Virus record (IMG/VR): IMGVR_UViG_3300042691_027241
Location: 11,563 to 75,562 of that record
Length of the DNA stretch: 64,000 nucleotides
Direction: 5' to 3' (one strand)
Source: a virus
Shown: positions 1 through 64,000 of the stretch, piece by piece
Layout of the letters: each line of letters starts with the position of its first letter
How positions within the stretch are numbered: position 1 is the first letter of the stretch
Translations under genes and position numbers: made by a program
Notes under the pieces: generated by a model
The model's database searches: none
The model's input: the letters and a program-made list of their open reading frames with translations, nothing else
Told to the model about the DNA's origin: nothing

Positions 1-713
1 ATTGTGGGTATATCACAAAACACACAGTGCCTAACACAACCCCTACTGGTTTCCATTGGTAATACACCAGTTTCGTATCCACTTTGATATTTTAAAATAT
101 CAAAATCTGAAAAATCCATATAAGTATGATCTTGTACCACGCTACGTTCTGCTAAAAAATCGGTGTCAACTCCGGCAACATCGTAGTTTCCTTTGACAAT
201 CTCAGGTATAGTAGTTTCGGCTTCGCCGCGTATCCAGTGATCAATAAGACTGCGGTCTTTTAAATAGTGTGCAAACTCTGGACGAGTACTATAACTCCCG
301 TTTTCCTCTCTTATCAAGCCCTGCCCACCAATTATAATTTCAGCACTACAACTTGTTCTAAAAATTTTTAGAAATTCTTCCGCAAATTTTTGTGCCTGCC
401 AACTAAACACACTGATAAACAATTTTTTAGGAGCATAAGAAATTATTATGTTGGTCCATTTTTTAAGAAATTCTTCAAAAAGTTCACGACATTGATTATC
501 AAGGTTTTTATTTTTTACAAATAAAAATTCATCTATCTGTGAAAATAAATTTGGATCAACACTGTTTTTAAAATTTGTAAAATAATCTAAATTAATATCA
601 AGAACTTTACTTTCTAAATCTAAGTTCGTCAGTATACTTTTGATAATGGCTGGTGCTGCTGCTGGTCGTAATGCAGCTACTCTTGGAATAGTAAGGATTA
701 CAGCATAAGTCAT
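1..713 (-). CDS. Cobalamin-binding (class B-like) radical SAM protein; partial, 3' end runs off the window
   Basis: Not in the ORF track; translated by hand from ATG at 713 (ATGA overlap with the upstream stop): MTYAVILTIPRVAALRPAAAPAIIK...IIIGGQG...WIRGEAE...METSRGCVRHCVFCDIP. Has CxxxCxxC and is colinear with the 710-2191 paralogue. Confidence 0.85.
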   Translation of the reverse strand, partial: MTYAVILTIPRVAALRPAAAPAIIKSILTNLDLESKVLDINLDYFTNFKNSVDPNLFSQIDEFLFVKNKNLDNQCRELFEEFLKKWTNIIISYAPKKLFISVFSWQAQKFAEEFLKIFRTSCSAEIIIGGQGLIREENGSYSTRPEFAHYLKDRSLIDHWIRGEAETTIPEIVKGNYDVAGVDTDFLAERSVVQDHTYMDFSDFDILKYQSGYETGVLPMETSRGCVRHCVFCDIPT

Positions 714-2191
714 TTAGCTACAATCTCCAACACTCGCCGAGAATTATAGGTTCGCGAAAGTTGAGAAAAGATAAAACTAAATTCATCATATACTCGCGGC
801 TGAGGATAGCGTAAAAGTTTTGTGACCTTATGCAATTCCATACGCCTTCTAATTCGTTCTGCAAACGTAAGCTGTGCGTTTGATAAATTAACCCAATCAA
901 ATTCGCCGTATAAGTATTCGTCATTATCTAATTCGTTTATTAAAGGCAATTTTTCGCGGTATTTTACATCTAACGGGGAGCCTTTTAATATTCCGGTAGT
1001 AAAGCCCCATCTTATTAATTTGATAACTCTTGATAATGCATATTTTTGATAACGATAAAGATATTCAATATTTGTTTGATGATCAGTTAATGTTTCTGTT
1101 GGATAACCAACCTGCATTAAAAACGTATTTGATACTCCATATTTTCCAGAACAGTACAGATGAAAATCAACGTCGTTATTGTCAAATTTTTTGCCCATAT
1201 GATACCGTACTGGTACACTAAATGATTCTATACCCACAACCAAATCCGTACCTCCAGCTTCAACCATTGTTCTAAAATCTTCTTCGCTAAATTGATTTTT
1301 TGGACGACAAATATAATCTCCTCTATATCTAAGTTTTTTTAAACTTGGATAGGTTGATTGTGCATTAACGAGTAATTTGTTAAATTTTTTAAATTCTGAC
1401 AAACTTCCATTGATTAAATTATCAGTAAATTCAATTAGTGTAACACCATATTCTAAGTGATGATGTAAAATTTCATTAAACAGATGTTCTGCTGTTCTAA
1501 AGCGATATTTGGTCCAAATGTAACCAACATCACAAAAAGTGCAATCTCTGACACAACCTCGACTTCCAGTAACATATGCACTCATAGTACCGTTTTTACA
1601 ATATGTACTTGGAAGAATTTTGTCATAGCAGGCAAAAGGTATTTGATTAAGATTATCTACAAAAAATTTTTGATCTGTAGAAATCCAATCATCAGGATTT
1701 TTTATATAGGCTTGAAATGCTAAATCAGCTTCACCTAAAATATAATGATCTATGATCTGTTTGGCAATTGCATGTTTATAAAAAGGTACGCCATTGTTAT
1801 CATTGTCCGGAGATGTAGCACCATGACCACCAATAACAATCTTGCTTTTAGGATATTTTTGTCTTAACAGCGGCAGCACTATATTTGCTGCTCTTAGGGT
1901 TTCAAATGTAAACAGACTTACAGCAATAATCTTATAATGTTTATCTGGTAAGTTTTTTGTGACTAAATCAATAAAATCATCAATATATAGACTGGTTTTT
2001 TTATAGTAAACCAGATAATCCTCAAAATCTTTTCTTACAGCAGCCGGCATTGTAACTATAGCAGCCAAATTTAGATCAAGCACATCATAATCAATGTTGG
2101 CAGACTTACACATGCCAGCCAGGCCAGCAATTACAGCAGGAGGCCTTTCGGCCTCTTGTCTTGGTAAGTTAATTAGTAATGCTGTATCCAT
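710..2191 (-). CDS. Cobalamin-binding (class B-like) radical SAM protein, putative methyltransferase
   Basis: GSRGCVRDCTFC motif. N-terminal B12-binding-type domain (IVIGGHG, ILGEAD); FTDNL, GIES and VGYPTET core motifs. Confidence 0.85.
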   Translation of the reverse strand: MDTALLINLPRQEAERPPAVIAGLAGMCKSANIDYDVLDLNLAAIVTMPAAVRKDFEDYLVYYKKTSLYIDDFIDLVTKNLPDKHYKIIAVSLFTFETLRAANIVLPLLRQKYPKSKIVIGGHGATSPDNDNNGVPFYKHAIAKQIIDHYILGEADLAFQAYIKNPDDWISTDQKFFVDNLNQIPFACYDKILPSTYCKNGTMSAYVTGSRGCVRDCTFCDVGYIWTKYRFRTAEHLFNEILHHHLEYGVTLIEFTDNLINGSLSEFKKFNKLLVNAQSTYPSLKKLRYRGDYICRPKNQFSEEDFRTMVEAGGTDLVVGIESFSVPVRYHMGKKFDNNDVDFHLYCSGKYGVSNTFLMQVGYPTETLTDHQTNIEYLYRYQKYALSRVIKLIRWGFTTGILKGSPLDVKYREKLPLINELDNDEYLYGEFDWVNLSNAQLTFAERIRRRMELHKVTKLLRYPQPRVYDEFSFIFSQLSRTYNSRRVLEIVAK

Positions 2192-2732
2192 GCTTTGTGA
2201 GAAAATCTATAATTTGTTCTTCTATTTCAACCTCTTGCGTGCTGCCAAAATATTTTAAAGAATCATAATTATTAGAAATAAATTCATTATCTTTGTTAAT
2301 AAAATAGCTATCTAAAAAATTAAAATAATTCTTTATAAAAAAATATCTAATGGTTCCATTAAAATATAAACTACGTTCATGATAAGTTTCCGGGGGAACC
2401 TCTTTAAGAGAGGTCAGATACCCAATTGAATAAATTGGCGTGACCTCGCCATAATGCAAAGCATCAGGTAAAAGAATATCGTCTATCCAGATATGATTAA
2501 TCCTTACAAATTTGTCTGCAATAATTTTATTATTCTCTAAAACGGTGTCTTGCTCAGTTTTATTTTTGTGTTTTACAATAATAAACTTGTCATAGCTGTC
2601 AGATGTATCAATCGAAATAATTTCTGTTGCAGTTGCAACAAAGTCCTTTACAAGGACTTCATTGACCCAGATTTCTAAGCACGGTCCCTTATCATCAACT
2701 GTTCCGCACACAAGTTCAAATGTAATAATCAC
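2169..2732 (-). CDS. Hypothetical protein between gp46 and the B12 radical SAM pair
   Basis: 187-aa ORF overlapping both neighbours; no recognised catalytic motif. Confidence 0.7.
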   Translation of the reverse strand: MIITFELVCGTVDDKGPCLEIWVNEVLVKDFVATATEIISIDTSDSYDKFIIVKHKNKTEQDTVLENNKIIADKFVRINHIWIDDILLPDALHYGEVTPIYSIGYLTSLKEVPPETYHERSLYFNGTIRYFFIKNYFNFLDSYFINKDNEFISNNYDSLKYFGSTQEVEIEEQIIDFLTKHGYSITN

Positions 2733-4498
2733 TTTATTTCGACATCGGTGTTGTAGGTGGTGAAGCCATTTTCTTTGATTACACTTAACACATTATTCAC
2801 ACGACCAGCTAATTCATCTTTGTGACTTACTAACCAAACACTACGATTACCTTCTCTTGACATTTTCTTAAGAACGGCCAAGCTGTTTTCGACGCCCGAG
2901 CTATCCATTCCGGTATCAATGACTTCGTCAATAAACAACAAGTTAATTGGTTGATATAAACTTTCCCAGACATCACGGAATGCCCAACTTAGGCTTAGAA
3001 TTAATCTATTGCGTTCTCCTCTACTTAAATTATCGAAGTCTAATTCTCGACCCAGCTCTTCAATACTTACCGACAAATCATTTAAGAATTTGACAGTATG
3101 CGGAAGCCCGATTCGATCTAAATATTGACTTAGTCTGGAATTAAGGTAACTCAAATTTTGATCAATTATACGTTTACGAATAAAACTGTCTTTGTTGGTT
3201 AATAGTTTAAGTAAAAACTCTTGGTGTTCGCGCACATTAGCAAGATCATTTATTAAATTGTAATCTATTTCTTCTACTGCTTTTGTTTCCATTTCTTTGA
3301 TCTGTTCTTCATAAGGATCAGGTTCGGCTTGCTTTGTTGCCAGTTGTTGTTTTAAATTGGCCACGGTGTTTCTATGATTGATGGCATCTTCTTTGTTATC
3401 GTAAAACACTCGTGGCGCAGCACCTGTTGTACCTAATAAATTTAATGCATCAATATGCGACATTAATTGTTCGTCATTGGCAAGATACTGTAGTGAAGTT
3501 TCTTTTAATGTATTACGTTTTTCTGTTAAAACTTCCTCATGTTTGGTATCGTGCAGAGCTTGTCCACAAGCATAACATTCATGTTTTTCAAGTTTTTCAA
3601 TTTCAGATTTTAATTTGTCAAGTTGCTTTAATATTCGAACTTGTTCTGTTTCGCAGGCCACTCGCCAACGAGATATTTCTTTAATTTTATTTGATTTTTC
3701 GTTGTACTCATCGAGTAAGTTGTGATTGTGTAATTCTTGATCAATATCCAAATCGCCTACTACTGCAAGAGCTTGTTCTAATTCTACTAATTCGTTTACC
3801 TGTTTATTTCGCCATAAATTTTGTCTACGACGAGTTGCTTCAATTTGTTCTTGAATACGAGCATTGGCGTCTGTTACTGCTTTAATTCGATATTCTTCTT
3901 GTGTTATAGCATCTCGAGTTGCCTTTAATTGCTCTTTAAGTGCATCAGCCTTTTCACTGAGCATAGTAATACCAAGTAGCTGCTCGATGATGGTACGTTG
4001 ATCGTTTGCTTTCAATGCAAGGAAAGGTTCTGTGTAAGTGTTGAGTGCAACAATGTGTTTGAACATGTCGTGACTCATGCCCAACATGCGTTCAATCTCT
4101 GCTTGTGTTTCTCTGCTATCGCCCTGGCTTTCGTCGGTAATCTGCTGCTCTTGGCCGCCTACATAAAAAGCCATTGTGTTAGGTTTACGGCCACGTTCAA
4201 TTTTGTAGTCCGTGCCATCTTTTTCAAATTCAATAGTAACCAACATGTTCTTACCATTTGTTTTGTTGATAAGATTATCTTTTTTAATGTTGGTTAAAGC
4301 TGAACCATATAGCGCATAGCTGAGTGCATTGATAATGGTTGTTTTGCCAGTTCCATTTCTTGCTCCCGTGTCATCTCCGCCAAGATCTAAATTTTGCCCC
4401 AATACAAGAGTCAGATCCTTGCGATCAAACTGAACAGCCTGGGTAGCATTGCCCACGCTCATAAAATTTTTAACTGCGAGTGTTTTAATTTTAAACAT
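2729..4498 (-). CDS. gp46: Recombination nuclease ATPase subunit (Rad50/SbcC, T4 gp46-like)
   Basis: Walker A NGTGKTT, coiled coil with CYAC zinc hook, signature LSRGE, Walker B LLFIDE, H-loop VSH. Confidence 0.93.
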   Translation of the reverse strand: MFKIKTLAVKNFMSVGNATQAVQFDRKDLTLVLGQNLDLGGDDTGARNGTGKTTIINALSYALYGSALTNIKKDNLINKTNGKNMLVTIEFEKDGTDYKIERGRKPNTMAFYVGGQEQQITDESQGDSRETQAEIERMLGMSHDMFKHIVALNTYTEPFLALKANDQRTIIEQLLGITMLSEKADALKEQLKATRDAITQEEYRIKAVTDANARIQEQIEATRRRQNLWRNKQVNELVELEQALAVVGDLDIDQELHNHNLLDEYNEKSNKIKEISRWRVACETEQVRILKQLDKLKSEIEKLEKHECYACGQALHDTKHEEVLTEKRNTLKETSLQYLANDEQLMSHIDALNLLGTTGAAPRVFYDNKEDAINHRNTVANLKQQLATKQAEPDPYEEQIKEMETKAVEEIDYNLINDLANVREHQEFLLKLLTNKDSFIRKRIIDQNLSYLNSRLSQYLDRIGLPHTVKFLNDLSVSIEELGRELDFDNLSRGERNRLILSLSWAFRDVWESLYQPINLLFIDEVIDTGMDSSGVENSLAVLKKMSREGNRSVWLVSHKDELAGRVNNVLSVIKENGFTTYNTDVEIK

Positions 4499-5517
4499 TA
4501 AAGATTTCTATAGATATCAAGCAATAGGGTTTTATTATATTGGTCACTTTGAATGTTTGTAAGTTGATTGGTTACAATAGTATCTACACTTTCAAACATT
4601 ATGTTTCCGGTGATATCGTAGTTGATATCTTCGGTAATAGATTTTTGCGGAATAAGTGTAATTTCTCTTAGGCCGTAAGTATTTACAAATGTTTCTTTAA
4701 TAAACGTAGCTTCTTCGTAGCTAATATCCACATCAAGATTCACACGTACATGCATGTCTTTATGCAACAATGCATCCGTATTTTGTAATACATCACTTAG
4801 TTGATACACACGATATCGTGGTTGATTGGGCCACGCATGATATTCAGGTTCTGCACCCCACTCCAGGATCATCATACCTCGTTCATCGTCGTGATTGTCG
4901 GCATAGTTGTGCGGGAAGCAGTTGCCAATATAAGTTATATTTTTTTGTGTTTGTCGTTTGTGAAAATGCCCAGTGAACACATGTTCAATACCGGTAAAGT
5001 CCTCACGCCGGACATCGCCATGATCGGGCATTTGTACCATGGCATTCATGTAGAATGTTGGTAGTTCAAAATGCCCAAACATGTACTTGGCTGATAATTT
5101 TGGTATGCGTTTGTAGTCTTCGCCTACTAACCAAGGGGCCACAATAACATCACCGCTGTGTAGCCAATCATTACAAATGATGACATTCGGTAAATGTTTA
5201 GCCCACTCAACACTTTGGACATCACGCTTGTCGCGATAATATAAGTCGTGATTGCCAGGGATAAAGTAAACACGATCGAAGTTATCGTTGAGATGTTCCA
5301 AAGCACGGAGACTATAGTTAAGAGTGACAATATTGATACTGGCACGATTGTTATGCCAATCTCCAAGAAAAAACGCTGTTTCACATCCTTCTTCCTTTGC
5401 CTTAGCAGTGAACCATTTTATGAAGTTTAAGCAATCTTCATTGTGTGTTTGACTGTTGCTTTTTAGCCCAAAGTGTATATCTGTGCAGACTGCTGCTCGT
5501 TTAAATAGATTACTCAT
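4498..5517 (-). CDS. gp47: Recombination nuclease subunit (Mre11/SbcD, T4 gp47-like metallophosphoesterase)
   Basis: DIHFG, GDW, GNHD and GHFH phosphoesterase motifs; adjacent to the Rad50-like gene. Confidence 0.93.
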   Translation of the reverse strand: MSNLFKRAAVCTDIHFGLKSNSQTHNEDCLNFIKWFTAKAKEEGCETAFFLGDWHNNRASINIVTLNYSLRALEHLNDNFDRVYFIPGNHDLYYRDKRDVQSVEWAKHLPNVIICNDWLHSGDVIVAPWLVGEDYKRIPKLSAKYMFGHFELPTFYMNAMVQMPDHGDVRREDFTGIEHVFTGHFHKRQTQKNITYIGNCFPHNYADNHDDERGMMILEWGAEPEYHAWPNQPRYRVYQLSDVLQNTDALLHKDMHVRVNLDVDISYEEATFIKETFVNTYGLREITLIPQKSITEDINYDITGNIMFESVDTIVTNQLTNIQSDQYNKTLLLDIYRNL

Positions 5518-5523
5518 CGTATT

Positions 5524-5553
5524 AGTTTACTATTTTCTAAACAGTAAAGTCAA
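5524..5553 (-). promoter_or_regulatory. Putative sigma70-type promoter for gp47-gp46 (TTGACT-N18-TAAACT)
   Basis: -35 at 5553-5548 and -10 at 5529-5524; only 6 nt separate the -10 from the gp47 ATG. Confidence 0.55.
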
Positions 5554-5555
5554 AC

Positions 5556-6428
5556 TTAATCGTCGCTATAATCGCCAGATTGTGGATTACCGCCCCAAGA
5601 TCCCATACCTTGTCTGGTATAACTTGGAGTAAGTCCGTTCATTTCAAGAATATCATCTCGAAGATTTTGGTTGCGCTTTTCAATGTTAAGCACTCGAGTA
5701 AAGGAATTAGTGATAGCAGCAGTATAATAAGCAAAAGGATTTTGTGATTTGCTTTCATCAAATTGTAGTCCTATCTGAGAGAGTTGAAGTAATGCTTGAC
5801 TACGCATTTCATCGTTGTAAGTGTAGCCGCGCCAGTTGCTACGTGTAGCATAACGCTCGCACAATTTCATAAACATATGAGCCAGCTTTTTGGTCATTGC
5901 ACCGTGCTCTCGGCAAAACTCCCCATCAGATACATCTCCTTTCCAATGACTTTTGCCCACACAATAAGGAATTCCTTCGTCGTTAATTCGATAATGTTGG
6001 AAAGGAGGAAAATTACATTTAACATACTTGGCAGGAGGAGCGTCTGTTGACAAATCATCATACTCAGTAAGCACATTTTCCTCATCATCAATAACTTTTT
6101 TCTTTTTAGATGTATCCTGCGGAATATGATTCCAAGTCATTATTCTGAATACTACATCTGTATCGGCAATCTTGCTGGGTTTTATAGCAAAATTTTCGAG
6201 CTTTAATTTTTCACTTGAAACGGACTGCGCTGCATCATATGCTGCTCTGGCCAGTCGTTCTGCACGTAGCTTACGCCCCTCTGTGATATTTTTTTTGTTT
6301 ATTTTGTCTATACTTGGTAGTATGATATCGTAATCACCATCTTCGGGCAACAAAAAACTACAGTAGGTAAGTTTGCTTTTGTGGATTTCTTTGAGAATAT
6401 CGCGATTGTTTAGATAATTGTGTTTCAT
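5556..6428 (-). CDS. gp55: Late-transcription sigma factor (T4 gp55-like)
   Basis: NYLNNRDILKEI N-terminus and NWRGYTYNDEMRSQAL...FDESKSQNPFAYYTAAITNSFTRVLNIEK match the gp55 family pattern; 55-47-46 synteny as in T4. Confidence 0.88.
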   Translation of the reverse strand: MKHNYLNNRDILKEIHKSKLTYCSFLLPEDGDYDIILPSIDKINKKNITEGRKLRAERLARAAYDAAQSVSSEKLKLENFAIKPSKIADTDVVFRIMTWNHIPQDTSKKKKVIDDEENVLTEYDDLSTDAPPAKYVKCNFPPFQHYRINDEGIPYCVGKSHWKGDVSDGEFCREHGAMTKKLAHMFMKLCERYATRSNWRGYTYNDEMRSQALLQLSQIGLQFDESKSQNPFAYYTAAITNSFTRVLNIEKRNQNLRDDILEMNGLTPSYTRQGMGSWGGNPQSGDYSDD

Positions 6429-6451
6429 TAAGTTCCTTAAAATACGCTGTT

Positions 6452-6480
6452 AATTTAGCAAATAAATAATAAAAAAGCAA
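6452..6480 (-). promoter_or_regulatory. Putative sigma70-type promoter for gp55 (TTGCTT-N17-TAAATT with extended -10 TGn)
   Basis: Minus strand reads TTGCTT ttttattatttattTGc TAAATT; an AAGGAA SD-like motif precedes the ATG at 6428. Confidence 0.5.
6462..6468 (+). promoter_or_regulatory. Putative gp55-dependent late promoter (ATAAATA) for the tail operon
   Basis: Resembles the T4 late consensus TATAAATA; lies upstream of a GAGG SD and the ATG at 6492. Confidence 0.55.
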
Positions 6481-6491
6481 GAGGAAAATAT

Positions 6492-7433
6492 ATGCCAGTA
6501 GTAGAAGATTCAAAAATTGGGCTTTTTGCGCCTAATAAAAACAGCCAATTAAATCCAACGCTGGATGCAGAAGGACGGGCTGCCTTTTTGGCACGCCAAA
6601 AAAGTGCAATAAGCGGCAGTGGAGACCCCAAGGAAAGTCGTTTGTTAAAAGCCGGTTTACAAGCAGACGGCACCGCAATTACATCTTCTATGGCCAACGG
6701 AACTCCCAGTGTTGGGTTTGATAAATCTGGTGAAGAATGGCGTGTACGAGTCAGTGTTGCGCCCGCAGCAAAAATATTATATAGGGATCCCAATCCTGGG
6801 GTAATGTCGTTTCTTAAAGATACTGATGGAGTCATTTTTCCTTACGTGCCTCAGGTTACTGTTGCCTATCAAGCAAGATATGGGTCACAACCGCTTACAC
6901 ACTCAAACTATACAAATTATTTTTACGAAGCCAGCGAAGTACAAGCAATTCAAATTAACGGCGAATTTTCTGTACAAAACGAATTTGATGCACAGTATCT
7001 TTTAGGTGTCCTTTATTTTTTTAGAGCTGCTACAAAAATGTTTTACGGAAATTCTGGAATATACCAAGGATCGCCGCCGCCTATCCTGTATTTAGATGGA
7101 TACGGTGCTCATTATTTACCTCACGTTCCGTGCTTGTTAACTCAATTTTCTCATACGATGCCAAATGACGTTGACTATCTTGAGACGACATTTCAAGGTA
7201 AGGGCACCTCAAAAACAACAATAGACACAGTTACAAAATTGCCTGTGACAAAAACAGAACCTGGCAGAAACTATATTACTACGGAAACAGGAGAATTACC
7301 GTCAAAAACAAGACTTCCTACAGTAAGCACGATTTCAATCACCCTGCAACCGGTGTATAGTCGTACAAAACAAAGAGAATTTGACTTTAATGCTTTTGCA
7401 AGGGGCGATATGATAACCAAAGGAATGTTGTAA
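6492..7433 (+). CDS. Putative baseplate tail-tube initiator/cap protein (gp48/gp54-like)
   Basis: First gene of the baseplate cluster, directly before the gp53-like gene; VIFPYVPQV...GSPPPILYLDGYG...VPCLLTQFSH pattern of tube-fold baseplate proteins. Confidence 0.55.
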   Translation: MPVVEDSKIGLFAPNKNSQLNPTLDAEGRAAFLARQKSAISGSGDPKESRLLKAGLQADGTAITSSMANGTPSVGFDKSGEEWRVRVSVAPAAKILYRDPNPGVMSFLKDTDGVIFPYVPQVTVAYQARYGSQPLTHSNYTNYFYEASEVQAIQINGEFSVQNEFDAQYLLGVLYFFRAATKMFYGNSGIYQGSPPPILYLDGYGAHYLPHVPCLLTQFSHTMPNDVDYLETTFQGKGTSKTTIDTVTKLPVTKTEPGRNYITTETGELPSKTRLPTVSTISITLQPVYSRTKQREFDFNAFARGDMITKGML

Positions 7434-7738
7434 TGGCCAAAGTAGCTTATTCAAGTAACAGCCCATATGCCCAAACAAGTACGTTTGGGAATTTTTTAGA
7501 CGTAATGACCAATCGACCAATTACAAAAAAAGACGACGATGTGTTGTATGAAATTGATAAGGTGTACGAATTTAGGCCCGACATACTTGCATCTGACCTG
7601 TATGGCGATAGTGCGCTATGGTGGGTGTTTGCTATGCGTAATCCCAATGTACTGAAAGATCCGCTTTTTGATTTTCGTGCAGGGGTTCAAATTTTTATCC
7701 CCAAAAAGGCCACACTCCAACAAGATTTAGGAGTATAA
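7433..7738 (+). CDS. gp53: Baseplate wedge protein (T4 gp53-like, LysM-related)
   Basis: YEFRPDILASDLYGDSALWWVFAMRNP motif. Confidence 0.8.
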   Translation: MAKVAYSSNSPYAQTSTFGNFLDVMTNRPITKKDDDVLYEIDKVYEFRPDILASDLYGDSALWWVFAMRNPNVLKDPLFDFRAGVQIFIPKKATLQQDLGV

Positions 7739-7739
7739 C

Positions 7740-10700
7740 TTGCCAAAAGAGCTTAGATTTAGTCAGCAAAAACTTGACGAAGTTAACAAGTTAATCAAAG
7801 GCGGCTACAGTGAGGATGACGCTTTTAATCGTGCTGGTATTACTGAGGAAGAGTATGACCTGTATCGACTGGATGATAAAGGTCGAGTCACAAAAGCATT
7901 TGATGTAATTGAAGTTAGAACCAAAGAGGAAGAAGAAGCGAGGATAGCCGAAGACCAGAGACGAGTAAAAGAAGCAGAAGAACGACGAGCACGTCGTGAA
8001 GAAGAAATCAGAGTCGACCGCGAGAAAAACTTAGAGCGATTACGAAAAAAGAGAGAAGACGAAAAGGCCGCAGCTAAAAAAGGTTGGAGTGACGAAGAAG
8101 ACAAAGCAGAAACTACCGGTCCATCAAACACTCGAGGGGAAGTAACAACAACCACAAGTGGCGGTGGGGTAAGAGAAACCAGAATGACTGCTGAAATGTC
8201 GGACTGGACAGGCAAAAACAATACTGCTCGCAAAGCAGACGACGCAGCCACAACAGCAGCAAAAAACGAATATCTAAGATCTTTGGGCTTAGAAAACGCC
8301 AACTTCAGAGAGAAGAATAGGGCATTACGTGCTGCCGAAGCCGAGGGTAAAGATTTTAATGTCACTACAAATCGTGATGCACTGGGCCCGCCACCTCAAA
8401 CGCAGTATGAAGACGTCACTATCAGACCAAATCAAACTAATGTTCAAGTAACCAACGACGGTGCACAGACAGCCAATCAAGCAGCAAAAAATCAAGCCGA
8501 CGGTCAAACCGCAGAAGATAAATTAAAAAATGAAAATTTGTCTCCGCAACCAGGCGCCGGAAACAATCAACCAACCACAACCAATGACCCAAATCCTCTA
8601 ATTGTACCTGCCGCGACTGTAAGCACAGCCGAAGCAGACAAAATTCGAAACAATGCAAACAGAGGATCGAGCGCCGAAGAACTACCCCCGAACGCTTTTC
8701 CGGCTCCAGGCAGCAGCGAAAGCAATTCCGTTGAAGCCGGAAGAGACTTAGAAAAACGCAAACAATCAAGTATATCAGGAACTACCAGCAGTAGTAAACC
8801 AATTGATTCTGGCAAGTCAGATAGCGACAAACAAAAGGAGTTGTCGCTAAAATTAGCACAAGCCAAGAAAAATTTACTGCATGACTATACCAGCAGTACC
8901 TATAGACTTACTTTATATCTTCTGTCGGCCATGGATTATACTGCCATGATAGAACGGCCCAGCAGCTTTGAACCTAAATTTGCTTTGATTTCAAGTGGTG
9001 GTGGTTTTCCTAACAAGCAGCCCCTAACAACTGTTGCATCAGCAACAAAAACTGGACGCCACCCTGATTTCATGGAAGATTTCTTTATTGAAAATCTCAG
9101 TCTTACCACTGTGGTTGGTTTGAATGCAAAAACCAAAGCCAGTAACGCAATAGAAATAAGTTTTAATATAATTGAACCATATGGTATGACATTATTAGAC
9201 AGGCTACAAAGTGCTTGCATGATGCCGCCTGTTGAATGCCCTAATTATATGGATCAGCCTTATCTATTAGAAATTGATTTCATATCAAATGTAAATGAAG
9301 CTACACCAACATCTAATAGAATTGATAGAAAACGTGTTGCCATCAAAATTATAGAAATGAAAATTAAACCTGGAACAGGTGGTACAGAATACAGATGTAG
9401 AGCTATTCCATACAACCACACTGCGTTTCAGGATTCGGTAGCTGGCCTACCTATTGCACTTAGCGTACAAGCAGGTACTGTGGGAGAATTCTTTGACAGT
9501 AATAAAGAAATAGAAAAAATATTTTCAGCCGAAGTATCACAGAATGAAGAGCGAGTGGAAAGTGAATTAAAAAAATGGGTGGCAGATCAAGAAAGTAAAA
9601 ATCAAGGAACCAAACCTACAGAAGCAGAAATAAATCAAGAAAGAGACCGTAGAAAAGCAGCTTTGGATTATGCAACCAAAAGTTATCCAGCTGGTTATAA
9701 CGGTTTTATGCGCGGCGTGTCGGGCCCAGGAAGAACATTTGGCTTACCTCCGTCGTTGATCACTTTTAATATTACAGACAGTAGGATACAGAAAAGCAAA
9801 ATTGTTGATGAAAAGTTTGCTGAGGCACGCACAGTACCAATGTCAGATCCAGATGAATCAGTAAACTCTTCTCATAAGAGATCGCAACTTAAAGATGGTA
9901 AAACCAAACAAGGATTCAATATCAATCCAGGGATTAACATTGTGCAATTGATTGACCGAGTGATGCAAAGTAGCGAATACATATCAGGTCAAGTCAAGGA
10001 AGCCAAAGACGCAATAGAGAGAAACAGAGGAATAATATCTGATAGGAGTAACTTGCTGAATGATGCAAATCAAACTCAAATTAACAGAGAACAGGCAGCA
10101 AAAGAGAGAAGAGAAGCTCAAGCCGAACTTAACAAATACCAGTTTTTAGATTGGTACAAAATAATACCACAGATATATCTTAATGGATTTGATAATAGTA
10201 CCAATGCTTACAGTAGAACAGCGGTGTATACAATTGTGCCTTATAAAGCAGCTAATGCTTACCATCCTGATTTTGCCAAAACAAGAATTAACAAAAGTAA
10301 AATTGTAAGAGCATACAATTATCTCTACACAGGGCTGAATCAAGACATTATTAGTATAGAAATAGATTTTGATAGTTTATTCTATACCGGAATCACTGCA
10401 TATCAAGACAGTAAAACTGCTGTGGCAGCAAGTTATAGTAATCCATTAGAGGATGAAGATAATGCAGCGAGAGATGCTGACCCTAATAGGCCGAATGCCA
10501 AAAGAAATTTAGATTTACCAACATCTTACAAGCCTCGAGGTGTAAACGCCAAAGGTTCAGGACAAATGAATAGAGCTGTTAAACCCGATGCAACTGCGGT
10601 TAGTGATATTGCTGACAGCATATATACCAGCAGTCGCGGCGATATGTTAAATGTGCAATTACGTATTATAGGCGATCCTGGATTTATTAAGCAGGACGAC

Positions 10701-11696
10701 ATATATTATAATCCTATGAGTCCCGATTATCAAAACACTATTATTAGTAAAGTAGCAGGAGAAAACAACAGCGAAACGGTACCTATTAATCCAGATACAG
10801 GACAAATACTGTTTGACCAAGAACAAGTTTTTGTTCAGCTTTTAATAAAAAGTGCTGTAGATATTGATGATGCCACTGGCATTACTAACAAACAAATAAA
10901 ACTATCTAATGGTAGAATGACCGATTCTACATTCAGTGGGGTGTACAAGGTTCTTAAAGTAAAAAGCGATTTTACAAAAGGTAAGTTTGAACAAACTCTT
11001 GATCTGGTTAAAATGCCAAACGACTTATTTTATGATGATAGTCCCCGAACATCGCCCAAAGTAGAACTTCAAGCCACAGTGGCCGTTGGTGAACCTACAC
11101 AGTCAACCCCGTTAGCACCAGTACAAGAGAATCAAGTGGTTGATAGTACAGGTTTAACATCAGATCAAATAAATGATTTAAAAACAGCAGCAGCTCAACC
11201 ACCAACTAACCCAGTTCCGGTGTCTGCTGGTGCAGGAACAGTGGCCACTGTTCCGCAACCTACAGCAGCAGCACCTTCTAATGCAGGGGATGCGTTGGCA
11301 GTTGCTCCAGAGCAATCAGTACCGCGCGATCCTCAAAACGAGTTAGCAGAAATTGAAAGTGAAATAGATGATATATTGAGAACAAGAACTACAGAATTTA
11401 ACTCATTCAACGCTACCATAACCAGCATTAAAAATGATTCAAGCTTGACAAGAGAGCAAAAAGCAGATAAAACTATTAGATACAGAGAAGCTTTAAAAGA
11501 AGTTTTATCTGAACAGGCCACACAGCTACAACAAGTGGCCCTAAGATTGCTCAAGGTACAAGAAACAAGCAAAGGTTATACAGCGCAAATAACAAAACTG
11601 ATAGGCAGGGCGGCGCCTTTACAAACACAAGCCACTCAGGTGTTTAAAGATCAAACAGAAAAAATCAAAAAAATTCAAGAAACAGGTTTAGTATAA
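7740..11696 (+). CDS. Putative baseplate hub protein (gp27/GpD-like core) with long low-complexity termini
   Basis: Sits between gp53 and gp5; LRIIGDP and FSGVYKVLKVKSDFTKGKFEQTLDL hub-type motifs; TTG start. Confidence 0.6.
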   Translation: MPKELRFSQQKLDEVNKLIKGGYSEDDAFNRAGITEEEYDLYRLDDKGRVTKAFDVIEVRTKEEEEARIAEDQRRVKEAEERRARREEEIRVDREKNLERLRKKREDEKAAAKKGWSDEEDKAETTGPSNTRGEVTTTTSGGGVRETRMTAEMSDWTGKNNTARKADDAATTAAKNEYLRSLGLENANFREKNRALRAAEAEGKDFNVTTNRDALGPPPQTQYEDVTIRPNQTNVQVTNDGAQTANQAAKNQADGQTAEDKLKNENLSPQPGAGNNQPTTTNDPNPLIVPAATVSTAEADKIRNNANRGSSAEELPPNAFPAPGSSESNSVEAGRDLEKRKQSSISGTTSSSKPIDSGKSDSDKQKELSLKLAQAKKNLLHDYTSSTYRLTLYLLSAMDYTAMIERPSSFEPKFALISSGGGFPNKQPLTTVASATKTGRHPDFMEDFFIENLSLTTVVGLNAKTKASNAIEISFNIIEPYGMTLLDRLQSACMMPPVECPNYMDQPYLLEIDFISNVNEATPTSNRIDRKRVAIKIIEMKIKPGTGGTEYRCRAIPYNHTAFQDSVAGLPIALSVQAGTVGEFFDSNKEIEKIFSAEVSQNEERVESELKKWVADQESKNQGTKPTEAEINQERDRRKAALDYATKSYPAGYNGFMRGVSGPGRTFGLPPSLITFNITDSRIQKSKIVDEKFAEARTVPMSDPDESVNSSHKRSQLKDGKTKQGFNINPGINIVQLIDRVMQSSEYISGQVKEAKDAIERNRGIISDRSNLLNDANQTQINREQAAKERREAQAELNKYQFLDWYKIIPQIYLNGFDNSTNAYSRTAVYTIVPYKAANAYHPDFAKTRINKSKIVRAYNYLYTGLNQDIISIEIDFDSLFYTGITAYQDSKTAVAASYSNPLEDEDNAARDADPNRPNAKRNLDLPTSYKPRGVNAKGSGQMNRAVKPDATAVSDIADSIYTSSRGDMLNVQLRIIGDPGFIKQDDIYYNPMSPDYQNTIISKVAGENNSETVPINPDTGQILFDQEQVFVQLLIKSAVDIDDATGITNKQIKLSNGRMTDSTFSGVYKVLKVKSDFTKGKFEQTLDLVKMPNDLFYDDSPRTSPKVELQATVAVGEPTQSTPLAPVQENQVVDSTGLTSDQINDLKTAAAQPPTNPVPVSAGAGTVATVPQPTAAAPSNAGDALAVAPEQSVPRDPQNELAEIESEIDDILRTRTTEFNSFNATITSIKNDSSLTREQKADKTIRYREALKEVLSEQATQLQQVALRLLKVQETSKGYTAQITKLIGRAAPLQTQATQVFKDQTEKIKKIQETGLV

Positions 11697-11697
11697 A

Positions 11698-13374
11698 ATG
11701 GCAGATTCAATTAATCCAAAAAAAGTTAATCCCAACTACGACAAGGACGCCACACCCGGTATCAAAATTGATCCTGGACCATACATTGGGATTGTCAAAA
11801 ACAATGTAGACCCTACCCGACTGGGTAGATTAGAAGTATGGATAGCCGAATTGCAAGGAGAGGAAACAGGACCGTACATTACAGTAAGCTACGCAAGTCC
11901 GTTTTTTGGCAGCACTGTTGGTAAACCAGGGGTCGATGATCCTACCACATTCGGAACAGAGGCTCAGACTTATGGTTTTTGGGCTGTGCCACCTGACTTA
12001 GAAAATCAGGTCCTGGTCACTTTTGTAAATGGAGATATCAGTAGAGGATTTTGGTTTGCCTGCATACAAAATACAGAGTCTACTCATATGACGCCTGGTA
12101 TTGCCAGACCCAGTGGCACTACACAGCTGACTCTTGATCCTACCTTCGGCATCAATAGAGATGTTCCTGCAGATAACATATTTTTGCCAGGCAGCGAAGT
12201 AAACTTAGAGAGTGTTGGTAGAAACACAGCAAAAAATTATCTTGAGTTAGATAGAGTGTTACACACTTACCAATCTAATATTGTAATTCAACAAGGATTA
12301 GAGTCTGATCCTGATCGTGGAACCATAACCAGTTCAAGTACCAGAGAATCTCCCAGCAGAGTATTTGGGTTCAGCACCCCGGGTCGCGGATTTCCAGATT
12401 TAACTGACAAATACCCAGATAGAGAATCATTAGACGAAGCCTTAAAATTAGGCAATCAAGGCGAAAAAATCTTTGATTGGCAACCCACTGAACGAAAAGG
12501 TGGGCATACCTTTGTCATGGATGATGGCGATCTATACGGCGACAGTCAGCTGGTAAGATTAAGATCAGCAGGCGGGCATCAAATATTGTTCAATGACACC
12601 AATGAAGTTTTATATATTATCAACAATAAAGGGACTGCATGGTTAGAGTTTACTCCTAAAGGTAGTATTAACATTTATAGTGGTGACAGTCTGAATTTAA
12701 GATCTGAGATGGATTTGAATTTTCACGCCGACGGTAATGTAAACATCAATGCAGGATCTACTATTAAAATGTATGCAGGAGCATCAATCGAATCACAAAC
12801 ATCTTTACAATTAATTACTGCCAAAGATTTATATAATATCAATGCAGGTGTAGTGGGCTTACGCAGTGGAGGCAGTTTAGATATTAGAGCACTTAATGCC
12901 AGCATAGAAACTGCAGGATTGTTTAATATAAAAACTCAAGACACCATGATAACTTCATCAAGATGGGTTAATGTTAGATCGCAAGGTAATGTAACATTCA
13001 ATTCACAGAGCGAATTTATAATAAGTTCAAACACAAACGCAAGTTCAGGTGTTACAAGTGGTTGGAAAGTGGGATCCGGGGAACTATGGTTAAAAGGCGG
13101 AGATCAAGTGTATATAAACACAGCCGGAAAAGTACCAGAAAACCCAAAAATTCCACCTACACCAGTAGAGCCATTAGTAAATCCGCCAATGGAGTTATAT
13201 CAACAGGAAAATGTAAGATTTAATCCAGACATTAAACGTTGGGAGTTAGATCCACAAAGTGGATTGGCAAGTATAGCACCGCTTACCCCCACGCACGAGC
13301 CTTGGACAAGACAAACAGGTAAGAAGAAATTGAGTAGCGGGTTAGCTGAACCAAATAAAGATCAGGAAGAATAG
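11698..13374 (+). CDS. gp5: Baseplate central spike (gp5/VgrG-like OB fold plus beta-helix)
   Basis: GIVKNNVDPTRLGRLEVWI...YGFWAVPPDLENQVLVTFVNGD OB-fold motif; GHTFVMDDG and beta-helix repeats (GSINIYS, GNVNINAG). Confidence 0.82.
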   Translation: MADSINPKKVNPNYDKDATPGIKIDPGPYIGIVKNNVDPTRLGRLEVWIAELQGEETGPYITVSYASPFFGSTVGKPGVDDPTTFGTEAQTYGFWAVPPDLENQVLVTFVNGDISRGFWFACIQNTESTHMTPGIARPSGTTQLTLDPTFGINRDVPADNIFLPGSEVNLESVGRNTAKNYLELDRVLHTYQSNIVIQQGLESDPDRGTITSSSTRESPSRVFGFSTPGRGFPDLTDKYPDRESLDEALKLGNQGEKIFDWQPTERKGGHTFVMDDGDLYGDSQLVRLRSAGGHQILFNDTNEVLYIINNKGTAWLEFTPKGSINIYSGDSLNLRSEMDLNFHADGNVNINAGSTIKMYAGASIESQTSLQLITAKDLYNINAGVVGLRSGGSLDIRALNASIETAGLFNIKTQDTMITSSRWVNVRSQGNVTFNSQSEFIISSNTNASSGVTSGWKVGSGELWLKGGDQVYINTAGKVPENPKIPPTPVEPLVNPPMELYQQENVRFNPDIKRWELDPQSGLASIAPLTPTHEPWTRQTGKKKLSSGLAEPNKDQEE

Positions 13375-13375
13375 T

Positions 13376-14665
13376 ATGCCAATTAATGTTACCGAATTTG
13401 TTAATCAAATTGTGCAAAATAATCCACAGGCCAATGCTCAAGTGGCTGCAGGAGCAAGCACAGCAGCGGCCATGTTTAGCGCATTTGATTCAGGTGGAGT
13501 TAATGCGTCTACTGTTTTGACTTTGACTAACAATCTACCTCCAGGTGTACAGGCTAATATTAACAACGCTGTGGGATCTATTACCGCCAACCTTGGTGCG
13601 TCCAGTGCTGCGCCTGGTCAACAGGCCACAAGTCAATCTAATAATGTTGGTATTGAAGAGGCCAGAAAACAGGCGTTTGGTCAAGGAGCCCCCAGAAGTC
13701 TTCTTGATGATCCGGCAGCACCAATTGGCGCACCTACACCTAAAGTTAAAAAAGATATTCCTACATTGAGAGAAAGTGATATCAAGGCTCTTATGGTACA
13801 AATTGCATTTATGGAAACGAACAACGACAGCACATATAATGTACCGCCAAGAATAGGTAGATACGCAGTTCATAACAAAACTTTAATTAATTATGGGTAC
13901 AAATTTTCCAATGGAGCAGCATATACAGGAAAAGATGGGGTAACTACAGAGATTGAATTCGTGTTTGACGTAAATGTACAAGATCGCATAATGGAAAAAT
14001 TTTTATTAGCACAGTATAACGCTGGTATAAAATCTGGAGCCATAAAAGATTACGACACCAAAGAATCAGTAGCAGGCATGCTGGCCGTCGCTTATCAATT
14101 CCAAGATGCCAATCCAACTTTGCAGCAAGGTTTGTCGTCTATTACAGGATTGATGAGTACTGACACAAGTAGTTTAGTATCAGCTGCATCAGGGCTGGCC
14201 GGTGACCTGGGCGGACTGTTGAGCACCGCAGCAGCGCCACTACAGGCAGCTTCGCAACTTGCTCAAAGTGAAGTTTCGTCTATAGCACAAAACTTGCAGT
14301 CGGCTCTACCCACTGTCAGTGTTTCCGCCAGCGGAGTTGCAGTTGACACACAGGCACTATCCGGAATACCTAATATTACTGGCACTGCTACTGCCACTGC
14401 ACAAAGTGTACAAACTGCGCTTGATCCTGCGCTGCAAGGGTCTGCAGCACAATTTAAGAAAGCCGCAGCCAAAGTTGATGTAAGCAAATTAAAAGCAACC
14501 GGCGATGATTATGCCAACTCGCTGCCAGCCGCCAAGGCAAAAGAGTGGCGTCAAAAAGGCAAAGAAAAAGACAGTCAAGGACGTCCTGGGGCTCTTTTTT
14601 ATAATGCAGGAAAATATGCTATACAAAATTTAAATGCTGACGTTTCGACCGAATCACTTCCATAA
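13376..14665 (+). CDS. Baseplate-associated protein with a divergent lysozyme-like domain and Ala/Ser/Gln-rich segments
   Basis: IAFMETNN...IGRYAV...VQDRIM...AGMLAVA resembles ES..Y..GRYQF lysozyme-like domains; lies between gp5 and gp25. Confidence 0.45.
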   Translation: MPINVTEFVNQIVQNNPQANAQVAAGASTAAAMFSAFDSGGVNASTVLTLTNNLPPGVQANINNAVGSITANLGASSAAPGQQATSQSNNVGIEEARKQAFGQGAPRSLLDDPAAPIGAPTPKVKKDIPTLRESDIKALMVQIAFMETNNDSTYNVPPRIGRYAVHNKTLINYGYKFSNGAAYTGKDGVTTEIEFVFDVNVQDRIMEKFLLAQYNAGIKSGAIKDYDTKESVAGMLAVAYQFQDANPTLQQGLSSITGLMSTDTSSLVSAASGLAGDLGGLLSTAAAPLQAASQLAQSEVSSIAQNLQSALPTVSVSASGVAVDTQALSGIPNITGTATATAQSVQTALDPALQGSAAQFKKAAAKVDVSKLKATGDDYANSLPAAKAKEWRQKGKEKDSQGRPGALFYNAGKYAIQNLNADVSTESLP

Positions 14666-14671
14666 TATGAG

Positions 14672-14677
14672 TAAATA
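14672..14677 (+). promoter_or_regulatory. Putative late promoter TAAATA before gp25
   Basis: GTAAATACTAATATG in the short intergenic gap. Confidence 0.5.
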
Positions 14678-14682
14678 CTAAT

Positions 14683-15057
14683 ATGACAAGATACAAAGGC
14701 TTCAGTACTATTAATAATACTAAAAAATTCCGTATTACTGATGCAGAATTAGTAAAACGAGACTTGATAAATCATTTTGGCATACGCAAAGGCCAAAAAC
14801 TCATGAACCCAGACTTTGGAAGTATAATTTGGAACATGTTGTTTGAACCTCTCACTGCCGATGTTCAGTCAACAATCGTTGAGGATGTAAAAAGAATCGT
14901 GAGTTATGATCCGCGAGTATCTGTTGATAACGTGCTTATAAACGAATTTGAACACGGTTTGCAAATACAAATTGACTTGACATTTTTACCGGGTAATTAT
15001 AGCGAACAGCTTAAATTAGAATTCAATTCAGATTCAAATATATTATTAGCATCATAA
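14683..15057 (+). CDS. gp25: Baseplate wedge protein (gp25/GpW family)
   Basis: LVKRDLINHFGIRKGQKLMNPDFGSIIWNMLFEP...YDPRV motif. Confidence 0.9.
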   Translation: MTRYKGFSTINNTKKFRITDAELVKRDLINHFGIRKGQKLMNPDFGSIIWNMLFEPLTADVQSTIVEDVKRIVSYDPRVSVDNVLINEFEHGLQIQIDLTFLPGNYSEQLKLEFNSDSNILLAS

Positions 15058-15077
15058 AAATACCATATTATAATTGC

Positions 15078-15085
15078 CATAAATA
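15078..15085 (+). promoter_or_regulatory. Putative late promoter CATAAATA before gp6
   Basis: Intergenic, one mismatch to T4 TATAAATA; upstream of an AGGT SD-like motif. Confidence 0.55.
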
Positions 15086-15105
15086 TTGAATAATAGGTAT
15101 AAGAT

Positions 15106-18100
15106 ATGGCAATTACCACAAGACAAACCAGTTTATTAGTCCAGCAAGATTGGACTAAGATTTATCAGACTTTTAGAGAAGCTGATTTCCAAAGCTTTGA
15201 TTTTGAAACACTACGCAAATCAATGATTGAGTATTTGCGTACATATTATCCTGAAGATTTCAATGATTTTACTGAAAGTTCAGAATACATTGCTTTAATA
15301 GATCTTATAGCTTTTTTAGGCCAAAGTTTGGCTTTTAGAACAGATTTAAACGCAAGAGAAAACTTTCTTGACACAGCCGAACGTCGCGACAGTATCTTAA
15401 AGTTAGCCAAACTTATAAGCTACAATCCTAAGCGTAGTATACCAGCAGCAGGATTTTTAAAATTTCAAAATGTAAGCACATCAGAAATAATCTATGATAG
15501 TACTGGTACTAATTTAAGCAATCTTCTGGTAAACTGGAACGATAATACTAACGAAAATTGGTTGGAACAATTTACAGCGATATTAAATGCTGTATTAGTT
15601 GGAACTCAGGCAATTGGAAAACCAGGAGCATCAAAAACTTTAAGCGGAGTAAAAACAGACGAGTATGCTATAGATTTACTAAATGGAGTAATACCAGTAC
15701 AACCCTATACCGCAAGCATAGCAGGAGTTACTTATCCATTTGAAATAATAAGTGCAACATCAGCTGACCAAGCTTACATATATGAAAAATCACCTGCACC
15801 AAGCGGCGTTTTTAATTTTCTATATAAAAACGACAATCAAGGAAATGGGTCAAATAATACAGGATACTTTTTCTATTTCAAGCAAGGAGAACTTAGAAGT
15901 CTTGATTTTTCAATAACAGAAAGTTTGCCTAATCGTATTGTTAATGTCAATTTTGACAATATCAACAACACTGATGTTTGGCTATATTCACTTAATTCAG
16001 CCGGCAGTCCTACTACTCTATGGACGCAAGTCCCGGCAATAAATGGTATCAATGTAATCTACAATAATACCGAAGATAGAAATCTTTATAGTGTTAGCAC
16101 CAGATCAAACGATCAAATTGATTTGGTGTTTGGTGATGGATCGTTCACTAATATTCCAATTGGTAATTTTAGAATTTATTATCGAGTTAGCAACAATCAA
16201 ACCTACAAAATTACTCCTGAGGAAATGAGTGCAGTTACTATCACTATTCCTTATAGAGGCAGAACAGGCAGAGCAGAAACTTTTTCTGTTCGTGCAAGTT
16301 TAGAATACACTGTAACTAATGCATCTGCCAGAGAAACTCTTGAAGAAATACGTATTAAAGCACCGCAACAGTACTATACTCAAAATCGAATGGTAACCGG
16401 TGAAGATTATAATATTCTTCCGTATACTACATTTGGTAATATTTTAAAAGTCAAAGCCGTTAATAGATCCAGTTCAGGAGTGAGTCGTTATTTAGACGTA
16501 GTAGATGCTACCGGAAAATATTCAAGTACGAACATATTTGCACAAGACGGAATTATTTACTCTGAGCCAACAGTTGAAGTTGAAACATTTCAATTTACCA
16601 GCAGCAGTGAAGTAAATTATATTGTAAGAAATGTTATAACTCCTTTGATTTCTCGCGTATCTACAAAACATCTATATTACAAAACAGCGACCAGATTTAC
16701 TCCTACAGGTACATGGACACAATCTTCAAACAGTGGAGGTCGTAGTATTGGAACGTTTGATGCGTCCAGTTACATTTACATTACTCAAGGAGCCTTAATT
16801 AAATTTGTTGCACCAACCGGCAAATACTTTGATGCTCAAAATCAATTACAAACAGGCACCCCTGAGACAGAATTTCAACGCACAGAATTATGGGCCAGTG
16901 TTATTTCATATGTTACTCCTGGTGTAGGAAATGCAACATTAAGTGTGGTAGTGCCAACTGGAGCACAAATAAGTGAAGTCATTCCGGTGTTCGCAAATGC
17001 CTGGCCATCATCTTTAATAACAGAAATTATAAACAATATTTTAAGTTATAAAACATTTGCATTGAGATACGATATTGTCAATAAAATTTGGACCACAATT
17101 GATGAGGCGAACATTGGATCTGGAGATTTTAATTTAGCCAATGCAGGGAATACCTCAGGTTTAGGGTTAGATGACAGCTGGTTTTTAAAATTTGTGTTTG
17201 CTAACCAAGCATACACCGTGACAAGCAGAGGATTAAATTATTTTTTCCAAAGCGAACGAGAAACAAGATTTTATTACGATCCTGATGTAAAAGTATATGA
17301 TAGCAGAACAGCTACTACAAAATTAGACGAAATAAAAGTTTTACGTACAAATACACTACCTGACTCGGCTGATAGTTTGTTTTATAGTCAAATTTATCGT
17401 ATAGCCAACCGTGTAGTAGAAGTTGATGGATTTGAGGATAATAGGAAAATTTTAATTACTTTTCCTGACGATAACTTAGATGAGGTTCCTGACAATCCTG
17501 ATTTATTTGATATATTAGTTGATCCAGAAACAAATCCTGAACATAAATTTGTTTATTTCATTGAAACTATTGACGAATTTAATTTTGAAAAATATGACCC
17601 TGTTGATCAAAATTTGATTGTATCAATTTATCCAGATGAAGCTGCAATTCTTACAAATATTACTCTATATCCTGTTGATACAATTTTTTATGCTACCGGC
17701 GAGGATAAATTTTATAAGTCGACCGGAAGCTCACTGACTGTTGTGACAAATTATATTGCCAGGTTTGGAAGACAGGACATTATGTTTCAGTACACACACA
17801 ATGCACCAAATAATCGTAGAATAGATCCAAGTCCAAATAACCTAATAGATTTTTATATCTTAACAAGAACATACAGCGATCAATATTATGCTTATATCAC
17901 TGATACAAGTAACAGATTGCCTCAACCGGTGCCTCCTACCAGTGTAGAGTTACAAACAGAATTTGGATCAATTGAAAATTTAAAAACTATAAGTGATAGT
18001 ATCATATATAATCCTGCTGTGTTCAAGCCATTATTTGGAAACAAGGCAATAGATTCTTTACGTGCTACTTTTAAAGTTATCAAGAACCCAAATGTAAATT

Positions 18101-18390
18101 TAAGCGATAATGATATAAAAAGTCAGGTCATTGCCGCAATTAATACATATTTTGATATATCCAATTGGGATTTTGGCGAAACATTTTATTTTAGTGAACT
18201 AAGTGCTTATTTACATACATCGTTAAGCCCGAATGTTAGCAGTGTAATAATAGTACCGGCAGCTCAATTGAGCGGGTTTGGTGCATTATACCAAATTAAT
18301 GCCGAACCAAACGAAATTTTAGTAAGTGCTGCTACTGTCGATAATGTACAAATTATCAGTGCAATCACAGCAGGACAAATTAACATTTAA
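15106..18390 (+). CDS. gp6: Baseplate wedge protein (T4 gp6-like)
   Basis: DFETLRKSMIEYLR...DFTESS...ENFLDTAERRDSILKLAKLISYNP; LVFGDG; ETLEEIRIKAPQQYYTQNRMVTGEDY. Confidence 0.88.
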   Translation: MAITTRQTSLLVQQDWTKIYQTFREADFQSFDFETLRKSMIEYLRTYYPEDFNDFTESSEYIALIDLIAFLGQSLAFRTDLNARENFLDTAERRDSILKLAKLISYNPKRSIPAAGFLKFQNVSTSEIIYDSTGTNLSNLLVNWNDNTNENWLEQFTAILNAVLVGTQAIGKPGASKTLSGVKTDEYAIDLLNGVIPVQPYTASIAGVTYPFEIISATSADQAYIYEKSPAPSGVFNFLYKNDNQGNGSNNTGYFFYFKQGELRSLDFSITESLPNRIVNVNFDNINNTDVWLYSLNSAGSPTTLWTQVPAINGINVIYNNTEDRNLYSVSTRSNDQIDLVFGDGSFTNIPIGNFRIYYRVSNNQTYKITPEEMSAVTITIPYRGRTGRAETFSVRASLEYTVTNASARETLEEIRIKAPQQYYTQNRMVTGEDYNILPYTTFGNILKVKAVNRSSSGVSRYLDVVDATGKYSSTNIFAQDGIIYSEPTVEVETFQFTSSSEVNYIVRNVITPLISRVSTKHLYYKTATRFTPTGTWTQSSNSGGRSIGTFDASSYIYITQGALIKFVAPTGKYFDAQNQLQTGTPETEFQRTELWASVISYVTPGVGNATLSVVVPTGAQISEVIPVFANAWPSSLITEIINNILSYKTFALRYDIVNKIWTTIDEANIGSGDFNLANAGNTSGLGLDDSWFLKFVFANQAYTVTSRGLNYFFQSERETRFYYDPDVKVYDSRTATTKLDEIKVLRTNTLPDSADSLFYSQIYRIANRVVEVDGFEDNRKILITFPDDNLDEVPDNPDLFDILVDPETNPEHKFVYFIETIDEFNFEKYDPVDQNLIVSIYPDEAAILTNITLYPVDTIFYATGEDKFYKSTGSSLTVVTNYIARFGRQDIMFQYTHNAPNNRRIDPSPNNLIDFYILTRTYSDQYYAYITDTSNRLPQPVPPTSVELQTEFGSIENLKTISDSIIYNPAVFKPLFGNKAIDSLRATFKVIKNPNVNLSDNDIKSQVIAAINTYFDISNWDFGETFYFSELSAYLHTSLSPNVSSVIIVPAAQLSGFGALYQINAEPNEILVSAATVDNVQIISAITAGQINI

Positions 18391-18401
18391 TAGGAACAAG
18401 A

Positions 18402-21400
18402 ATGGCTGTTATAAAAACTCATCAATTTCTACCAGAAATTTTTCAGACTGAAACAAATAAAAAATTCTTAAATGCCACCTTGGACCAGCTGGTAAATGAA
18501 CCTGCCCTTAAAAAGATAAATGGTTATATTGGTAGAAAACTGGCTCCTTCGTACAAAGTTAATGATAGCTATATTTTAGAAAATAATAAAGAAAGACAAA
18601 ATTATCAGCTGGAGCCATCTCTTATTATTAAAAATAATGTTACAAGCGAAATTGAATTTGCTACAACATATATTGACATTATTAATAAATTAAAATATCA
18701 CGGCAGCCTAACTGACAATCATAATAGATTATTCGACAACGAATACTACACATATGATCCTAAAATTGATCTTGACAAATTTGTTAATTTTAGTCAATAT
18801 TATTGGTTACCAAACGGTCCAGATCCTGTAACTGTCACTGCAAATGGAGTAAAACTACAGCAATCGTTTACTGTAACGTATGACAGCGTTCAAGGTATCT
18901 ATAAATTTAGCGAATACGGAGAAACACCTAATCCTACGTTAACGCTGGCAAGAGGCGGAACTTATGACTTTGTCATTAACGAACCAGGAAACGAATTTTT
19001 TATACAAAGTCGCCCAGGCGCAAATGGATTAGATCCAAATTTTCTAAACTTAACTACCAGACAAGTTTTAGGAGTGAGTAACAATGGAGCAGATGTTGGA
19101 ACGATTAGATTCACAGTTCCTGCTTCTTCGGCCCAAAGCCAGTGGACTTCGATGCCATTGGTTGATACTGTAGATTATGCTACCACTCTTGGGTTTCATC
19201 AACTATTGGGCGCCAACCCTGAAGAACTAATCACTAATTTTGGTGGCATTGATGGCCCAGTGCGATATCTTGACAATGCCTCGGTAGTATTCACTAACGT
19301 AGAATATATTGATGATACATTTTGGAACGACTCGTCGAGAGTAGACAACGGAGTAGTATATTTTGACGATCCTAAACTAATTCCTTTTTCTCAAAGAAAT
19401 AGTATTTTTACAATAAAAATCGAAAGAGATCAAAACAACGTAGAACGCATTGTATTATTTCCAAAATTGCCAGTTGCCAACGAACATAAAGTCAAAATCA
19501 AAGGTGGACAAACTTATGCTGGAAGAGAGTTTTACAGTAGATTAAATCTATTAACTTTAGTGCCATATGTTACTGCTCCTCAAGATTTTTTGTTTTATCA
19601 GAGCGGCGAAAATAATGATGCAAGTGGATTAATAAATTTAGTGGCACCAACCACAAGCACTATAGATCCTCAAACTGACATAGTTGGTAGAACAGATTAC
19701 AAAAGTCCCAATGGGGTTACATTTACCAATGGTTTGAAAGTAAGATTTGATAGTAGTGCTCTTGAACAATGGCAAAATAAAAATTACTATGTAGAAGGCG
19801 TTGGATCTGCTATTAATTTAGTACCAGAAGATGAACTTGTTTCCATTGAATCTATTAATAGTAGCACCGTGCTCGAAGCAGGCCAAGGCTATGTGATAGG
19901 AGATAGATTAAATTTCACTGGCGGAACAGGCACTGCAAATGCAACTGTTGTTATTAAAGACATTGTGTTAGACACCGCCACTGCCACAGCCACAATTAAT
20001 TCAACAACTGGGGTAGTAAATAACATAACAATTGTAAATGGTGGATCAGGATATCTATCAGCACCTGCAGTAACTATTGATTCAGCCCCAACAGGAAATC
20101 CCAGTGCATTTGCTCATGCTGTAATTAGCAATGGAGTTGTAACTAATATCATAATTGATTCTGCAGGCCTCAATTACGCATCCCCACCAACTGTTACTAT
20201 AGCGCCACCTACCTCAGGTCCTATAAAAGATTTCTTTATAAAGGATAGAGGAAACTATTCTGTCTTACCGCAAAACCCTATTAAATTAGAAGGAGGATTG
20301 GGTACCGAAGCACTTTTAAATGCATATCTTCAACCTGTGTTAGCAGATTACATCACGATAAAACGTTCAAGTATTGACAGAAACCCTTGGTCCAGAGCAA
20401 ATAGATGGTTTCACATGGATGTGATTGAAAAAACTGCAGAGTACAATGGCGTCAATGCAATTTATAATCAAACCTCGAGAGCCAGTAGACCTATAATAGA
20501 ATTCAATGAAAGTCTACAATTATTTAATTTTGGCGCAGAAGCCAAACGACCTGTTGATATATTAGACACAACTATACAAAATGCTTTTACACAAGTTCAA
20601 GGTGTTATCTGTATAGATGAAAAAATTCTCACAATAGGAAATTTAACTCTAACACATGGTGACAGAGTTATCTTTAGTAACGATATCAATAATGATGTAC
20701 GAAATAAAATTTACAACTTTACTATAGAAGCAACAACTGAATTTCCTCCAGCTGTGACTTATAAAGCTTATATACAGGAAACCGAAGATACTAATATATC
20801 TGAAAGAAATACTGTGCTGGTGTTATCTGGCGACAACGGAGGAAAACAATGGTATTATAACGGAAACTCGTGGACGGCATCTCAAACTAAAACACAATAT
20901 AGTCAAGAACCTTTATTTGATATCATCAACGACAATGGAATAAGTTTTGGAGATAACTTAAATTATTCAGGAACAACGTTTAACGGCACAAAAATATTTT
21001 CGTACAAAAAAGGTACAGGATCCGCTGATCCTGTGATAGGATTTCCGTTAAGTTATAAAAATTTTGTAAGTCAAGGTGATATCCAATTTGACAATAATTT
21101 TGACTTCGAGACATTCACCTACTTACTCAATAATGGAGCTGTAGAAACAATTAAAATTAACTCTGGGTATTTACAGAAAAATTTAAATGCCGAGACTAAT
21201 CAACGACAAAACATATGGACTATCAATAGAGATTTTTCTAAACAATATCAAAACTATCAATTTACATATGATGGTGAGACCAATTTGTTTCCAATTGATA
21301 ATCCTCCAGATACCAGTGTTATTAATCCTAATATAAAAATTACTGTAAATAATCAAATTTTAAGTATAGGTAACTTCGCTATAACTAAAGTGGTAGATCA

Positions 21401-24400
21401 ATATGCAGTATTAGTTAATCCTGATATTATTAAAAAAGATGACATAATTTTTGTTAGTATTTTTAATAAAAATTTTGTGTCACCCAACGCCTATTATGAG
21501 GTTCCGTTAAATCTTGATATCAATGGACTTAACAGTAATCTTACTACCTTAACTTTAGGACAATTACGCAATCATCTGATTACTCTAAAAAACAACAGTT
21601 TAAATGTTCAGGGTAGAGTGCCAGGTGACAGTAATTTAAGAGATATTCAGTATATTAATCAAGGAGGTAGTGTATTACAACACAGTGCTCCTGTAGTGTA
21701 TGCTGGCTTATTTCTTAATCATCCTACGATGAATTTTGTAGATGCTATAAAATTAGCCAATAGAGAATATACAAAATTTAAAATTAAATTTATTGAGCTG
21801 GCAGGAAATTTAGAATTAGATCGAAATGATATCCCTGGTAGCGTTGATCAGATAATGTTGACTATTAATGCAGTAAAAAATGATAGTTTTCCGTGGTTCT
21901 ACAGCGACATGTTGCCTTATGGGCCAAACGAACGAGTCATTATTCCTACCTATACTGTGTTAGATCCTGATATCAAAACTTATGAAATAAACAATATATT
22001 CGTTGATACAGTTATTAGTAACAAAGCTGTGTTAGTCTATCTAACAAGAACTATAAACAGTGTTGAACAAAAAACTCTTTTAATAAAAGATAGAGATTAT
22101 TCTTTAAGACAGGACAGACCGGCAGTAGAAATTAAAGAAAGTTTTGGCTTGTTATACGGGGACAAAATTGATATTGTTGAGTATAACAACACCGATGGTT
22201 GTTATGTACCCGAAACACCTACAAAAATGGGCATGTATCCAAAGTATTACCCTGAAATCTACAGCGATGACACCTATAGACAACCAATTGATGTAATTCA
22301 AGGACATGACGGTAGTATCATGCCGGCATTTGGTGATTTCAGAGATCAACTTATATTAGAATTAGAACGTCGCATTTATAATAATATTAAAGTAAATTAT
22401 GATACAAACATTTTTAATCTTTATGATTATTTGCCAGGTAAGTTTAGAGTTACTGACTACTCCCTTGGGGAATTTAATCAAATTTTGAGTCAAGGGTTTT
22501 TATCTTGGATTGGTACTAATAGAATTGACTATACTACCAATAGCTTTTTCCAAGCTTCGGATCCTTTTACTTGGAACTATAAAAAATTTATTGATGCGGT
22601 AAATGGAGAAACTTCCCCAGGAACATGGCGAAGCATATTCAAATATTTTTACGATACAGACAGACCTCATACGCATCCCTGGGAGATGTTAGGATTCAGT
22701 GAAAAACCAAGTTATTGGGAAGATAGATATGGCCCTGCGCCTTACACCGGTGGCAATAGTATTTTATGGAGTGATCTGAGTTTAGGTTATATTCACGCTG
22801 GACCACGAATTGGGTTTGATTTAAGATATCAGCGTCCTAATTTATCATTTATTATCCCAGTAGACGAGAATGGCAATTTAAAGTCGCCCACAGAAATTGG
22901 TGGTTATAATCCAGTAACTGGACAAAAATTTGGTTTAATCGCTGATTTTGATAGTACAAAAGCAAATACCAGTTATGCTGTTGGTGACGTTGGACCCGTT
23001 GAACTGGCATGGCGTAGAAGTAGCGAATTTCCTTATGCTATACAGTTGGCATTGGCCCTATCCAAGCCAGCAAAGTATTTTTCTTTGATGGCAAATACAC
23101 AAAATTATATTAGAAATCCAATTACTGGTCAATTTGAAATCACTGCTACCGGACAGCACATAACACCAACTGCTTTATTGGTCCAAGGATACGACAATAA
23201 TGGAATTATAGAAAGAAATTCTGGTTACCTAAATTGGATAAGAGATTATGTCAAAAATTTAGGTATAGGTGATGCAGCTTCTCAAATCAAGGAAAATTTA
23301 ACTGAACTTGATGTACAGCTTGCATACAAAATGGCCGGATACACTGATAAAAGATTTATAGAGTTACTGGCTGAACAAAGTAGCCCAAGCAGTATCAACG
23401 ATAGTGTGGTAGTGCCAGAAGAAAACTACAGGATAGAACTGTATAAGGGCAGTCCGGTTAACAAGATTACATACAGTGCAGTGATAGTAGAAAAAAGCCC
23501 AAATGGATATACTGTGAGTGGCTTTGACTTAACTAACCCATACTTTTTTATTATTCCAAGTCAAGTGAATAATAATGCCTATTCTATAACATCAGGTAAA
23601 GAAAGAGGAATTGTTTACAAAGATTTTAAAAATGCAAAGTACACAGTGCCTTATGGATTTGAATTTAACTCTAAGCAACAAGTAGTTGATTTCTTAGTTA
23701 GCTATCAAAGGTATTTGTTAGCCCAAGGATTTATTTTCATCGATAGAGATAATGATTTAAAAGAACAAAAAGACTGGATTTTGAGTGCCAAAGAATTTTT
23801 ACACTGGAGTTCACAAGGGTGGAAAACAGGTAATATTATTGTACTAAGTCCGGTGAGTACTCAATTAAAAGTTTTTGACGAATCTTCGGTGGTCGATGAA
23901 ATCAAAAACACTCCGTATTCGAGTAGAGTGTTGGATATAAATTTTAAACCAATAATTAAAAACAATTTTACTGTGTATAGAAGCAGCAACACATTTACTT
24001 TTCAATCAAACGCCAATCAAACAATTGGATTTGCAGAATTAAATTTAGTTCAATTTGAACATCTTCTAATTTTAGATAATATAACGGTATTCAATGATAT
24101 TTTGTACGTACCAGAATTAGGAAACAGACAATATAGATTGAAACTGGTAGGAGCTAAAACAAGCAACTGGAATGGCAGTTTAGAATTACCAGGTTTTATA
24201 TATAGCAGCGATAAAGTCGACGAATGGGTGTCAGGCCAAGATTACTTAAAAGGGTCAATAGTCAAATATAAATTTAGATTTTATACTGCTATTCAGAATG
24301 TAACTGCATCAGATCAGTTTCAAACAAATTTCTGGAAATTAATAGCCTCATCAGAATTAAAATCTGGGATTATTAATAATTTGGCAACTAATGCCCAACA

Positions 24401-27400
24401 GGGAATAAATTTTTATGATATTGACAACCAACCAATAGCCGAAGATTTGCAATTGTTTAGTAACGGGCTAATAGGATTTAGAGATAGACAATATTTCAAC
24501 AACTTGGGTATAGACAACGCTACACAAAGTAAATTTTATCAAGGGTTGATTAAACAAAAAGGAACAATAAATTCTATCAATGCCCTTAAAGGAGCAAACT
24601 TTAATAATTTAGAAGCCAAAGTTAACTTTTACGAAAATTGGGCTGTGAGAATTGGCGAGTATGGGGCCACTGATGTTAACAAATTTATAGAGATTGAATT
24701 AAATGAATCTGCATTTAGTAGTAACCCTACATCTTTACAATTTGTCGACGATACAGTTGTACAGGAACCAGATGTTGTTACTTTTAATAAAAGTGACGTT
24801 TTTAAATCTGCAGGCGAATATGTTGCAAAACTCTTTGCTGCAGAGACCAATGATCAACCAAAAATTTACAAACCTTTACCAGTTGCGGGATTTGTAAATC
24901 TTGACGATATCGACGCCACTATTTTTGACTTAAATGATTATGAAACACTAACAACTATTGTTAACAATATTGGCACAGGTTACAAAATTTGGGTAGCAAG
25001 AGACTTTACAAAAAACTGGAATGTTTACCGATCCAGTTTAATCGAGGGTTCGTTATTTGCCCTAAGATATATTGTAGACGATATTGTTGAAGTTTATTTT
25101 GATAGAGATCATGGATTGTCAGAAGATGCTCTAATTGTTATCAAAAATTTTGATTCAAGATACGACGGAGTTTATCGAGTTGAAAATATAGTAGACTCCA
25201 ATAGATTTACTATCACAATGTATCAAAATTTGCAGAAGATAAAAGATGAACAAGCAGTTGCTGGTTCGGGAGTGTTATTTCAGCTTACTTCAACAAAGAT
25301 AAACGTAGCAAGTGATGTAGAATCTGTTCGGCCGGTTCAAGGGTGGGTAGAGAATGATAAAATTTGGGTTAACAATTTAGACAATCAACAAAACTGGGGA
25401 GTTTACAACAAGACCAGCCCTTGGAAATATATCAGCAAAGTTGAATTAGATCCAAGTAAGATGTCCGGAAATGATAATTTTGGGCAAGCAGTAAGTCTTG
25501 ATCCGAGTACAGGCAGACTTTTATATGCTGGCGCACCAAATTCGGGTACGGGTCGAGCTGCAATTTTTGTGCGATCAGGAAACAACTCGTGGGTACCAAG
25601 TTCTTTTTTCTGGGGAAATAGCACAGGATTAGATAGTTATGGTAAGGTAGTTGCCAATGGCAATGGATACTTTGCAGTAGCGGCCCCAGATAGTCAGTCT
25701 GGGACCGGGTACGTGTACATGTACAACGATGGGGTCTTAATACAGATTATCACCGATGATATGGGTGTTGCCAATGACTATTTTGGTAGTGCTATCGCAA
25801 TGAGTCATGACGGGCGTTACATGTACATTGGTTCTCCGGGTGCTGATAAAGTTCTATGTTACGCAGTTGTAACAAGAACAGAGGAAGCACAAAGTATAGT
25901 AGGTACAGGCTCGGCTACAACTTATACTTTAACGTCTTCTTTAGACAAACCAAGCGATTTAGTTGTGTTTGCAACATTAAGATCGGCTGAATATATTCCT
26001 ACTGTGGACTATACACTAACTCAAGCATCAAATGGTATTATATCATTTAATCAGACCGGAAACGGTGCAGTAGGTGGCGGAACACTCACTTACAATAACT
26101 TAGCTGCCACTGGAGGCACTGGTTCCGGTGCTACATTCACTGTAATTAATAGTAATTCAGGTGCCTATTCGGTCTCAAGAATCAATGGAGGATCAGGATA
26201 TAGCAATGGCGATACTCTTACTATTCTTGGTAGTAGTCTTGGCGGCACTGCCCCGGCCAATAATCTTACATTGACTGTGTCGAGTAAAGGAACTATCGAT
26301 AATATCAGTTTTGTTGCTGCCCCAGTAAATTTTGAACGCATTGATTTAATTAGAAGATCAAAGTTTTATAAATTGATAGGCACTATATCAGGACCAACTG
26401 CAGGCGCTAATTTTGGAACATCTGTTGTGACCAACAAGGACGGTTCTGTAATAGTAATAGGTTCAAATTTAGACACAAACTTTAATATTGATAATAATGG
26501 TAAAGTAAATGTCTATCAAAGAACAATTACTGAATTTACAACTGATGGTGTATCAGGAACGTTTAATACTCCTCTTCCGGTAGCTGATGTTTTCAGAGTT
26601 ACATTTAACGGTACTGAATTAGTGAATGGAACCGATTATTATTTGGTTGGAAGTAGTGCGATACAGTTTCCTCCTTTTGCTACTCCTGTTATAGGACAAA
26701 AATTAGTAGTTGAAACTAATAATTTTTTACCAACCCAAGATTTGTATCCTTCACTAAGTGGTGTAATTGGACAAAAATTTGGTAGTGCATTGGCAGTATG
26801 TAATACAGGTTGTAATGTTTATGTAGCAAGTCCGTATTACGCAGAATCACATTACAGTGAAGGACTGGTTACTCGTTTTGTTAATAATGGCAGAGTATAC
26901 GGAGAAGTAACAGGCACAGTCGAAAATCCTACAGTGATACCAGGAGATACTTTTGTTATCAATGATAGAACTCTGACAGTAAACGGAACAACTTTAGCAA
27001 GTGTGATATCATTGATAAATGCAGCCAGCATTCCAGGAGTTCAGGCAGAAAATTTTGATAATAAGTTAAAAATTACAAGTGATAGTGCAGTTGCTAACAA
27101 TAAACTTGATATCAAAATGGGCATAGGATCCGTTATATACGATTTAGGAATAGAAATTTATTCTGTTGCTCAGACAATAAAACATCCAAATTTAAACGGA
27201 GAAAGATTTGGTACAGCACTGGCACTTTCACAAGCCTCTGGAATGTTGGCTGTAACAAGCGATGGTGCCGATATTTCTGTACCAACAACCTTTGATACTT
27301 CATTTACTTTAACAACTTTTGATAGCAATAGCACAACATTTGTTGCTTTGGCTCAAGATTCTGGTGCCGTCTATATATATGATTTAATGGAAAATCCTTT

Positions 27401-30400
27401 TGAATCGCAACAAAATCCAGCAATTTTTGCATATACTCAAAAACTTGTAGGTCCAGATTTAGATACAGGATTCAATTTTGGTGCAAGTACAAGTATATTC
27501 AACGGTACACTTGTAGCCGGTGTAACCAATGACTACAATATTGTACCAGGTGGAGGAAGTATCTATGCTTACTATAATGAAAATAACACAGGCGGCTGGG
27601 ATTTAATAAGATACAAAGACAAACAAGTTGATCCGGCAACTATAAATTCGGCTTTCATATACAACAATAAGCAACAACAAATCATTTCTTTCTTTGATAT
27701 TTACGATCCTGCAAAAGGAAAATTGTTAGGCGTTGTGGATCAAGAATTAGACTACAAAGAAGAATATGACCCGGCTGCTTATAATGTTGTACAAGGTTCT
27801 GATCAAATTCAAAATTCTACTTTTTATTGGTCATCTCGGCACGTTGGTAAAACATGGTTTGACACCAGCAAGGCCAGTTTTATTGAATACGAACAAGGAT
27901 CTTTACAATACCGAGAAAAAAATTGGGGATCTCTCTTCCCTGGAAGCCAGGTAAAAATATATGAATGGGTTGAGAGTAATTTTCTTCCAAGTCAATATGC
28001 AAATTCTGGCCAAGATGGAGTTCCAAAATATCCAGATAATTCGGCTTATACAAGTGTAACTATTGTTGACCCATCAACTGGAATAATATCACAAAAGTAT
28101 TATTATTGGGTAGGAAATAAAACTTCTGTTGATGTATTGAAATCTAAAAGATCTTTAAGTATTCAATCATTGGAAAAATACATTAGCAATCCAAAAGACC
28201 AGAATATACCTTACATTGCTGCGTTATCACAAAATAGTGTGGCTCTATACAATATTGCAAATAATTTATCAGCCAATGACGTAGTTTTACACATTGATAC
28301 TGCTACTTCAAGAAATAAGAATATTATTCATAACGAGTATCAATTGATACAGCAAGGTAACCCTGACCAAACAATACCTGCCCGTGTGCTTAAAAAAATG
28401 AAGGATAGTTTTGTAGGCTTTGATGACTCGGGTAAAATCGTTCCAGATCCTAATCTTCCTCCTGAAAATAGTATCGGTCTTTTAATCAGACCAAGACAAG
28501 GAATTTTTGTTAATAGATTAGCAGCTTTGAAAAATTTTGTTTTACAATTAAACACAATATTCAAAAAGAACCCAACTCTGCTAATTTCGAACCCATCTAC
28601 AATGTATTCCGAGGACCCTCTTCCTGCCACATACGACTCTGAAGTAGGCTCCTTTACTGAAATTGAATATTTGGATGTTGACGCATTTGCTGATGGGTAC
28701 ACTATTTTAATTAGAAATGATTCTCGTTATAATGGAAGATGGACACTTTATGAGTTCAATGGTCAGACCAAGAAATTTGAACTGCTGTTGATTCAAAGTT
28801 ATAAGACACCAATTTGGTGGAGTAAAATAGATTGGTACAGCGAAGAATACGAAACCGGTAAAGAAATAAAATACGTAGTTGACACCTATGGTCAGATTTT
28901 GTCGCTAAATTTAATACCAGATGATTATGTAAAAATTTTAGATGATGGAATAGGCAATTGGTTAATATTCAGAGTCGAAAATGATCTAAGTTTAACTTTA
29001 CTTGCCGCTCAAAATGCCTCTATAGAGATTAAAGATACTATATATGAATTAAAATACGGTGCAGGCTTTGATTCAACTGTGTTTGACATTGTAGATTTTG
29101 ACCCAGCAGCAGCTAAAGAAGTTGGTCAAATTTTTGAGAGTGTGTACAAAGAAATTTTAATCAACAGTTTAGCAATTGATTTTAACAATTTATTTTTTGC
29201 AATAGTTAACTTTATCATAGCCGAACAAAAAAACCCAGACTGGATTTTTAAAAGTAGTTTCATTGATGTTTATCACAGTCTACGAAATTTAGAACAATTG
29301 CCTAATTATATTAAAGATAATCAAAGTTTTTATGAAGATTATATTAAAGAAATCAAACCATATAGAACAATAATAAAAGAATTTGTTCCACAATACAGTA
29401 AAACTGATGAGGCAACAGGTAATTGGGCAGATTTTGATTTACCAGCAAGATATTTCTCGACAGAGGCAATCTACAGATCCCCGGACGTCATTAACTCAAC
29501 CGATGCTTACTTATTCGAAGACGTTCCGGTTTATTCAACCTATGCCGAAAACTACAAATTTAAAATATCAGGCTATCTATTAGGAAATGTTGGCCAGAAT
29601 TATATTCTACCTCCTAATGTCGAAATAGTCGGCGGCGGAGGCACAGGTGCCGCTGCTATTACAACTATAAATTCCACTACCGGCAAATTAACAGGAATTT
29701 ATGTAACCAATCCCGGATCTGGTTACACCAGTACTCCCAGTGTTTTTATAAACGGTGTAGGCGAAGGCGCTACAGCATATCCATTACTTAAAAACGAATA
29801 TGATAGGGAAGGTAGTTACAATACTGTGCGTGGTATCACAACAAACTTAAAATTTGATAGAATTACTTACTCAAGTAATATAGCTGAATGGCAACCTAAT
29901 ACAGCATATCAGCCCACAATCGTTGTAGATGGCAACAAAGCTAATGCATGGAATTTAAATAGATTGCGTTATGCAGAGGCTACAGTTATAACTTCTCAAG
30001 ACAATGATGTTACTGAAGTGTTCTTCAAGAGTGACGGTACTGCTATGTATGTGGTTGGAAATTCCACTGATAGAATTTATCAATATGCTCTTGGGATACC
30101 GTGGGATGTAACAACAGCTTCAAATATTGGAGCAGCCAATTTAGCTCCACAAGACACAAATGTACAAGGATTGTACATCAAAGATGATGGCACAAAAATG
30201 TTCACAGTTGGAACGAGTACTGATTCAATTTATCAGTACCGCTTGGCTACAGCATGGATGGTGAATACTGCTTCGGTTATATCTTCTGTAGATATTAGTT
30301 CTGAAGAATCAAGTGCTCGAGCCATTGAGTTTAGTCAAGACGGATTCAATTTGTATATATTAGGTACATTAAATGATACGGTGTATCAATATGAATTGAC

Positions 30401-32594
30401 CATACCATGGGAAATAACAAGTGCAAATTACTCTGGAAAATCATTGGTCGTACTTCCAAAAGATAATTTTCCAACCGCACTCAGATTCAAAACAGACGGT
30501 TCAAAATTATATGTAGTTGGCCAGCAAAATGATAAAATCAATGAATATACATTAACCACCAATTGGGACGTTTCAACTGCCGTATTTACTAACAGTTTTG
30601 ACCTTGAAACAAACACCCCTACAGGCATGTTTGTAAGTTATGATGGCACAAAAATTTATGTGTCAGATTCGGGCACAGACGAAATTAGACAGTACAATTT
30701 TAATTCTGATGGTATTATTCCTATTGACTCAAATGTCTATATTGCCAGTGGCAATCTCATTTATTACAACAATGAAGCATACCTTGCAACTAATGCTAAT
30801 ATTAGTTCACAATCAACCTTTGATTTTACAAGATACAACAAAGTAGATAGTGGAAATGTATTATTGAATGCGGCTGATAGAATATCCGCGTACTATTTTC
30901 CGGAAGTTGGAAGACCAGGTAAAGACTTGGAACAGTTGATGTTTGGTGCAGGATTTCCGGGCAATAAAATTCAAGGAAAAACATTTGATGCCAATAGCTT
31001 TACTTTAACAAGTAATATAATTGGATTCAATTATACTGGAATGAAAATTACCAGTGCAAACATTCAGGCAGTTGATTTTCTTGACAGCGGTTTTGAATTA
31101 AACGATACTATTCGTATAAAGGGACAATATAGTTTTGATTTTAAGAATGATGCTGATTTTAAAGTAATCAGCGTTGATCATACTGAAATGATGTTGTCTG
31201 GACCACCAATTGAAACTATCTATACTATCACTTTAAGTTCAAATATAACTAACGTCCAGGCTGGTGATTATATAACTCAGGCTAATACCTCCGCTAATGC
31301 ATATATTTTACATGACTATGCTGATGCCAATGTGATTCAAATAATACACAGTGTTACAGGATTTACAGTTTCTGCTAATACAATTAGAATCAATGGAGTA
31401 AGTAATGCTGCCGGTATATCTGAAATTATTACTGGCGGCACAGCCAATGTAAAAATTACCAATCTAACAATTGACAACCTATTAGATTCTAATATTGCAA
31501 GTTTTTACAAAGATACCGCACTTGGTACAAGACCTGAAGATATCAATATTGTTGGTGGAAGTTACGTTGATGGGTATCACAGTCATGCACCTGAAGAATT
31601 GATTCCTGGAAGAATTTATGATGCGTTAGAAATAAAAACATTCACTAATAATAGTTCAAACACCGCTACTTATGGATTCAGAGAATTCAAACCAATGCGG
31701 GGCAATATTGAGTTTTATAGAATTAGTGCCAATTCCACCACTTATCTAAGTGCCAATTTAAACATTGCCGATGTTGATATTTTTGTAAGTAATGCAGCTA
31801 TTTTACCTGATCCCGGGACAGCAGCAGGAATACCAGGAGAAATTTTCATTAACGGCGAACTTATTCATTACTATCAAAAGTATGATAGCGTCAAAATATC
31901 TGCGGCCACGTCGTGGACAGCAAATACTTTTTATAATACTGACACATTAATTGCTTACAATAGCAATACATATTTGGTATTGGGCAATGTTTACGCCAAC
32001 GCTACATCATATATCAGTAACAGTAGCGTGAGACAAGTTTTTGTAAATACTTTGTCGCAGTTGCGTAGGGGGGTTGACGGCACAGGAGTAGCCACGCAAC
32101 ACCTTACCAATTCTAAAGTTGTTGATACAAGTTTGGTTCAGGTATTGCCCGATGTTGGTCCTAAGCTTGCTACAGTTACTGGAAATTATAATACTACAGC
32201 TAACGTAACTTGGAGAATAACATTAGGTAGTCCAATTACAGCAAATATTGGCAATTACCTTGTACAATCTGGAAATACAGCAAATGTAAGACTGCTTGGT
32301 AACGTAATTTCTTCAAACACAGTAGCAGTCCATTTTGTGGTTGGTAACTTAACCATTGGGTCTGATGTGCTTACTATTTTTAATCAGCTTAATAATACTT
32401 ACATTGGCACAGTAGCTAACGTTACAGCCATGGAAATTTTAGGAAAAGTAGATGCAAATGGTAATGTAGCTTTGGTAAATGAAACAATAACCCAGAGTAA
32501 TTTATGGATCCCGCTTAATACCGGAGTGGGATTAGAAGGCAGCACCGCACTTGCAGCTGAGTTTATAAGAGAGGAACCTAGTTATATACCATGA
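18402..32594 (+). CDS. Giant 4730-aa virion protein (putative gp7-like wedge fused to beta-propeller and repeat domains)
   Basis: Follows gp6; N-terminal FLPEIFQ wedge-like start; FG-GAP-type repeats, GSGY.S.P.V repeats, a second repeat propeller and a C-terminal LRRGVDGT motif. Confidence 0.7.
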   Translation: MAVIKTHQFLPEIFQTETNKKFLNATLDQLVNEPALKKINGYIGRKLAPSYKVNDSYILENNKERQNYQLEPSLIIKNNVTSEIEFATTYIDIINKLKYHGSLTDNHNRLFDNEYYTYDPKIDLDKFVNFSQYYWLPNGPDPVTVTANGVKLQQSFTVTYDSVQGIYKFSEYGETPNPTLTLARGGTYDFVINEPGNEFFIQSRPGANGLDPNFLNLTTRQVLGVSNNGADVGTIRFTVPASSAQSQWTSMPLVDTVDYATTLGFHQLLGANPEELITNFGGIDGPVRYLDNASVVFTNVEYIDDTFWNDSSRVDNGVVYFDDPKLIPFSQRNSIFTIKIERDQNNVERIVLFPKLPVANEHKVKIKGGQTYAGREFYSRLNLLTLVPYVTAPQDFLFYQSGENNDASGLINLVAPTTSTIDPQTDIVGRTDYKSPNGVTFTNGLKVRFDSSALEQWQNKNYYVEGVGSAINLVPEDELVSIESINSSTVLEAGQGYVIGDRLNFTGGTGTANATVVIKDIVLDTATATATINSTTGVVNNITIVNGGSGYLSAPAVTIDSAPTGNPSAFAHAVISNGVVTNIIIDSAGLNYASPPTVTIAPPTSGPIKDFFIKDRGNYSVLPQNPIKLEGGLGTEALLNAYLQPVLADYITIKRSSIDRNPWSRANRWFHMDVIEKTAEYNGVNAIYNQTSRASRPIIEFNESLQLFNFGAEAKRPVDILDTTIQNAFTQVQGVICIDEKILTIGNLTLTHGDRVIFSNDINNDVRNKIYNFTIEATTEFPPAVTYKAYIQETEDTNISERNTVLVLSGDNGGKQWYYNGNSWTASQTKTQYSQEPLFDIINDNGISFGDNLNYSGTTFNGTKIFSYKKGTGSADPVIGFPLSYKNFVSQGDIQFDNNFDFETFTYLLNNGAVETIKINSGYLQKNLNAETNQRQNIWTINRDFSKQYQNYQFTYDGETNLFPIDNPPDTSVINPNIKITVNNQILSIGNFAITKVVDQYAVLVNPDIIKKDDIIFVSIFNKNFVSPNAYYEVPLNLDINGLNSNLTTLTLGQLRNHLITLKNNSLNVQGRVPGDSNLRDIQYINQGGSVLQHSAPVVYAGLFLNHPTMNFVDAIKLANREYTKFKIKFIELAGNLELDRNDIPGSVDQIMLTINAVKNDSFPWFYSDMLPYGPNERVIIPTYTVLDPDIKTYEINNIFVDTVISNKAVLVYLTRTINSVEQKTLLIKDRDYSLRQDRPAVEIKESFGLLYGDKIDIVEYNNTDGCYVPETPTKMGMYPKYYPEIYSDDTYRQPIDVIQGHDGSIMPAFGDFRDQLILELERRIYNNIKVNYDTNIFNLYDYLPGKFRVTDYSLGEFNQILSQGFLSWIGTNRIDYTTNSFFQASDPFTWNYKKFIDAVNGETSPGTWRSIFKYFYDTDRPHTHPWEMLGFSEKPSYWEDRYGPAPYTGGNSILWSDLSLGYIHAGPRIGFDLRYQRPNLSFIIPVDENGNLKSPTEIGGYNPVTGQKFGLIADFDSTKANTSYAVGDVGPVELAWRRSSEFPYAIQLALALSKPAKYFSLMANTQNYIRNPITGQFEITATGQHITPTALLVQGYDNNGIIERNSGYLNWIRDYVKNLGIGDAASQIKENLTELDVQLAYKMAGYTDKRFIELLAEQSSPSSINDSVVVPEENYRIELYKGSPVNKITYSAVIVEKSPNGYTVSGFDLTNPYFFIIPSQVNNNAYSITSGKERGIVYKDFKNAKYTVPYGFEFNSKQQVVDFLVSYQRYLLAQGFIFIDRDNDLKEQKDWILSAKEFLHWSSQGWKTGNIIVLSPVSTQLKVFDESSVVDEIKNTPYSSRVLDINFKPIIKNNFTVYRSSNTFTFQSNANQTIGFAELNLVQFEHLLILDNITVFNDILYVPELGNRQYRLKLVGAKTSNWNGSLELPGFIYSSDKVDEWVSGQDYLKGSIVKYKFRFYTAIQNVTASDQFQTNFWKLIASSELKSGIINNLATNAQQGINFYDIDNQPIAEDLQLFSNGLIGFRDRQYFNNLGIDNATQSKFYQGLIKQKGTINSINALKGANFNNLEAKVNFYENWAVRIGEYGATDVNKFIEIELNESAFSSNPTSLQFVDDTVVQEPDVVTFNKSDVFKSAGEYVAKLFAAETNDQPKIYKPLPVAGFVNLDDIDATIFDLNDYETLTTIVNNIGTGYKIWVARDFTKNWNVYRSSLIEGSLFALRYIVDDIVEVYFDRDHGLSEDALIVIKNFDSRYDGVYRVENIVDSNRFTITMYQNLQKIKDEQAVAGSGVLFQLTSTKINVASDVESVRPVQGWVENDKIWVNNLDNQQNWGVYNKTSPWKYISKVELDPSKMSGNDNFGQAVSLDPSTGRLLYAGAPNSGTGRAAIFVRSGNNSWVPSSFFWGNSTGLDSYGKVVANGNGYFAVAAPDSQSGTGYVYMYNDGVLIQIITDDMGVANDYFGSAIAMSHDGRYMYIGSPGADKVLCYAVVTRTEEAQSIVGTGSATTYTLTSSLDKPSDLVVFATLRSAEYIPTVDYTLTQASNGIISFNQTGNGAVGGGTLTYNNLAATGGTGSGATFTVINSNSGAYSVSRINGGSGYSNGDTLTILGSSLGGTAPANNLTLTVSSKGTIDNISFVAAPVNFERIDLIRRSKFYKLIGTISGPTAGANFGTSVVTNKDGSVIVIGSNLDTNFNIDNNGKVNVYQRTITEFTTDGVSGTFNTPLPVADVFRVTFNGTELVNGTDYYLVGSSAIQFPPFATPVIGQKLVVETNNFLPTQDLYPSLSGVIGQKFGSALAVCNTGCNVYVASPYYAESHYSEGLVTRFVNNGRVYGEVTGTVENPTVIPGDTFVINDRTLTVNGTTLASVISLINAASIPGVQAENFDNKLKITSDSAVANNKLDIKMGIGSVIYDLGIEIYSVAQTIKHPNLNGERFGTALALSQASGMLAVTSDGADISVPTTFDTSFTLTTFDSNSTTFVALAQDSGAVYIYDLMENPFESQQNPAIFAYTQKLVGPDLDTGFNFGASTSIFNGTLVAGVTNDYNIVPGGGSIYAYYNENNTGGWDLIRYKDKQVDPATINSAFIYNNKQQQIISFFDIYDPAKGKLLGVVDQELDYKEEYDPAAYNVVQGSDQIQNSTFYWSSRHVGKTWFDTSKASFIEYEQGSLQYREKNWGSLFPGSQVKIYEWVESNFLPSQYANSGQDGVPKYPDNSAYTSVTIVDPSTGIISQKYYYWVGNKTSVDVLKSKRSLSIQSLEKYISNPKDQNIPYIAALSQNSVALYNIANNLSANDVVLHIDTATSRNKNIIHNEYQLIQQGNPDQTIPARVLKKMKDSFVGFDDSGKIVPDPNLPPENSIGLLIRPRQGIFVNRLAALKNFVLQLNTIFKKNPTLLISNPSTMYSEDPLPATYDSEVGSFTEIEYLDVDAFADGYTILIRNDSRYNGRWTLYEFNGQTKKFELLLIQSYKTPIWWSKIDWYSEEYETGKEIKYVVDTYGQILSLNLIPDDYVKILDDGIGNWLIFRVENDLSLTLLAAQNASIEIKDTIYELKYGAGFDSTVFDIVDFDPAAAKEVGQIFESVYKEILINSLAIDFNNLFFAIVNFIIAEQKNPDWIFKSSFIDVYHSLRNLEQLPNYIKDNQSFYEDYIKEIKPYRTIIKEFVPQYSKTDEATGNWADFDLPARYFSTEAIYRSPDVINSTDAYLFEDVPVYSTYAENYKFKISGYLLGNVGQNYILPPNVEIVGGGGTGAAAITTINSTTGKLTGIYVTNPGSGYTSTPSVFINGVGEGATAYPLLKNEYDREGSYNTVRGITTNLKFDRITYSSNIAEWQPNTAYQPTIVVDGNKANAWNLNRLRYAEATVITSQDNDVTEVFFKSDGTAMYVVGNSTDRIYQYALGIPWDVTTASNIGAANLAPQDTNVQGLYIKDDGTKMFTVGTSTDSIYQYRLATAWMVNTASVISSVDISSEESSARAIEFSQDGFNLYILGTLNDTVYQYELTIPWEITSANYSGKSLVVLPKDNFPTALRFKTDGSKLYVVGQQNDKINEYTLTTNWDVSTAVFTNSFDLETNTPTGMFVSYDGTKIYVSDSGTDEIRQYNFNSDGIIPIDSNVYIASGNLIYYNNEAYLATNANISSQSTFDFTRYNKVDSGNVLLNAADRISAYYFPEVGRPGKDLEQLMFGAGFPGNKIQGKTFDANSFTLTSNIIGFNYTGMKITSANIQAVDFLDSGFELNDTIRIKGQYSFDFKNDADFKVISVDHTEMMLSGPPIETIYTITLSSNITNVQAGDYITQANTSANAYILHDYADANVIQIIHSVTGFTVSANTIRINGVSNAAGISEIITGGTANVKITNLTIDNLLDSNIASFYKDTALGTRPEDINIVGGSYVDGYHSHAPEELIPGRIYDALEIKTFTNNSSNTATYGFREFKPMRGNIEFYRISANSTTYLSANLNIADVDIFVSNAAILPDPGTAAGIPGEIFINGELIHYYQKYDSVKISAATSWTANTFYNTDTLIAYNSNTYLVLGNVYANATSYISNSSVRQVFVNTLSQLRRGVDGTGVATQHLTNSKVVDTSLVQVLPDVGPKLATVTGNYNTTANVTWRITLGSPITANIGNYLVQSGNTANVRLLGNVISSNTVAVHFVVGNLTIGSDVLTIFNQLNNTYIGTVANVTAMEILGKVDANGNVALVNETITQSNLWIPLNTGVGLEGSTALAAEFIREEPSYIP

Positions 32595-33292
32595 CAATAC
32601 CACAGCTAAATACTAAAATGGATGACACAGACGTAACAGAGAACGAATTTATGGAAACTGATAAAAAACCCGATGAAACCAATGGAGTACATGTACAAGG
32701 ACATATTAAAATCTTTGATCCTAATTCTGGGGAAATATTTGTTAATAAACGAAATGCTATTCACTACGAAAATATCAGTGAAGCAATTGCTTACACACTT
32801 GCAAATAAAGGACAAAGTTACATCTATGAAATGCATTTTGGTAACGGTGGTACCAGTATAGATCCTACTGGCGTTATTAACTATTTGCCGTCGAATGTAA
32901 ACACCAGTAACAGTAATTTATACAATCCAACCTTTGCAAAAATTGTAGACAACACAAGCGCACTTAATACAGACCCAACAAGAAACAAAATTGAAGTGAG
33001 ACATGTACCCGGAAGAATTTATTCTGATTTGGTTATAAGTTGTTTGTTAGATTACGGGGAACCCACAGGGCAAAGTGCTTTTGATAATTCAACAAGATTA
33101 GATGATACATATACTTTTGATGAGTTAGGATTAAAAGCACGTAGTTTAGATGGAACGTCAGGACTGACTACTACAGGAAAATTGTTAACTCATGTAGTTT
33201 TTCATCCGGTGCAAAAAAGTCTCAACAGATTAATACAGATTGATTACACTGTAAGAATTCAAACTTTAACTAATTTAAGCAGTTTAGGATAA
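32591..33292 (+). CDS. Virion/baseplate structural protein; true start may be ATG 32618
   Basis: Inside the tail operon; MHFGNGG and FDELGL...LLTHVVFHPVQKS motifs as in baseplate/fibre-attachment proteins. TAAATA at 32607-32612 suggests the later start. Confidence 0.6.
   Translation: MTIPQLNTKMDDTDVTENEFMETDKKPDETNGVHVQGHIKIFDPNSGEIFVNKRNAIHYENISEAIAYTLANKGQSYIYEMHFGNGGTSIDPTGVINYLPSNVNTSNSNLYNPTFAKIVDNTSALNTDPTRNKIEVRHVPGRIYSDLVISCLLDYGEPTGQSAFDNSTRLDDTYTFDELGLKARSLDGTSGLTTTGKLLTHVVFHPVQKSLNRLIQIDYTVRIQTLTNLSSLG
32607..32612 (+). promoter_or_regulatory. Putative late promoter TAAATA
   Basis: CTAAATACTAAAATG, the same spacing to ATG as at gp25. Confidence 0.45.
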
Positions 33293-33296
33293 CACT

Positions 33297-34406
33297 ATGT
33301 CATATTTTGTAACAAAAACAGATGGTACAACTATTATTGTATTGGATGGAACCAAAGATACTACCAGCACAAGCCTAACACTATTTGGTAGATTAGTTCA
33401 AAATTATGGTGATCAAACAAACGAAAATTTTGTACGACTATTAGAAAATTTTGCTTTTGACAATAGTCCGCCGTTTCCTACTAAAGGGCAACTATGGTAT
33501 GATACAAATGTTAATAACATAAAAGTATACACGGGAGACCAGTGGATTACTGTTGGCTCTGAGATAGTAGGTAATGTTGATCTTACTGGAAATCTGAATA
33601 TAGGACCAAATGATTTTCAAATAAAAGATTTAACCGGTAATGTAGTTATAAACAATCAGTACAACAATGGAAATATAAGTTTATTTGCAAATGTCAATGG
33701 TGTTAGCACCAATGTATTAAACATTAACGGAAGTAGTGGATTAATAACAGTTTTAGCTAATGCAACAAATAACTTTGGAATACCTACAAAAGTTTATTTA
33801 GATAGTGAAATACAAAATCTAAGATTTTATACCACGTCTGCTATATCATCAAATGTTGCAGTAATTAATGCCAACTTGGTGCAGAGAATTAGTGAAGAAA
33901 ATCAACTGCGAGCAAATTTAACAGCAGCAAACGCACAAATAGCAATTCGAGCAACCAACAATAGAGTTGACCAAATCAACCTTGATACTTATGTAGCAAT
34001 CACCGGAAACGTTGATACATTAACTGGAAATATTTTAGCTGTCCAGGCACAAACAGTGGCAGTAGAAAATGCTATGTTGGCCAATGTTACCGTAATTAAC
34101 GCCAATGTATCATCGGCAAACGCTAATATTATTTCACTGAACAATAAAATAAATTCTGTAAATTTAGCACAATCTGCAGCATTGGTAGCAAATGTAAATT
34201 TAAAAGCAGATAAAGACAGTCCAACATTTAGCGGAAACGTAATTGCCCCGACTCCGGAATTTGGAGCCAACAACACACAGGTAGCAACTACTCAATATGT
34301 TATGACCAGATCAGTATTTTGGGATGGTAGTAGAAAATATGTCAGCACTGCTGATCCAGATGACACTATTGGTAATGATGGAGATATTTGGTTTAAGTAC
34401 ACCTAA
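33297..34406 (+). CDS. Tail fibre-like protein
   Basis: N-terminal SLTLFGR...NENFVRLLENFA...GQLWYD shared with 38139-39788; Asn-rich shaft; SPTFSG..APT and GNDGDIWFKY fibre motifs. Confidence 0.7.
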   Translation: MSYFVTKTDGTTIIVLDGTKDTTSTSLTLFGRLVQNYGDQTNENFVRLLENFAFDNSPPFPTKGQLWYDTNVNNIKVYTGDQWITVGSEIVGNVDLTGNLNIGPNDFQIKDLTGNVVINNQYNNGNISLFANVNGVSTNVLNINGSSGLITVLANATNNFGIPTKVYLDSEIQNLRFYTTSAISSNVAVINANLVQRISEENQLRANLTAANAQIAIRATNNRVDQINLDTYVAITGNVDTLTGNILAVQAQTVAVENAMLANVTVINANVSSANANIISLNNKINSVNLAQSAALVANVNLKADKDSPTFSGNVIAPTPEFGANNTQVATTQYVMTRSVFWDGSRKYVSTADPDDTIGNDGDIWFKYT

Positions 34407-34408
34407 TT

Positions 34409-37400
34409 ATGGCAGAGAGACAACCAATTGTAAATGTATTTGGAATTTCTGGTCCAAGCGGAAACCCAGTACAGAGCCCAGCAGTTCTATATCCAAGAAC
34501 GGATCCAAACTGGAATAAATTCTTAAATCAATATGCTGTATGGCCAACCACATCGGGTAATTTTGAAAAATATACCATTTACAGGATTTTTGATGCGCCT
34601 TATACCGGAGAGTATTTTGTAAACTCAAGTGCAGATAACATTGCTACTGTTTATATCAACGATCTTAAAGTTGGCGGAACTACTCACACAATAGAATATC
34701 ACCATTGGTGGTGGTGGGGAGGTTGGTGGGGTTACTATCATCCTTGGTATTACAATAATTATTCAGAATACGGAATCTATGGACCTTATGGTTGGGGTTG
34801 GGGTTGGTATTACCCGTGGTATGGTTATAACGGATACTGGGGATATTGGGGACATATCACTACCAATTTTTCAACACTTCCTGTTCCTACTAAAATTACT
34901 TTAGCCAAAGGTATCAATCAAATCAGAATAGAAGCCGCTCAAGCACGTGGATCTGCTGGCTTTGCAATGAATATCACTGACTTGGAAAGCAATGTGGTAT
35001 GGGATACCAGAAGCACAGCAGTGGTGTCAGAGTATACTCAAACTTGTGGTAGATATAGGTTAACCTCTCCTATAAATGCAGATATAGTTGCTTACCTGTG
35101 GGGAGGTGGTGGTGGCGGTGGTGGTAATGACGCAGGAAGCCTTGGCGGACTCGGTGCCCCAGGACAATTTCATAAGACAAGATTCAGTGTTGAAGTTGGT
35201 GATGTAATTGAGGTAGTAGTCGGCGACGGCGGAACCGGTGGCGGCAGTAGTGCAGGAAGTGCCGCCGGAGGAAGAGGAGGCGCCAGTAGATTAAACTTGG
35301 AAGGATTTCCAAGTTTTAGCGGAGCAGATGGACATCCTGCAGGCCCAAGAGGGTCATCAGGTGGTGGCGGTGGCGGTGGCGGAGCGTCTCTTGTAATCGT
35401 TAACGGAAAAGTAGTAGCTGTAGCCGGTGGCGGTGGTGGCGGCGGCGGAGCAGGAAATGATGGAAATAATGCAACTTTATACAGTATACGAAACGCTACA
35501 ACAGCATATCCTGATATCGCACAAATTTATTCAGGTGCATCGGCGGTAGAAGCATCTGATATAGATAATCCGCTACATCCAAGCTACAACACAACAGCAG
35601 GACAACGTGGCCAGGGTGTTGTAAATGACGGGGGCGGCGGAGGTGGCGGTGGCGGTGGTTGGGGTGGCGGTGCTGGCGGAACTGTACGAGGTGGCGATTC
35701 AAGCACGTATGGAGGTCAGTCCGGGGGTAACTATCCATTTAACCAATTGTTCAAACATACTGCCGGAAATGTAAGTTTTATAGCACCAAGCGGTGTTAAT
35801 TCAATAACATTAGTGTCAGCCACTGGTGGCGGTGGTGGCGGTGGTAGCGGAAATCTAACACAAGGTGGTGCCGGTGGCGGTCAAGGTGCGGTTGTATCAA
35901 ATAGAACATATTCTGTAGTGCCCGGAAGACTGTATGAAGTATGCATTGGTCAAGGTGGTCAAGGAGGTGTAACACAGTTGACTCCGTACACTACAGGAAC
36001 AATTACAGATGCAAACTTAACATTAACACCTGCTGTTTCTGGCGGATTTACCTCTATTAGAGATACTGTAACAAATACATTTTTATTAAAATTAGAAGGC
36101 GGAGCAGCAGGAAATGTAACACATGCTGGCTCAGGAGGAACAGTAACTACAGCAGCCGGATCAGGTGGATCAACTAATTCAGGCGCCGCAGGTGTTACTC
36201 CGACAACAAACAACACAACAGGAACAGCCGGCGGCGGACCTGGTGCCGGCCAGTCATTGGGTCAAAATGCAATTGCACAAACCGATAAAGGATCAAATTT
36301 AGGTTGTGGTAGTGGTGGCGCCGGAGCAGCAAAGCCCTCAATTTTTGCTGCTAACCCAAGTGATCAGACCAGACCACAACAACTGCAATCTTCAATAGGA
36401 GGAGCTGGCACGGCCGGTGCAGTTTTAATAAGGTGGAGACAGGATCAAAGAGTCGGTTCTGATGGTGAGCTATCGCCAGTGAATAACGCTAATTGGAGCC
36501 AATTCCTAAATGATTATGGAATGTGGTTTACCAATGCAGGGCAAGGCGCAGGAACAGTTACACGACAATTTGAAACAGTATATTCTGGAGAATATAAACT
36601 AAGAGCAGCTACTACAGGCACTATGGATGTGTTTATAGACGATGTTTTAATTACAACAGTTACACAAAACAGTAATAGTACTCCTACTGCTATTAGTTTA
36701 AATTTCGGAAAAGGCGTAAGACAACTTAAATTTAATTTATACAATTCGCCAGTTAACAAAGGTTTTGCTGTTAGTATAAGCGATTCAGCAGACAAAGTTT
36801 ACTGGGATACTCGCGACAATGTTGGTACTGATCCACCAGGTAGTAATTTAAGGTATTACGTTGCTCCTTTTGCCAAGGGAGGAAAACAGAGTGCTGAAGG
36901 AGCCAACGGCTCCGTGGCACTTGAGATGTATCCAACTGGTTTATCCACAATTAAAGTCAATGGTAACTGGCGATCAGTTAGTGACGCAGCAGTTAAAGTG
37001 TCAGGAGACTGGAGATATGTTGATGAAATGTTTGTAAAAATTAACGGACAATGGAGAACAACCAATTCAGCTGGTAACTTGACTACTTTAAGATTTCAAC
37101 AACAATTTGGCAACTACGGAAAATTACAAAGAACCGGGTTACCTCCCGGACCTGGTGGTACTGGCCGCGGGTGTAAAATCATATGTCAGAAGTTGGCAGA
37201 ATTAGGGTATTTTGATTCAGCAATGAACAAAGCTGATCAGGCTTTTGGTGTCATGCTTCGCGATAACGACCCAGATGCGTATAATGGATATTTACGTTGG
37301 GCCGGTCCAGTTGTTGATCTATTAGAAGGTGGCGGAAGCCCAACATTTAGAAAAATAGTTTTTCCATGGATTAGAGACGAACAAAAACGTAAAGATTTAC

Positions 37401-37696
37401 AAACAAAAATTGTTGCACATTATTTAGATGTTATAGCCCGTCCATGGGCCGAAGAAATGGCTTTCAGAATGAAGGCCGATGGTTATACTAAATCAAATCC
37501 GGCTGGTAAATTTGTTATGGATATAGGATTACCTCTTTGCAGAACAATTTCAAAATTTGGAAAAGGTAAGCAACTGCCTATGTGGGCCAAAACTGCACTA
37601 ATTTGGGGAACCACTACTGGGTTATTACTTACAGTAACTGGTATATCTACTGCTGATAAAATTGTTAGGAAAATTGGAAAACTCTTAGGAAAATAA
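34409..37696 (+). CDS. Glycine-rich fibre/receptor-binding-like protein with a duplicated beta-sandwich domain, a W/Y/G insert and a C-terminal CKIIC domain
   Basis: Poly-Gly tracts; two homologous NW..FLN.Y..W...WDTR domains; VKVSGDWR/VKINGQWR fibre motif; hydrophobic C-terminal helix. Confidence 0.65.
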   Translation: MAERQPIVNVFGISGPSGNPVQSPAVLYPRTDPNWNKFLNQYAVWPTTSGNFEKYTIYRIFDAPYTGEYFVNSSADNIATVYINDLKVGGTTHTIEYHHWWWWGGWWGYYHPWYYNNYSEYGIYGPYGWGWGWYYPWYGYNGYWGYWGHITTNFSTLPVPTKITLAKGINQIRIEAAQARGSAGFAMNITDLESNVVWDTRSTAVVSEYTQTCGRYRLTSPINADIVAYLWGGGGGGGGNDAGSLGGLGAPGQFHKTRFSVEVGDVIEVVVGDGGTGGGSSAGSAAGGRGGASRLNLEGFPSFSGADGHPAGPRGSSGGGGGGGGASLVIVNGKVVAVAGGGGGGGGAGNDGNNATLYSIRNATTAYPDIAQIYSGASAVEASDIDNPLHPSYNTTAGQRGQGVVNDGGGGGGGGGGWGGGAGGTVRGGDSSTYGGQSGGNYPFNQLFKHTAGNVSFIAPSGVNSITLVSATGGGGGGGSGNLTQGGAGGGQGAVVSNRTYSVVPGRLYEVCIGQGGQGGVTQLTPYTTGTITDANLTLTPAVSGGFTSIRDTVTNTFLLKLEGGAAGNVTHAGSGGTVTTAAGSGGSTNSGAAGVTPTTNNTTGTAGGGPGAGQSLGQNAIAQTDKGSNLGCGSGGAGAAKPSIFAANPSDQTRPQQLQSSIGGAGTAGAVLIRWRQDQRVGSDGELSPVNNANWSQFLNDYGMWFTNAGQGAGTVTRQFETVYSGEYKLRAATTGTMDVFIDDVLITTVTQNSNSTPTAISLNFGKGVRQLKFNLYNSPVNKGFAVSISDSADKVYWDTRDNVGTDPPGSNLRYYVAPFAKGGKQSAEGANGSVALEMYPTGLSTIKVNGNWRSVSDAAVKVSGDWRYVDEMFVKINGQWRTTNSAGNLTTLRFQQQFGNYGKLQRTGLPPGPGGTGRGCKIICQKLAELGYFDSAMNKADQAFGVMLRDNDPDAYNGYLRWAGPVVDLLEGGGSPTFRKIVFPWIRDEQKRKDLQTKIVAHYLDVIARPWAEEMAFRMKADGYTKSNPAGKFVMDIGLPLCRTISKFGKGKQLPMWAKTALIWGTTTGLLLTVTGISTADKIVRKIGKLLGK

Positions 37697-37698
37697 AA

Positions 37699-38103
37699 AT
37701 GGGAATCAGTTTAGAAGAATATTTAAGGAACAGAGAATCGTGTGAGGTTTGCGATGCTAACGGTGATACCGATCATTGTAAAACAACTATGTTGAGCAGG
37801 ACTGATAATTGTTTAATTTATAACAGTATCCTTCTAAATGACGATCCTCACGACGATAATGATGTGCTTTTGTTACAAAATTTAAGATCAGAGTCACGAG
37901 AAGAGAAGATAATCGAGTACTACATTAGATCTGAAAAATTAGTTAAACACGCTAAATTTGTTTATGATCGATCTTTTTGGGTAGCAAATTACAACAATTT
38001 TGTAAAAAGTATAGTTATATCATTAAAAAACAATGATAAAGCAGCAGCAATTGAGGGTATCTTTACAATGCTCGAAACATTAGAACAAGAATTTCGCTTA
38101 TAA
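37699..38103 (+). CDS. Hypothetical protein resembling a stand-alone CFI-box-CTERM-type domain
   Basis: NCLI...DD.DVLLLQNLR...IIEYY...LV...NNDKAAAI pattern; N-terminal CEVC. Confidence 0.5.
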   Translation: MGISLEEYLRNRESCEVCDANGDTDHCKTTMLSRTDNCLIYNSILLNDDPHDDNDVLLLQNLRSESREEKIIEYYIRSEKLVKHAKFVYDRSFWVANYNNFVKSIVISLKNNDKAAAIEGIFTMLETLEQEFRL

Positions 38104-38109
38104 AAACGT

Positions 38110-38117
38110 CATAAATA
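38110..38117 (+). promoter_or_regulatory. Putative late promoter CATAAATA
   Basis: Intergenic, identical to the motif before gp6; upstream of a GGAG SD. Confidence 0.55.
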
Positions 38118-38138
38118 ATAGAGTCGGAGAACACTTAA

Positions 38139-39788
38139 ATGGCATACAATATTACATTATCAAATGGTGGGCAATTAATTACAGGAGGACTACCTGATGG
38201 CACCATTGATCAAACCAGTTCAAGCTTAACACTTGTTGGTAAAAATTACCCTGGTTATGGTACTTTTTTAAACGAAAATATGATTCGTTTGGTTGAAAAT
38301 TTTGCAAATGGCGCAGCTCCTACTGCTCCTTTACCAGGACAGCTATGGTGGGATACTGCTGGAAAATATTTAAAGATTAACACATCATCTACTAAAGGAA
38401 CAGCAGCAAGCGCATGGAAAACCATGGCCACAATGACTTCCGGGTCAAGTCAGCCAAACAATCCTATTGTCGGCGAGCAGTGGTGGGATACCTCAAATGT
38501 GCAGTTAAAAGTTTGGAACGGAACATCATGGACCGCAGTGGGCCCACTTACTACCAGTGCCACTGGTAATACCGGGGCAGTCCCTGATACCATTGTTGCA
38601 ACCAGCCCATCTGCCACTTACGTTGTTCTAAAATTTTATATAGACAATGCTCTTGTGGGCATTTGGAGCAAAGAAGCAACATTTAGCACAGCAGTTACAG
38701 GATTTGCAACTGTTAAAACCGGATTAAATTTGGCCACTAATATTACAAACCAAGCTTTCCAGGGTACCGCCGATGTAGCAAACAATCTTTATGTAAGTGT
38801 TGGATTCCCGAGCGTACCTGGAAGTTCTTTCTTACGTAATGATGTAAGCGGCACTTTGAACGGTGCGCTAACTATTACAAACGATACTGGTTTAAAAGTT
38901 GGTGTTGCAAGCGATTTTGAAGCCACCGTAACAAGTGGCGAAGTCACACTAAGAAACGTTACTAACAACAAAGATTTGCATCTAAGTATAAAAAAAGCCG
39001 GTGCACAAACAGTTTTTCTTAAAGGAAACGCCATTTCAGGGCTACCAGAGGCGATTGCCAGTCCAACAGCTTCATCAAATGGGTTTACACTGACAACTAA
39101 AGATTATGTTGATACACTTTTAGGCGGCGGAGTAGGCACCACATCGTTTAGTGCAAACGTAAATCCAAGCGCCAACTTAACTTATACACTTGGTAATGTT
39201 ACTAATCGGTGGAGCAACATTTTTTTACAATCAAGTTTAATTGGCAATGTATTTGCAGCTAACGTAAACACAACAAGAGCCAATCTTGCCACAGTATATG
39301 TGTCTGATACTATTTTACCAACTGCTAATACCACAGTCAATCTTGGCAGTACTGGCATGTGGTTCAATACTTTCTATGGAGTATCGGTTCAAGCTAAATA
39401 TGCTGACTTAGCAGAAAGATTCAGCAGTGATCAACCCTATCCGGCCGGGACTGTAGTTGCACTTGGCGGTGTTAAAGAAATTACAGCAGCAGACGAAGAA
39501 TTAAGTGACGATGTTTTTGGTGTAATTAGCACAAGAGCTGCATATCTAATGAACGGTGCAGCTGGAGACGACGTTACTCATCCACCAGTGGCAGTAAATG
39601 GCAGAGTGCCTGTACGTGTAATTGGAAAAGTCAAAAAAGGTGACAGACTGGTGGCGGCAGGAAACGGATTAGCTCGCGCCGGTGCAAAGAATGAAATTTC
39701 AGCATTTAACGTAATTGGCAGGAGTTTAGAAGATAAATTTGATACGGCCGAGGGAACTATTGAGGCTATCGTTAAGTTAAATAGTTAA
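38139..39788 (+). CDS. Tail fibre protein with a C-terminal intramolecular-chaperone autocleavage domain (peptidase G2-like)
   Basis: N-terminal fibre domain paralogous to 33297; C-terminal YADLAERF...GTVV...GVIST...VAVNGRVPVRVIGKVKKGDRLV. Confidence 0.75.
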   Translation: MAYNITLSNGGQLITGGLPDGTIDQTSSSLTLVGKNYPGYGTFLNENMIRLVENFANGAAPTAPLPGQLWWDTAGKYLKINTSSTKGTAASAWKTMATMTSGSSQPNNPIVGEQWWDTSNVQLKVWNGTSWTAVGPLTTSATGNTGAVPDTIVATSPSATYVVLKFYIDNALVGIWSKEATFSTAVTGFATVKTGLNLATNITNQAFQGTADVANNLYVSVGFPSVPGSSFLRNDVSGTLNGALTITNDTGLKVGVASDFEATVTSGEVTLRNVTNNKDLHLSIKKAGAQTVFLKGNAISGLPEAIASPTASSNGFTLTTKDYVDTLLGGGVGTTSFSANVNPSANLTYTLGNVTNRWSNIFLQSSLIGNVFAANVNTTRANLATVYVSDTILPTANTTVNLGSTGMWFNTFYGVSVQAKYADLAERFSSDQPYPAGTVVALGGVKEITAADEELSDDVFGVISTRAAYLMNGAAGDDVTHPPVAVNGRVPVRVIGKVKKGDRLVAAGNGLARAGAKNEISAFNVIGRSLEDKFDTAEGTIEAIVKLNS

Positions 39789-39801
39789 TAGGATTTAAAA
39801 C

Positions 39802-40734
39802 ATGGCATACGCACAGTCAGGTCTGATTGAAGCAGCAGACTATAACAACTTTATAAATGGAACTAATCAACTTAACAGAGTATGGGGCACAGGTAACGGT
39901 GATGCTGGTTATGGTCAAACTGCTGTATCGACTGTTGCAGCAGGAAATACTGTAACTGCTACACAGTGGGCAAGCTTGATTAATACTTTGAACAGTGCAT
40001 TAACACATCAAAGCGGATCAGGTTCTGGTATTTCTGCCGTTGTCTCCGGAGATAGAATAAATCATCTGTCTACACTTGCTACAAACATTAATACCAGTTA
40101 CACAAACAGACTAAATTTTGCTACACAAGGTACAACTACTACCGGAGCCACTACTAATTCAGTTCTTAATGTAACAGGCGCAGCAGCACAATCACTAACA
40201 ATTACACGTACAGCTACTTTTTCTTCCGGGGACGCAGCAAGGTATTTTTTTAACAGTGGCGGTCAATTAAATTTAATTATTGGTGCTGGTACAAATACTG
40301 GAGCAACAGGTCGAGGCGCAGGCTTAATTACCATGGCAACTGCTGCTGGCGGAGTAACTGCTTTTAGATCAGTAACCAATGGCGGGCGATCAGGATCAGG
40401 TCAGACACAAAACACCAATAACACGTCTATTGGATATTATGATTTAACCACACTTAATCAAACTATTGTGAGTTTGACAGCAATATCCAGCCCCTATACT
40501 GCGTACCCAAGCGACACCGTCACAATCGTTGCTCGATCAAATGGCGTCCAAGGTGCCAATTCTGATAATGGAACAATTATAACCTTTGTGATAACGCTTA
40601 CATCAGCAGCTCAAGCAACCTTAGACGGTGGATATAACGATACTATTAATATTACTATTCCTAATAGAATTGATATAATATATCCAGAAACAACAAATTT
40701 GACCAATTCCTGGGGTACAGTAACTCTTGGATAA
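39802..40734 (+). CDS. Virion structural (fibre-associated) protein
   Basis: Thr/Gly/Ser/Asn-rich beta-type composition; last gene before the terminator; AGGA SD. Confidence 0.6.
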   Translation: MAYAQSGLIEAADYNNFINGTNQLNRVWGTGNGDAGYGQTAVSTVAAGNTVTATQWASLINTLNSALTHQSGSGSGISAVVSGDRINHLSTLATNINTSYTNRLNFATQGTTTTGATTNSVLNVTGAAAQSLTITRTATFSSGDAARYFFNSGGQLNLIIGAGTNTGATGRGAGLITMATAAGGVTAFRSVTNGGRSGSGQTQNTNNTSIGYYDLTTLNQTIVSLTAISSPYTAYPSDTVTIVARSNGVQGANSDNGTIITFVITLTSAAQATLDGGYNDTINITIPNRIDIIYPETTNLTNSWGTVTLG

Positions 40735-40749
40735 TTAGCAACTAATTAT

Positions 40750-40778
40750 TTGACTTTATTATGGGTAGAATGTAAAAT
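40750..40778 (+). promoter_or_regulatory. Putative sigma70-type promoter (TTGACT-N17-TAAAAT) for the modification cluster
   Basis: Near-consensus -35 at 40750-40755 and -10 at 40773-40778 with a 17-nt spacer. Confidence 0.6.
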
Positions 40779-40801
40779 AACATCTACCCATTTCTTTTTT
40801 T
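40761..40801 (+). terminator. Rho-independent terminator ending the tail operon
   Basis: Stem ATGGGTAGA(A)TGT / ACATCTACCCAT followed by a T-rich tract (TTCTTTTTTT). Confidence 0.7.
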
Positions 40802-40804
40802 ACT

Positions 40805-41119
40805 ATGAACGAATTAGATGACTTAGTTGCCGAAATCAAGCAGGCAACCGACTACCAGGCCAATAAAAGAACTCTTCGAGAAAAGATTCAAACTGACCTA
40901 CACATGACGCATAATGGTGGATTATTTAAAATTACACCAGAATTATTAGCTTTTGTTAAAACTTGGTCTATTGATGAATTATACTTGGAAGATGTTTATG
41001 AAAATCCTATCAAAATTGACAGACAAGTTTTTTTAGTAACTGCACAACAACATTATCAAACGGTCATGAATGAGTGGCATCAACAACATGAATATCTCAA
41101 GAAACAGCGAAGAATCTAA
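40805..41119 (+). CDS. Hypothetical protein
   Basis: 104-aa ORF, first gene after the promoter/terminator. Confidence 0.7.
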   Translation: MNELDDLVAEIKQATDYQANKRTLREKIQTDLHMTHNGGLFKITPELLAFVKTWSIDELYLEDVYENPIKIDRQVFLVTAQQHYQTVMNEWHQQHEYLKKQRRI

Positions 41120-41903
41120 AGGCGTTGTATTATTTGCTTTTAATACGGATTCAGTTGATTACGTTGCTATAGCAGATAGGTGTGCTTTGCTTGTTTCTAA
41201 GTTTTTAGAACTACCTGTAACTTTAATAACAGATAAAACTTCTTCTCCAGAATTCGAGTATGATCATATTATACGATTAGATTACACTGGTGCTAATCAG
41301 CGCACTGATGTCGTGACAAAAAAACAAGTCCAGTGGAAAAATTTTCATAGGCATAGTGTTTATCAACATACGCCTTATGATAATACTCTCATGATTGATA
41401 CAGATTATGTGGTATTAGATACCTCATTGCTAAAACTATTTGATCAGACGTATGATTATTTGATACAGGGCAAGAGTAACGATTTTAAACATTCAATGCC
41501 TGCGCGAATGGGAAATATTGGACTACCGTATGTTTGGGCTACAGTAGTTTTATTTAGAAAGACACCTAAAAGCAAACTATTTTTTAATCTGGTTGGACGT
41601 ATACAAAGAAACTGGGGCTATTATAGAAGTTTGTTTAATGTCGATGGCGCACAATACAGAAACGACTTTGCATTTGCAATGGCAAATATTATACTTAATG
41701 GGTATAGTCTTGACAAACGAAATCTCATTCCGTGGCACATGCTTACTATATCCGAAGAAATCACTGCAATAAACATAAAGGATAACATGTTAATAATACG
41801 AACTCCCGACAAAGCTTACATGATTCCGAAACATAATATACACGTAATGCACAAGCAATATTTGTTAACTGAAAATTATTTACAACTGATTAATAATGTT
41901 TAA
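41088..41903 (+). CDS. Putative GT-A glycosyltransferase (GT8-like)
   Basis: GVVLFAFN...YVAIA; TPYDNTLMIDTDY DxD motif; RNDFAF. ORF track starts at 41070. Confidence 0.6.
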   Translation: MNISRNSEESKGVVLFAFNTDSVDYVAIADRCALLVSKFLELPVTLITDKTSSPEFEYDHIIRLDYTGANQRTDVVTKKQVQWKNFHRHSVYQHTPYDNTLMIDTDYVVLDTSLLKLFDQTYDYLIQGKSNDFKHSMPARMGNIGLPYVWATVVLFRKTPKSKLFFNLVGRIQRNWGYYRSLFNVDGAQYRNDFAFAMANIILNGYSLDKRNLIPWHMLTISEEITAINIKDNMLIIRTPDKAYMIPKHNIHVMHKQYLLTENYLQLINNV

Positions 41904-42729
41904 TCACAAAGAACAACAAGGATTTTTAACTTTAGCCTACAATTCAAATAAAGTAGATTATTTAGAATTGGCTTATCTACAGGCAATGAGTATCAAGACG
42001 ACTATGCCTAATGCCAAAGTTGCTGTGGTTGTTGATTTTAAGACCAAGAAAAATGTAACCTCTAAAATTGAAAAAGTATTTGATTATATAATAGAAGGTA
42101 AAGACAGTGAATGGCCAATGCAAGTCGAACCAGATTTATTTTGGCTTACTCCGTTTAAGGAAACTATTAAACTTGAATCAGATTTATTAATTACACGTAA
42201 TATAGAACACTGGTGGCATGCTTTAAGATTGCGTAACGTGGTGCTAAGTACTCATTGTCGTAATACAGAGGATACAGTTGTTGTTGACACCGAATATAGA
42301 AAATTTTGGTCAGACAACAATTTGCCAAACATATACAATGGAATGATGTATTTTAGATATTCGCAAGAAGCCGCACTTTTTTTTAATACAGCTAAAAAAC
42401 TGTACAGGCATTATGATTATCTCAGAGATAACGTTTTGAAAAATTGTAGAGAAGAACACCCAAGTACAGATGTAATTTATTCAATCGCAGCAAAAATAGT
42501 TGGCATAGAAAATTGTACTATTCCCAGTTTAGATTTTTTTAATTTTGTACACATGAAAACACATATACAAAATTGGCCGGGACAAGTAGAATGGAATGAA
42601 TTGGTAGTATGTGAAATAGATCCGCCGGTGATTAGAATTAATAATCTCAATCAGTATAATCCTGTTCATTATCATGTTAAACACTGGCCAACAGACAGCA
42701 TAATAAATAGATATGAACACACCTCCTGA
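41896..42729 (+). CDS. Putative GT-A glycosyltransferase (GT8-like paralogue)
   Basis: YLELAYLQAMSIK; TPFKETIKLESDL (ExD in place of DxD); YNGMMYF; HYH. Confidence 0.6.
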   Translation: MFNHKEQQGFLTLAYNSNKVDYLELAYLQAMSIKTTMPNAKVAVVVDFKTKKNVTSKIEKVFDYIIEGKDSEWPMQVEPDLFWLTPFKETIKLESDLLITRNIEHWWHALRLRNVVLSTHCRNTEDTVVVDTEYRKFWSDNNLPNIYNGMMYFRYSQEAALFFNTAKKLYRHYDYLRDNVLKNCREEHPSTDVIYSIAAKIVGIENCTIPSLDFFNFVHMKTHIQNWPGQVEWNELVVCEIDPPVIRINNLNQYNPVHYHVKHWPTDSIINRYEHTS

Positions 42730-43069
42730 ATTAATTGAAGCCATTGGCTTAATTCGAGAAATTCCGCAGCCAAAAATAGAGTACAGAATACATTACGACA
42801 GTAAAGGATTTATTGTAAGTTGTACAATGATTGACCATCCAGACGATTCTAATTACATTGTAGTAGATCAAGAGACTTATGACAATTACTTTAGATATGA
42901 CAGAGTGATAAACGGAAAATTAAGAAAAATAATTCATGATCCGGGATATAGAGTACAATTACATCCAAGCACAAGCGGTTATAAAGTGATTAAAAATCAC
43001 GCAGCTTTACTTTTAGAAGAGAATGAACAATACAATGACACAGAATTCTACAATGGTTCAAATAATTGA
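42713..43069 (+). CDS. Hypothetical protein
   Basis: 118-aa ORF overlapping both neighbours. Confidence 0.7.
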   Translation: MNTPPELIEAIGLIREIPQPKIEYRIHYDSKGFIVSCTMIDHPDDSNYIVVDQETYDNYFRYDRVINGKLRKIIHDPGYRVQLHPSTSGYKVIKNHAALLLEENEQYNDTEFYNGSNN

Positions 43070-43979
43070 TATAGCAGATTTAGATTGTATATTTTTAACT
43101 TATGACGAACCTAAAAAAGAAGAGTTTTGGATCAAGATTCAAAACATGGTGCCGTGGGCAAAGAGAGTTGATGGAGTTAAAGGGTCTGATGCAGCGCATA
43201 AAGCAGCCGCCGCCGCCAGCGACACAGACCGTTTTGTTCTTGTTGACGGAGATAATATTCCGGACCCAGAATTTTTTAACTTACAACTATCGCTGGATGA
43301 AAGAAATCATGATCACGTTTTTAGATGGAAAGCACGTAACGTTATAAATGGTCTTAGATACGGAAACGGCGGCCTAAGCTGTTGGACAAAAGATTTTGTA
43401 AACAACATGCGTACACACGAAGCCAGTCTTGGCGATGAAGAAACTGCCGTTGAATTTTGTTTTAATCCAAAATACACAGCTATGCACAATTGTTATAGCA
43501 CAACCTATCCCAATGGTAGTGCTAAACAAGCATGGCGTGCAGGATTCAGAGAAGGTGTAAAAATGTGTCTTGACAGAGGACACAAACCTTCGTTGCAAGA
43601 ATTTGAAGAAGGTGTGAACAAACGTAATTATGATCACTTGTGTATCTGGCAAAGTGTGGGCGCAGATGTAGAAAATGGTTATTGGGCAATGTACGGTGCA
43701 AGATTAGGAACATACATGATTATGTTGGAAGGATGGGATTATCATCAGGTACAGGACTTTGATACACTGGAAATGTTATGGAATAGTTTCAGTAAGGAAG
43801 ATCCCAAAGAAGGATGCGAGAGAATCGAAAGTTCGTTAACAACAAGATTAGGATTACCTATCGTTACTTACACTCCCAAGCAAAGTCAATTTTTTAAGCA
43901 TCATTATAGTATTGGTCAACGCAACAGCGAGATTATGATGACCGAAATAGATGTTATACGTAGGATCGAAGGATGGTAA
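43053..43979 (+). CDS. Putative glycosyltransferase (GT-A-like)
   Basis: RVDGVKGSDAAH...FVLVDGDN DxD motif; YGNGG; AWRAGFREGVK. ORF track starts at 43023. Confidence 0.55.
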   Translation: MVQIIDIADLDCIFLTYDEPKKEEFWIKIQNMVPWAKRVDGVKGSDAAHKAAAAASDTDRFVLVDGDNIPDPEFFNLQLSLDERNHDHVFRWKARNVINGLRYGNGGLSCWTKDFVNNMRTHEASLGDEETAVEFCFNPKYTAMHNCYSTTYPNGSAKQAWRAGFREGVKMCLDRGHKPSLQEFEEGVNKRNYDHLCIWQSVGADVENGYWAMYGARLGTYMIMLEGWDYHQVQDFDTLEMLWNSFSKEDPKEGCERIESSLTTRLGLPIVTYTPKQSQFFKHHYSIGQRNSEIMMTEIDVIRRIEGW

Positions 43980-45008
43980 GTGTATAGACATGCCGAAATA
44001 GTGCATTGGATGCACAATAAAGAAACTCACGCAATCATACCGCAGCAGGTAGATATTGATCTGACTAATATTTGCAATCAAGATTGTTTCTATTGTAATT
44101 CCGCAGAACATAGAAAATTAGCACCTGTACAAAAACATTATACAGAATATATTCGATTACTTGATAAACTTGCTGCCTGGCGTGAGCATAGTCCACAGAG
44201 TTTTGGTAGCTTACATACTATTACCTACCCTGGTGGCGGCGAACCTACATTATTGCCCGGCTATGAAAATGTTATTGAACATACTATCAACTTAGGTTTC
44301 CTGACAAGTCTGACTACAAACGGTACGCAACTGGAACCACTAATAGAAAATGTTTCTGTAGATAAGTTACGTCAAATGGCATGGATTGGGATAGACATCG
44401 ACGCCGGCACTGAGGATCTATACGAAAAGATTCGACGCAGCATACCCAAGCGATCGCCATTTAGTAAAGTAATGCGTAATGCACAAGAATTAGTTCGCTT
44501 AGGTGTGAATGTGGATTTTAAAGTTTTATTAAATGAATATAACAATAATAAAAAAGCTATTGAAGATATTTTTAAACAATGTAAAGACGTTGGTGTTAGA
44601 TTACTTTACTTTAGACCTGCAATTATTAATAATCAGGCATATCCATGGGGCGAGGCAGAATGGAGCATGATAAATGAACTTTCTGCACAATACAAAGTAG
44701 AGTCTAAGTTTAATAAAACTAAAACAGAAACTAGGAACTACTCGCGATGTCACCAAATGTTTCAATTTCCGGTATTTTGTGCTGACGGTTACATTTATAC
44801 ATGCTGCGACAACAAAGGTAATCCCAACTTTGCCCTAGGTCGATGGGATGAGATGGATTTTAGAGATATATGGCTTAACGATCGTCATTACAACATTTAT
44901 GATAAAACAAATACTCATTTATGTCCGCCCTGCCGACCAAACAAACATAATATTGAAATTCAAAAAATTATTGACCAAAATAGTTTAATGGAAAATTTAT
45001 ACACATGA
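43980..45008 (+). CDS. Radical SAM protein with a C-terminal SPASM/twitch domain
   Basis: CNQDCFYC, GGGEP, TTNG; C-terminal C...ADGYIYTCC...LG...CPPC; GTG start. Confidence 0.88.
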   Translation: MYRHAEIVHWMHNKETHAIIPQQVDIDLTNICNQDCFYCNSAEHRKLAPVQKHYTEYIRLLDKLAAWREHSPQSFGSLHTITYPGGGEPTLLPGYENVIEHTINLGFLTSLTTNGTQLEPLIENVSVDKLRQMAWIGIDIDAGTEDLYEKIRRSIPKRSPFSKVMRNAQELVRLGVNVDFKVLLNEYNNNKKAIEDIFKQCKDVGVRLLYFRPAIINNQAYPWGEAEWSMINELSAQYKVESKFNKTKTETRNYSRCHQMFQFPVFCADGYIYTCCDNKGNPNFALGRWDEMDFRDIWLNDRHYNIYDKTNTHLCPPCRPNKHNIEIQKIIDQNSLMENLYT

Positions 45009-45361
45009 CTTTCTTTCCTGTAGTTGAATTAGTTGATCGTTATTCGATAGCTTGTTTAAAGTATGATAAAACTCATGCTAATCAAGAAGAAGTAGAATTT
45101 TATAAAAGCCAATTGAGCAATTACGATATTAGCTCTATAAACAGCGAGATTACAGAGTTATATAATATACATAGCCAAATATGGGATTTAGAATCTCAGT
45201 TAAAATCTGGAAAAGAACACGAACTACCACTAGACGAACTTGGACGCCGAGCAATCGCAATTAGAAATCTAAACAATAAAAGAATTAAGTTAAAAAACAT
45301 CGCAGCAGAAAAACTAGGATGTGTAGTAAGAGAAATTAAGAAGGACCATTTAAGTGAATAA
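45005..45361 (+). CDS. Small helical protein (DUF6165/DUF4254-like)
   Basis: VELVDRYSI..LK...IWDLE...AIRNLNNKRIKLKN pattern, as recalled for families found near glycosyltransferase genes. Confidence 0.55.
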   Translation: MTFFPVVELVDRYSIACLKYDKTHANQEEVEFYKSQLSNYDISSINSEITELYNIHSQIWDLESQLKSGKEHELPLDELGRRAIAIRNLNNKRIKLKNIAAEKLGCVVREIKKDHLSE

Positions 45362-46295
45362 GTTTACTATTATCCCTGCTGATATGTTTATTTGGAATAA
45401 AATTGAATTGTTACAATTTTTAATTAGCAATCAAAATAATCATATTTCTATTGACACAAATGAAGAAGGCTGTTGTGCCTATTCAATAGGTTTATATAAA
45501 TTATTAGATTTATTTGAATTTAAGTCAGTTACAATCAATACAAATAATATTTTAGAACATCACAAAAAATATAATATAACCGGTAGCAAATTTTTCAAAT
45601 TTTTTAACATAGGCAATAATAGTTACAAGGAATATCATGCTTGGAATGGAAATGCAGTATTCGGAGCATTTTATAATAGACCAATCTGGCACCGTCTTGG
45701 TTTAGCTGCCGAATTGTACGAACATAAAACTTTATTAAACTTTAGGGCCAATCCGCACAATGAAGATAATCGTGCTCTTTTTGAATTACAAAAACTATTT
45801 GAAGTGAGTCCAGAGTCTGCTAAAAAGTTGTTAAACCTTGCAAATAATTTTCCTAAACAGTTAGAAAGTTCAGATGGGTATACAGTAGGGGCTACGACAC
45901 AACAACACACCGATCAACTGTGCCAGTTTTACCCTAATATTTTTATTGATATAGTGGCAGAAACATTTGTCAACGGCCGTACTTTTTTTGTAACAGAAAA
46001 AACAGTTCGTCCTATGTTACTTAAAAAACCATTTATTATAATGGGTTCAAAAAATTTCATGATATATTTAAGGCAAATGGGATTTAAAACTTTTTACGAA
46101 TACTGGGATGAGGATTATGATGGCTTTGAAGGAAAAAACAGATATTTAAAAATACTAGATATAATTGACATGCTGGCCAAAAAAACACCAAATGAACTAG
46201 AAGAAATGTACAAATCAATGCAGAATATATTAGATCATAATTATAATTTGTTGGTCAATCAAATTTATAGTAAAAATATAACGCATGTCAATTAA
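45354..46295 (+). CDS. 'TEK' family protein, putative GT10-like glycosyltransferase
   Basis: IVAET...FVTEKTVRPM..KKPF..G...LRQMGFKTF..YWDEDYD C-terminal motif shared with three paralogues. Confidence 0.5.
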   Translation: MNKFTIIPADMFIWNKIELLQFLISNQNNHISIDTNEEGCCAYSIGLYKLLDLFEFKSVTINTNNILEHHKKYNITGSKFFKFFNIGNNSYKEYHAWNGNAVFGAFYNRPIWHRLGLAAELYEHKTLLNFRANPHNEDNRALFELQKLFEVSPESAKKLLNLANNFPKQLESSDGYTVGATTQQHTDQLCQFYPNIFIDIVAETFVNGRTFFVTEKTVRPMLLKKPFIIMGSKNFMIYLRQMGFKTFYEYWDEDYDGFEGKNRYLKILDIIDMLAKKTPNELEEMYKSMQNILDHNYNLLVNQIYSKNITHVN

Positions 46296-47142
46296 ACCAA
46301 CGCTGCCTTTTGTTGAAACAATGATTACACAGGCCTGCAATATCAGCTGTTTGGGCTGTACTAATTATAGCGATCTCAAGCATAACGGATATGTAAGTTG
46401 GAGGGAAGGAAAAAAACAAATTGAGGCTTGGTTAGATAGAATCAATATTCCAGATTTTGGAATAATGGGAGGAGAACCATTAATCAACCCTGAAGTAAAA
46501 GAATGGATCAAAGGTTGCAGAGAACTTTTACCAAATGCCCAAATTAGATTTACTACGAACGGCATACTGTTATCAAAACATTTTGATATAATAGACTTAA
46601 TGGCTGACATAGGAAACTGCGTATTTAAAATCACAGTACATACCGAGAGTGCAATTGTTCAAGAACTGATTGATAAAATTTTATCAAAATATACATGGAG
46701 TCCAGTAGTCGAACACGGAATTAATAGGTTTAAAACAGACAATAATTTAAGATTTCAAATTAGTCGTCCAGTTAGATTCGTTAAGACGTACCAAAACTCT
46801 TACAACAATATGCTTCCTTACAATAACGATCCTGTTAGTGCTTTTGATAATTGTTGTCAACAAACTTGCCCTCTTCTTTATAATGGCAACATATATAAAT
46901 GTAGTACATCAGGTTTACTTAAAGGAGTTTTAGAGAGGTTCAATTACCCAAATAAAGATTCTTGGGATCCTTATATCACAAACGGAATTTCTCCGGACTG
47001 CGATAATATTGAGTTACAGAAATTTATTGACAATTTTGGAAAACCACACTCGTTATTATGTGGACAATGTCCGACAGCTAACGATAGTAACATTGTTCAT
47101 TTAGAAAATGTTTATACAAAAAATGCACAGTTTAATTTCTGA
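46285..47142 (+). CDS. Radical SAM protein
   Basis: CNISCLGC, GGEP, TTNG; extra C-terminal Cys (CCQQTC, YKC, CGQC). Confidence 0.88.
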   Translation: MSIKPTLPFVETMITQACNISCLGCTNYSDLKHNGYVSWREGKKQIEAWLDRINIPDFGIMGGEPLINPEVKEWIKGCRELLPNAQIRFTTNGILLSKHFDIIDLMADIGNCVFKITVHTESAIVQELIDKILSKYTWSPVVEHGINRFKTDNNLRFQISRPVRFVKTYQNSYNNMLPYNNDPVSAFDNCCQQTCPLLYNGNIYKCSTSGLLKGVLERFNYPNKDSWDPYITNGISPDCDNIELQKFIDNFGKPHSLLCGQCPTANDSNIVHLENVYTKNAQFNF

Positions 47143-48163
47143 AGATACAAAAATTCATAACGAATATAAATTGGTAATTTATCTTTACCAATGCTTTGTT
47201 GAAGATAAAGATATCGTTATTGATTTTCATTTGGAAGGACCGTGTTGCTCTCGGAATAATTTATATAATATACTGGATGAATTTTGCAATGCTACAAAAT
47301 TTAATAAATCACGCATTAAAATTTATACAGGAAACGCCCTAGAACGTCACAGCGAATATGAAATAATTTTTAAACCTGAATATTGGTACGAGATCAAATT
47401 AATAAATGATTGGCTTAAAAACAATAGGTTAAACATTGATACAAAACCTCTAAAACATTTTGGTATTTTTATTGGACGATCATCCTGGTCTAGACTTTGG
47501 GCTTCGACTATACTTTATCGATATAAAGATAAAACATTACAAACTTTTCATAGTGGGTACGATCAGAACTATGTTGTTTCCAAATCTAATAATACTACAG
47601 ATTTTTTAGAACTTGACGAACTAAATAGATTTCGTTGTGATATTATTCCAGAAGTTACTCAATTTTTAAATCATTGTCCAATTAATCAAATAAATGATCT
47701 TGATGTAATTAAAAATACAAAAATGTTTATTGCAGCAAACAATAATTATTGTTTTCCTATTCAACACCCTGCTAATTTAAATATTCTAAAATGGTATAAC
47801 GATATTTGCATTGATGTAATTTGTGAAACCAGAACCGTTGGCAACGTATTTTTTGTAACTGAAAAAACATGGCGTTGCATAATAGCCAAGAAACCGTTTA
47901 TAATAGTAGGAGCCCCTCATTTTTTAAACAATCTAAAAAAATTAGGATTTAAAACATTTAATGATTATTGGAATGAAGGGTATGACGAATATCCACCTAG
48001 TCATCGAATAAAAGAAATAGAAAAACTTATAAACACACTGGCAAAAAAACCAATAATAGAAATGCATAATCTTTTAACACAAATGCAACCAACATTAGAA
48101 CACAATTATCAAACGTTTGTGTCTTTGACTTACAACAAAATACAGGAAATCTTCAATGAATAG
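47108..48163 (+). CDS. 'TEK' family protein, putative GT10-like glycosyltransferase
   Basis: VICET...FVTEKTWRCI..KKPF..G...LKKLGFKTF..YWNEGYD. Confidence 0.5.
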   Translation: MFIQKMHSLISEDTKIHNEYKLVIYLYQCFVEDKDIVIDFHLEGPCCSRNNLYNILDEFCNATKFNKSRIKIYTGNALERHSEYEIIFKPEYWYEIKLINDWLKNNRLNIDTKPLKHFGIFIGRSSWSRLWASTILYRYKDKTLQTFHSGYDQNYVVSKSNNTTDFLELDELNRFRCDIIPEVTQFLNHCPINQINDLDVIKNTKMFIAANNNYCFPIQHPANLNILKWYNDICIDVICETRTVGNVFFVTEKTWRCIIAKKPFIIVGAPHFLNNLKKLGFKTFNDYWNEGYDEYPPSHRIKEIEKLINTLAKKPIIEMHNLLTQMQPTLEHNYQTFVSLTYNKIQEIFNE

Positions 48164-48974
48164 ATTTTTTGCATTTGGTTGCAGTTTTACTAAATCTAAT
48201 AGAGATTCAACTTGGGCAGACATTCTTGGCGCTCAATTTGATTATTATGAAAATTGGGGACAACCAGGTGCAGGAAATAGTTTTATATTTTATAGTCTAA
48301 TAGAATGTTGTAAACGCAACAAAATTAACAAAGATGATACAGTTGCAATTATGTGGACTAGCATTGGAAGAGAAGATAGATTTATACAAGGGAAAGGATG
48401 GATCACCCCGGGCAGTATTTATAATCAGAATGTTTATCCAATTGACTTTGTAAAACAATTTGCAGATCCTACAGGATATTTACTTAGAGATTTGGTACAT
48501 CTATCTGCGGCGAGAAAAATTCTACAAGAGATTGGTTGTAAATATTATTTTTTTAGTGTTGTGCCTTTGAAAATTTTTGATGACAATACGCATAACTATT
48601 TTGACATTGAAACTAGTATAATTGAGCTGTATAAGGATGATTTGTTTGAGGTAAAACCTAGTGTATATGAGGTCGTATTCAACAATAATTGGTACAGCCG
48701 TCCGGGAAAAGTTGATATTGATTTAGTTAAGAATGAATATATAAATCTTAGAGGCAACGAATGGCCCTCGTGGGAAAAATTTGTACTAAGAGAATTTGAC
48801 GGCGTTTCTAAAACAATATTAAAAGAGATCGATGAAAAGTATAATTTGTCAAACAAACTTTTAATTAGATCAGATACGCACCCTACTGCCAATGAAAGTC
48901 ATGAATATCTATTAAAAGTTTACGGTAAGTTAGAAAAAAAATTTAGTAAATCACGTGAGGTCATCAGATTCTAA
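48156..48974 (+). CDS. SGNH/GDSL-like hydrolase or acyltransferase
   Basis: FGCSFT block I, PGAGN block II, DTHPT block V. Confidence 0.6.
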   Translation: MNRFFAFGCSFTKSNRDSTWADILGAQFDYYENWGQPGAGNSFIFYSLIECCKRNKINKDDTVAIMWTSIGREDRFIQGKGWITPGSIYNQNVYPIDFVKQFADPTGYLLRDLVHLSAARKILQEIGCKYYFFSVVPLKIFDDNTHNYFDIETSIIELYKDDLFEVKPSVYEVVFNNNWYSRPGKVDIDLVKNEYINLRGNEWPSWEKFVLREFDGVSKTILKEIDEKYNLSNKLLIRSDTHPTANESHEYLLKVYGKLEKKFSKSREVIRF

Positions 48975-50356
48975 TGTCAAAAAGTATTTTTATGTCAGCA
49001 GCAGAGACTATGAAGGACCAGTTAGGACCTAGTCTTTGCTTGGCTAAATGGCAACAAGTTAGTTTGCATCTTCCTACAGGCCTGAACAATAGTTGTTATC
49101 ATCCTCCTTTACACGAAATAGATTCTTCGTTATTAAAAAACAATCCTGGTGCTTTACATAACACTCCATATAAAAAAGAACAACGTAAAATCATGTTGCG
49201 GAATGAAAGACCACAAGAATGTAGTTATTGCTGGACGCAGGAGGATTTGGGGAATTTAAGTGATAGACATTACCGATCAGGTGAGCCTTGGGCAGCCGAA
49301 CACTATGAAAAAATTTCAAATGCAACAGGCGATGAAGATAGTATTCCTTCCTATGTGGAAGTCAATTTTAATCATGCTTGCAATCTCAAGTGCTCCTATT
49401 GTAGTCCTCAGTTTAGTAGTAGCTGGGATGATGAAATTAGACGTTATGGAGGATATCCCACCAGCACTACTCATAATGATGCTTCCCATTTTAGCGGTCG
49501 CAGACGACCTATCCCTGTTCGAGAAGATAACCCTTATGTTGATGCATTCTGGGAATGGTGGCCCAGTTTATATCCACGACTAAAACATTTTAGAATGACT
49601 GGCGGCGAACCCCTAATGGATCGTAATACATATCGAGTGTTTGACTATGTGTTGGCCTTTCCTAAACCTGATTTGCATATTGATGTGACCAGCAACTTTA
49701 GTGTAGAAGAAAAATTGTGGGAACAATATTTTGATTACGTAAGCCAATTATGTAACACAAATATTGAACACTTCATGCAGTATGTGAGTTTGGATACCGG
49801 AATAGCCGAACATGCCGAATATATCAGACATGGAATGGAATATAAAAGAGTTTTAGCAAGAGTTGATTATTTTTTAAGACACATTCCTTATCGTAACAGT
49901 CTTACGTTCATTATAACAATGAATAATCTAAGTGTGTTAGGTTTAAAAAGACAATTAGAAACTGTTCTTGCTTTACGAAGATTACACAGTACAACATATC
50001 AACGAGTTTGGTTTGATACACCCATACTCAGACAACCTACCTGGCAAAGCTTACAGATATTACCACCTGTATATGCAAAACGATTACAAGATGTGGTCAA
50101 TTGGATGCGGGCCAATTTAGAAACTGAAGATAACCCATTTCAAGGATTCAAAGATTACGAAGTGCAAAGAATGCAACGAGTTTTGGATTGGATGCAAGAA
50201 GGTAGCAAATTAGATCAAGAATATGTTATAATGCAACGTGCTGATTTTTATAGATTCTTCAATGAGCACGACAAACGTAGAGAAACAGACTTTTTAAAAA
50301 CGTTCCCGGAAATGCGAGAGTTCTGGGATGAATGCCGATATCATGCACACACATAA
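48974..50356 (+). CDS. Radical SAM protein with an N-terminal twitch-type domain
   Basis: CLAKW...SCYH...CSYC N-domain; CNLKCSYC; GGEP. Confidence 0.9.
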   Translation: MSKSIFMSAAETMKDQLGPSLCLAKWQQVSLHLPTGLNNSCYHPPLHEIDSSLLKNNPGALHNTPYKKEQRKIMLRNERPQECSYCWTQEDLGNLSDRHYRSGEPWAAEHYEKISNATGDEDSIPSYVEVNFNHACNLKCSYCSPQFSSSWDDEIRRYGGYPTSTTHNDASHFSGRRRPIPVREDNPYVDAFWEWWPSLYPRLKHFRMTGGEPLMDRNTYRVFDYVLAFPKPDLHIDVTSNFSVEEKLWEQYFDYVSQLCNTNIEHFMQYVSLDTGIAEHAEYIRHGMEYKRVLARVDYFLRHIPYRNSLTFIITMNNLSVLGLKRQLETVLALRRLHSTTYQRVWFDTPILRQPTWQSLQILPPVYAKRLQDVVNWMRANLETEDNPFQGFKDYEVQRMQRVLDWMQEGSKLDQEYVIMQRADFYRFFNEHDKRRETDFLKTFPEMREFWDECRYHAHT

Positions 50357-51224
50357 AATATTATGTATAGGTAATAATACTATCGAGACGGATTACCTGG
50401 CAAGGAAAACAGCATTAAAATTAGGTGTTCCATTTAATGGAATTGTTAATATAACCAGTGTAGAACCAACAACTGGATTATATCATACCAGCATAGAAGA
50501 TTTATCAATCAAAGGTATTAATAAAATTATTAACAAATTTGATAGTATTAAAATATTTGAACAATCAGACTCTCAGGATCAAGAAGCATATTTTCAAAGA
50601 ATGACACTAAAAAATCAAATTGAATTTCAAGATGCTGATTACCCATATCCGAGTGAACCTCTGTTATTTGTTGGTTGCAGTCATACTGCCGGAACGGGAC
50701 ATACCACAGTTGATACAGTATATACAACATTGTTTTCGTCATTTTTAGATAAGAAATCAGTAATACGCAGTAACCCAGGCAAAGGCAATTGGTTGTTTGG
50801 GCAAATATTAAATCAATACAGATTAAAAAATACCTGTGTAGTGATACAATTCACAGACATTTTTAGAACACGATACTATAACGCTATGGGTACCCTTGTT
50901 GAAAAACAAGGAAAAGATTATAGTAAAAATGAAATAGAATTTTTCTCAGAAGAGAAATTAACAAAAGATTTTTTAGAGTTAGTTAATGCTATTGTTATTA
51001 GATTGCGAGATGCTGATGCAAAATTTGTATTTTTCCAATTATCACGTCAGCATGCAAACACTTGTTTAATTGATTATGAATTATCAAAATACAAAGAATT
51101 TTGTTGGATTCCTGATGTCCAACAAGATTTTGCTAATGATGGCATTCACTTCGGAGTAAACAGTCATCGATTAATTGCAGATAAGTTATTTGAAACCTGG
51201 AACAAATTGTATGCCCAAAATTAA
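50328..51224 (+). CDS. SGNH/GDSL-like protein with an extra N-terminal domain
   Basis: VGCSHT, PGKGN and DGIHFG motifs in the C-terminal part. Confidence 0.55.
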   Translation: MNADIMHTHKILCIGNNTIETDYLARKTALKLGVPFNGIVNITSVEPTTGLYHTSIEDLSIKGINKIINKFDSIKIFEQSDSQDQEAYFQRMTLKNQIEFQDADYPYPSEPLLFVGCSHTAGTGHTTVDTVYTTLFSSFLDKKSVIRSNPGKGNWLFGQILNQYRLKNTCVVIQFTDIFRTRYYNAMGTLVEKQGKDYSKNEIEFFSEEKLTKDFLELVNAIVIRLRDADAKFVFFQLSRQHANTCLIDYELSKYKEFCWIPDVQQDFANDGIHFGVNSHRLIADKLFETWNKLYAQN

Positions 51225-52566
51225 TAACGAAACAGATTTAGAATACAAGCGCAGAGTGATAGACATCAAGTCAGAATCATTCTGTGGAGCCAAATGGTAT
51301 AATGCCACTATTTGGTTAGGCTCGGGTATGACAACCAGTTGTCATCATCCATTGCCTCATAAAGTCGAAATAGCAGATGTTGAAGCCAATCCTAGGGCCT
51401 TACATAATACTCCTAAAAAGAAGTCAGAACGCTTGATGATGCAATCAGGAGAAAGACCGAGTGGGTGTGAATACTGCTGGAAAATAGAGGACATTGGTCG
51501 AGACAATATCAGCGATAGAGTTTATAAAACAGTTTTATTTTCAGATGAGGATTTAAACAATGCATTCAACGCAGACCCCAGCGAAGACTTCAATCTTCGC
51601 ACTCTTGAAATCAGTTTTGATCGTACTTGTCAGTTTGCTTGCTCTTATTGCAATCCTGCATTCAGTAGTACTTGGGTCAAAGACATCAATAATAATGGGC
51701 CCTATGTGGACTTGGTGTCTGACGGTAGGAATCATTTTACTCATAGCCATGACAGTTCGCAGCTTTTTAAATTTGGTGAAAATAACCCCTACATCGACGC
51801 CTTCTTTAAATGGTGGGAGTCAGACCTTCACAAAACATTAACTGAGTTAAGAATTACGGGTGGAGAACCTCTTATGTCTGGGTACACTTGGCAACTGCTT
51901 GATTGGTTTAAAACTAATAAAGGTAAGAGTAAAACAAGACTTGCAATCAATTCTAATTTGGGAACACAAGTTGATATCGATCGTTTATTTGATAGTGTGG
52001 ATGCACCCATTGACCTATATACAAGTAATGAATCTGTTGGTTTACATGCAGAGTATATTAGAGATGGATTGGTTTGGGAGGATTGGGCTAATACTATAGA
52101 ACTCATATGTGATAATTTTGCTGATTACAAATTGCGAGGATTACACATAATGTGTACTATAAATGCGCTGTCTCTGGAAAGCTTGACAGAATTTTTAGAT
52201 TGTATCGTACAGTGGAAAACCTGTTATGGTAAAAATTATCCTTTTTTTACATTAAATATATTACGATTTCCAAGTTTTCAAAGCCCTTTAGTTTTGCCAG
52301 ACGAACTAAGAACAAAGTACAAAACTCAATTACAAAATTGGTATAATAGTAACAAGACAAATAAGCTGATTCATGAAATGGAATTTAATCAATTACAAAG
52401 ACTAATTGATTATTTAGATGTAGTAAAGACTCCACACTTAGGAGCAGCAGAGAGAGACGTTTTACAAAAAGATTTTAAGAACTTTTATCAACAATACGAT
52501 GTAAGACGAAAAAAGAATTTTGTTGCAACGTTTCCAAATTTAGCAGATTGGTATAACAATATATGA
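51211..52566 (+). CDS. Radical SAM protein with an N-terminal twitch-type domain
   Basis: CGAKW...SCHH...CEYC; CQFACSYC; GGEP. ORF track starts at 51175 (non-ATG). Confidence 0.9.
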   Translation: MPKINNETDLEYKRRVIDIKSESFCGAKWYNATIWLGSGMTTSCHHPLPHKVEIADVEANPRALHNTPKKKSERLMMQSGERPSGCEYCWKIEDIGRDNISDRVYKTVLFSDEDLNNAFNADPSEDFNLRTLEISFDRTCQFACSYCNPAFSSTWVKDINNNGPYVDLVSDGRNHFTHSHDSSQLFKFGENNPYIDAFFKWWESDLHKTLTELRITGGEPLMSGYTWQLLDWFKTNKGKSKTRLAINSNLGTQVDIDRLFDSVDAPIDLYTSNESVGLHAEYIRDGLVWEDWANTIELICDNFADYKLRGLHIMCTINALSLESLTEFLDCIVQWKTCYGKNYPFFTLNILRFPSFQSPLVLPDELRTKYKTQLQNWYNSNKTNKLIHEMEFNQLQRLIDYLDVVKTPHLGAAERDVLQKDFKNFYQQYDVRRKKNFVATFPNLADWYNNI

Positions 52567-53882
52567 CTGTAAAAGGTTTTTATAACAAAGGCTATGTTTA
52601 TAATGAACGTGCTCCTTATTTTGTAGATAGAGATAATTTATCTGATCAACAATGGCAAAGACTCACAGAAAGTAAAAATTTCTGTATGATGCCATGGGTG
52701 CATATGCATGCCTTTCCGGATGGTCGTGCATATCCTTGTTGTTTAGCAGACTACTGGCACCCAGTCGGCGATCTACGAAAAAATACCATGGCCGAGGTAT
52801 GGAATCAAGATGCATATAAGACCATGCGTCAAAATATGTTAGAAGATAAACCATGCAAAGAGTGTACCAAGTGTTATGAGCAGGAAGCCAACGGATTTTT
52901 TAGTATGAGGAATGATAGCAATCGTAATTACGGTCATCATATAGCAGAAGTAGATAACACACAATCAGACGGCACAAATCCAGAATTTCAAATAAGGTAT
53001 TGGGACGTTAGATTCAGCAATCTATGTAATTTTAGTTGTCGCAGTTGTGGTCCAATATTTAGTAGCAACTGGTATAATGATCATATCAAACTTTATAATC
53101 GCAAGCCCGATGTACTCGGCCGAGACATGGCAAGAGTTGAATACACTGCTGGCAACGAAGATGCCATGCTTGCTCAAATGCTCCCACATATTCCGCATCT
53201 TGAACAAGTTTACTTTGCCGGGGGCGAACCGCTAATAATGAAGGAACATTACTTCATGTTAGAAAAACTCATTGAGCACAATAAAACTGATATTCGTATT
53301 CAGTATAACACAAACTTTAGCGAACTGAGATTTAAAGATAAACATGTATTCGACTATTGGCAACATTTTAAGAATGTTAGTGTAGGTGCAAGTTTAGACG
53401 CTGCTGGCCCGCGAGCAGAATTGATGCGTAAAGGTACCAATTGGTCGCAGGTGGTCAAAAATCGAGAGCGAATGATGCAGGAAGTTCCGCATGTTGATTT
53501 CTATATAAGTGCAACTGTGAGTGCAATGAATGTTTTACATGTGCTTGATTTTCACAAAGAATGGGTGAAACTTGGATTAATCAATGCCAAAGACTTTAAT
53601 GTGAATATCTGTCAAAGTCCGGACTGGTATCGTATTGATATATTACCCGACGATTTTAAAAGAGATGTAGTAATTCCTGCTTACGAGGAGCATATTGCGT
53701 GGCTCGAATCGCAAGATCAACTTCAACGAGCAACCAATGGCTTTAAAAGCGCACTAAATTTTATACGTGCCAATATGCGTAGTGATCTACTTCCCAGATT
53801 CAGAGAAGAAGTAAAAAAACTTGATGATATTAGAAATGAAAATTTTTGGAATACTTTTCCAGAATTGATTGCGATCAAATGA
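52563..53882 (+). CDS. Radical SAM protein with an N-terminal twitch/SPASM-type domain
   Basis: CMMPW...DGRAYPCC...CTKC; CNFSCRSC; GGEP; YNTN. Confidence 0.9.
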   Translation: MTVKGFYNKGYVYNERAPYFVDRDNLSDQQWQRLTESKNFCMMPWVHMHAFPDGRAYPCCLADYWHPVGDLRKNTMAEVWNQDAYKTMRQNMLEDKPCKECTKCYEQEANGFFSMRNDSNRNYGHHIAEVDNTQSDGTNPEFQIRYWDVRFSNLCNFSCRSCGPIFSSNWYNDHIKLYNRKPDVLGRDMARVEYTAGNEDAMLAQMLPHIPHLEQVYFAGGEPLIMKEHYFMLEKLIEHNKTDIRIQYNTNFSELRFKDKHVFDYWQHFKNVSVGASLDAAGPRAELMRKGTNWSQVVKNRERMMQEVPHVDFYISATVSAMNVLHVLDFHKEWVKLGLINAKDFNVNICQSPDWYRIDILPDDFKRDVVIPAYEEHIAWLESQDQLQRATNGFKSALNFIRANMRSDLLPRFREEVKKLDDIRNENFWNTFPELIAIK

Positions 53883-55087
53883 GTTTACCTAAAACAATTT
53901 GTATGCTACCGTGGATTAGCATTGAAACAAGTCCGATTGGCACAGCAAGACCCTGTTGTTTGGCCATAGAAGAGATACCCGACGACAATGGGCGTAAGTA
54001 TGATCTAAACGAAACAGATTTGCAAACGATCTACAACAGCACGTATATGCAAAAATTACGTAAGCAATTTCGTTCAGGAGAAAAGCCAGAAACATGTAAT
54101 CGTTGTTGGCAAGAAGAAGACGCTGGTCGCGCCAGCAAACGTATATATAGCAAAATAAGATTAAAAGAACTTGTAGACAAAGTTGATTATGCAAACGATA
54201 AACCAGATCAGCTTTGGTTTGTAGATTTGAAGTTAGGCAATATTTGTAATCTCAAATGCCGTATATGCGGCTCTTGGTCAAGCAGTAAATGGGCTCAAGA
54301 AGAAATTAATTATGTTCCAGAATTAAAAAATAAAAAAGACCATTTGGCTTATAAGTTTTTGCAACAAGGTGCGTGGCCAAGAAAAACACAGACCTTTTGG
54401 GACAATTTGAAACAGCTACTACCAAATATAAAATATTTTGAATTTACTGGTGGCGAACCTTTTATGATTCAAGAACATTTTGATTTATTGCAATATGCAG
54501 TGGATCAAGGTTTTGCTAAAAATATTGATATTCATTACAACACCAACGGCACACAATGGCCTGATGCACATGAATTATGGAGTCATTTTAAACGTGTAGA
54601 TATTGCATTTAGCATCGACAACGTAGGTAAGAGATTTGAGTACGAGCGATATGGCGCTCAGTGGGAAGAAGTTACAGAAAATATTCGTAAGTTTCACGAA
54701 TTAAGAGATCAATATCCTAATAAAATTACTACTCAAGTTTGCATGACTATAAATGTACAAAATGTTTACTACTTGGAAGACTTGTGCAACTGGATCAACA
54801 CACAAACATTTAACGATCATTATTTTAACATGTTACATGATCCAAAACACATGTGCATTGATGGGCTTACTCAGCAAGCAAAACAAATAGTAATAGAAAA
54901 ATTGCGTTCGGGAGTTTTTACTCCTAAACACCGTGCAGAGATTTTACGTATAATCAAGTTTATAGAAAATGGCGCCAGCACCACTGGTGAAGAGTTTTTG
55001 TTTAAAATGAAACAAACGGATCAGTATCGTAAACAAAGTTTCTTAGACACACACCCAGAAATAGCCAAAGCGATGGGATATGAATAA
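53879..55087 (+). CDS. Radical SAM protein with an N-terminal twitch/SPASM-type domain
   Basis: CMLPW...PCC...CNRC; CNLKCRIC; GGEP; ATGA coupling at 53879-53882. Confidence 0.9.
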   Translation: MSLPKTICMLPWISIETSPIGTARPCCLAIEEIPDDNGRKYDLNETDLQTIYNSTYMQKLRKQFRSGEKPETCNRCWQEEDAGRASKRIYSKIRLKELVDKVDYANDKPDQLWFVDLKLGNICNLKCRICGSWSSSKWAQEEINYVPELKNKKDHLAYKFLQQGAWPRKTQTFWDNLKQLLPNIKYFEFTGGEPFMIQEHFDLLQYAVDQGFAKNIDIHYNTNGTQWPDAHELWSHFKRVDIAFSIDNVGKRFEYERYGAQWEEVTENIRKFHELRDQYPNKITTQVCMTINVQNVYYLEDLCNWINTQTFNDHYFNMLHDPKHMCIDGLTQQAKQIVIEKLRSGVFTPKHRAEILRIIKFIENGASTTGEEFLFKMKQTDQYRKQSFLDTHPEIAKAMGYE

Positions 55088-56012
55088 AATAAATTTGTTA
55101 GTGTCAGAATCTGACTTAAACAGTTTTTGTTCAACTTGGTTTTCGGCAAGTATTAGAGATCATTTTAATTTAATTTATCATGAGCACAATCATGTTCACT
55201 CAGCAGCCGACACAGTGTGCGTAACAAACTTTTTAAACACCGATGCCACATGGTATCGTCCATATTTAGATCGTGGCTATAAATTGATTGTAGATCATTT
55301 CTGGGATAGTAACATAACAGAAGTCAGCACCGTTACCGATAGACTTACTATTAGAAATAAAAATTGGCTTTGGTATAACGAAAGTCTCTGGTATAGGCAT
55401 TTGGGATACCATAATTATATTCCTAATAAACAATACAAGCATGCATTTTTAATGTTAATGCATCTTAAACGCAATCATAGAGATCAAATACTTCATGCAT
55501 TAAAGAATGAACTTGATTCTGCTCTGTACAGTTATGTGGCCGAAGGTATAACACTTGATAATGATTTATCATATGCACACGGAGACTGGCAAAGATATTT
55601 TAATCCTACATGGTATGATACAACAGAATTTAGTGTTGTAGTTGAATCAATGACCAGTTCACCTACCTGGGTGTCAGAAAAAACATTCAAACCAATAGCG
55701 TATCAACATCCTTTTATAATTTGGGGTTCTGCTGGAACATTACAGTACCTGAAAGAGCAAGGATTTGAAACATTTGATCATGTCATTAATGAATCGTATG
55801 ACAATTGCACTGTTCCTTACAAGCGATTACATCATGTGGTAGATATAATTAAAATTTTAACAGAAAAATTTAATAACGGAATAAGAAGCTTTGATGACTC
55901 AGTTACTAAAGAAAAACTAAAACACAATCATCAAAGATTCTTTGATCAAACTCTTGTTCAGCAAAGAATTAACGACGAAATTGTTAGAGAACTATTAGAT
56001 TTTATAGAATGA
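55080..56012 (+). CDS. 'TEK' family protein, putative GT10-like glycosyltransferase
   Basis: VVVES...WVSEKTFKPI...HPF..G...LKEQGFETF...NESYD. Confidence 0.5.
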   Translation: MNKINLLVSESDLNSFCSTWFSASIRDHFNLIYHEHNHVHSAADTVCVTNFLNTDATWYRPYLDRGYKLIVDHFWDSNITEVSTVTDRLTIRNKNWLWYNESLWYRHLGYHNYIPNKQYKHAFLMLMHLKRNHRDQILHALKNELDSALYSYVAEGITLDNDLSYAHGDWQRYFNPTWYDTTEFSVVVESMTSSPTWVSEKTFKPIAYQHPFIIWGSAGTLQYLKEQGFETFDHVINESYDNCTVPYKRLHHVVDIIKILTEKFNNGIRSFDDSVTKEKLKHNHQRFFDQTLVQQRINDEIVRELLDFIE

Positions 56013-56683
56013 TTGCTATTGTTGGATCAAATGGATTAATTGGTAGTTATCTTAAAGAGGTAATAGCATACACGCATGAATTTAATTCTAATAACATAAA
56101 AAGCATTAGTAATTATGTATTTGATACAGTTTACATTGCGGCACCTAACGGTAATAGATTGACAGCCAACGCCAACCAAGATAAAGATTTTGAAAGTGTA
56201 CAGACACTGGTTGAAAATTTAAGACGTACTTCAATTGACCGTGTTGTGCTAATAGGAACGGTAGATAGCGTATTAAGAAATAATTTTCCTTACGGTCGTA
56301 ATAGGCTTTGGCTTGAAGAACAAATTTTGCATTATTTTGATAAATCGCATGTGTTGCGTTTAAGTGCTCTTATACATAAAAATATTAAAAAAAATATTTT
56401 ATACGATCTCAAACATAATGTATATTTAGATAAAATAAACTCAAATGGAATTTTACAATGGTACGATCTCAATAATTTAGAAAAAGATATACGTCAATCA
56501 ATTGACAATCAAACACAAATAATTAATTTAGTTTCTGAACCAATATACAATTTTGAAATAGTAGAAAAGTTTTTTCCACATTTAAAACTTGCCACGCAAA
56601 ATCCAGTGCGAGTATCTTTGTATCCTTGGATTTACACTAAAGAGCAAATTTTTCAGTCTATAGAAACATATTTAAATGAATAA
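56009..56683 (+). CDS. NAD(P)-dependent epimerase/dehydratase-like protein (short SDR)
   Basis: N-terminal GSNGLIG Rossmann motif; YGRNR in place of YxxxK. Confidence 0.7.
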   Translation: MIAIVGSNGLIGSYLKEVIAYTHEFNSNNIKSISNYVFDTVYIAAPNGNRLTANANQDKDFESVQTLVENLRRTSIDRVVLIGTVDSVLRNNFPYGRNRLWLEEQILHYFDKSHVLRLSALIHKNIKKNILYDLKHNVYLDKINSNGILQWYDLNNLEKDIRQSIDNQTQIINLVSEPIYNFEIVEKFFPHLKLATQNPVRVSLYPWIYTKEQIFQSIETYLNE

Positions 56684-57986
56684 ACCTGATACATTATGTA
56701 TGGCACCGTGGACCCACACATATCTAAGTCCACAAACTGAAAGAAGACTTTGTTGTGCAAGCCGCGAATCCGCAACCAATTTTCAGCAGTATATTGACAG
56801 CAATGCCGGGACAGGTAATTACATTCCTGTAACACTTGAACAGCATTGGAACAGTGATCATATGCGTAGTGTACGTCGCCGTATGATGGCCGGAGAAGTT
56901 TTACCTGAGTGCGAAGTATGTAATAATAAATTGCTTAACACTGACGTTTACCGTAGTTATTTCAACAATTTATTCCAACATAAGTATTTGCAAGTGCTTG
57001 AAAGTACTGACGAAACAGGTTATACAACCATGAAACCTGTTAGTTGGGATTACAGATTTAGTAATCTTTGTAACTTTAAATGTCGTATGTGTGGCGACAT
57101 GTTGTCAAGTTCGTGGGAAAGCGAACAAAGACAACATGATATGATCGATTGGTCCAATCCAAAAAACAATTGGATGAATCCTGAAATCAAAAAACAAATT
57201 GAACATTTCCAGACTAATCAAGTTGAAGCCGAGTTTGCAGCAGCAGTAGAGGACCACCGTGTAGAAGAAGTTTATTGGGTGGGGGGAGAACCGTTAATGT
57301 ACGAACAACATTGGCGGTACATGCAGCGTATTATAGAACTGGGAGACGGACCACGTGTTTATGCTCGATACAATACTAATCTTAGCCGCGTTAGTTATAG
57401 AGGTTGCAATCTTTATAAAGATGTACTCGCTTATTTGCGTGATTGGCAAATTTGTGCCAGCATTGACGGAACAGGAGCGATTGGAGAATATATCAGAACA
57501 GGCCTCGATTATCAAGCATGGCTTGAAAACTTTAAAGCAGGAGTTGCAATCGCTAAACACCGGAGACAAATGAGATTAGACTTCACACTTACCTTACCTG
57601 GTATGTTTGAGGTATTAAATATACAGCAGTTAGCTAAAGATTTGGGCGTTGACATCCTTGCTAAGGTTGTCTTTAGTTTTACACCAGACATAGTTATGTC
57701 GCCTTTATCCCTACCAAGATCAATTTTAGATGCCTGGGTAGATGAAATATTAAACGCCGGAGTAGCCGGACCATTAAAGGATATCTTAGTTCAGTTAAAA
57801 ACACGCCCTACCTTTCAAGAACAATATGGTACAGATGCTTATATCAAAGGTGTTGCAAAAGGCAAGGCTCGTGTGTTACAATTAGAATCTATTCGTAGTC
57901 AATCTATAACTATGGATCAAATATTATCAAAGAGAGCAGATGTATATGAGTGGTGGAATTCGATCAGTCAAAGTTGTTCTACGTAA
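56676..57986 (+). CDS. Radical SAM protein with an N-terminal twitch/SPASM-type domain
   Basis: CMAPW...LCC...CEVC; CNFKCRMC; GGEP; YNTN. Confidence 0.9.
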   Translation: MNKPDTLCMAPWTHTYLSPQTERRLCCASRESATNFQQYIDSNAGTGNYIPVTLEQHWNSDHMRSVRRRMMAGEVLPECEVCNNKLLNTDVYRSYFNNLFQHKYLQVLESTDETGYTTMKPVSWDYRFSNLCNFKCRMCGDMLSSSWESEQRQHDMIDWSNPKNNWMNPEIKKQIEHFQTNQVEAEFAAAVEDHRVEEVYWVGGEPLMYEQHWRYMQRIIELGDGPRVYARYNTNLSRVSYRGCNLYKDVLAYLRDWQICASIDGTGAIGEYIRTGLDYQAWLENFKAGVAIAKHRRQMRLDFTLTLPGMFEVLNIQQLAKDLGVDILAKVVFSFTPDIVMSPLSLPRSILDAWVDEILNAGVAGPLKDILVQLKTRPTFQEQYGTDAYIKGVAKGKARVLQLESIRSQSITMDQILSKRADVYEWWNSISQSCST

Positions 57987-59094
57987 TCCGTTAATTAAAA
58001 GTGATCAAATTGACTATACTATAGAACTAAATGATAGTCAATTAGCACAGGATTGGGCAGAAGCATTAAAAAAAGAACTCGTTAAAAAACGTTTACTTGA
58101 AAAAAATTTTTGTTTCATGGGATTCCCTCATACCCCAAGAAATTTGTCCTATCTGTGCAAAGAGTTAAATGACTCGGTGTACAGAATTAATGTGTTTAAT
58201 AGAACAAAGATCTGGGAAACAATGGGATTAAAACCTTTTGTAATTGATGACTTTTATGTTCCGGATTCTATTAGATTCGGTGATGAATATCCTATAGGAT
58301 GGGATGAATCAAATTTGGGATTAAGTATTAAACATGAAGTTATGAATAGACTTCATAATTATTTTGAGATATTACAAGGAACTGTTGAAAATTTAAGTCC
58401 TTATTATAAGTACGCCGATTACACTACAAAATACGCAATTAGACAACTAAACAATTTATGTCACGAAATAGAAAACTTATGTCTCAGCCAGCGTAAGCAG
58501 GCTACTGCGGCAGAATGGATACGTCCGAGTCAGATCACGACTTTTCTGCATGCAGAACGTTATATACTAACAGACGAGCATAAACAGGGTTTTATAACTA
58601 ATGGGTATGATAGAGTATTTGGCGGTGTTTATATGCATTGGACTCAAATTGGAAAAACACTGTTTGAAGTTTTTCGAGATGAAGGTGCGCCAAAGTTAAC
58701 TGATACAGTATGCGAAGCAATTACAGAGCTAAAATACTACAGTGGAGAATTTGATGTTGAATGGGGAAAGAGTGTGGTCTATAATGGAGCGCACGAATGG
58801 CATAACAAACAAATGAATGAATTTTATAAATGGTTAGAAACAAATAATAAACGAATTGATGATACTAATTTAAGTTTAGGGTATCTTCCTTTAGGACAGG
58901 TAAATCTTAGTGCAAGTTTTGGCACATTACACGAAGCCACTGTGCAACAAATTTTGAGTAATTATTTAGACATTCACAAAATTGAAGTAGATGGTATTTT
59001 GAATACATATGATTATTGTTGGAGCGACTATAATTACAAACAAATGCAAATTGATATGATGAAACCAGGATATGATTATACTAGCAGCCGGTGA
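57940..59094 (+). CDS. Hypothetical protein
   Basis: 384-aa ORF in the operon; no recognised motif. Confidence 0.75.
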   Translation: MYMSGGIRSVKVVLRNPLIKSDQIDYTIELNDSQLAQDWAEALKKELVKKRLLEKNFCFMGFPHTPRNLSYLCKELNDSVYRINVFNRTKIWETMGLKPFVIDDFYVPDSIRFGDEYPIGWDESNLGLSIKHEVMNRLHNYFEILQGTVENLSPYYKYADYTTKYAIRQLNNLCHEIENLCLSQRKQATAAEWIRPSQITTFLHAERYILTDEHKQGFITNGYDRVFGGVYMHWTQIGKTLFEVFRDEGAPKLTDTVCEAITELKYYSGEFDVEWGKSVVYNGAHEWHNKQMNEFYKWLETNNKRIDDTNLSLGYLPLGQVNLSASFGTLHEATVQQILSNYLDIHKIEVDGILNTYDYCWSDYNYKQMQIDMMKPGYDYTSSR

Positions 59095-59869
59095 TAGTTT
59101 TATATATGGAAACGAGTTACAATCACCAAATAATACTTTTACCTCAATACTCGGTAGAGATTATGAATATAAATGTGTAGCTTGGCCAGGTATTGGTAAT
59201 GATAGTATAGCAAGACGAACAATTAGTGCAATAGAAAAACACTTGTCCGAAGAACTGTTTGTTATTGTGTGTTGGACTTTTCCAGGTAGATATGAGTTTA
59301 AATTTACATACGATACCGGGCAACTTACAAGAGATTGGTATGCAATTACACCGTGGACTATAAAAGATAAACAGTATGTAGAAAAAGAATTTGTAAGTAA
59401 AGACGAAAAGGTATTAAAAGATCACAATGATAATTTTAATCGTGCGAAGCTTTCTGGAGTTTACACTTTTGCATCATTGTTTTATAAACATGTAGGAGCA
59501 GGTGAATATTGGGAAGTGTATTCTACGTTAAAAGAAATAGTGTATCTTCAAAATTACTTAAAAGTCAATAATATTAAATATTTGTTTACTTGTGCAGACA
59601 ATAATTTTTTATACAATGCAACAATAGATGGGCATGACGACACGATACAAAGTTTGTATAGACAAATAGTAGAAGATCAAGAATCTTGGTTTTGGTTTCC
59701 GGCTGGAATTAAACCCAATGAAACACAGACTCCAAGAGGATTTTATCAATGGGCACTTGAAAACAAATACCCAATAGGAACAACTCACCCTCTTGAACAA
59801 GCACATATAGACGCAGCAGATTTACTTAAGGAGAAATTCAATGACATGGTTAAAAAACATTTGGAATAG
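59072..59869 (+). CDS. SGNH/GDSL-like hydrolase or acyltransferase
   Basis: AGDSFIYG, PGIGN, THPLEQAH. Confidence 0.65.
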   Translation: MIILAAGDSFIYGNELQSPNNTFTSILGRDYEYKCVAWPGIGNDSIARRTISAIEKHLSEELFVIVCWTFPGRYEFKFTYDTGQLTRDWYAITPWTIKDKQYVEKEFVSKDEKVLKDHNDNFNRAKLSGVYTFASLFYKHVGAGEYWEVYSTLKEIVYLQNYLKVNNIKYLFTCADNNFLYNATIDGHDDTIQSLYRQIVEDQESWFWFPAGIKPNETQTPRGFYQWALENKYPIGTTHPLEQAHIDAADLLKEKFNDMVKKHLE

Positions 59870-59942
59870 AATTGTATTAGAAATACGTTATCGAAGAAAA
59901 TTACGTGAATTACGTAAACGAGATCCATTTATCTATAAATGA
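59841..59942 (+). CDS. Small basic 33-aa peptide MTWLKNIWNRIVLEIRYRRKLRELRKRDPFIYK
   Basis: Below the ORF-track cutoff; AAGGAG SD upstream; fills the gap between two SGNH genes; ATGA-coupled to the next gene. Confidence 0.7.
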   Translation: MTWLKNIWNRIVLEIRYRRKLRELRKRDPFIYK

Positions 59943-60592
59943 AAAAAAGATTATTAACTGTAGGCGATAGTTTCACCTACGGTGACGAATTAGATAACCC
60001 AGCGGATACAGCATGGCCGGCATTAGTAGCTGCTGCACTTGATTCTACACTTACTAACTTAGGGAAACCAGGACGTGGCAATACACACATGGTTAGAACA
60101 GTCGTAGAAGAATCAAATAACTTTGATGCAGTTATTGTAGCATGGAGTCATTTTGATAGAATTGAAATAGCCGACGAATATGATATATTTGATACATGGC
60201 CCGGGAGAATTAATGTACCATTTAAACATCAATATCCATGGCGAGCAAATGTAACTGATTATTATAGTAGACACCATAATGATGATTATCTATATAGACA
60301 ATACTTGTTAAACATTGTACTTGTACAATCATATTTAAAACTTAATAACAAACCTTATTTGATGTTTGATGTATTTGGAAATCATCAAGACCTAAGACGA
60401 ACCGACGAACGCAACAATGATTTAATTAAACAAATTGATACACAGTATTTTATAGGATGGCCCGATGAAGCAATGGTGGATTGGATGGGCGATTGTCTTA
60501 AGGGTCCAAGAGGGCATCCATTAGAACTTGGTCATCAACAAACAGCAGAACATATCAATGAATATATTAGGAATATCAGCTGGCTTTCATGA
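59939..60592 (+). CDS. SGNH/GDSL-like hydrolase or acyltransferase
   Basis: VGDSFTYG, NLGKPGRGN, GHPLELGH. Confidence 0.68.
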   Translation: MKKRLLTVGDSFTYGDELDNPADTAWPALVAAALDSTLTNLGKPGRGNTHMVRTVVEESNNFDAVIVAWSHFDRIEIADEYDIFDTWPGRINVPFKHQYPWRANVTDYYSRHHNDDYLYRQYLLNIVLVQSYLKLNNKPYLMFDVFGNHQDLRRTDERNNDLIKQIDTQYFIGWPDEAMVDWMGDCLKGPRGHPLELGHQQTAEHINEYIRNISWLS

Positions 60593-62039
60593 CGCCGCAG
60601 TTAGTGTAATTAATACACAAGGCGATATACTATTTGCTGCTCATAGCGAACGCTATAGCAAGTCGAAGAACGACTCAAACATCTGTCGCACATTAATGGA
60701 TGATGTGATGAACTACTTTCCTATTCATCATGTTGCATATTATGAATCTCCATGGAAGAAGCAATTACGTAGGTTATATAGCGGCGAAGGGATAGAGTGG
60801 AATCAACTATCTACCAAGAAAATCTTAACAGAACAGTTTGGAGGATGGGCACACATTCCCAGTTATAGTTCTCATAATCATCATCTCAGTCATGCAGCAG
60901 CCGGATTTCAAACCAGTACGTATGATCGTGCCACAGTGGTTGTTATTGATGCTATAGGAGAATGGGATACTATCAGTATATATGGTGCAGAATATGATAG
61001 ACGTGGTTATGCACAATATAAAAAATTATGGTCGCAACAATATCCCCACAGTATTGGCTTGTTTTATTCTGCCATGACACAAAGAGTTGGTCTTAAGCCC
61101 AACGAAGACGAATATATTCTAATGGGAATGTCAGCGTACGGAAGAACAGGACATGCTGCATCTATGCAAGATGCATTAATCAATAACGAATGGAATGTGA
61201 CGTTTAAGCACAATTTACATGCCGGGGCAGACCGCACATTTATGCAAGATATACACGATGCTGATATAGCTGCTGCTGCACAAAAGACTGTAGAAAATTT
61301 AATTTATAATGTAATGCGTCGCGCAAGAGATTTTAACTGGAGTACAAATCTTGTTTATATGGGAGGTGTAGCATTAAATTGTTTAGCGAATAGGAATCTT
61401 GGTGAATACTTTGAAAACGTTTGGATTATGCCTAATCCTGGTGATGCTGGTAGCAGCCTTGGTGCTGCCGCACTTAAATATGGGCGTCGTATTAATTGGG
61501 TCAATGCTTATCTTGGTCACAATATTCCGGGACCGTATCCGGTTACATCCATACTTGATAGTTTACTATCTGACGGCATTTGTGGTGTTGCTAATGGTCG
61601 CGCAGAGTTTGGTCCACGTGCTTTAGGCAATAGAAGTTTATTAGCAGACCCAAGAGGTCCACATATCAAGGATAAAGTAAATGAAATTAAACGCAGACAA
61701 AAGTTTAGACCTTTCGCCCCTGTTATATTGGAGGAGATGGCTGATCAGTACTTTGATTTCCGCAGTGGGTGGAGTAATAGCCGTTATATGCAGTCAGTCG
61801 CTCAGTGCAGGTATCCTGACCGTTTTCCTGCTATCTGTCATTATGATGGGACCAGTCGAGTACAAACGGTTCCGGCAGATGGTTCGGGAATCAGAGAACT
61901 GTTAGAAAAATGGTTCGTACTTACCGATTGCCCTATGTTGCTTAATACCAGTTTGAATATCAAAGGCGAACCCATGGTTAATGACCGGACCGATGCAGAT
62001 AGATTTGAAGTTAAATACGGTGTACGGGTGTTTTCATGA
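60558..62039 (+). CDS. O-carbamoyltransferase (NodU/CmcH family)
   Basis: ILGISAGFHDAA, ERYSK.K, HHLSHAA, GGVALNC, GDAG, EFGPRALGNRS, KRRQKFRPFAP, DGTSRVQTV, LNTSLN. ORF track starts at 60528. Confidence 0.93.
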   Translation: MNILGISAGFHDAAVSVINTQGDILFAAHSERYSKSKNDSNICRTLMDDVMNYFPIHHVAYYESPWKKQLRRLYSGEGIEWNQLSTKKILTEQFGGWAHIPSYSSHNHHLSHAAAGFQTSTYDRATVVVIDAIGEWDTISIYGAEYDRRGYAQYKKLWSQQYPHSIGLFYSAMTQRVGLKPNEDEYILMGMSAYGRTGHAASMQDALINNEWNVTFKHNLHAGADRTFMQDIHDADIAAAAQKTVENLIYNVMRRARDFNWSTNLVYMGGVALNCLANRNLGEYFENVWIMPNPGDAGSSLGAAALKYGRRINWVNAYLGHNIPGPYPVTSILDSLLSDGICGVANGRAEFGPRALGNRSLLADPRGPHIKDKVNEIKRRQKFRPFAPVILEEMADQYFDFRSGWSNSRYMQSVAQCRYPDRFPAICHYDGTSRVQTVPADGSGIRELLEKWFVLTDCPMLLNTSLNIKGEPMVNDRTDADRFEVKYGVRVFS

Positions 62040-62455
62040 CAAAACGAATACTTATAATGGGGTTGCCGGGTGCAGGTAAAACGACCTTGGCTTTGAATCT
62101 AATTAATTATCTACAGCCCGATGTGATCTGGCTTAACGCCGACGAAGTTAGAAAAAAATATAATGATTGGGATTTTAGTTCAGAGGGAAGACTCAGGCAA
62201 AGCACAAGAATGAGAGAGTTAGCAGACAAGGCACAAACAAAATATGTTATAGCAGACTTTGTTTGTCCTTTGCCTGAGATGAGAGGAATCTATGATCCTC
62301 ACTTTACAATTTGGTTGGATACTATAATCGAAAGCAGATTTCAAGACACCAATCAAGTATTTGTTGCACCAGATTATTATAATGTAAGAGTTACCGAACA
62401 AGATGCAGGCAGATGGGCAAAGGAAATATATGAACAAATATCACATAAGATTTAA
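62036..62455 (+). CDS. cysC: Adenylylsulfate kinase-like P-loop kinase
   Basis: MGLPGAGKTTLA, LNADEVR, DFS.EGR pattern of CysC-like kinases; shorter than canonical CysC. Confidence 0.65.
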   Translation: MTKRILIMGLPGAGKTTLALNLINYLQPDVIWLNADEVRKKYNDWDFSSEGRLRQSTRMRELADKAQTKYVIADFVCPLPEMRGIYDPHFTIWLDTIIESRFQDTNQVFVAPDYYNVRVTEQDAGRWAKEIYEQISHKI

Positions 62456-63005
62456 TCATCAACATAATGGTAGCGGTAAAGTGTGGCGTGTGTTTGAGAA
62501 CGGAACAGAATATTTAGTAGAGCATTTAGATATTCGTGTTCCTATGCGCGATGACATAACGATCGAAAACGGAATTGAAAAATGGAACATTTACTGTGAA
62601 GGCTACTTGAGCATCACAAATGAAACTGCTCAAATTGATGATAGTCCAACATTTGATTGGCGCAAGCCTACAGTGCAGATGTTAGGTCGTTGGCAACCTT
62701 GGCATGCAGGTCATCGAGCTCTGTTTGAACGTGCAATAAAGAAAACAGGACAAGTCTGTATTATGATTCGAGATTGTCAAGCTTGGAATCATAGTAATCC
62801 TTTTGATTTAGATGAAGTTAAAAAATATATCCGTGCAGATCTTGATCCTGTATATAAAGGTATGTACGAAATTGTTATTGTTCCTAACATTGTTAATATA
62901 ACATATGGTCGCGATGTAGGTTATATCATTGAACAAGAAACATTTGATGATGCAACTCAAGCTATATCGGCAACTGCTATTCGTAAACAAATGGGCGTTA
63001 AATGA
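62430..63005 (+). CDS. HIGH-superfamily nucleotidyltransferase (cytidyltransferase-like) with an extra N-terminal domain
   Basis: MLGRWQPWHAGH, SNPF and ISATAIR motifs; AAGGA SD before ATG 62430. Confidence 0.75.
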   Translation: MNKYHIRFNHQHNGSGKVWRVFENGTEYLVEHLDIRVPMRDDITIENGIEKWNIYCEGYLSITNETAQIDDSPTFDWRKPTVQMLGRWQPWHAGHRALFERAIKKTGQVCIMIRDCQAWNHSNPFDLDEVKKYIRADLDPVYKGMYEIVIVPNIVNITYGRDVGYIIEQETFDDATQAISATAIRKQMGVK

Positions 63006-63430
63006 AAGAAAAATTTAAACAGGCCTATATGCAAACTGCAAAAACTTTTGCAGAATTAAGTCATGCCCGTAGATTAAAAGTTGGCGCAATAATTGTTAAA
63101 GAAGATAGAATTATCAGCATTGGGTATAACGGCATGCCAGCCGGCTGGTCCAATGTGTGTGAAGATATAGAAGAAGACGGATCATTAAAAACAAAGCCAG
63201 AAGTATTACATGCTGAGTCAAATGCAATCGCTAAACTTGCTAAGAGTAACGAGTCCGGCACCGGTGCGTCTTTGTTTGTTACTCACAGCCCTTGCCTTGA
63301 GTGCGCCAAATTAATTTATCAGAGTGGAATTACGAACGTTTTTTACGGTCAGAGTTATCGAGATACTGCTGGTGTTGAATTCTTACAAAAGTCTAAAGTT
63401 TTGATTGTGCAATTGAATCCTGAAGATTAG
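63002..63430 (+). CDS. dCMP deaminase
   Basis: KVGA, GYNG, HAESNAI and PCLEC zinc motifs. Confidence 0.92.
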   Translation: MKEKFKQAYMQTAKTFAELSHARRLKVGAIIVKEDRIISIGYNGMPAGWSNVCEDIEEDGSLKTKPEVLHAESNAIAKLAKSNESGTGASLFVTHSPCLECAKLIYQSGITNVFYGQSYRDTAGVEFLQKSKVLIVQLNPED

Positions 63431-64000
63431 TTTTTACTTCTTCCCAAACTAAGTCTAAAAATTCTTTGCTGTAAAACCAATTATAATTATAATCAAGAAC
63501 TTCTTGCATTTCTAACAGCATTTCTTTTAATTCCTCATTTGATTTTGAGCAGATATTTTTAAGAATGTCAACAACTACTTGCAATCTTGTTAGTGGATCT
63601 TCAATTACGTCATAGTTTTCGTCCCACCATCTATTAAAAGTTTTAAAACCGTAACTTTTTAAATACTGCAAATTATTAGCGCATCCTAACAATAGAAACG
63701 GTTGGCGACTAACAATTGGTTTAAAAATTTTTTCAGTAAGATGTAATTTTTTATCAAAAAAACATGTTTCTGTTACCAAATATACAAAACTTTCCATACA
63801 GGCCGGAATACAACTTAGTGTCTGACTGTTATTTGGAATTGTTTCTAAGCCAAAGTTATCAATACGTAACGGAAAATTTATATTGTCTAATATTCCTTTA
63901 ACCTCATCTAAATAACCAGGATTAAATTGATATACGTAATTTTCGTCTGTTAAAAAATCTTTATAGGATCCATATTCAGGGCAATTATGACTAAAGCTTA
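63393..64000 (-). CDS. 'TEK' family protein (GT10-like); partial, 5' end outside the window
   Basis: LVTET...HLTEKIFKPI..RQPF..G...LKSYGFKTF..WWDENYD; the frame stays open from 63998. Confidence 0.6.
   Translation of the reverse strand, partial: SFSHNCPEYGSYKDFLTDENYVYQFNPGYLDEVKGILDNINFPLRIDNFGLETIPNNSQTLSCIPACMESFVYLVTETCFFDKKLHLTEKIFKPIVSRQPFLLLGCANNLQYLKSYGFKTFNRWWDENYDVIEDPLTRLQVVVDILKNICSKSNEELKEMLLEMQEVLDYNYNWFYSKEFLDLVWEEVKTNLQDSIAQSKL

Follow-up and report, generated by a model that had tools for sequence, protein, structure and literature searches.

A tryptophan-rich loop with conserved flanks and a hypervariable middle in a fibre protein of an uncultured T4-like lake phage, and its possible role in host contact

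Results

A loop rich in tryptophan, tyrosine, and glycine, with two conserved aromatic flanks around a hypervariable middle, was located in a fibre-like virion protein of an uncultured, giant T4-like lake phage whose genome measures about 340 kb. The protein, glycine-rich and 1095 aa in length, is encoded at 34409..37696 of the window, the 64,000-nucleotide stretch of DNA analysed here; all features described below lie on its plus strand. On the sequences compared, the loop is a clade-specific, selected trait of the fibre family. We document its anatomy, conservation, and distribution, along with the fold of its host domain, and from them we infer a binding role and a stem-and-tip geometry: it is about an even chance, in our judgement, that the conserved aromatic flanks form a stem and the hypervariable middle a tip, for contact with a glycan or the host envelope.

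Translation of 34700-34855 gave 52 residues in frame (aa 98-149), among them 13 Trp, 14 Tyr, 12 Gly, and 4 His, the composition given in the original prediction. With a Trp background of 1.06% in the structural proteins of the window, the probability of at least 13 Trp in 52 residues is about 9e-15. In the N-flank, HHWWWWGGWWG (aa 98-108; 34700..34732), identity was 0.81, with W100-W103 and G105 invariant among 17 orthologues. In the C-flank, of the WYGYNGYWGYWGH type (aa 136-149; 34814..34855), every third residue is Gly and identity was 0.72; G139, Y140, G142, W144, and G148 were invariant and G145 was more than 90% conserved. Identity in the middle (aa 109-135; 34733..34813) was 0.10, which answers the earlier question of whether the loop varies among homologues. 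TRF reported GGTTGG x3 at 34790-34807 in the middle and GGATACTGG x2.3 in the C-flank.

Gly-Gly co-occurrence over 18 loops peaked at lags of 3 and 6 residues (z 7.2 each) and was depleted at lag 2 (z -3.0), values inflated because the loop sequences are related; the loop of the window alone had a lag-3 z of 3.0. Gly made up 12 of 52 residues in the window (23%) and 7-12 of the 28-29 residues of short loops, up to 41%. The three-residue Gly periodicity of PPII or PGII helix assemblies such as S16 gp38 and snow-flea AFP was thus present, while their Gly content of about half or more was absent. Summed Wimley-White interfacial free energies ranged from -17.5 to -33 kcal/mol. AF2 returned the loop as coil, with a pLDDT of 21-40 in both models (predictors handle PPII folds poorly), and the full-length model, with a mean pLDDT of 43, was too poor for domain packing.

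Every full-length orthologue carried the loop; none had lost it. The 18 distinct versions were 28-64 aa long, with 8-13 Trp (a density of 25-35%), 4-17 Tyr, and a middle of 3 to about 40 residues (3-4 in the shortest). All 18 were restricted to W/Y/G/H/N/P, without aliphatic and usually without charged residues, and each contained WWWW, although the orthologues share only 55-86% identity. None of 56 other representative protein clusters with the same domain had an aromatic loop, and some relatives with this domain in the same genomic slot lacked any such loop. Searched with nucleotide and protein queries, the 'phages' collection, from which records near the window may be missing, gave no match for the loop region, the sole match being the C-terminal domain in one cyanophage. 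A loop-only word search of 5.8 billion proteins yielded four candidates, none significant, which is weak evidence as low-complexity words may be skipped, and a search of the ESM Atlas with the loop gave no usable match. The DNA pattern for WWWWGGW was found among viral contigs only in five orthologue contigs already known; of 35 matches in metagenomes, two belonged to further orthologues, and simple (TGG)n repeats or off-frame tracts accounted for the other 33. Literature searches turned up no relevant account of Trp-rich loops in phage fibres.

An assembly artefact, raised as a concern in the original prediction, was ruled out by the 18 distinct versions and by independent assemblies: in three studies (runs X1, X3, and X5, of which X1 is possibly the source sample), Logan contigs ran across the loop with no gaps and at most two mismatches. 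The Gly, Tyr, and His codons of the flanks showed synonymous changes between orthologues while the residues remained unchanged; we therefore attribute their retention to purifying selection on the protein and not to an assembly or slippage artefact. DGR-type diversification was also rejected, as nothing resembling a template copy of the loop DNA was present in the window, where the best other match was 16 bases.

The loop lies within the first of two copies of a PA14-like beta-sandwich. The halves of copy 1, at 34508..34699 (AF2 pLDDT 84-92) and 34856..35011 (pLDDT 86-93), each matched copy 2 (36491..36814), which lacks the loop and, as modelled by AF2 within the full-length protein, repeats the strand pattern of copy 1. 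BLASTP of 34508-35011 against 36491-36814 gave two collinear HSPs (aa 1-60 to 1-59, E 2e-9; aa 117-168 to 57-108, E 2e-8), and copy 1 therefore has about 56 extra residues at one point, as expected from the claim that the segment is a separate loop inserted in only one copy of a duplicated domain. Structure prediction, suggested earlier as a check, gave a host domain with a pLDDT of 84-93 around an unstructured loop.

As modelled, the host domain is a PA14-like lectin-type fold, with a PA14-type beta-sandwich evident in the AF2 core and in its structural matches. The best match in VIA-align was the tail-tip protein of phage Chi (PDB 8vjh chain B, Z 11.0); others were the PA14-type lectin POL and the rhamnose-binding module of a rhamnosidase (Z 9.3 each), Cea1A (Z 7.4), and bacterial PA14 adhesin domains (Z 7.0 and 6.8). 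BFVD returned cyanophage virion proteins labelled 'PA14 domain-containing' (E ~3e-5, rmsd 2.1-2.7). The fold was placed through VIA-align and BFVD; Foldseek against PDB gave no match at E<=0.001. Neither copy in the window matched Pfam PA14 (PF07691; gathering score 24 bits) even at E<=10, and five of 10 relatives scored 13-23 bits, below the cut-off; GLEYA matches among relatives were likewise sub-threshold. A PDB sequence search with the family profile returned only chance glucokinase matches. With regard to the Ca2+-dependent sugar site of PA14 lectins (DcisD-type loops), only D76 and N77 stood out as nearly invariant among orthologues.

Elsewhere in the protein, aa 451-676 (35759..36436) matched the Pfam domain Gly_rich_2 (PF21722; 43.8 bits against a cut-off of 24.3, E 4e-11), a precomputed annotation that most orthologues also bear. 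The N-terminal 30 residues (34409..34498) were the most conserved part, with a mean pairwise identity of 0.89 among 17 orthologues and many invariant columns; with an AF2 pLDDT below 50, they are probably an attachment peptide. Least conserved was the C-terminal all-helical domain (37184..37693; helices 926-1092 in the full-length AF2 model, the last one hydrophobic), with an identity of 0.57. This domain shared 54-57% identity with SynMITS9220M01 and contigs L005-L007 and is common to large proteins of other phages.

The gene is flanked by fibre genes of 369 and 549 aa, both matching tail-fibre PHROGs, with baseplate wedge and hub genes upstream. Among the relatives compared it was the most divergent member of the fibre block: proteins in this syntenic slot ranged from 470 to 1255 aa between flanking genes that were 48-97% identical. 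A variable slot between conserved flanking genes is typical for host-recognition genes. Immediately downstream, an acidic, Cys-containing gene of 134 aa (37699..38103) had no PHROG match; its homologues occurred only beside long-form fibres that bear the loop (L004, L008, L009, and L010). Rfam found no RNA family in the whole window.

Farther downstream, 9-23 kb from the loop, seven radical-SAM-like ORFs are tightly packed on the same strand, and an ORF scan confirmed their predicted positions (43980 to 57986). It had been suggested that they make the loop a RiPP-like core embedded in a virion protein. Five of the seven passed the NCBIfam model NF033640 (N_Twi_rSAM) at 279-407 bits, whereas none reached a peptide maturase model (18-43 bits against cut-offs of 300-650; for example, DynA 43 vs 450, WgkB 27 vs 650, PapB 31 vs 340, and SkfB 34 vs 300). 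Nor did the loop co-occur with particular paralogues, the test proposed at the outset: the same paralogue set, with four to seven N_Twi_rSAM copies above the cut-off, was present both in relatives whose syntenic fibre lacks the loop (G006, G007, and G008) and in loop-bearing ones (G002 and G003), all fragmentary records, and these five records also had orthologues of 48974 and 51175 (78-88% identity). The enzyme at 43980, which carries a C-terminal SPASM domain, was absent from five loop-bearing contigs (also fragmentary), and both it and 46285 were missing at the syntenic place in the loop-bearing L008. No PqqD/RRE Pfam domain was detected in 20 downstream ORFs at E<=0.001, and the loop sits inside a folded domain, without a leader-core layout. 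The RiPP-substrate idea is thus not supported, with enzyme family, distribution relative to the loop, and absence of an RRE all contrary to it; judged by gene content, nor is any other tie between these enzymes and the loop.

Discussion

The loop grows out of the PA14-like beta-sandwich near the N-terminus of the glycine-rich fibre protein. Its two aromatic/glycine flanks, the outgoing one HHWWWWGGW[W/Y]G and the returning one W[Y/N]GY[G/N]GYWG[Y/W][W/G]G[H/Y], would form a stem. The middle between them expands and contracts, probably by slippage of short GGN/TGG/TAY repeats, and would give a variable tip. Such a W/Y-dense, usually uncharged loop would most likely present a large pi-rich surface that strengthens or retunes binding of the fibre to a component of the host envelope, whether it stacks on the sugars of a glycan or partitions into the interface of the outer membrane. 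Trp, Tyr, and Gly are the prevailing residues of binding hot spots and antibody CDRs, and likewise of the aromatic strips of carbohydrate-binding modules and of segments at membrane interfaces. The contrast of conserved flanks with a variable middle and the PA14-like lectin fold fit the aromatic adhesive or glycan-stacking role first proposed for the loop. Its proposed location at a tip was not borne out, because the loop belongs to the N-terminal domain and follows shortly on the 30 residues that are best conserved. More tentatively, the loop might be a natural binding module of a new kind, a Trp/Tyr/Gly 'aromatic brush' complete in itself and added to a lectin fold as a minimal, CDR-like recognition element. 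Its conserved Gly-X-X stem, which may be PPII-like, would hold out indole and phenol rings in a dense array, and its tip, varied by slippage, would retune phage adsorption.

Some observations count against host contact. The loop is in the N-terminal domain, beside the most conserved peptide, which is probably baseplate-proximal; the C-terminus is the least conserved, and the main receptor-binding end may therefore be elsewhere. Invariant flanks also point to an unchanging partner more than to a receptor site that diversifies.

Known systems resemble the loop or its host domain in part. The PA14 virion proteins of T4-like cyanophages (such as P-RSM1 M4QHN2 and S-SM2 E3SIR3) share the beta-sandwich and its housing in a large phage virion protein, and PA14 lectins and adhesins (Pleurotus POL, MpPA14, Flo5/Epa1) share the fold (PDB Z 6.8-9.3); unlike these, both copies in the window fall short of Pfam PA14, and the 56 other clusters have no aromatic loop. 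The N-terminal domain of the phage Chi tail-tip protein aligned over 115 residues (rmsd 2.6) and, like the protein studied here, belongs to the tail end of a phage, but Chi is a siphophage, sequence identity was 16%, and its protein shows no sign of a Trp-rich insertion. Trp-rich membrane-interface sequences include indolicidin, the puroindoline Trp domain, the HIV gp41 MPER, and the undecapeptide of cholesterol-dependent cytolysins. The loop is like them in its Trp density (25-35%) and strong predicted interfacial partitioning; they are cationic or amphipathic and lie outside lectin folds, whereas the loop is without charge and rich in Gly and Tyr. Cross-linked Trp/Tyr RiPPs (streptide, darobactin/dynobactin, WGK peptides, and triceptides) likewise combine a Trp/Tyr-rich stretch with radical SAM/SPASM-twitch enzymes in one genome, but the enzymes here fall outside those maturase families and do not co-vary with the loop, and there is no leader, RRE, or small precursor gene. 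In the gp38 adhesin of Salmonella phage S16, conserved glycine-rich motifs carry short hypervariable loops and a three-layer PGII sandwich with more than 50% Gly (37/73) forms the distal tip (PMC6851490). Glycine-rich fibre proteins with Gly elements and hypervariable segments are common to both, and the loop also has a three-residue Gly periodicity; the differences are a lower Gly content (23-41%), with two of every three positions Trp or Tyr, and, in place of a PGII sandwich at the distal tip, just one loop carried by a lectin-like domain at the N-terminal end.

The main rival to host contact, which we think unlikely, is a role in assembly: the aromatic flanks would fold only in the oligomer and lock the fibre without touching the host, as an aromatic zipper or a Gly-X-X polyproline-II-type hairpin against symmetry mates or a baseplate or fibre protein. 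The invariance of WWWW and of Gly positions three apart is consistent with such a role, as are the Gly periodicity, whose spacing matches the three residues per turn of a PPII helix (bioRxiv 10.1101/2023.11.25.568672), the glycine-rich host protein, the nearby conserved N-terminal peptide, and the low monomer pLDDT, which folding upon assembly could explain. Nevertheless, relatives that have this domain in the same slot assemble without the loop, and its length ranges from 28 to 64 aa. Its Gly content is below the ~50% of known PGII sandwiches (PMC6851490), even in the short loops; aromatics favour beta-like over PPII geometry (bioRxiv 10.1101/2023.11.25.568672); and kinship among the sequences inflates the periodicity z-scores.

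We consider it improbable that the loop is a tolerated low-complexity expansion, a harmless, slippage-prone TGG/GGN/TAY tract without specific function that possibly arose from an off-frame (GGT)n glycine tract. The DNA of the loop does have short tandem repeats, its middle is hypervariable, off-frame reading of Gly tracts in the fibre family yields W runs, and non-coding (TGG)n repeats are common in metagenomes. Yet Trp has a single codon and four consecutive Trp are invariant in orthologues as divergent as these, residues are kept despite synonymous changes in Gly, Tyr, and His codons, and neither the restricted composition of all 18 versions nor the absence of any loop loss is expected of such a tract. 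Still less probable, and very much so, is a post-translational target, its Trp/Tyr cross-linked by a downstream radical SAM enzyme or its Tyr/Trp decorated by the sugar-tailoring operon. The seven packed ORFs on the same strand invite that view, and radical SAM enzymes modify full-size proteins as well as peptides (QhpD, anSME). Against it stand the membership of five enzymes in N_Twi_rSAM with maturase scores far below their cut-offs, the presence of the enzymes in loop-less relatives, the absence of 43980 or of 43980 and 46285 where the loop is present, and the lack of an RRE/PqqD domain and of a leader-core layout.

Tryptophan is the rarest residue, and we found no described counterpart of a selected virion-protein loop in which WWWW is invariant and Trp makes up 25-35% of 28-64 residues. 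These results remove a tempting but unsupported link between the loop and the neighbouring radical-SAM operon. Should the loop prove to be a binding element, it would show the natural reach of a two-letter aromatic/glycine code, parallel to synthetic Tyr/Gly/Trp antibody loops, and could yield an adhesive module that is both small and tunable. In this group of phages, one segment of one fibre gene is a likely place for changes in adsorption.

Loop composition, conservation and distribution

The 52-residue peptide of the original prediction was recovered with identical translation from codons 98–149 (34700–34855) of the fibre ORF, with 13 Trp, 14 Tyr, 12 Gly and 4 His. Given a Trp background of 1.06% in the window's other structural proteins, the probability of at least 13 Trp in 52 residues is ~9e-15; no other reading frame across the segment held an ORF of at least 60 aa. 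Its description as a discrete insertion in one of two duplicated domains was borne out by BLASTP, in which 34508–35011 and 36491–36814 gave two collinear matches (aa 1–60 to 1–59, E 2e-9; aa 117–168 to 57–108, E 2e-8), with ~56 additional residues of copy 1 placed together at one site. Nor is the loop an assembly artefact: Logan contigs from three studies, one of which may be the source sample, cross it with no indels and at most two mismatches.

Among 5.8 billion proteins searched, 17 were full-length orthologues (50–75% identity over the N-terminal region), every one with a W/Y/G loop at the same place; once IMG/VR and metagenome loci were added, there were 18 distinct loop versions of 28–64 aa. 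These consist almost entirely of W, Y, G, H, N and P, with essentially no aliphatic and few charged residues, and their summed interfacial partitioning energies range from -17.5 to -33 kcal/mol. Residues W100–W103, G105, G139, Y140, G142, W144 and G148 are invariant among orthologues. Mean pairwise identity is 0.81 in the N-flank (aa 98–108, HHWWWWGGWWG type) and 0.72 in the C-flank (aa 136–149, WYGYGGYWGYWGH type); at 0.10, the middle (aa 109–135) varies more than any other part of the protein. Trp has a single codon. At Gly, Tyr and His positions of the flanks, loci use different synonymous codons for an unchanged residue, and the codon comparison thus shows purifying selection at the protein level. 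This contradicts neutral low-complexity expansion of the loop, a reading we consider improbable. Growth and shrinkage of the loop by slippage would fit the short tandem DNA repeats in the middle (GGTTGG three times, GGATACTGG 2.3 times). The Trp run at 34706–34732 is encoded by (TGG)4 GGA GGT (TGG)2, one frame off the (GGT)n Gly tracts abundant in the fibre gene (35105–35125 is of this type), and Gly tracts of relatives give W runs when translated off-frame. An off-frame glycine tract may have been the origin of the loop.

When 1.84 billion cluster representatives were searched exhaustively with phmmer, the host domain turned up in 57 clusters and the loop in the orthologue cluster only; in the other 56, Trp runs were no longer than 2 and 20-residue windows held at most 7 W+Y. 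At the DNA level, the pattern WWWWGGW[W/Y/C]G matched only the five already known orthologue contigs in IMG/VR. The same pattern had 35 matches in JGI metagenomes, two of them further orthologues and 33 (TGG)n simple repeats or off-frame tracts in short frames.

Host domain and fibre gene context

AlphaFold2 modelling of aa 1–235 with 31 aligned sequences gave a confident beta-sandwich (aa 30–95 and 155–200, pLDDT 84–93), with the loop as coil (pLDDT 34–40). The full-length model, though poor (mean pLDDT 43, loop 21–26), contains this strand pattern in two places and has a C-terminal domain made up of helices alone. Among 48,161 PDB chains compared by VIA-align, the best match was the phage Chi tail-tip protein 8vjh_B (Z 11.0), followed by a Pleurotus PA14-type lectin and a rhamnosidase sugar-binding module (both Z 9.3) and PA14 adhesin domains (Z 6.8–7.4). 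In BFVD, most matches were T4-like cyanophage virion proteins annotated 'PA14 domain-containing' (E ~3e-5, rmsd ~2.1). Because the Pfam PA14 cut-off was reached by neither copy in the window, and five of ten relatives scored 13–23 bits, below the cut-off of 24, the modelled domain is termed PA14-like by fold and Pfam membership is not claimed.

The window spans bases 11563–75562 of a 75.5-kb IMG/VR virus contig that CheckV rates 22% complete, implying a genome of roughly 340 kb; all runs holding the sequence are lake or freshwater metagenomes, save some labelled 'fungus metagenome', and the whole window had no Rfam family matches. Upstream of the fibre gene lie a late sigma factor, an SbcCD-like nuclease, baseplate hub and wedge proteins and a 4730-aa giant protein (18402–32594, + strand), located between the baseplate wedge gene and the fibre genes and kept at 48–89% identity in all related loci. 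The fibre ORF itself (34409–37696, 1095 aa) is flanked by 369-aa and 549-aa proteins, both matching tail-fibre PHROGs. In related phages the slot between these two genes holds proteins of 470–1255 aa with the same modules; compared with loci L013–L021 it is a variable cassette in which PA14-like and glycine-rich modules are reshuffled. The PA14-like domain is N-terminal only in some of these proteins and near the C-terminus only in others; the aromatic loop is missing from all the short forms. In L018 and L020 this domain has another kind of insert, rich in Gly and Pro and placed ahead of its final strand. Identity among related phages is 48–97% in the flanking genes and falls to 34–57% in the fibre gene, the usual pattern of a host-recognition gene.

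Within the orthologues, conservation is highest in the first 30 residues (0.89) and lowest in the C-terminal helical domain (0.57), so the loop lies near what is probably the protein's proximal end. The helical domain (37184–37693, + strand) starts near a conserved CKIIC motif and ends in a hydrophobic helix; its counterparts, at 53–57% identity, are the C-termini of ~1780-aa proteins on other viral contigs (L005–L007) and a hypothetical protein from the Synechococcus phage SynMITS9220M01. The domain seems to be a mobile C-terminal module. Directly 3' of the fibre gene, an acidic protein of 134 aa with a CxxC...C cluster is encoded at 37699–38103 (+ strand). Its homologues are confined to L004, L008, L009 and L010, the four loop-bearing loci long enough to include this position; nine loop-less loci and three that share just the C-terminal domain have none. 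The protein may serve the long-form fibre as a dedicated assembly factor.

Radical SAM genes

Seven radical-SAM-like ORFs are indeed present downstream (43980–57986), as predicted. Five paralogues (48974–50356, 51175–52566, 52563–53882, 53846–55087 and 56676–57986) pass NCBIfam NF033640 N_Twi_rSAM with 279–407 bits against a cut-off of 170; three of these have a Pfam SPASM/twitch domain at the N-terminus. The ORFs at 43980, with a C-terminal SPASM domain, and 46285 passed no NCBIfam model. Peptide-maturase models scored far under their cut-offs against the radical SAMs, and no PqqD/RRE domain was found in the 20 downstream ORFs scanned.

Orthologues of the 48974 and 51175 genes (78–88% identity) occur in L013, L018 and L020, whose fibres have no loop. 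N_Twi_rSAM copies over cut-off number six and five in two loop-bearing records (G002, G003), and five, seven and four in three loop-less ones (G006, G007, G008); each of the five related records examined keeps the set of five genes. No counterpart of the 43980 gene turned up in any of five loop-bearing records. In loop-bearing L008 (18084–20416) the homologue of the 43023 gene directly abuts that of 48974, and so the ~5 kb with 43980 and 46285 is missing there. This stretch (43980–48974), which also holds paralogous unknown ORFs, is an accessory insert in the tailoring operon. The distribution thus argues against the idea that the loop is a RiPP-like core for the radical SAMs; such evidence, which reaches only the genomic half of the refutation proposed with that idea, is strong but not final, because all records compared are fragments.

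Proposed function of the loop

Compositions of the W/Y/G type are typical of binding hot spots, sugar-stacking platforms and membrane-interface segments. An aromatic adhesive, glycan-stacking or membrane role, as originally predicted, gains from the composition and the lectin-type scaffold; the accompanying notion of a 'tip' is not supported by a position near the conserved first 30 residues.

An assembly interface is a rival reading, which we consider unlikely. Gly shows a three-residue periodicity (z 7.2 at lags 3 and 6, with depletion at lag 2), as in the PPII/PGII helix repeat of the S16 gp38 adhesin, which points to a stem that may become ordered only once assembled; however, the loops have too little Gly for the known PGII bundles, and aromatic residues fit poorly with PPII geometry. 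Post-translational targeting of the loop, by cross-linking or glycosylation, is highly improbable in light of the distribution data.

We place about even confidence in a stem-and-tip contact loop, on the basis of its composition, the lectin-type scaffold and the host-recognition gene in which it lies. The conserved aromatic flanks would form a stem and the variable middle a tip upon it, which would add or tune contact with a glycan of the host envelope or with the membrane interface.

Follow-up and report, generated by a model that had tools for sequence, protein, structure and literature searches.

Genes and features of the block

The window analysed here, a 64,000-nucleotide stretch of a viral record (IMGVR_UViG_3300042691_027241, positions 11,563 to 75,562) from an uncultured jumbo phage, contains at 40805-63430 a single co-directional block of 27 plus-strand genes, counted from the open reading frame list with a script and including a 33-codon ORF. 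All junctions in the block overlap or abut (gaps of -53 to 0 nt), and the coding fraction is 1.0. The preliminary description had given about 25 such genes with ATGA overlaps at 45005, 52563, 53879, 56009, 59939, 62036 and 63002, and all seven overlaps are present. The base composition of the block is that of the rest of the phage, which points to a native phage origin of the operon. All products appear soluble (no Kyte-Doolittle 19-residue mean reaches 1.6, and there is no obvious membrane segment). Among the family matches of 26 products we found no flippase, polymerase, protease or exporter family, and recognised no polyprenyl-phosphate transferase, signal-peptide protein, scaffold-forming enzyme (cyclase, PKS or NRPS) or self-resistance gene; the block showed no classical gene for NDP-sugar synthesis.

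Table 1. Features of the block and its borders, in window coordinates
Feature	Position	Strand	Basis or occurrence
Control region	40735-40804	+	Promoter scan, sequence, comparison of 13 related loci
Conserved 104-aa protein, first operon gene	40805-41119	+	No family match
GT8-like (GT-A) glycosyltransferase-like gene	41070-41903	+	Paralogy, profile
GT8-like (GT-A) glycosyltransferase-like gene, paralogue	41896-42729	+	Paralogy, profile
118-aa protein, moderately conserved	42713-43069	+	Profile searches, related loci
318-aa protein, invariant DGD (DxD-like) motif	43023-43979	+	Alignment, Atlas cluster
Radical SAM with C-terminal SPASM domain, accessory	43980-45008	+	Only this contig among 24 related loci
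118-aa protein	45005-45361	+	Confined to this contig among related loci
GT-B glycosyltransferase-like TEK paralogue 1	45354-46295	+	AlphaFold model, structure comparison
Small radical SAM (285 aa), accessory	46285-47142	+	Radical_SAM + Fer4_12; 2/24 related loci
GT-B TEK paralogue 2	47108-48163	+	30% identity to 45354, E 2e-34; alignment
SGNH-like, GCSFT block I, accessory	48156-48974	+	BLAST paralogue of 59939; about 4 loci
N-terminal-twitch radical SAM	48974-50356	+	NF033640 307.6 bits
SGNH-like, inserted among N-twitch genes	50328-51224	+	Motifs only; this contig only
N-terminal-twitch radical SAM	51175-52566	+	NF033640 288.6 bits
N-terminal-twitch radical SAM	52563-53882	+	NF033640 406.6 bits
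N-terminal-twitch radical SAM	53846-55087	+	NF033640 358.0 bits
GT-B TEK paralogue 3	55080-56012	+	Paralogy, alignment
224-aa protein, Rossmann-like GxxGxxG N-terminus	56009-56683	+	3 related loci
Fifth N-terminal-twitch radical SAM	56676-57986	+	NF033640 279.4 bits
384-aa highly conserved cyclophilin-like beta-barrel, large helical insert	57940-59094	+	Predicted model
SGNH-like protein a, GDS block I	59072-59869	+	BLAST paralogue of 59939; homologue in cassette of Ralstonia phage RsoM2USA
33-codon ORF, basic helical peptide, near-invariant C-terminus ...RKRDPFIYK	59841-59942	+	Missed in preliminary description
SGNH-like protein b (DUF6071)	59939-60592	+	DUF6071 36.5 bits, cut-off 27
NodU/CmcH-type O-carbamoyltransferase	60558-62039	+	Carbam_trans_C 157.6 bits, Carbam_trans_N 126.2 bits
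P-loop kinase, APS-kinase-like	62036-62455	+	Family match
Small HxGH nucleotidyltransferase, NMNAT/cytidylyltransferase-like	62403-63005	+	Weak family match
dCMP deaminase, last gene	63002-63430	+	dCMP_cyt_deam_1 83.5 bits; unnamed in preliminary description
Fourth GT-B TEK paralogue, C-terminal part, runs off window	63393-64000	-	BLAST to 45354, E 2e-22

Seven products had been called radical SAM enzymes from a CxxxCxxC motif; all seven carry it and match Radical_SAM, two of them below the Pfam cut-off. Five are full-length members of the NCBIfam family NF033640 (N-terminal twitch), scoring 279-407 bits against a cut-off of 170, and the four within 48974-55087 are paralogous by BLAST and have a fixed order in related loci. 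Among N-twitch radical SAM relatives, one carries a fused GT2 domain and others Peptidase_S8, Sel1 or TPR domains. Matches of the radical SAMs to specific peptide-maturase families of NCBIfam were weak and all far below the cut-offs.

The window holds seven glycosyltransferase-like genes, six in the block and one convergent with it. Three had been described as GT-A-like. For the pair at 41070 and 41896 this stands as a weak GT8 likeness (family profile against glycogenin-1, E 0.0024 across the DxD region); for 43023 the call comes from the DGD motif and the automatic name of a neighbouring Atlas cluster, 'Glycosyltransferase 2-like', making the protein possibly GT2-like. The 43023 family (65-90% identity across loci, 150 invariant columns) gave no match to PDB sequences. 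The three TEK proteins recognised earlier (45354, 47108 and 55080) are genuine paralogues by BLAST, with a GT-B fold. The AlphaFold model of 45354 (pLDDT 77.8) gave VIA Z scores of 10.1 with T4 beta-glucosyltransferase, 9.0 with T4 alpha-glucosyltransferase and 8.5 with GT10 fucosyltransferases, so that DNA-modifying and other GT-B enzymes are only 1-2 units apart. One viral TEK homologue carries a fused UDP-glucose/GDP-mannose dehydrogenase domain, and in relatives the fourth, convergent TEK gene has opposite-strand homologues at the corresponding place.

The NodU/CmcH assignment of the carbamoyltransferase is confirmed by its two domains and by profile matches to NovN (8.6e-84), GdmN and TobZ (range about 1e-84 to 1e-55); comparison with homologues puts its likely start at the ATG at 60558 rather than the TTG at 60528. 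Its solved relatives carbamoylate hydroxyl groups, which for NovN and TobZ are sugar hydroxyls. The peptide of the 33-codon ORF has a near-invariant DPFIYK C-terminus and a variable N-terminus. RsoM2USA and 21 of the 24 related loci keep this ORF, and a pattern scan for it turned up at least 120 viral stretches. Of the 65 listed loci having a downstream ORF, 38 place it immediately before the carbamoyltransferase. It tracks that gene rather than the radical SAMs: in another jumbo-phage lineage the two occur alone, between primase and DnaB helicase. A homologue of 43023 often adjoins the pair in other phages.

Of four proposed SGNH-like proteins, 59939 is assigned by its DUF6071 match (Lipase_GDSL_2, at 22.8 bits, is below cut-off), 59072 and 48156 follow as its paralogues, and 50328 is called from motifs. 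What remains of the earlier SDR call for 56009 is a GxxGxxG-like N-terminus, its family having no match in Pfam, PHROGs or NCBIfam. The model of 57940 (pLDDT 87.1; 105 invariant columns in the alignment) resembles cyclophilins over about 140 residues (VIA Z 7-8.8) and found no match by Foldseek against the PDB. The kinase call was borne out and the nucleotidyltransferase call keeps its HxGH motif with a weak match; the two proteins match the two halves of phrog_10255. The dCMP deaminase, syntenic in relatives, is probably the first gene of an adjoining nucleotide-metabolism module and not a tailoring enzyme; in relatives, a thymidylate synthase is found some 6-8 kb past the fetched cluster loci.

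Conservation and predicted transcription

More than 20 related jumbo-phage contigs keep the order of the operon, immediately behind the fibre genes 38139 and 39802, which argues against clustering by chance. Homologues of the first gene, 40805, occupy the same position in 13 related loci and RsoM2USA. Synteny had been suggested as a check on the link to fibre genes, and the link held in relatives, even in the distant RsoM2USA.

A promoter scan placed a sigma-70-type promoter in front of the block (TTGACT at 40750-40755, a 17-nt spacer and TAAAAT at 40773-40778). It lies within a hairpin (GGGTAGA at 40763-40769 and TCTACCC at 40783-40789) followed by a T-run at 40790-40801. Both hexamers keep their position in 13 of 13 related loci; the hairpin arms vary in sequence among these loci and retain complementarity. 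We read the hairpin as a putative terminator of the fibre genes that overlaps the operon's own promoter. The scan found no CATAAATA late-promoter motif in the operon, which together with the sigma-70-type promoter suggests that the operon is not co-regulated with the fibres and is a separate sigma-70-type transcription unit, outside the late fibre operon.

A candidate glycan-tailoring pathway and its alternatives

The explanation we favour, at a probability of roughly 45%, is a cytoplasmic nucleotide-sugar pathway for glycan tailoring that probably acts on fibre proteins. The block would be self-contained, assembling an unusual glycan from nucleotide-activated sugars and editing it chemically. 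The two GT8-like proteins, the conserved DxD protein and the GT-B TEK proteins would transfer sugars, on which the five fixed N-twitch and two accessory radical SAMs would perform radical C-H chemistry (epimerisation, deoxygenation, oxidation or C-C bond formation). SGNH-like proteins may attach or strip O-acyl groups, O-carbamoylation of a hydroxyl group would fall to the NodU/NovN-type enzyme, and the kinase and nucleotidyltransferase would supply an activated precursor. The operon's own host-type promoter would drive transcription, either ahead of the late structural genes or independently of them, and the most likely acceptors would be the Ser/Thr/Asn-rich fibre proteins encoded next to it, which would be modified prior to assembly. 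The sugar substrate, the reaction of each enzyme and the acceptor are parts of this scheme that we infer; the same holds for sugar editing by the N-twitch enzymes, because no published reaction for the NF033640 family was found in the literature.

The preliminary description had proposed heavily modified glycans on virion proteins or on the host surface. Its sugar chemistry is supported by the glycosyltransferase content, the fusions, the carbamoyltransferase and the bacterial loci described below, whereas a host-surface target is unlikely since no protein has a membrane segment; this, with no flippase or polymerase family among the family matches, points to a cytoplasmic acceptor. Several observations pull against the glycan pathway: no classical gene of NDP-sugar synthesis was recognised in the block; the Peptidase_S8, Sel1 and TPR fusions and the TPR-rich bacterial loci are equally compatible with protein substrates; the GT-B model is structurally closest to T4 DNA glucosyltransferases; another jumbo lineage has the peptide-carbamoyltransferase pair located between primase and DnaB helicase; the predicted sigma-70-type promoter is not fibre-coregulated; and the one characterised phage member of the carbamoyltransferase family acts on 5hmC in DNA (PMC8670742).

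The last four of these would suit DNA hypermodification, as would the apparent solubility of all products. Here the glycosyltransferases, carbamoyltransferase and radical SAMs would decorate a DNA base or nucleotide precursor and protect the genome from host nucleases, giving something like the glucosyl-hmC of T4 or 5-carbamoyloxymethylcytosine. This is the main rival; we consider it unlikely, at something like one chance in six, though it merits more weight than it was first given, because a phage NodU-like carbamoyltransferase, the family's only characterised phage enzyme, converts 5hmC to 5-carbamoyloxymethylcytosine (PMC8670742). On modified contigs that enzyme is accompanied by thymidylate-synthase homologues and dCMP deaminase (PMC8670742). 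Here the carbamoyltransferase lies two genes from a dCMP deaminase, with a thymidylate synthase 6-8 kb past the fetched loci in relatives. However, the carbamoyltransferases of unmodified contigs are reported to be flanked by glycosyltransferases (PMC8670742). Three near-complete relatives each encode a single thymidylate-synthase homologue, with PPCH (His147), PFNIASY (Asn177) and ...MAV at the C-terminus; it matches true thymidylate synthases at 1e-85 and is therefore not an Asp177 dCMP hydroxymethylase; the hydroxymethylase required by the known 5hmC pathway was not found in these relatives. A TET/JBP search of the three gave no match (nor did its control), and a PRA-PH/MazG-like protein occurs in only one, far from the cluster. 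The narrow Z gap, the GT-rich loci of a bacterium that hold this enzyme mix too, and the RsoM2USA front module, which remains with structural genes, likewise speak against DNA as the target.

Somewhat less probable still is modification of a polypeptide without a glycan core, in which the radical SAMs, the cyclophilin-like protein and the carbamoyltransferase would act on the 33-residue peptide (RiPP- or cofactor-like, compare PqqA and MftA) or on fibre proteins. Radical SAMs of the SPASM/twitch type usually serve as peptide maturases, and HypF is a carbamoyltransferase acting on a protein C-terminus. The widespread small ORF with its conserved end, translationally coupled to neighbouring enzymes, the weak NCBIfam matches, the domain fusions and the fold of 57940 are all consistent with this. 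Yet the maturase matches fall far below cut-offs, no protease or exporter appears among the family matches, the peptide follows the carbamoyltransferase (even to between primase and helicase) and not the radical SAMs, and seven glycosyltransferase-like genes are left unexplained.

It is improbable that the enzymes remodel LPS, capsule or S-layer glycan at the surface of the infected host, which might serve to exclude superinfecting phages or keep progeny from re-adsorbing to debris. Temperate phages modify O-antigen, the enzyme mix is like that of bacterial surface-polysaccharide tailoring loci and the promoter is of an early type, but no product spans the membrane, no polyprenyl-phosphate transferase, flippase, polymerase or signal-peptide protein was recognised among the family matches, and the conserved linkage to fibre-like genes would go unexplained. 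Least probable is a diffusible aminoglycoside- or nucleoside-like product used against the host or competitors: NovN, GdmN and TobZ, to which the carbamoyltransferase is closest among solved structures, tailor antibiotics, BtrN and similar radical SAM twitch enzymes belong to aminoglycoside pathways, and a kinase and nucleotidyltransferase are present, but scaffold-forming, exporter and self-resistance genes are missing among the family matches, so many glycosyltransferases would be more in keeping with an oligosaccharide, and structural-gene linkage is conserved.

Two counterparts bear on the glycan pathway. Ralstonia phage RsoM2USA has the same system, split into two modules, of which the front one follows the structural genes and comprises a fibre-like gene, a 40805-like gene, two GT8-like genes, a 43023-like gene (present in two copies in this phage) and a radical SAM. 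In the Elusimicrobiota genome G009, N-twitch radical SAMs occur with GT2, GT4, carbamoyltransferase and SGNH/GDSL proteins, in loci that also hold B12 radical SAMs, one SPASM radical SAM and many TPR proteins.

Architecture and conservation of the operon

The operon comprises 27 genes, and all of their junctions overlap or abut. A gapless co-directional run of about 25 genes had been proposed in the preliminary description; the run stands, with a 33-codon ORF (the micro-ORF) newly counted, and the ATGA overlaps claimed for it are present at all seven positions. CheckV gives a completeness of 22% for the 75.5-kb IMG/VR record, implying a genome of roughly 340 kb and hence a jumbo phage. Upstream of the operon, on the same strand, lie large structural genes, one of them for a 4730-aa protein and several for fibre-like proteins. 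GC and GC3 of the operon match those of the structural genes, the base composition being like that of the rest of the phage, and recent horizontal acquisition is rejected on this ground. Megablast of the whole operon against 50,697 phage records gave no match, none of these isolates being similar at the DNA level.

Features of the operon and its surroundings (genes are named by start position; positions refer to the window unless another sequence is named)
Feature	Position	Strand	Remark
Second radical SAM cassette	1-2732	-	extends into contig bases before the window
Weak B12-binding match in this cassette	1811-2098		18.3 bits, below cut-off
Further radical SAM frame	contig bases 9804-10106 (G000:C1)
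CATAAATA, first copy	15078-15085
Gene for 4730-aa protein	18402-32594	+	single ORF among structural genes
Gene for 1095-aa fibre	34409-37696		Gly_rich_2 domain
CATAAATA, second copy	38110-38117
Gene 38139, 549-aa fibre	38139-39788		Peptidase_G2 intramolecular-chaperone domain
Non-coding stretch at operon boundary	40735-40804		TTGACT-17 nt-TAAAAT
Terminator-like hairpin with T-run	40763-40801
Operon	40805-63430	+	27 genes
N-twitch radical SAM gene 48974	from 48974	+	NF033640, 307.6 bits
N-twitch radical SAM gene 51175	from 51175	+	NF033640, 288.6 bits
N-twitch radical SAM gene 52563	from 52563	+	NF033640, 406.6 bits
N-twitch radical SAM gene 53846	from 53846	+	NF033640, 358.0 bits
N-twitch radical SAM gene 56676	from 56676	+	NF033640, 279.4 bits
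Micro-ORF	59841-59942	+	33 codons
Carbamoyltransferase gene	60558-62039	+	longest ORF starts at TTG 60528
RsoM2USA back module	123-128 kb of RsoM2USA
RsoM2USA front module	216-223 kb of RsoM2USA
Elusimicrobiota radical SAM island	G009:C14:42000-71700		about 30 kb

A scan of viral contigs with the radical SAM protein 52563 found 24 related loci, a number of them on contigs 289-374 kb long; the same scan of genome contigs found no relative. Most of the operon is in the same order in the related loci, including the upstream fibre genes 38139 and 39802, the five N-twitch enzymes (radical SAM proteins described below), 57940, two SGNH-like genes, the carbamoyltransferase gene and the dCMP deaminase gene. 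Among these loci, 43980, 45005 and 50328 were found only in the window's contig, and 46285, 48156 and 56009 are present in a few of them. Among isolates, only Ralstonia phage RsoM2USA (344 kb) has much of the system, split into two modules. In the front module a fibre-like gene is joined by a 40805-like one, a GT8-like pair and an N-twitch radical SAM gene with a 43023-like gene on either side; the module directly follows the genes for the tail sheath and other virion proteins, which shows that its link to structural genes survives a large evolutionary distance. The back module contains genes for an N-twitch radical SAM enzyme (50% identical to 51175), an SGNH-like protein, the micro-ORF, a second SGNH-like protein and the carbamoyltransferase (44% identical), and is separable from the front module. 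In this phage ORF199 encodes the carbamoyltransferase, the micro-ORF lies between ORF200 and ORF201, ORF202 and ORF349 encode radical SAM enzymes, and ORF355/356 are among the fibre and tail genes. Conserved linkage to fibre genes, suggested earlier as a synteny check, was seen in the related loci and in the front module of RsoM2USA, the back module standing apart there.

The only non-coding stretch at the operon boundary contains promoter-like hexamers, the -10 hexamer being in the loop of the terminator-like hairpin. The -35 and -10 positions are kept upstream of the 40805 homologue in 13/13 related loci, and the hairpin arms differ in sequence between phages yet stay complementary, that is, they covary. 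The hairpin could couple termination with initiation, or could serve as a regulatory site. CATAAATA occurs twice in the 64 kb (8 copies expected by chance), each time 20-30 nt upstream of a structural gene (15106 and 38139), and TATAAATA once (about 10 expected). Judged from this distribution, CATAAATA looks like a T4-like late promoter motif that is avoided elsewhere. From these sequence signals, the operon would be insulated from the late fibre genes and have its own host-type, early-like promoter.

Enzymes and micro-peptide encoded by the operon

Seven radical SAM proteins with a CxxxCxxC motif had been counted from the sequence, and all seven match Radical_SAM. Five of them, the N-twitch enzymes, are mutual paralogues (21-31% identity) belonging to NF033640 (N_Twi_rSAM, twitch domain-containing radical SAM protein), a twitch-domain family whose auxiliary domain is N-terminal. 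The model has 398 positions and an NCBI curated cut-off of 170 bits, and the five proteins cover it end to end (from positions 1-2 to 387-398); a second search gave the same five. In 5/5 the CxxxCxxC motif lies at residues 132-155, after an N-terminal Cys-rich domain; Pfam SPASM matches the N-terminus of 52563, 53846 and 56676, and the Cys pattern is only partly retained in 48974 and 51175. The remaining two radical SAM proteins are 43980, of SPASM type, and 46285, a small enzyme. NF033640 is so far a catalogued family only: a literature search on the family and on this operon type returned nothing relevant, and no published substrate or reaction. The match here is full-length in five ancient paralogues, which stand in fixed order.

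Searched against 1.84 billion representatives, a profile of the five paralogues retrieved 5558 clusters (50% identity) with E values of 1e-30 or lower, and 52563 gave more than 7000 protein hits to close relatives in metagenomes. Many of the metagenome N-twitch proteins consist of two or three copies fused in tandem, with lengths of 800-1466 aa; others are fused to GT2, GNAT, Peptidase_S8, Sel1 or TPR. The tandem fusions echo the tandem gene arrays of the phages.

GT-A-like proteins and TEK paralogues had been named, three of each. As for the three GT-A-like proteins, 41070 and 41896 retain a weak GT8 match: their family aligns with glycogenin-1 (GT8) at E 0.0024 and 20.7 bits over the N-terminal ~100 positions only, across the DxD region, and neither has a Pfam match. 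No protein of the operon is better conserved than the third, 43023 (65-90% identity, with an invariant DGD), which owes its name only to an automatic 'Glycosyltransferase 2-like' neighbour cluster, besides the DGD; ESM Atlas gave only viral clusters without a Pfam family. Matches of its profile to DppA in PDB were at chance level and were rejected.

The three TEK proteins (45354, 47108 and 55080) are paralogues as described, and a usable model (pLDDT 77.8) has a GT-B fold. Its two Rossmann-like domains superpose on solved GT-B enzymes (Z 8-10.1, 200-250 residues), which make up nearly all of the top rows; weak Foldseek PDB rows are nearly all GT-B too. In VIA the model matches T4 beta-glucosyltransferase (Z 10.1) and T4 alpha-glucosyltransferase (Z 9.0) best, followed by GT10 alpha-1,3-fucosyltransferases (Z 8.1-8.5) and many other GT-B enzymes (Z about 8). 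Superposition on the T4 enzymes and GT10 spans 213-249 residues, at a sequence identity of only 7-12%. As to membership of CAZy GT10, the TEK family shows only this fold similarity and an invariant E-K in a TEK-like motif. Since the Z values are near those of many GT-B enzymes, the fold reveals neither donor nor acceptor. The family has no Pfam, NCBIfam or PDB sequence match (profile against PDB chains). Its members are frequent among the uncultured phages of the viral structure library; one viral member has a UDP-glucose/GDP-mannose dehydrogenase domain as fusion partner, and the minus strand carries a fourth paralogue where the window ends.

The NodU/CmcH-type carbamoyltransferase, also proposed earlier, is a secure assignment on sequence grounds. 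Both Carbam_trans_N (126.2 bits, cut-off 24) and Carbam_trans_C (157.6 bits, cut-off 27) are present, and the family profile matches the solved members NovN, GdmN and TobZ at 1e-84 to 1e-55 (NovN at 8.6e-84, over profile positions 10-477). HHLSHAAAG, with invariant H108, H109 and H112, aligns with HHLAHAMS (HHxxH of the Kae1-like domain). The phage enzyme has about 490 aa, in contrast to 576-700 aa for NovN, GdmN and TobZ, and has the micro-ORF as a partner. Its start is probably the ATG at 60558: homologues start there, so that automatic calls probably add 10 spurious residues.

Other assignments fared unevenly. GDS-type block I and a C-terminal His-Pro are visible in all four proteins proposed to be SGNH-like (59072, 59939, 48156 and 50328), the triad Asp not being evident; only 59939 scores above a family cut-off, for DUF6071 (36.5 bits, cut-off 27), its Lipase_GDSL_2 score of 22.8 bits being below the cut-off of 32.9. 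A kinase and a nucleotidyltransferase had been named; the former is a P-loop, APS-kinase-like protein, and the latter, the next gene, has an HxGH motif and weak NMNAT-type matches. Together they correspond to the two halves of phrog_10255. The naming of 56009 as an SDR is not supported: it has no Pfam, PHROGs or NCBIfam match, and GxxGxxG is accompanied by YGRNR in place of YxxxK. The last gene encodes a dCMP deaminase. Protein 57940 gave a confident model (pLDDT 87.1) of a cyclophilin-like barrel with a large helical insert and no Foldseek match in PDB; its profile match in PDB and its ESM Atlas neighbours (only DSHCT, at about 0.90) were both at chance level.

The micro-ORF overlaps both neighbours and ends in ...RKRDPFIYK; it is conserved in RsoM2USA and in 21 of the 24 related loci. 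At least 120 viral stretches match a degenerate DNA pattern for K-x-DPFIYK-stop. Among the 80 loci listed, 65 have a downstream ORF, and in 38 of these the micro-ORF is directly upstream of a carbamoyltransferase gene, which it mostly overlaps by 4 nt; members of the 43023 family are often nearby as well in the loci listed. Another jumbo-phage lineage (L087, L046, L059 and L079), its contigs being fragments of very large genomes, carries the micro-ORF and the carbamoyltransferase gene alone, between those of a Toprim primase and a DnaB helicase. The peptide was not found beside the lone carbamoyltransferases of cyanophages S-CAM8, P-SSM2 and C48C1. In three loci (L045, L055 and L103) there are DPFIYK variants of 89-90 aa, with a Cys/His-rich segment (CSCGH...C..C.C.HC.C) before the basic helix and the C-terminus; these are not adjacent to a carbamoyltransferase gene. 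Complex prediction for the carbamoyltransferase with the 33-residue peptide scored 0.00, which counts neither way. The peptide may be a subunit, a regulator or a substrate.

A bacterial counterpart

One Sel1-fused N-twitch protein comes from an Elusimicrobiota genome (G009), in which two loci were found. At the first, the N-twitch gene is accompanied by genes for three SGNH/GDSL proteins (two of them TPR-fused), two B12 radical SAM enzymes, a GT4 and several TPR proteins. The second encodes, in order, a B12 radical SAM enzyme, a GT2, a flavin amine-oxidase-like protein, an N-twitch radical SAM enzyme, a B12-binding protein, a GT4, a GT1-like protein, a carbamoyltransferase and a SPASM radical SAM enzyme. 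The enzyme mix of the phage, namely N-twitch and SPASM radical SAM enzymes, SGNH/GDSL proteins, a carbamoyltransferase and GT-A and GT-B glycosyltransferases, thus recurs in a glycosyltransferase-rich bacterial setting, together with B12 radical SAM enzymes. In the bacterial loci, unlike in the phage operon, N-twitch copies are single and fused to Sel1 repeats, TPR proteins are numerous, and no DPFIYK micro-ORF was found. The N-twitch family is present in 2/201 Elusimicrobiota genomes, and the second genome's locus (G187) has no informative neighbours. A stretch of G009 contains about a dozen radical SAM-like frames besides the N-twitch gene, an island unusually dense for a bacterium.

Product, acceptor and comparison with known systems

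We favour a glycan pathway, with virion proteins as the probable acceptor, because of the glycosyltransferase content, the sugar-related fusions, the glycosyltransferase-rich bacterial counterpart and the conserved place after fibre-like genes; the reading is tentative, at a probability of about 0.45. No product of the operon has an obvious membrane segment, and the acceptor should therefore be cytoplasmic, whether virion proteins not yet assembled, DNA, a peptide or a small molecule.

DNA hypermodification, the main alternative in the preliminary description, is brought to mind by the carbamoyltransferase. A phage NodU-like enzyme, active alone, turns 5hmC into 5-carbamoyloxymethylcytosine; on modified contigs it co-occurs with Asp177 thymidylate-synthase homologues, PRA-PH and dCMP deaminase, and on unmodified contigs its neighbours are glycosyltransferases (Yang et al., eLife 2021, PMC8670742). 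The enzyme described here shares the NodU/TobZ two-domain architecture and has a dCMP deaminase gene and a thymidylate-synthase-family gene close by; unlike on the modified contigs, the synthase of its relatives is of the Asn177 type, and a partner micro-ORF and glycosyltransferases are its neighbours. We examined the DNA route in three related genomes, 80-100% complete. A single thymidylate-synthase homologue lies in each, some 6-8 kb past the fetched cluster locus; it has PPCH (His147), PFNIASY (Asn177) and a C-terminal ...MAV, and true synthases match it at 1e-85; Asn177 and His147 identify a canonical thymidylate synthase, not the Asp177 type. A dCMP deaminase gene is adjacent in the window's operon; PRA-PH (MazG-like) is present in one of the three relatives, more than 30 kb from the cluster. 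A TET/JBP search in these relatives gave no match, its control being silent as well. No thymidylate-synthase homologue was found in the 75-kb contig, nor in five contigs of the primase-peptide-carbamoyltransferase lineage, which are only 12-29% complete. The known 5hmC route is thus not supported in this lineage, and DNA hypermodification is unlikely; such chemistry may also be of another kind.

Direct modification of a peptide or protein is quite unlikely. A candidate precursor, the micro-ORF product, is present; all matches to RiPP maturase families are far below their cut-offs, and no protease or transporter family is among the matches of the operon. Slightly less probable still is a role of the peptide as scaffold or carrier of the pathway: by analogy with HypF acting on the HypE C-terminus, and with PqqA or MftA being made into cofactors, the invariant C-terminal DPFIYK would receive a carbamoyl group and, where the operon is large, radical editing and glycosylation as well, giving a phage-made, peptide-derived glycoconjugate or cofactor, a product of a kind not yet described. 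Remodelling of the host surface, which lies outside the expected cytoplasmic acceptors, is very unlikely, and a small-molecule product, which lies within them, is the least probable of all.

The N-terminal-twitch radical SAM enzymes are a very large family, and an abundant group of jumbo phages has five of them as a fixed set alongside glycosyltransferases and a carbamoyltransferase. Identification of the product would give chemistry to a major orphan enzyme family, explain a widespread micro-peptide and show whether giant phages put radical-edited sugars on fibres or DNA. RsoM2USA is cultured and carries both modules, so product and acceptor are directly testable.

The glycan pathway that we favour differs in its enzymes from the virion glycosylation systems of mycobacteriophages and chloroviruses, which, to our knowledge, consist of a few glycosyltransferases with methyl- or acyltransferases and have no radical SAM array, carbamoyltransferase or micro-ORF. 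In its setting it would resemble the glycosylation of mycobacteriophage capsids and tails and of chlorovirus capsids, where soluble viral glycosyltransferases encoded beside structural genes act in the cytoplasm, as those of the operon would do here.
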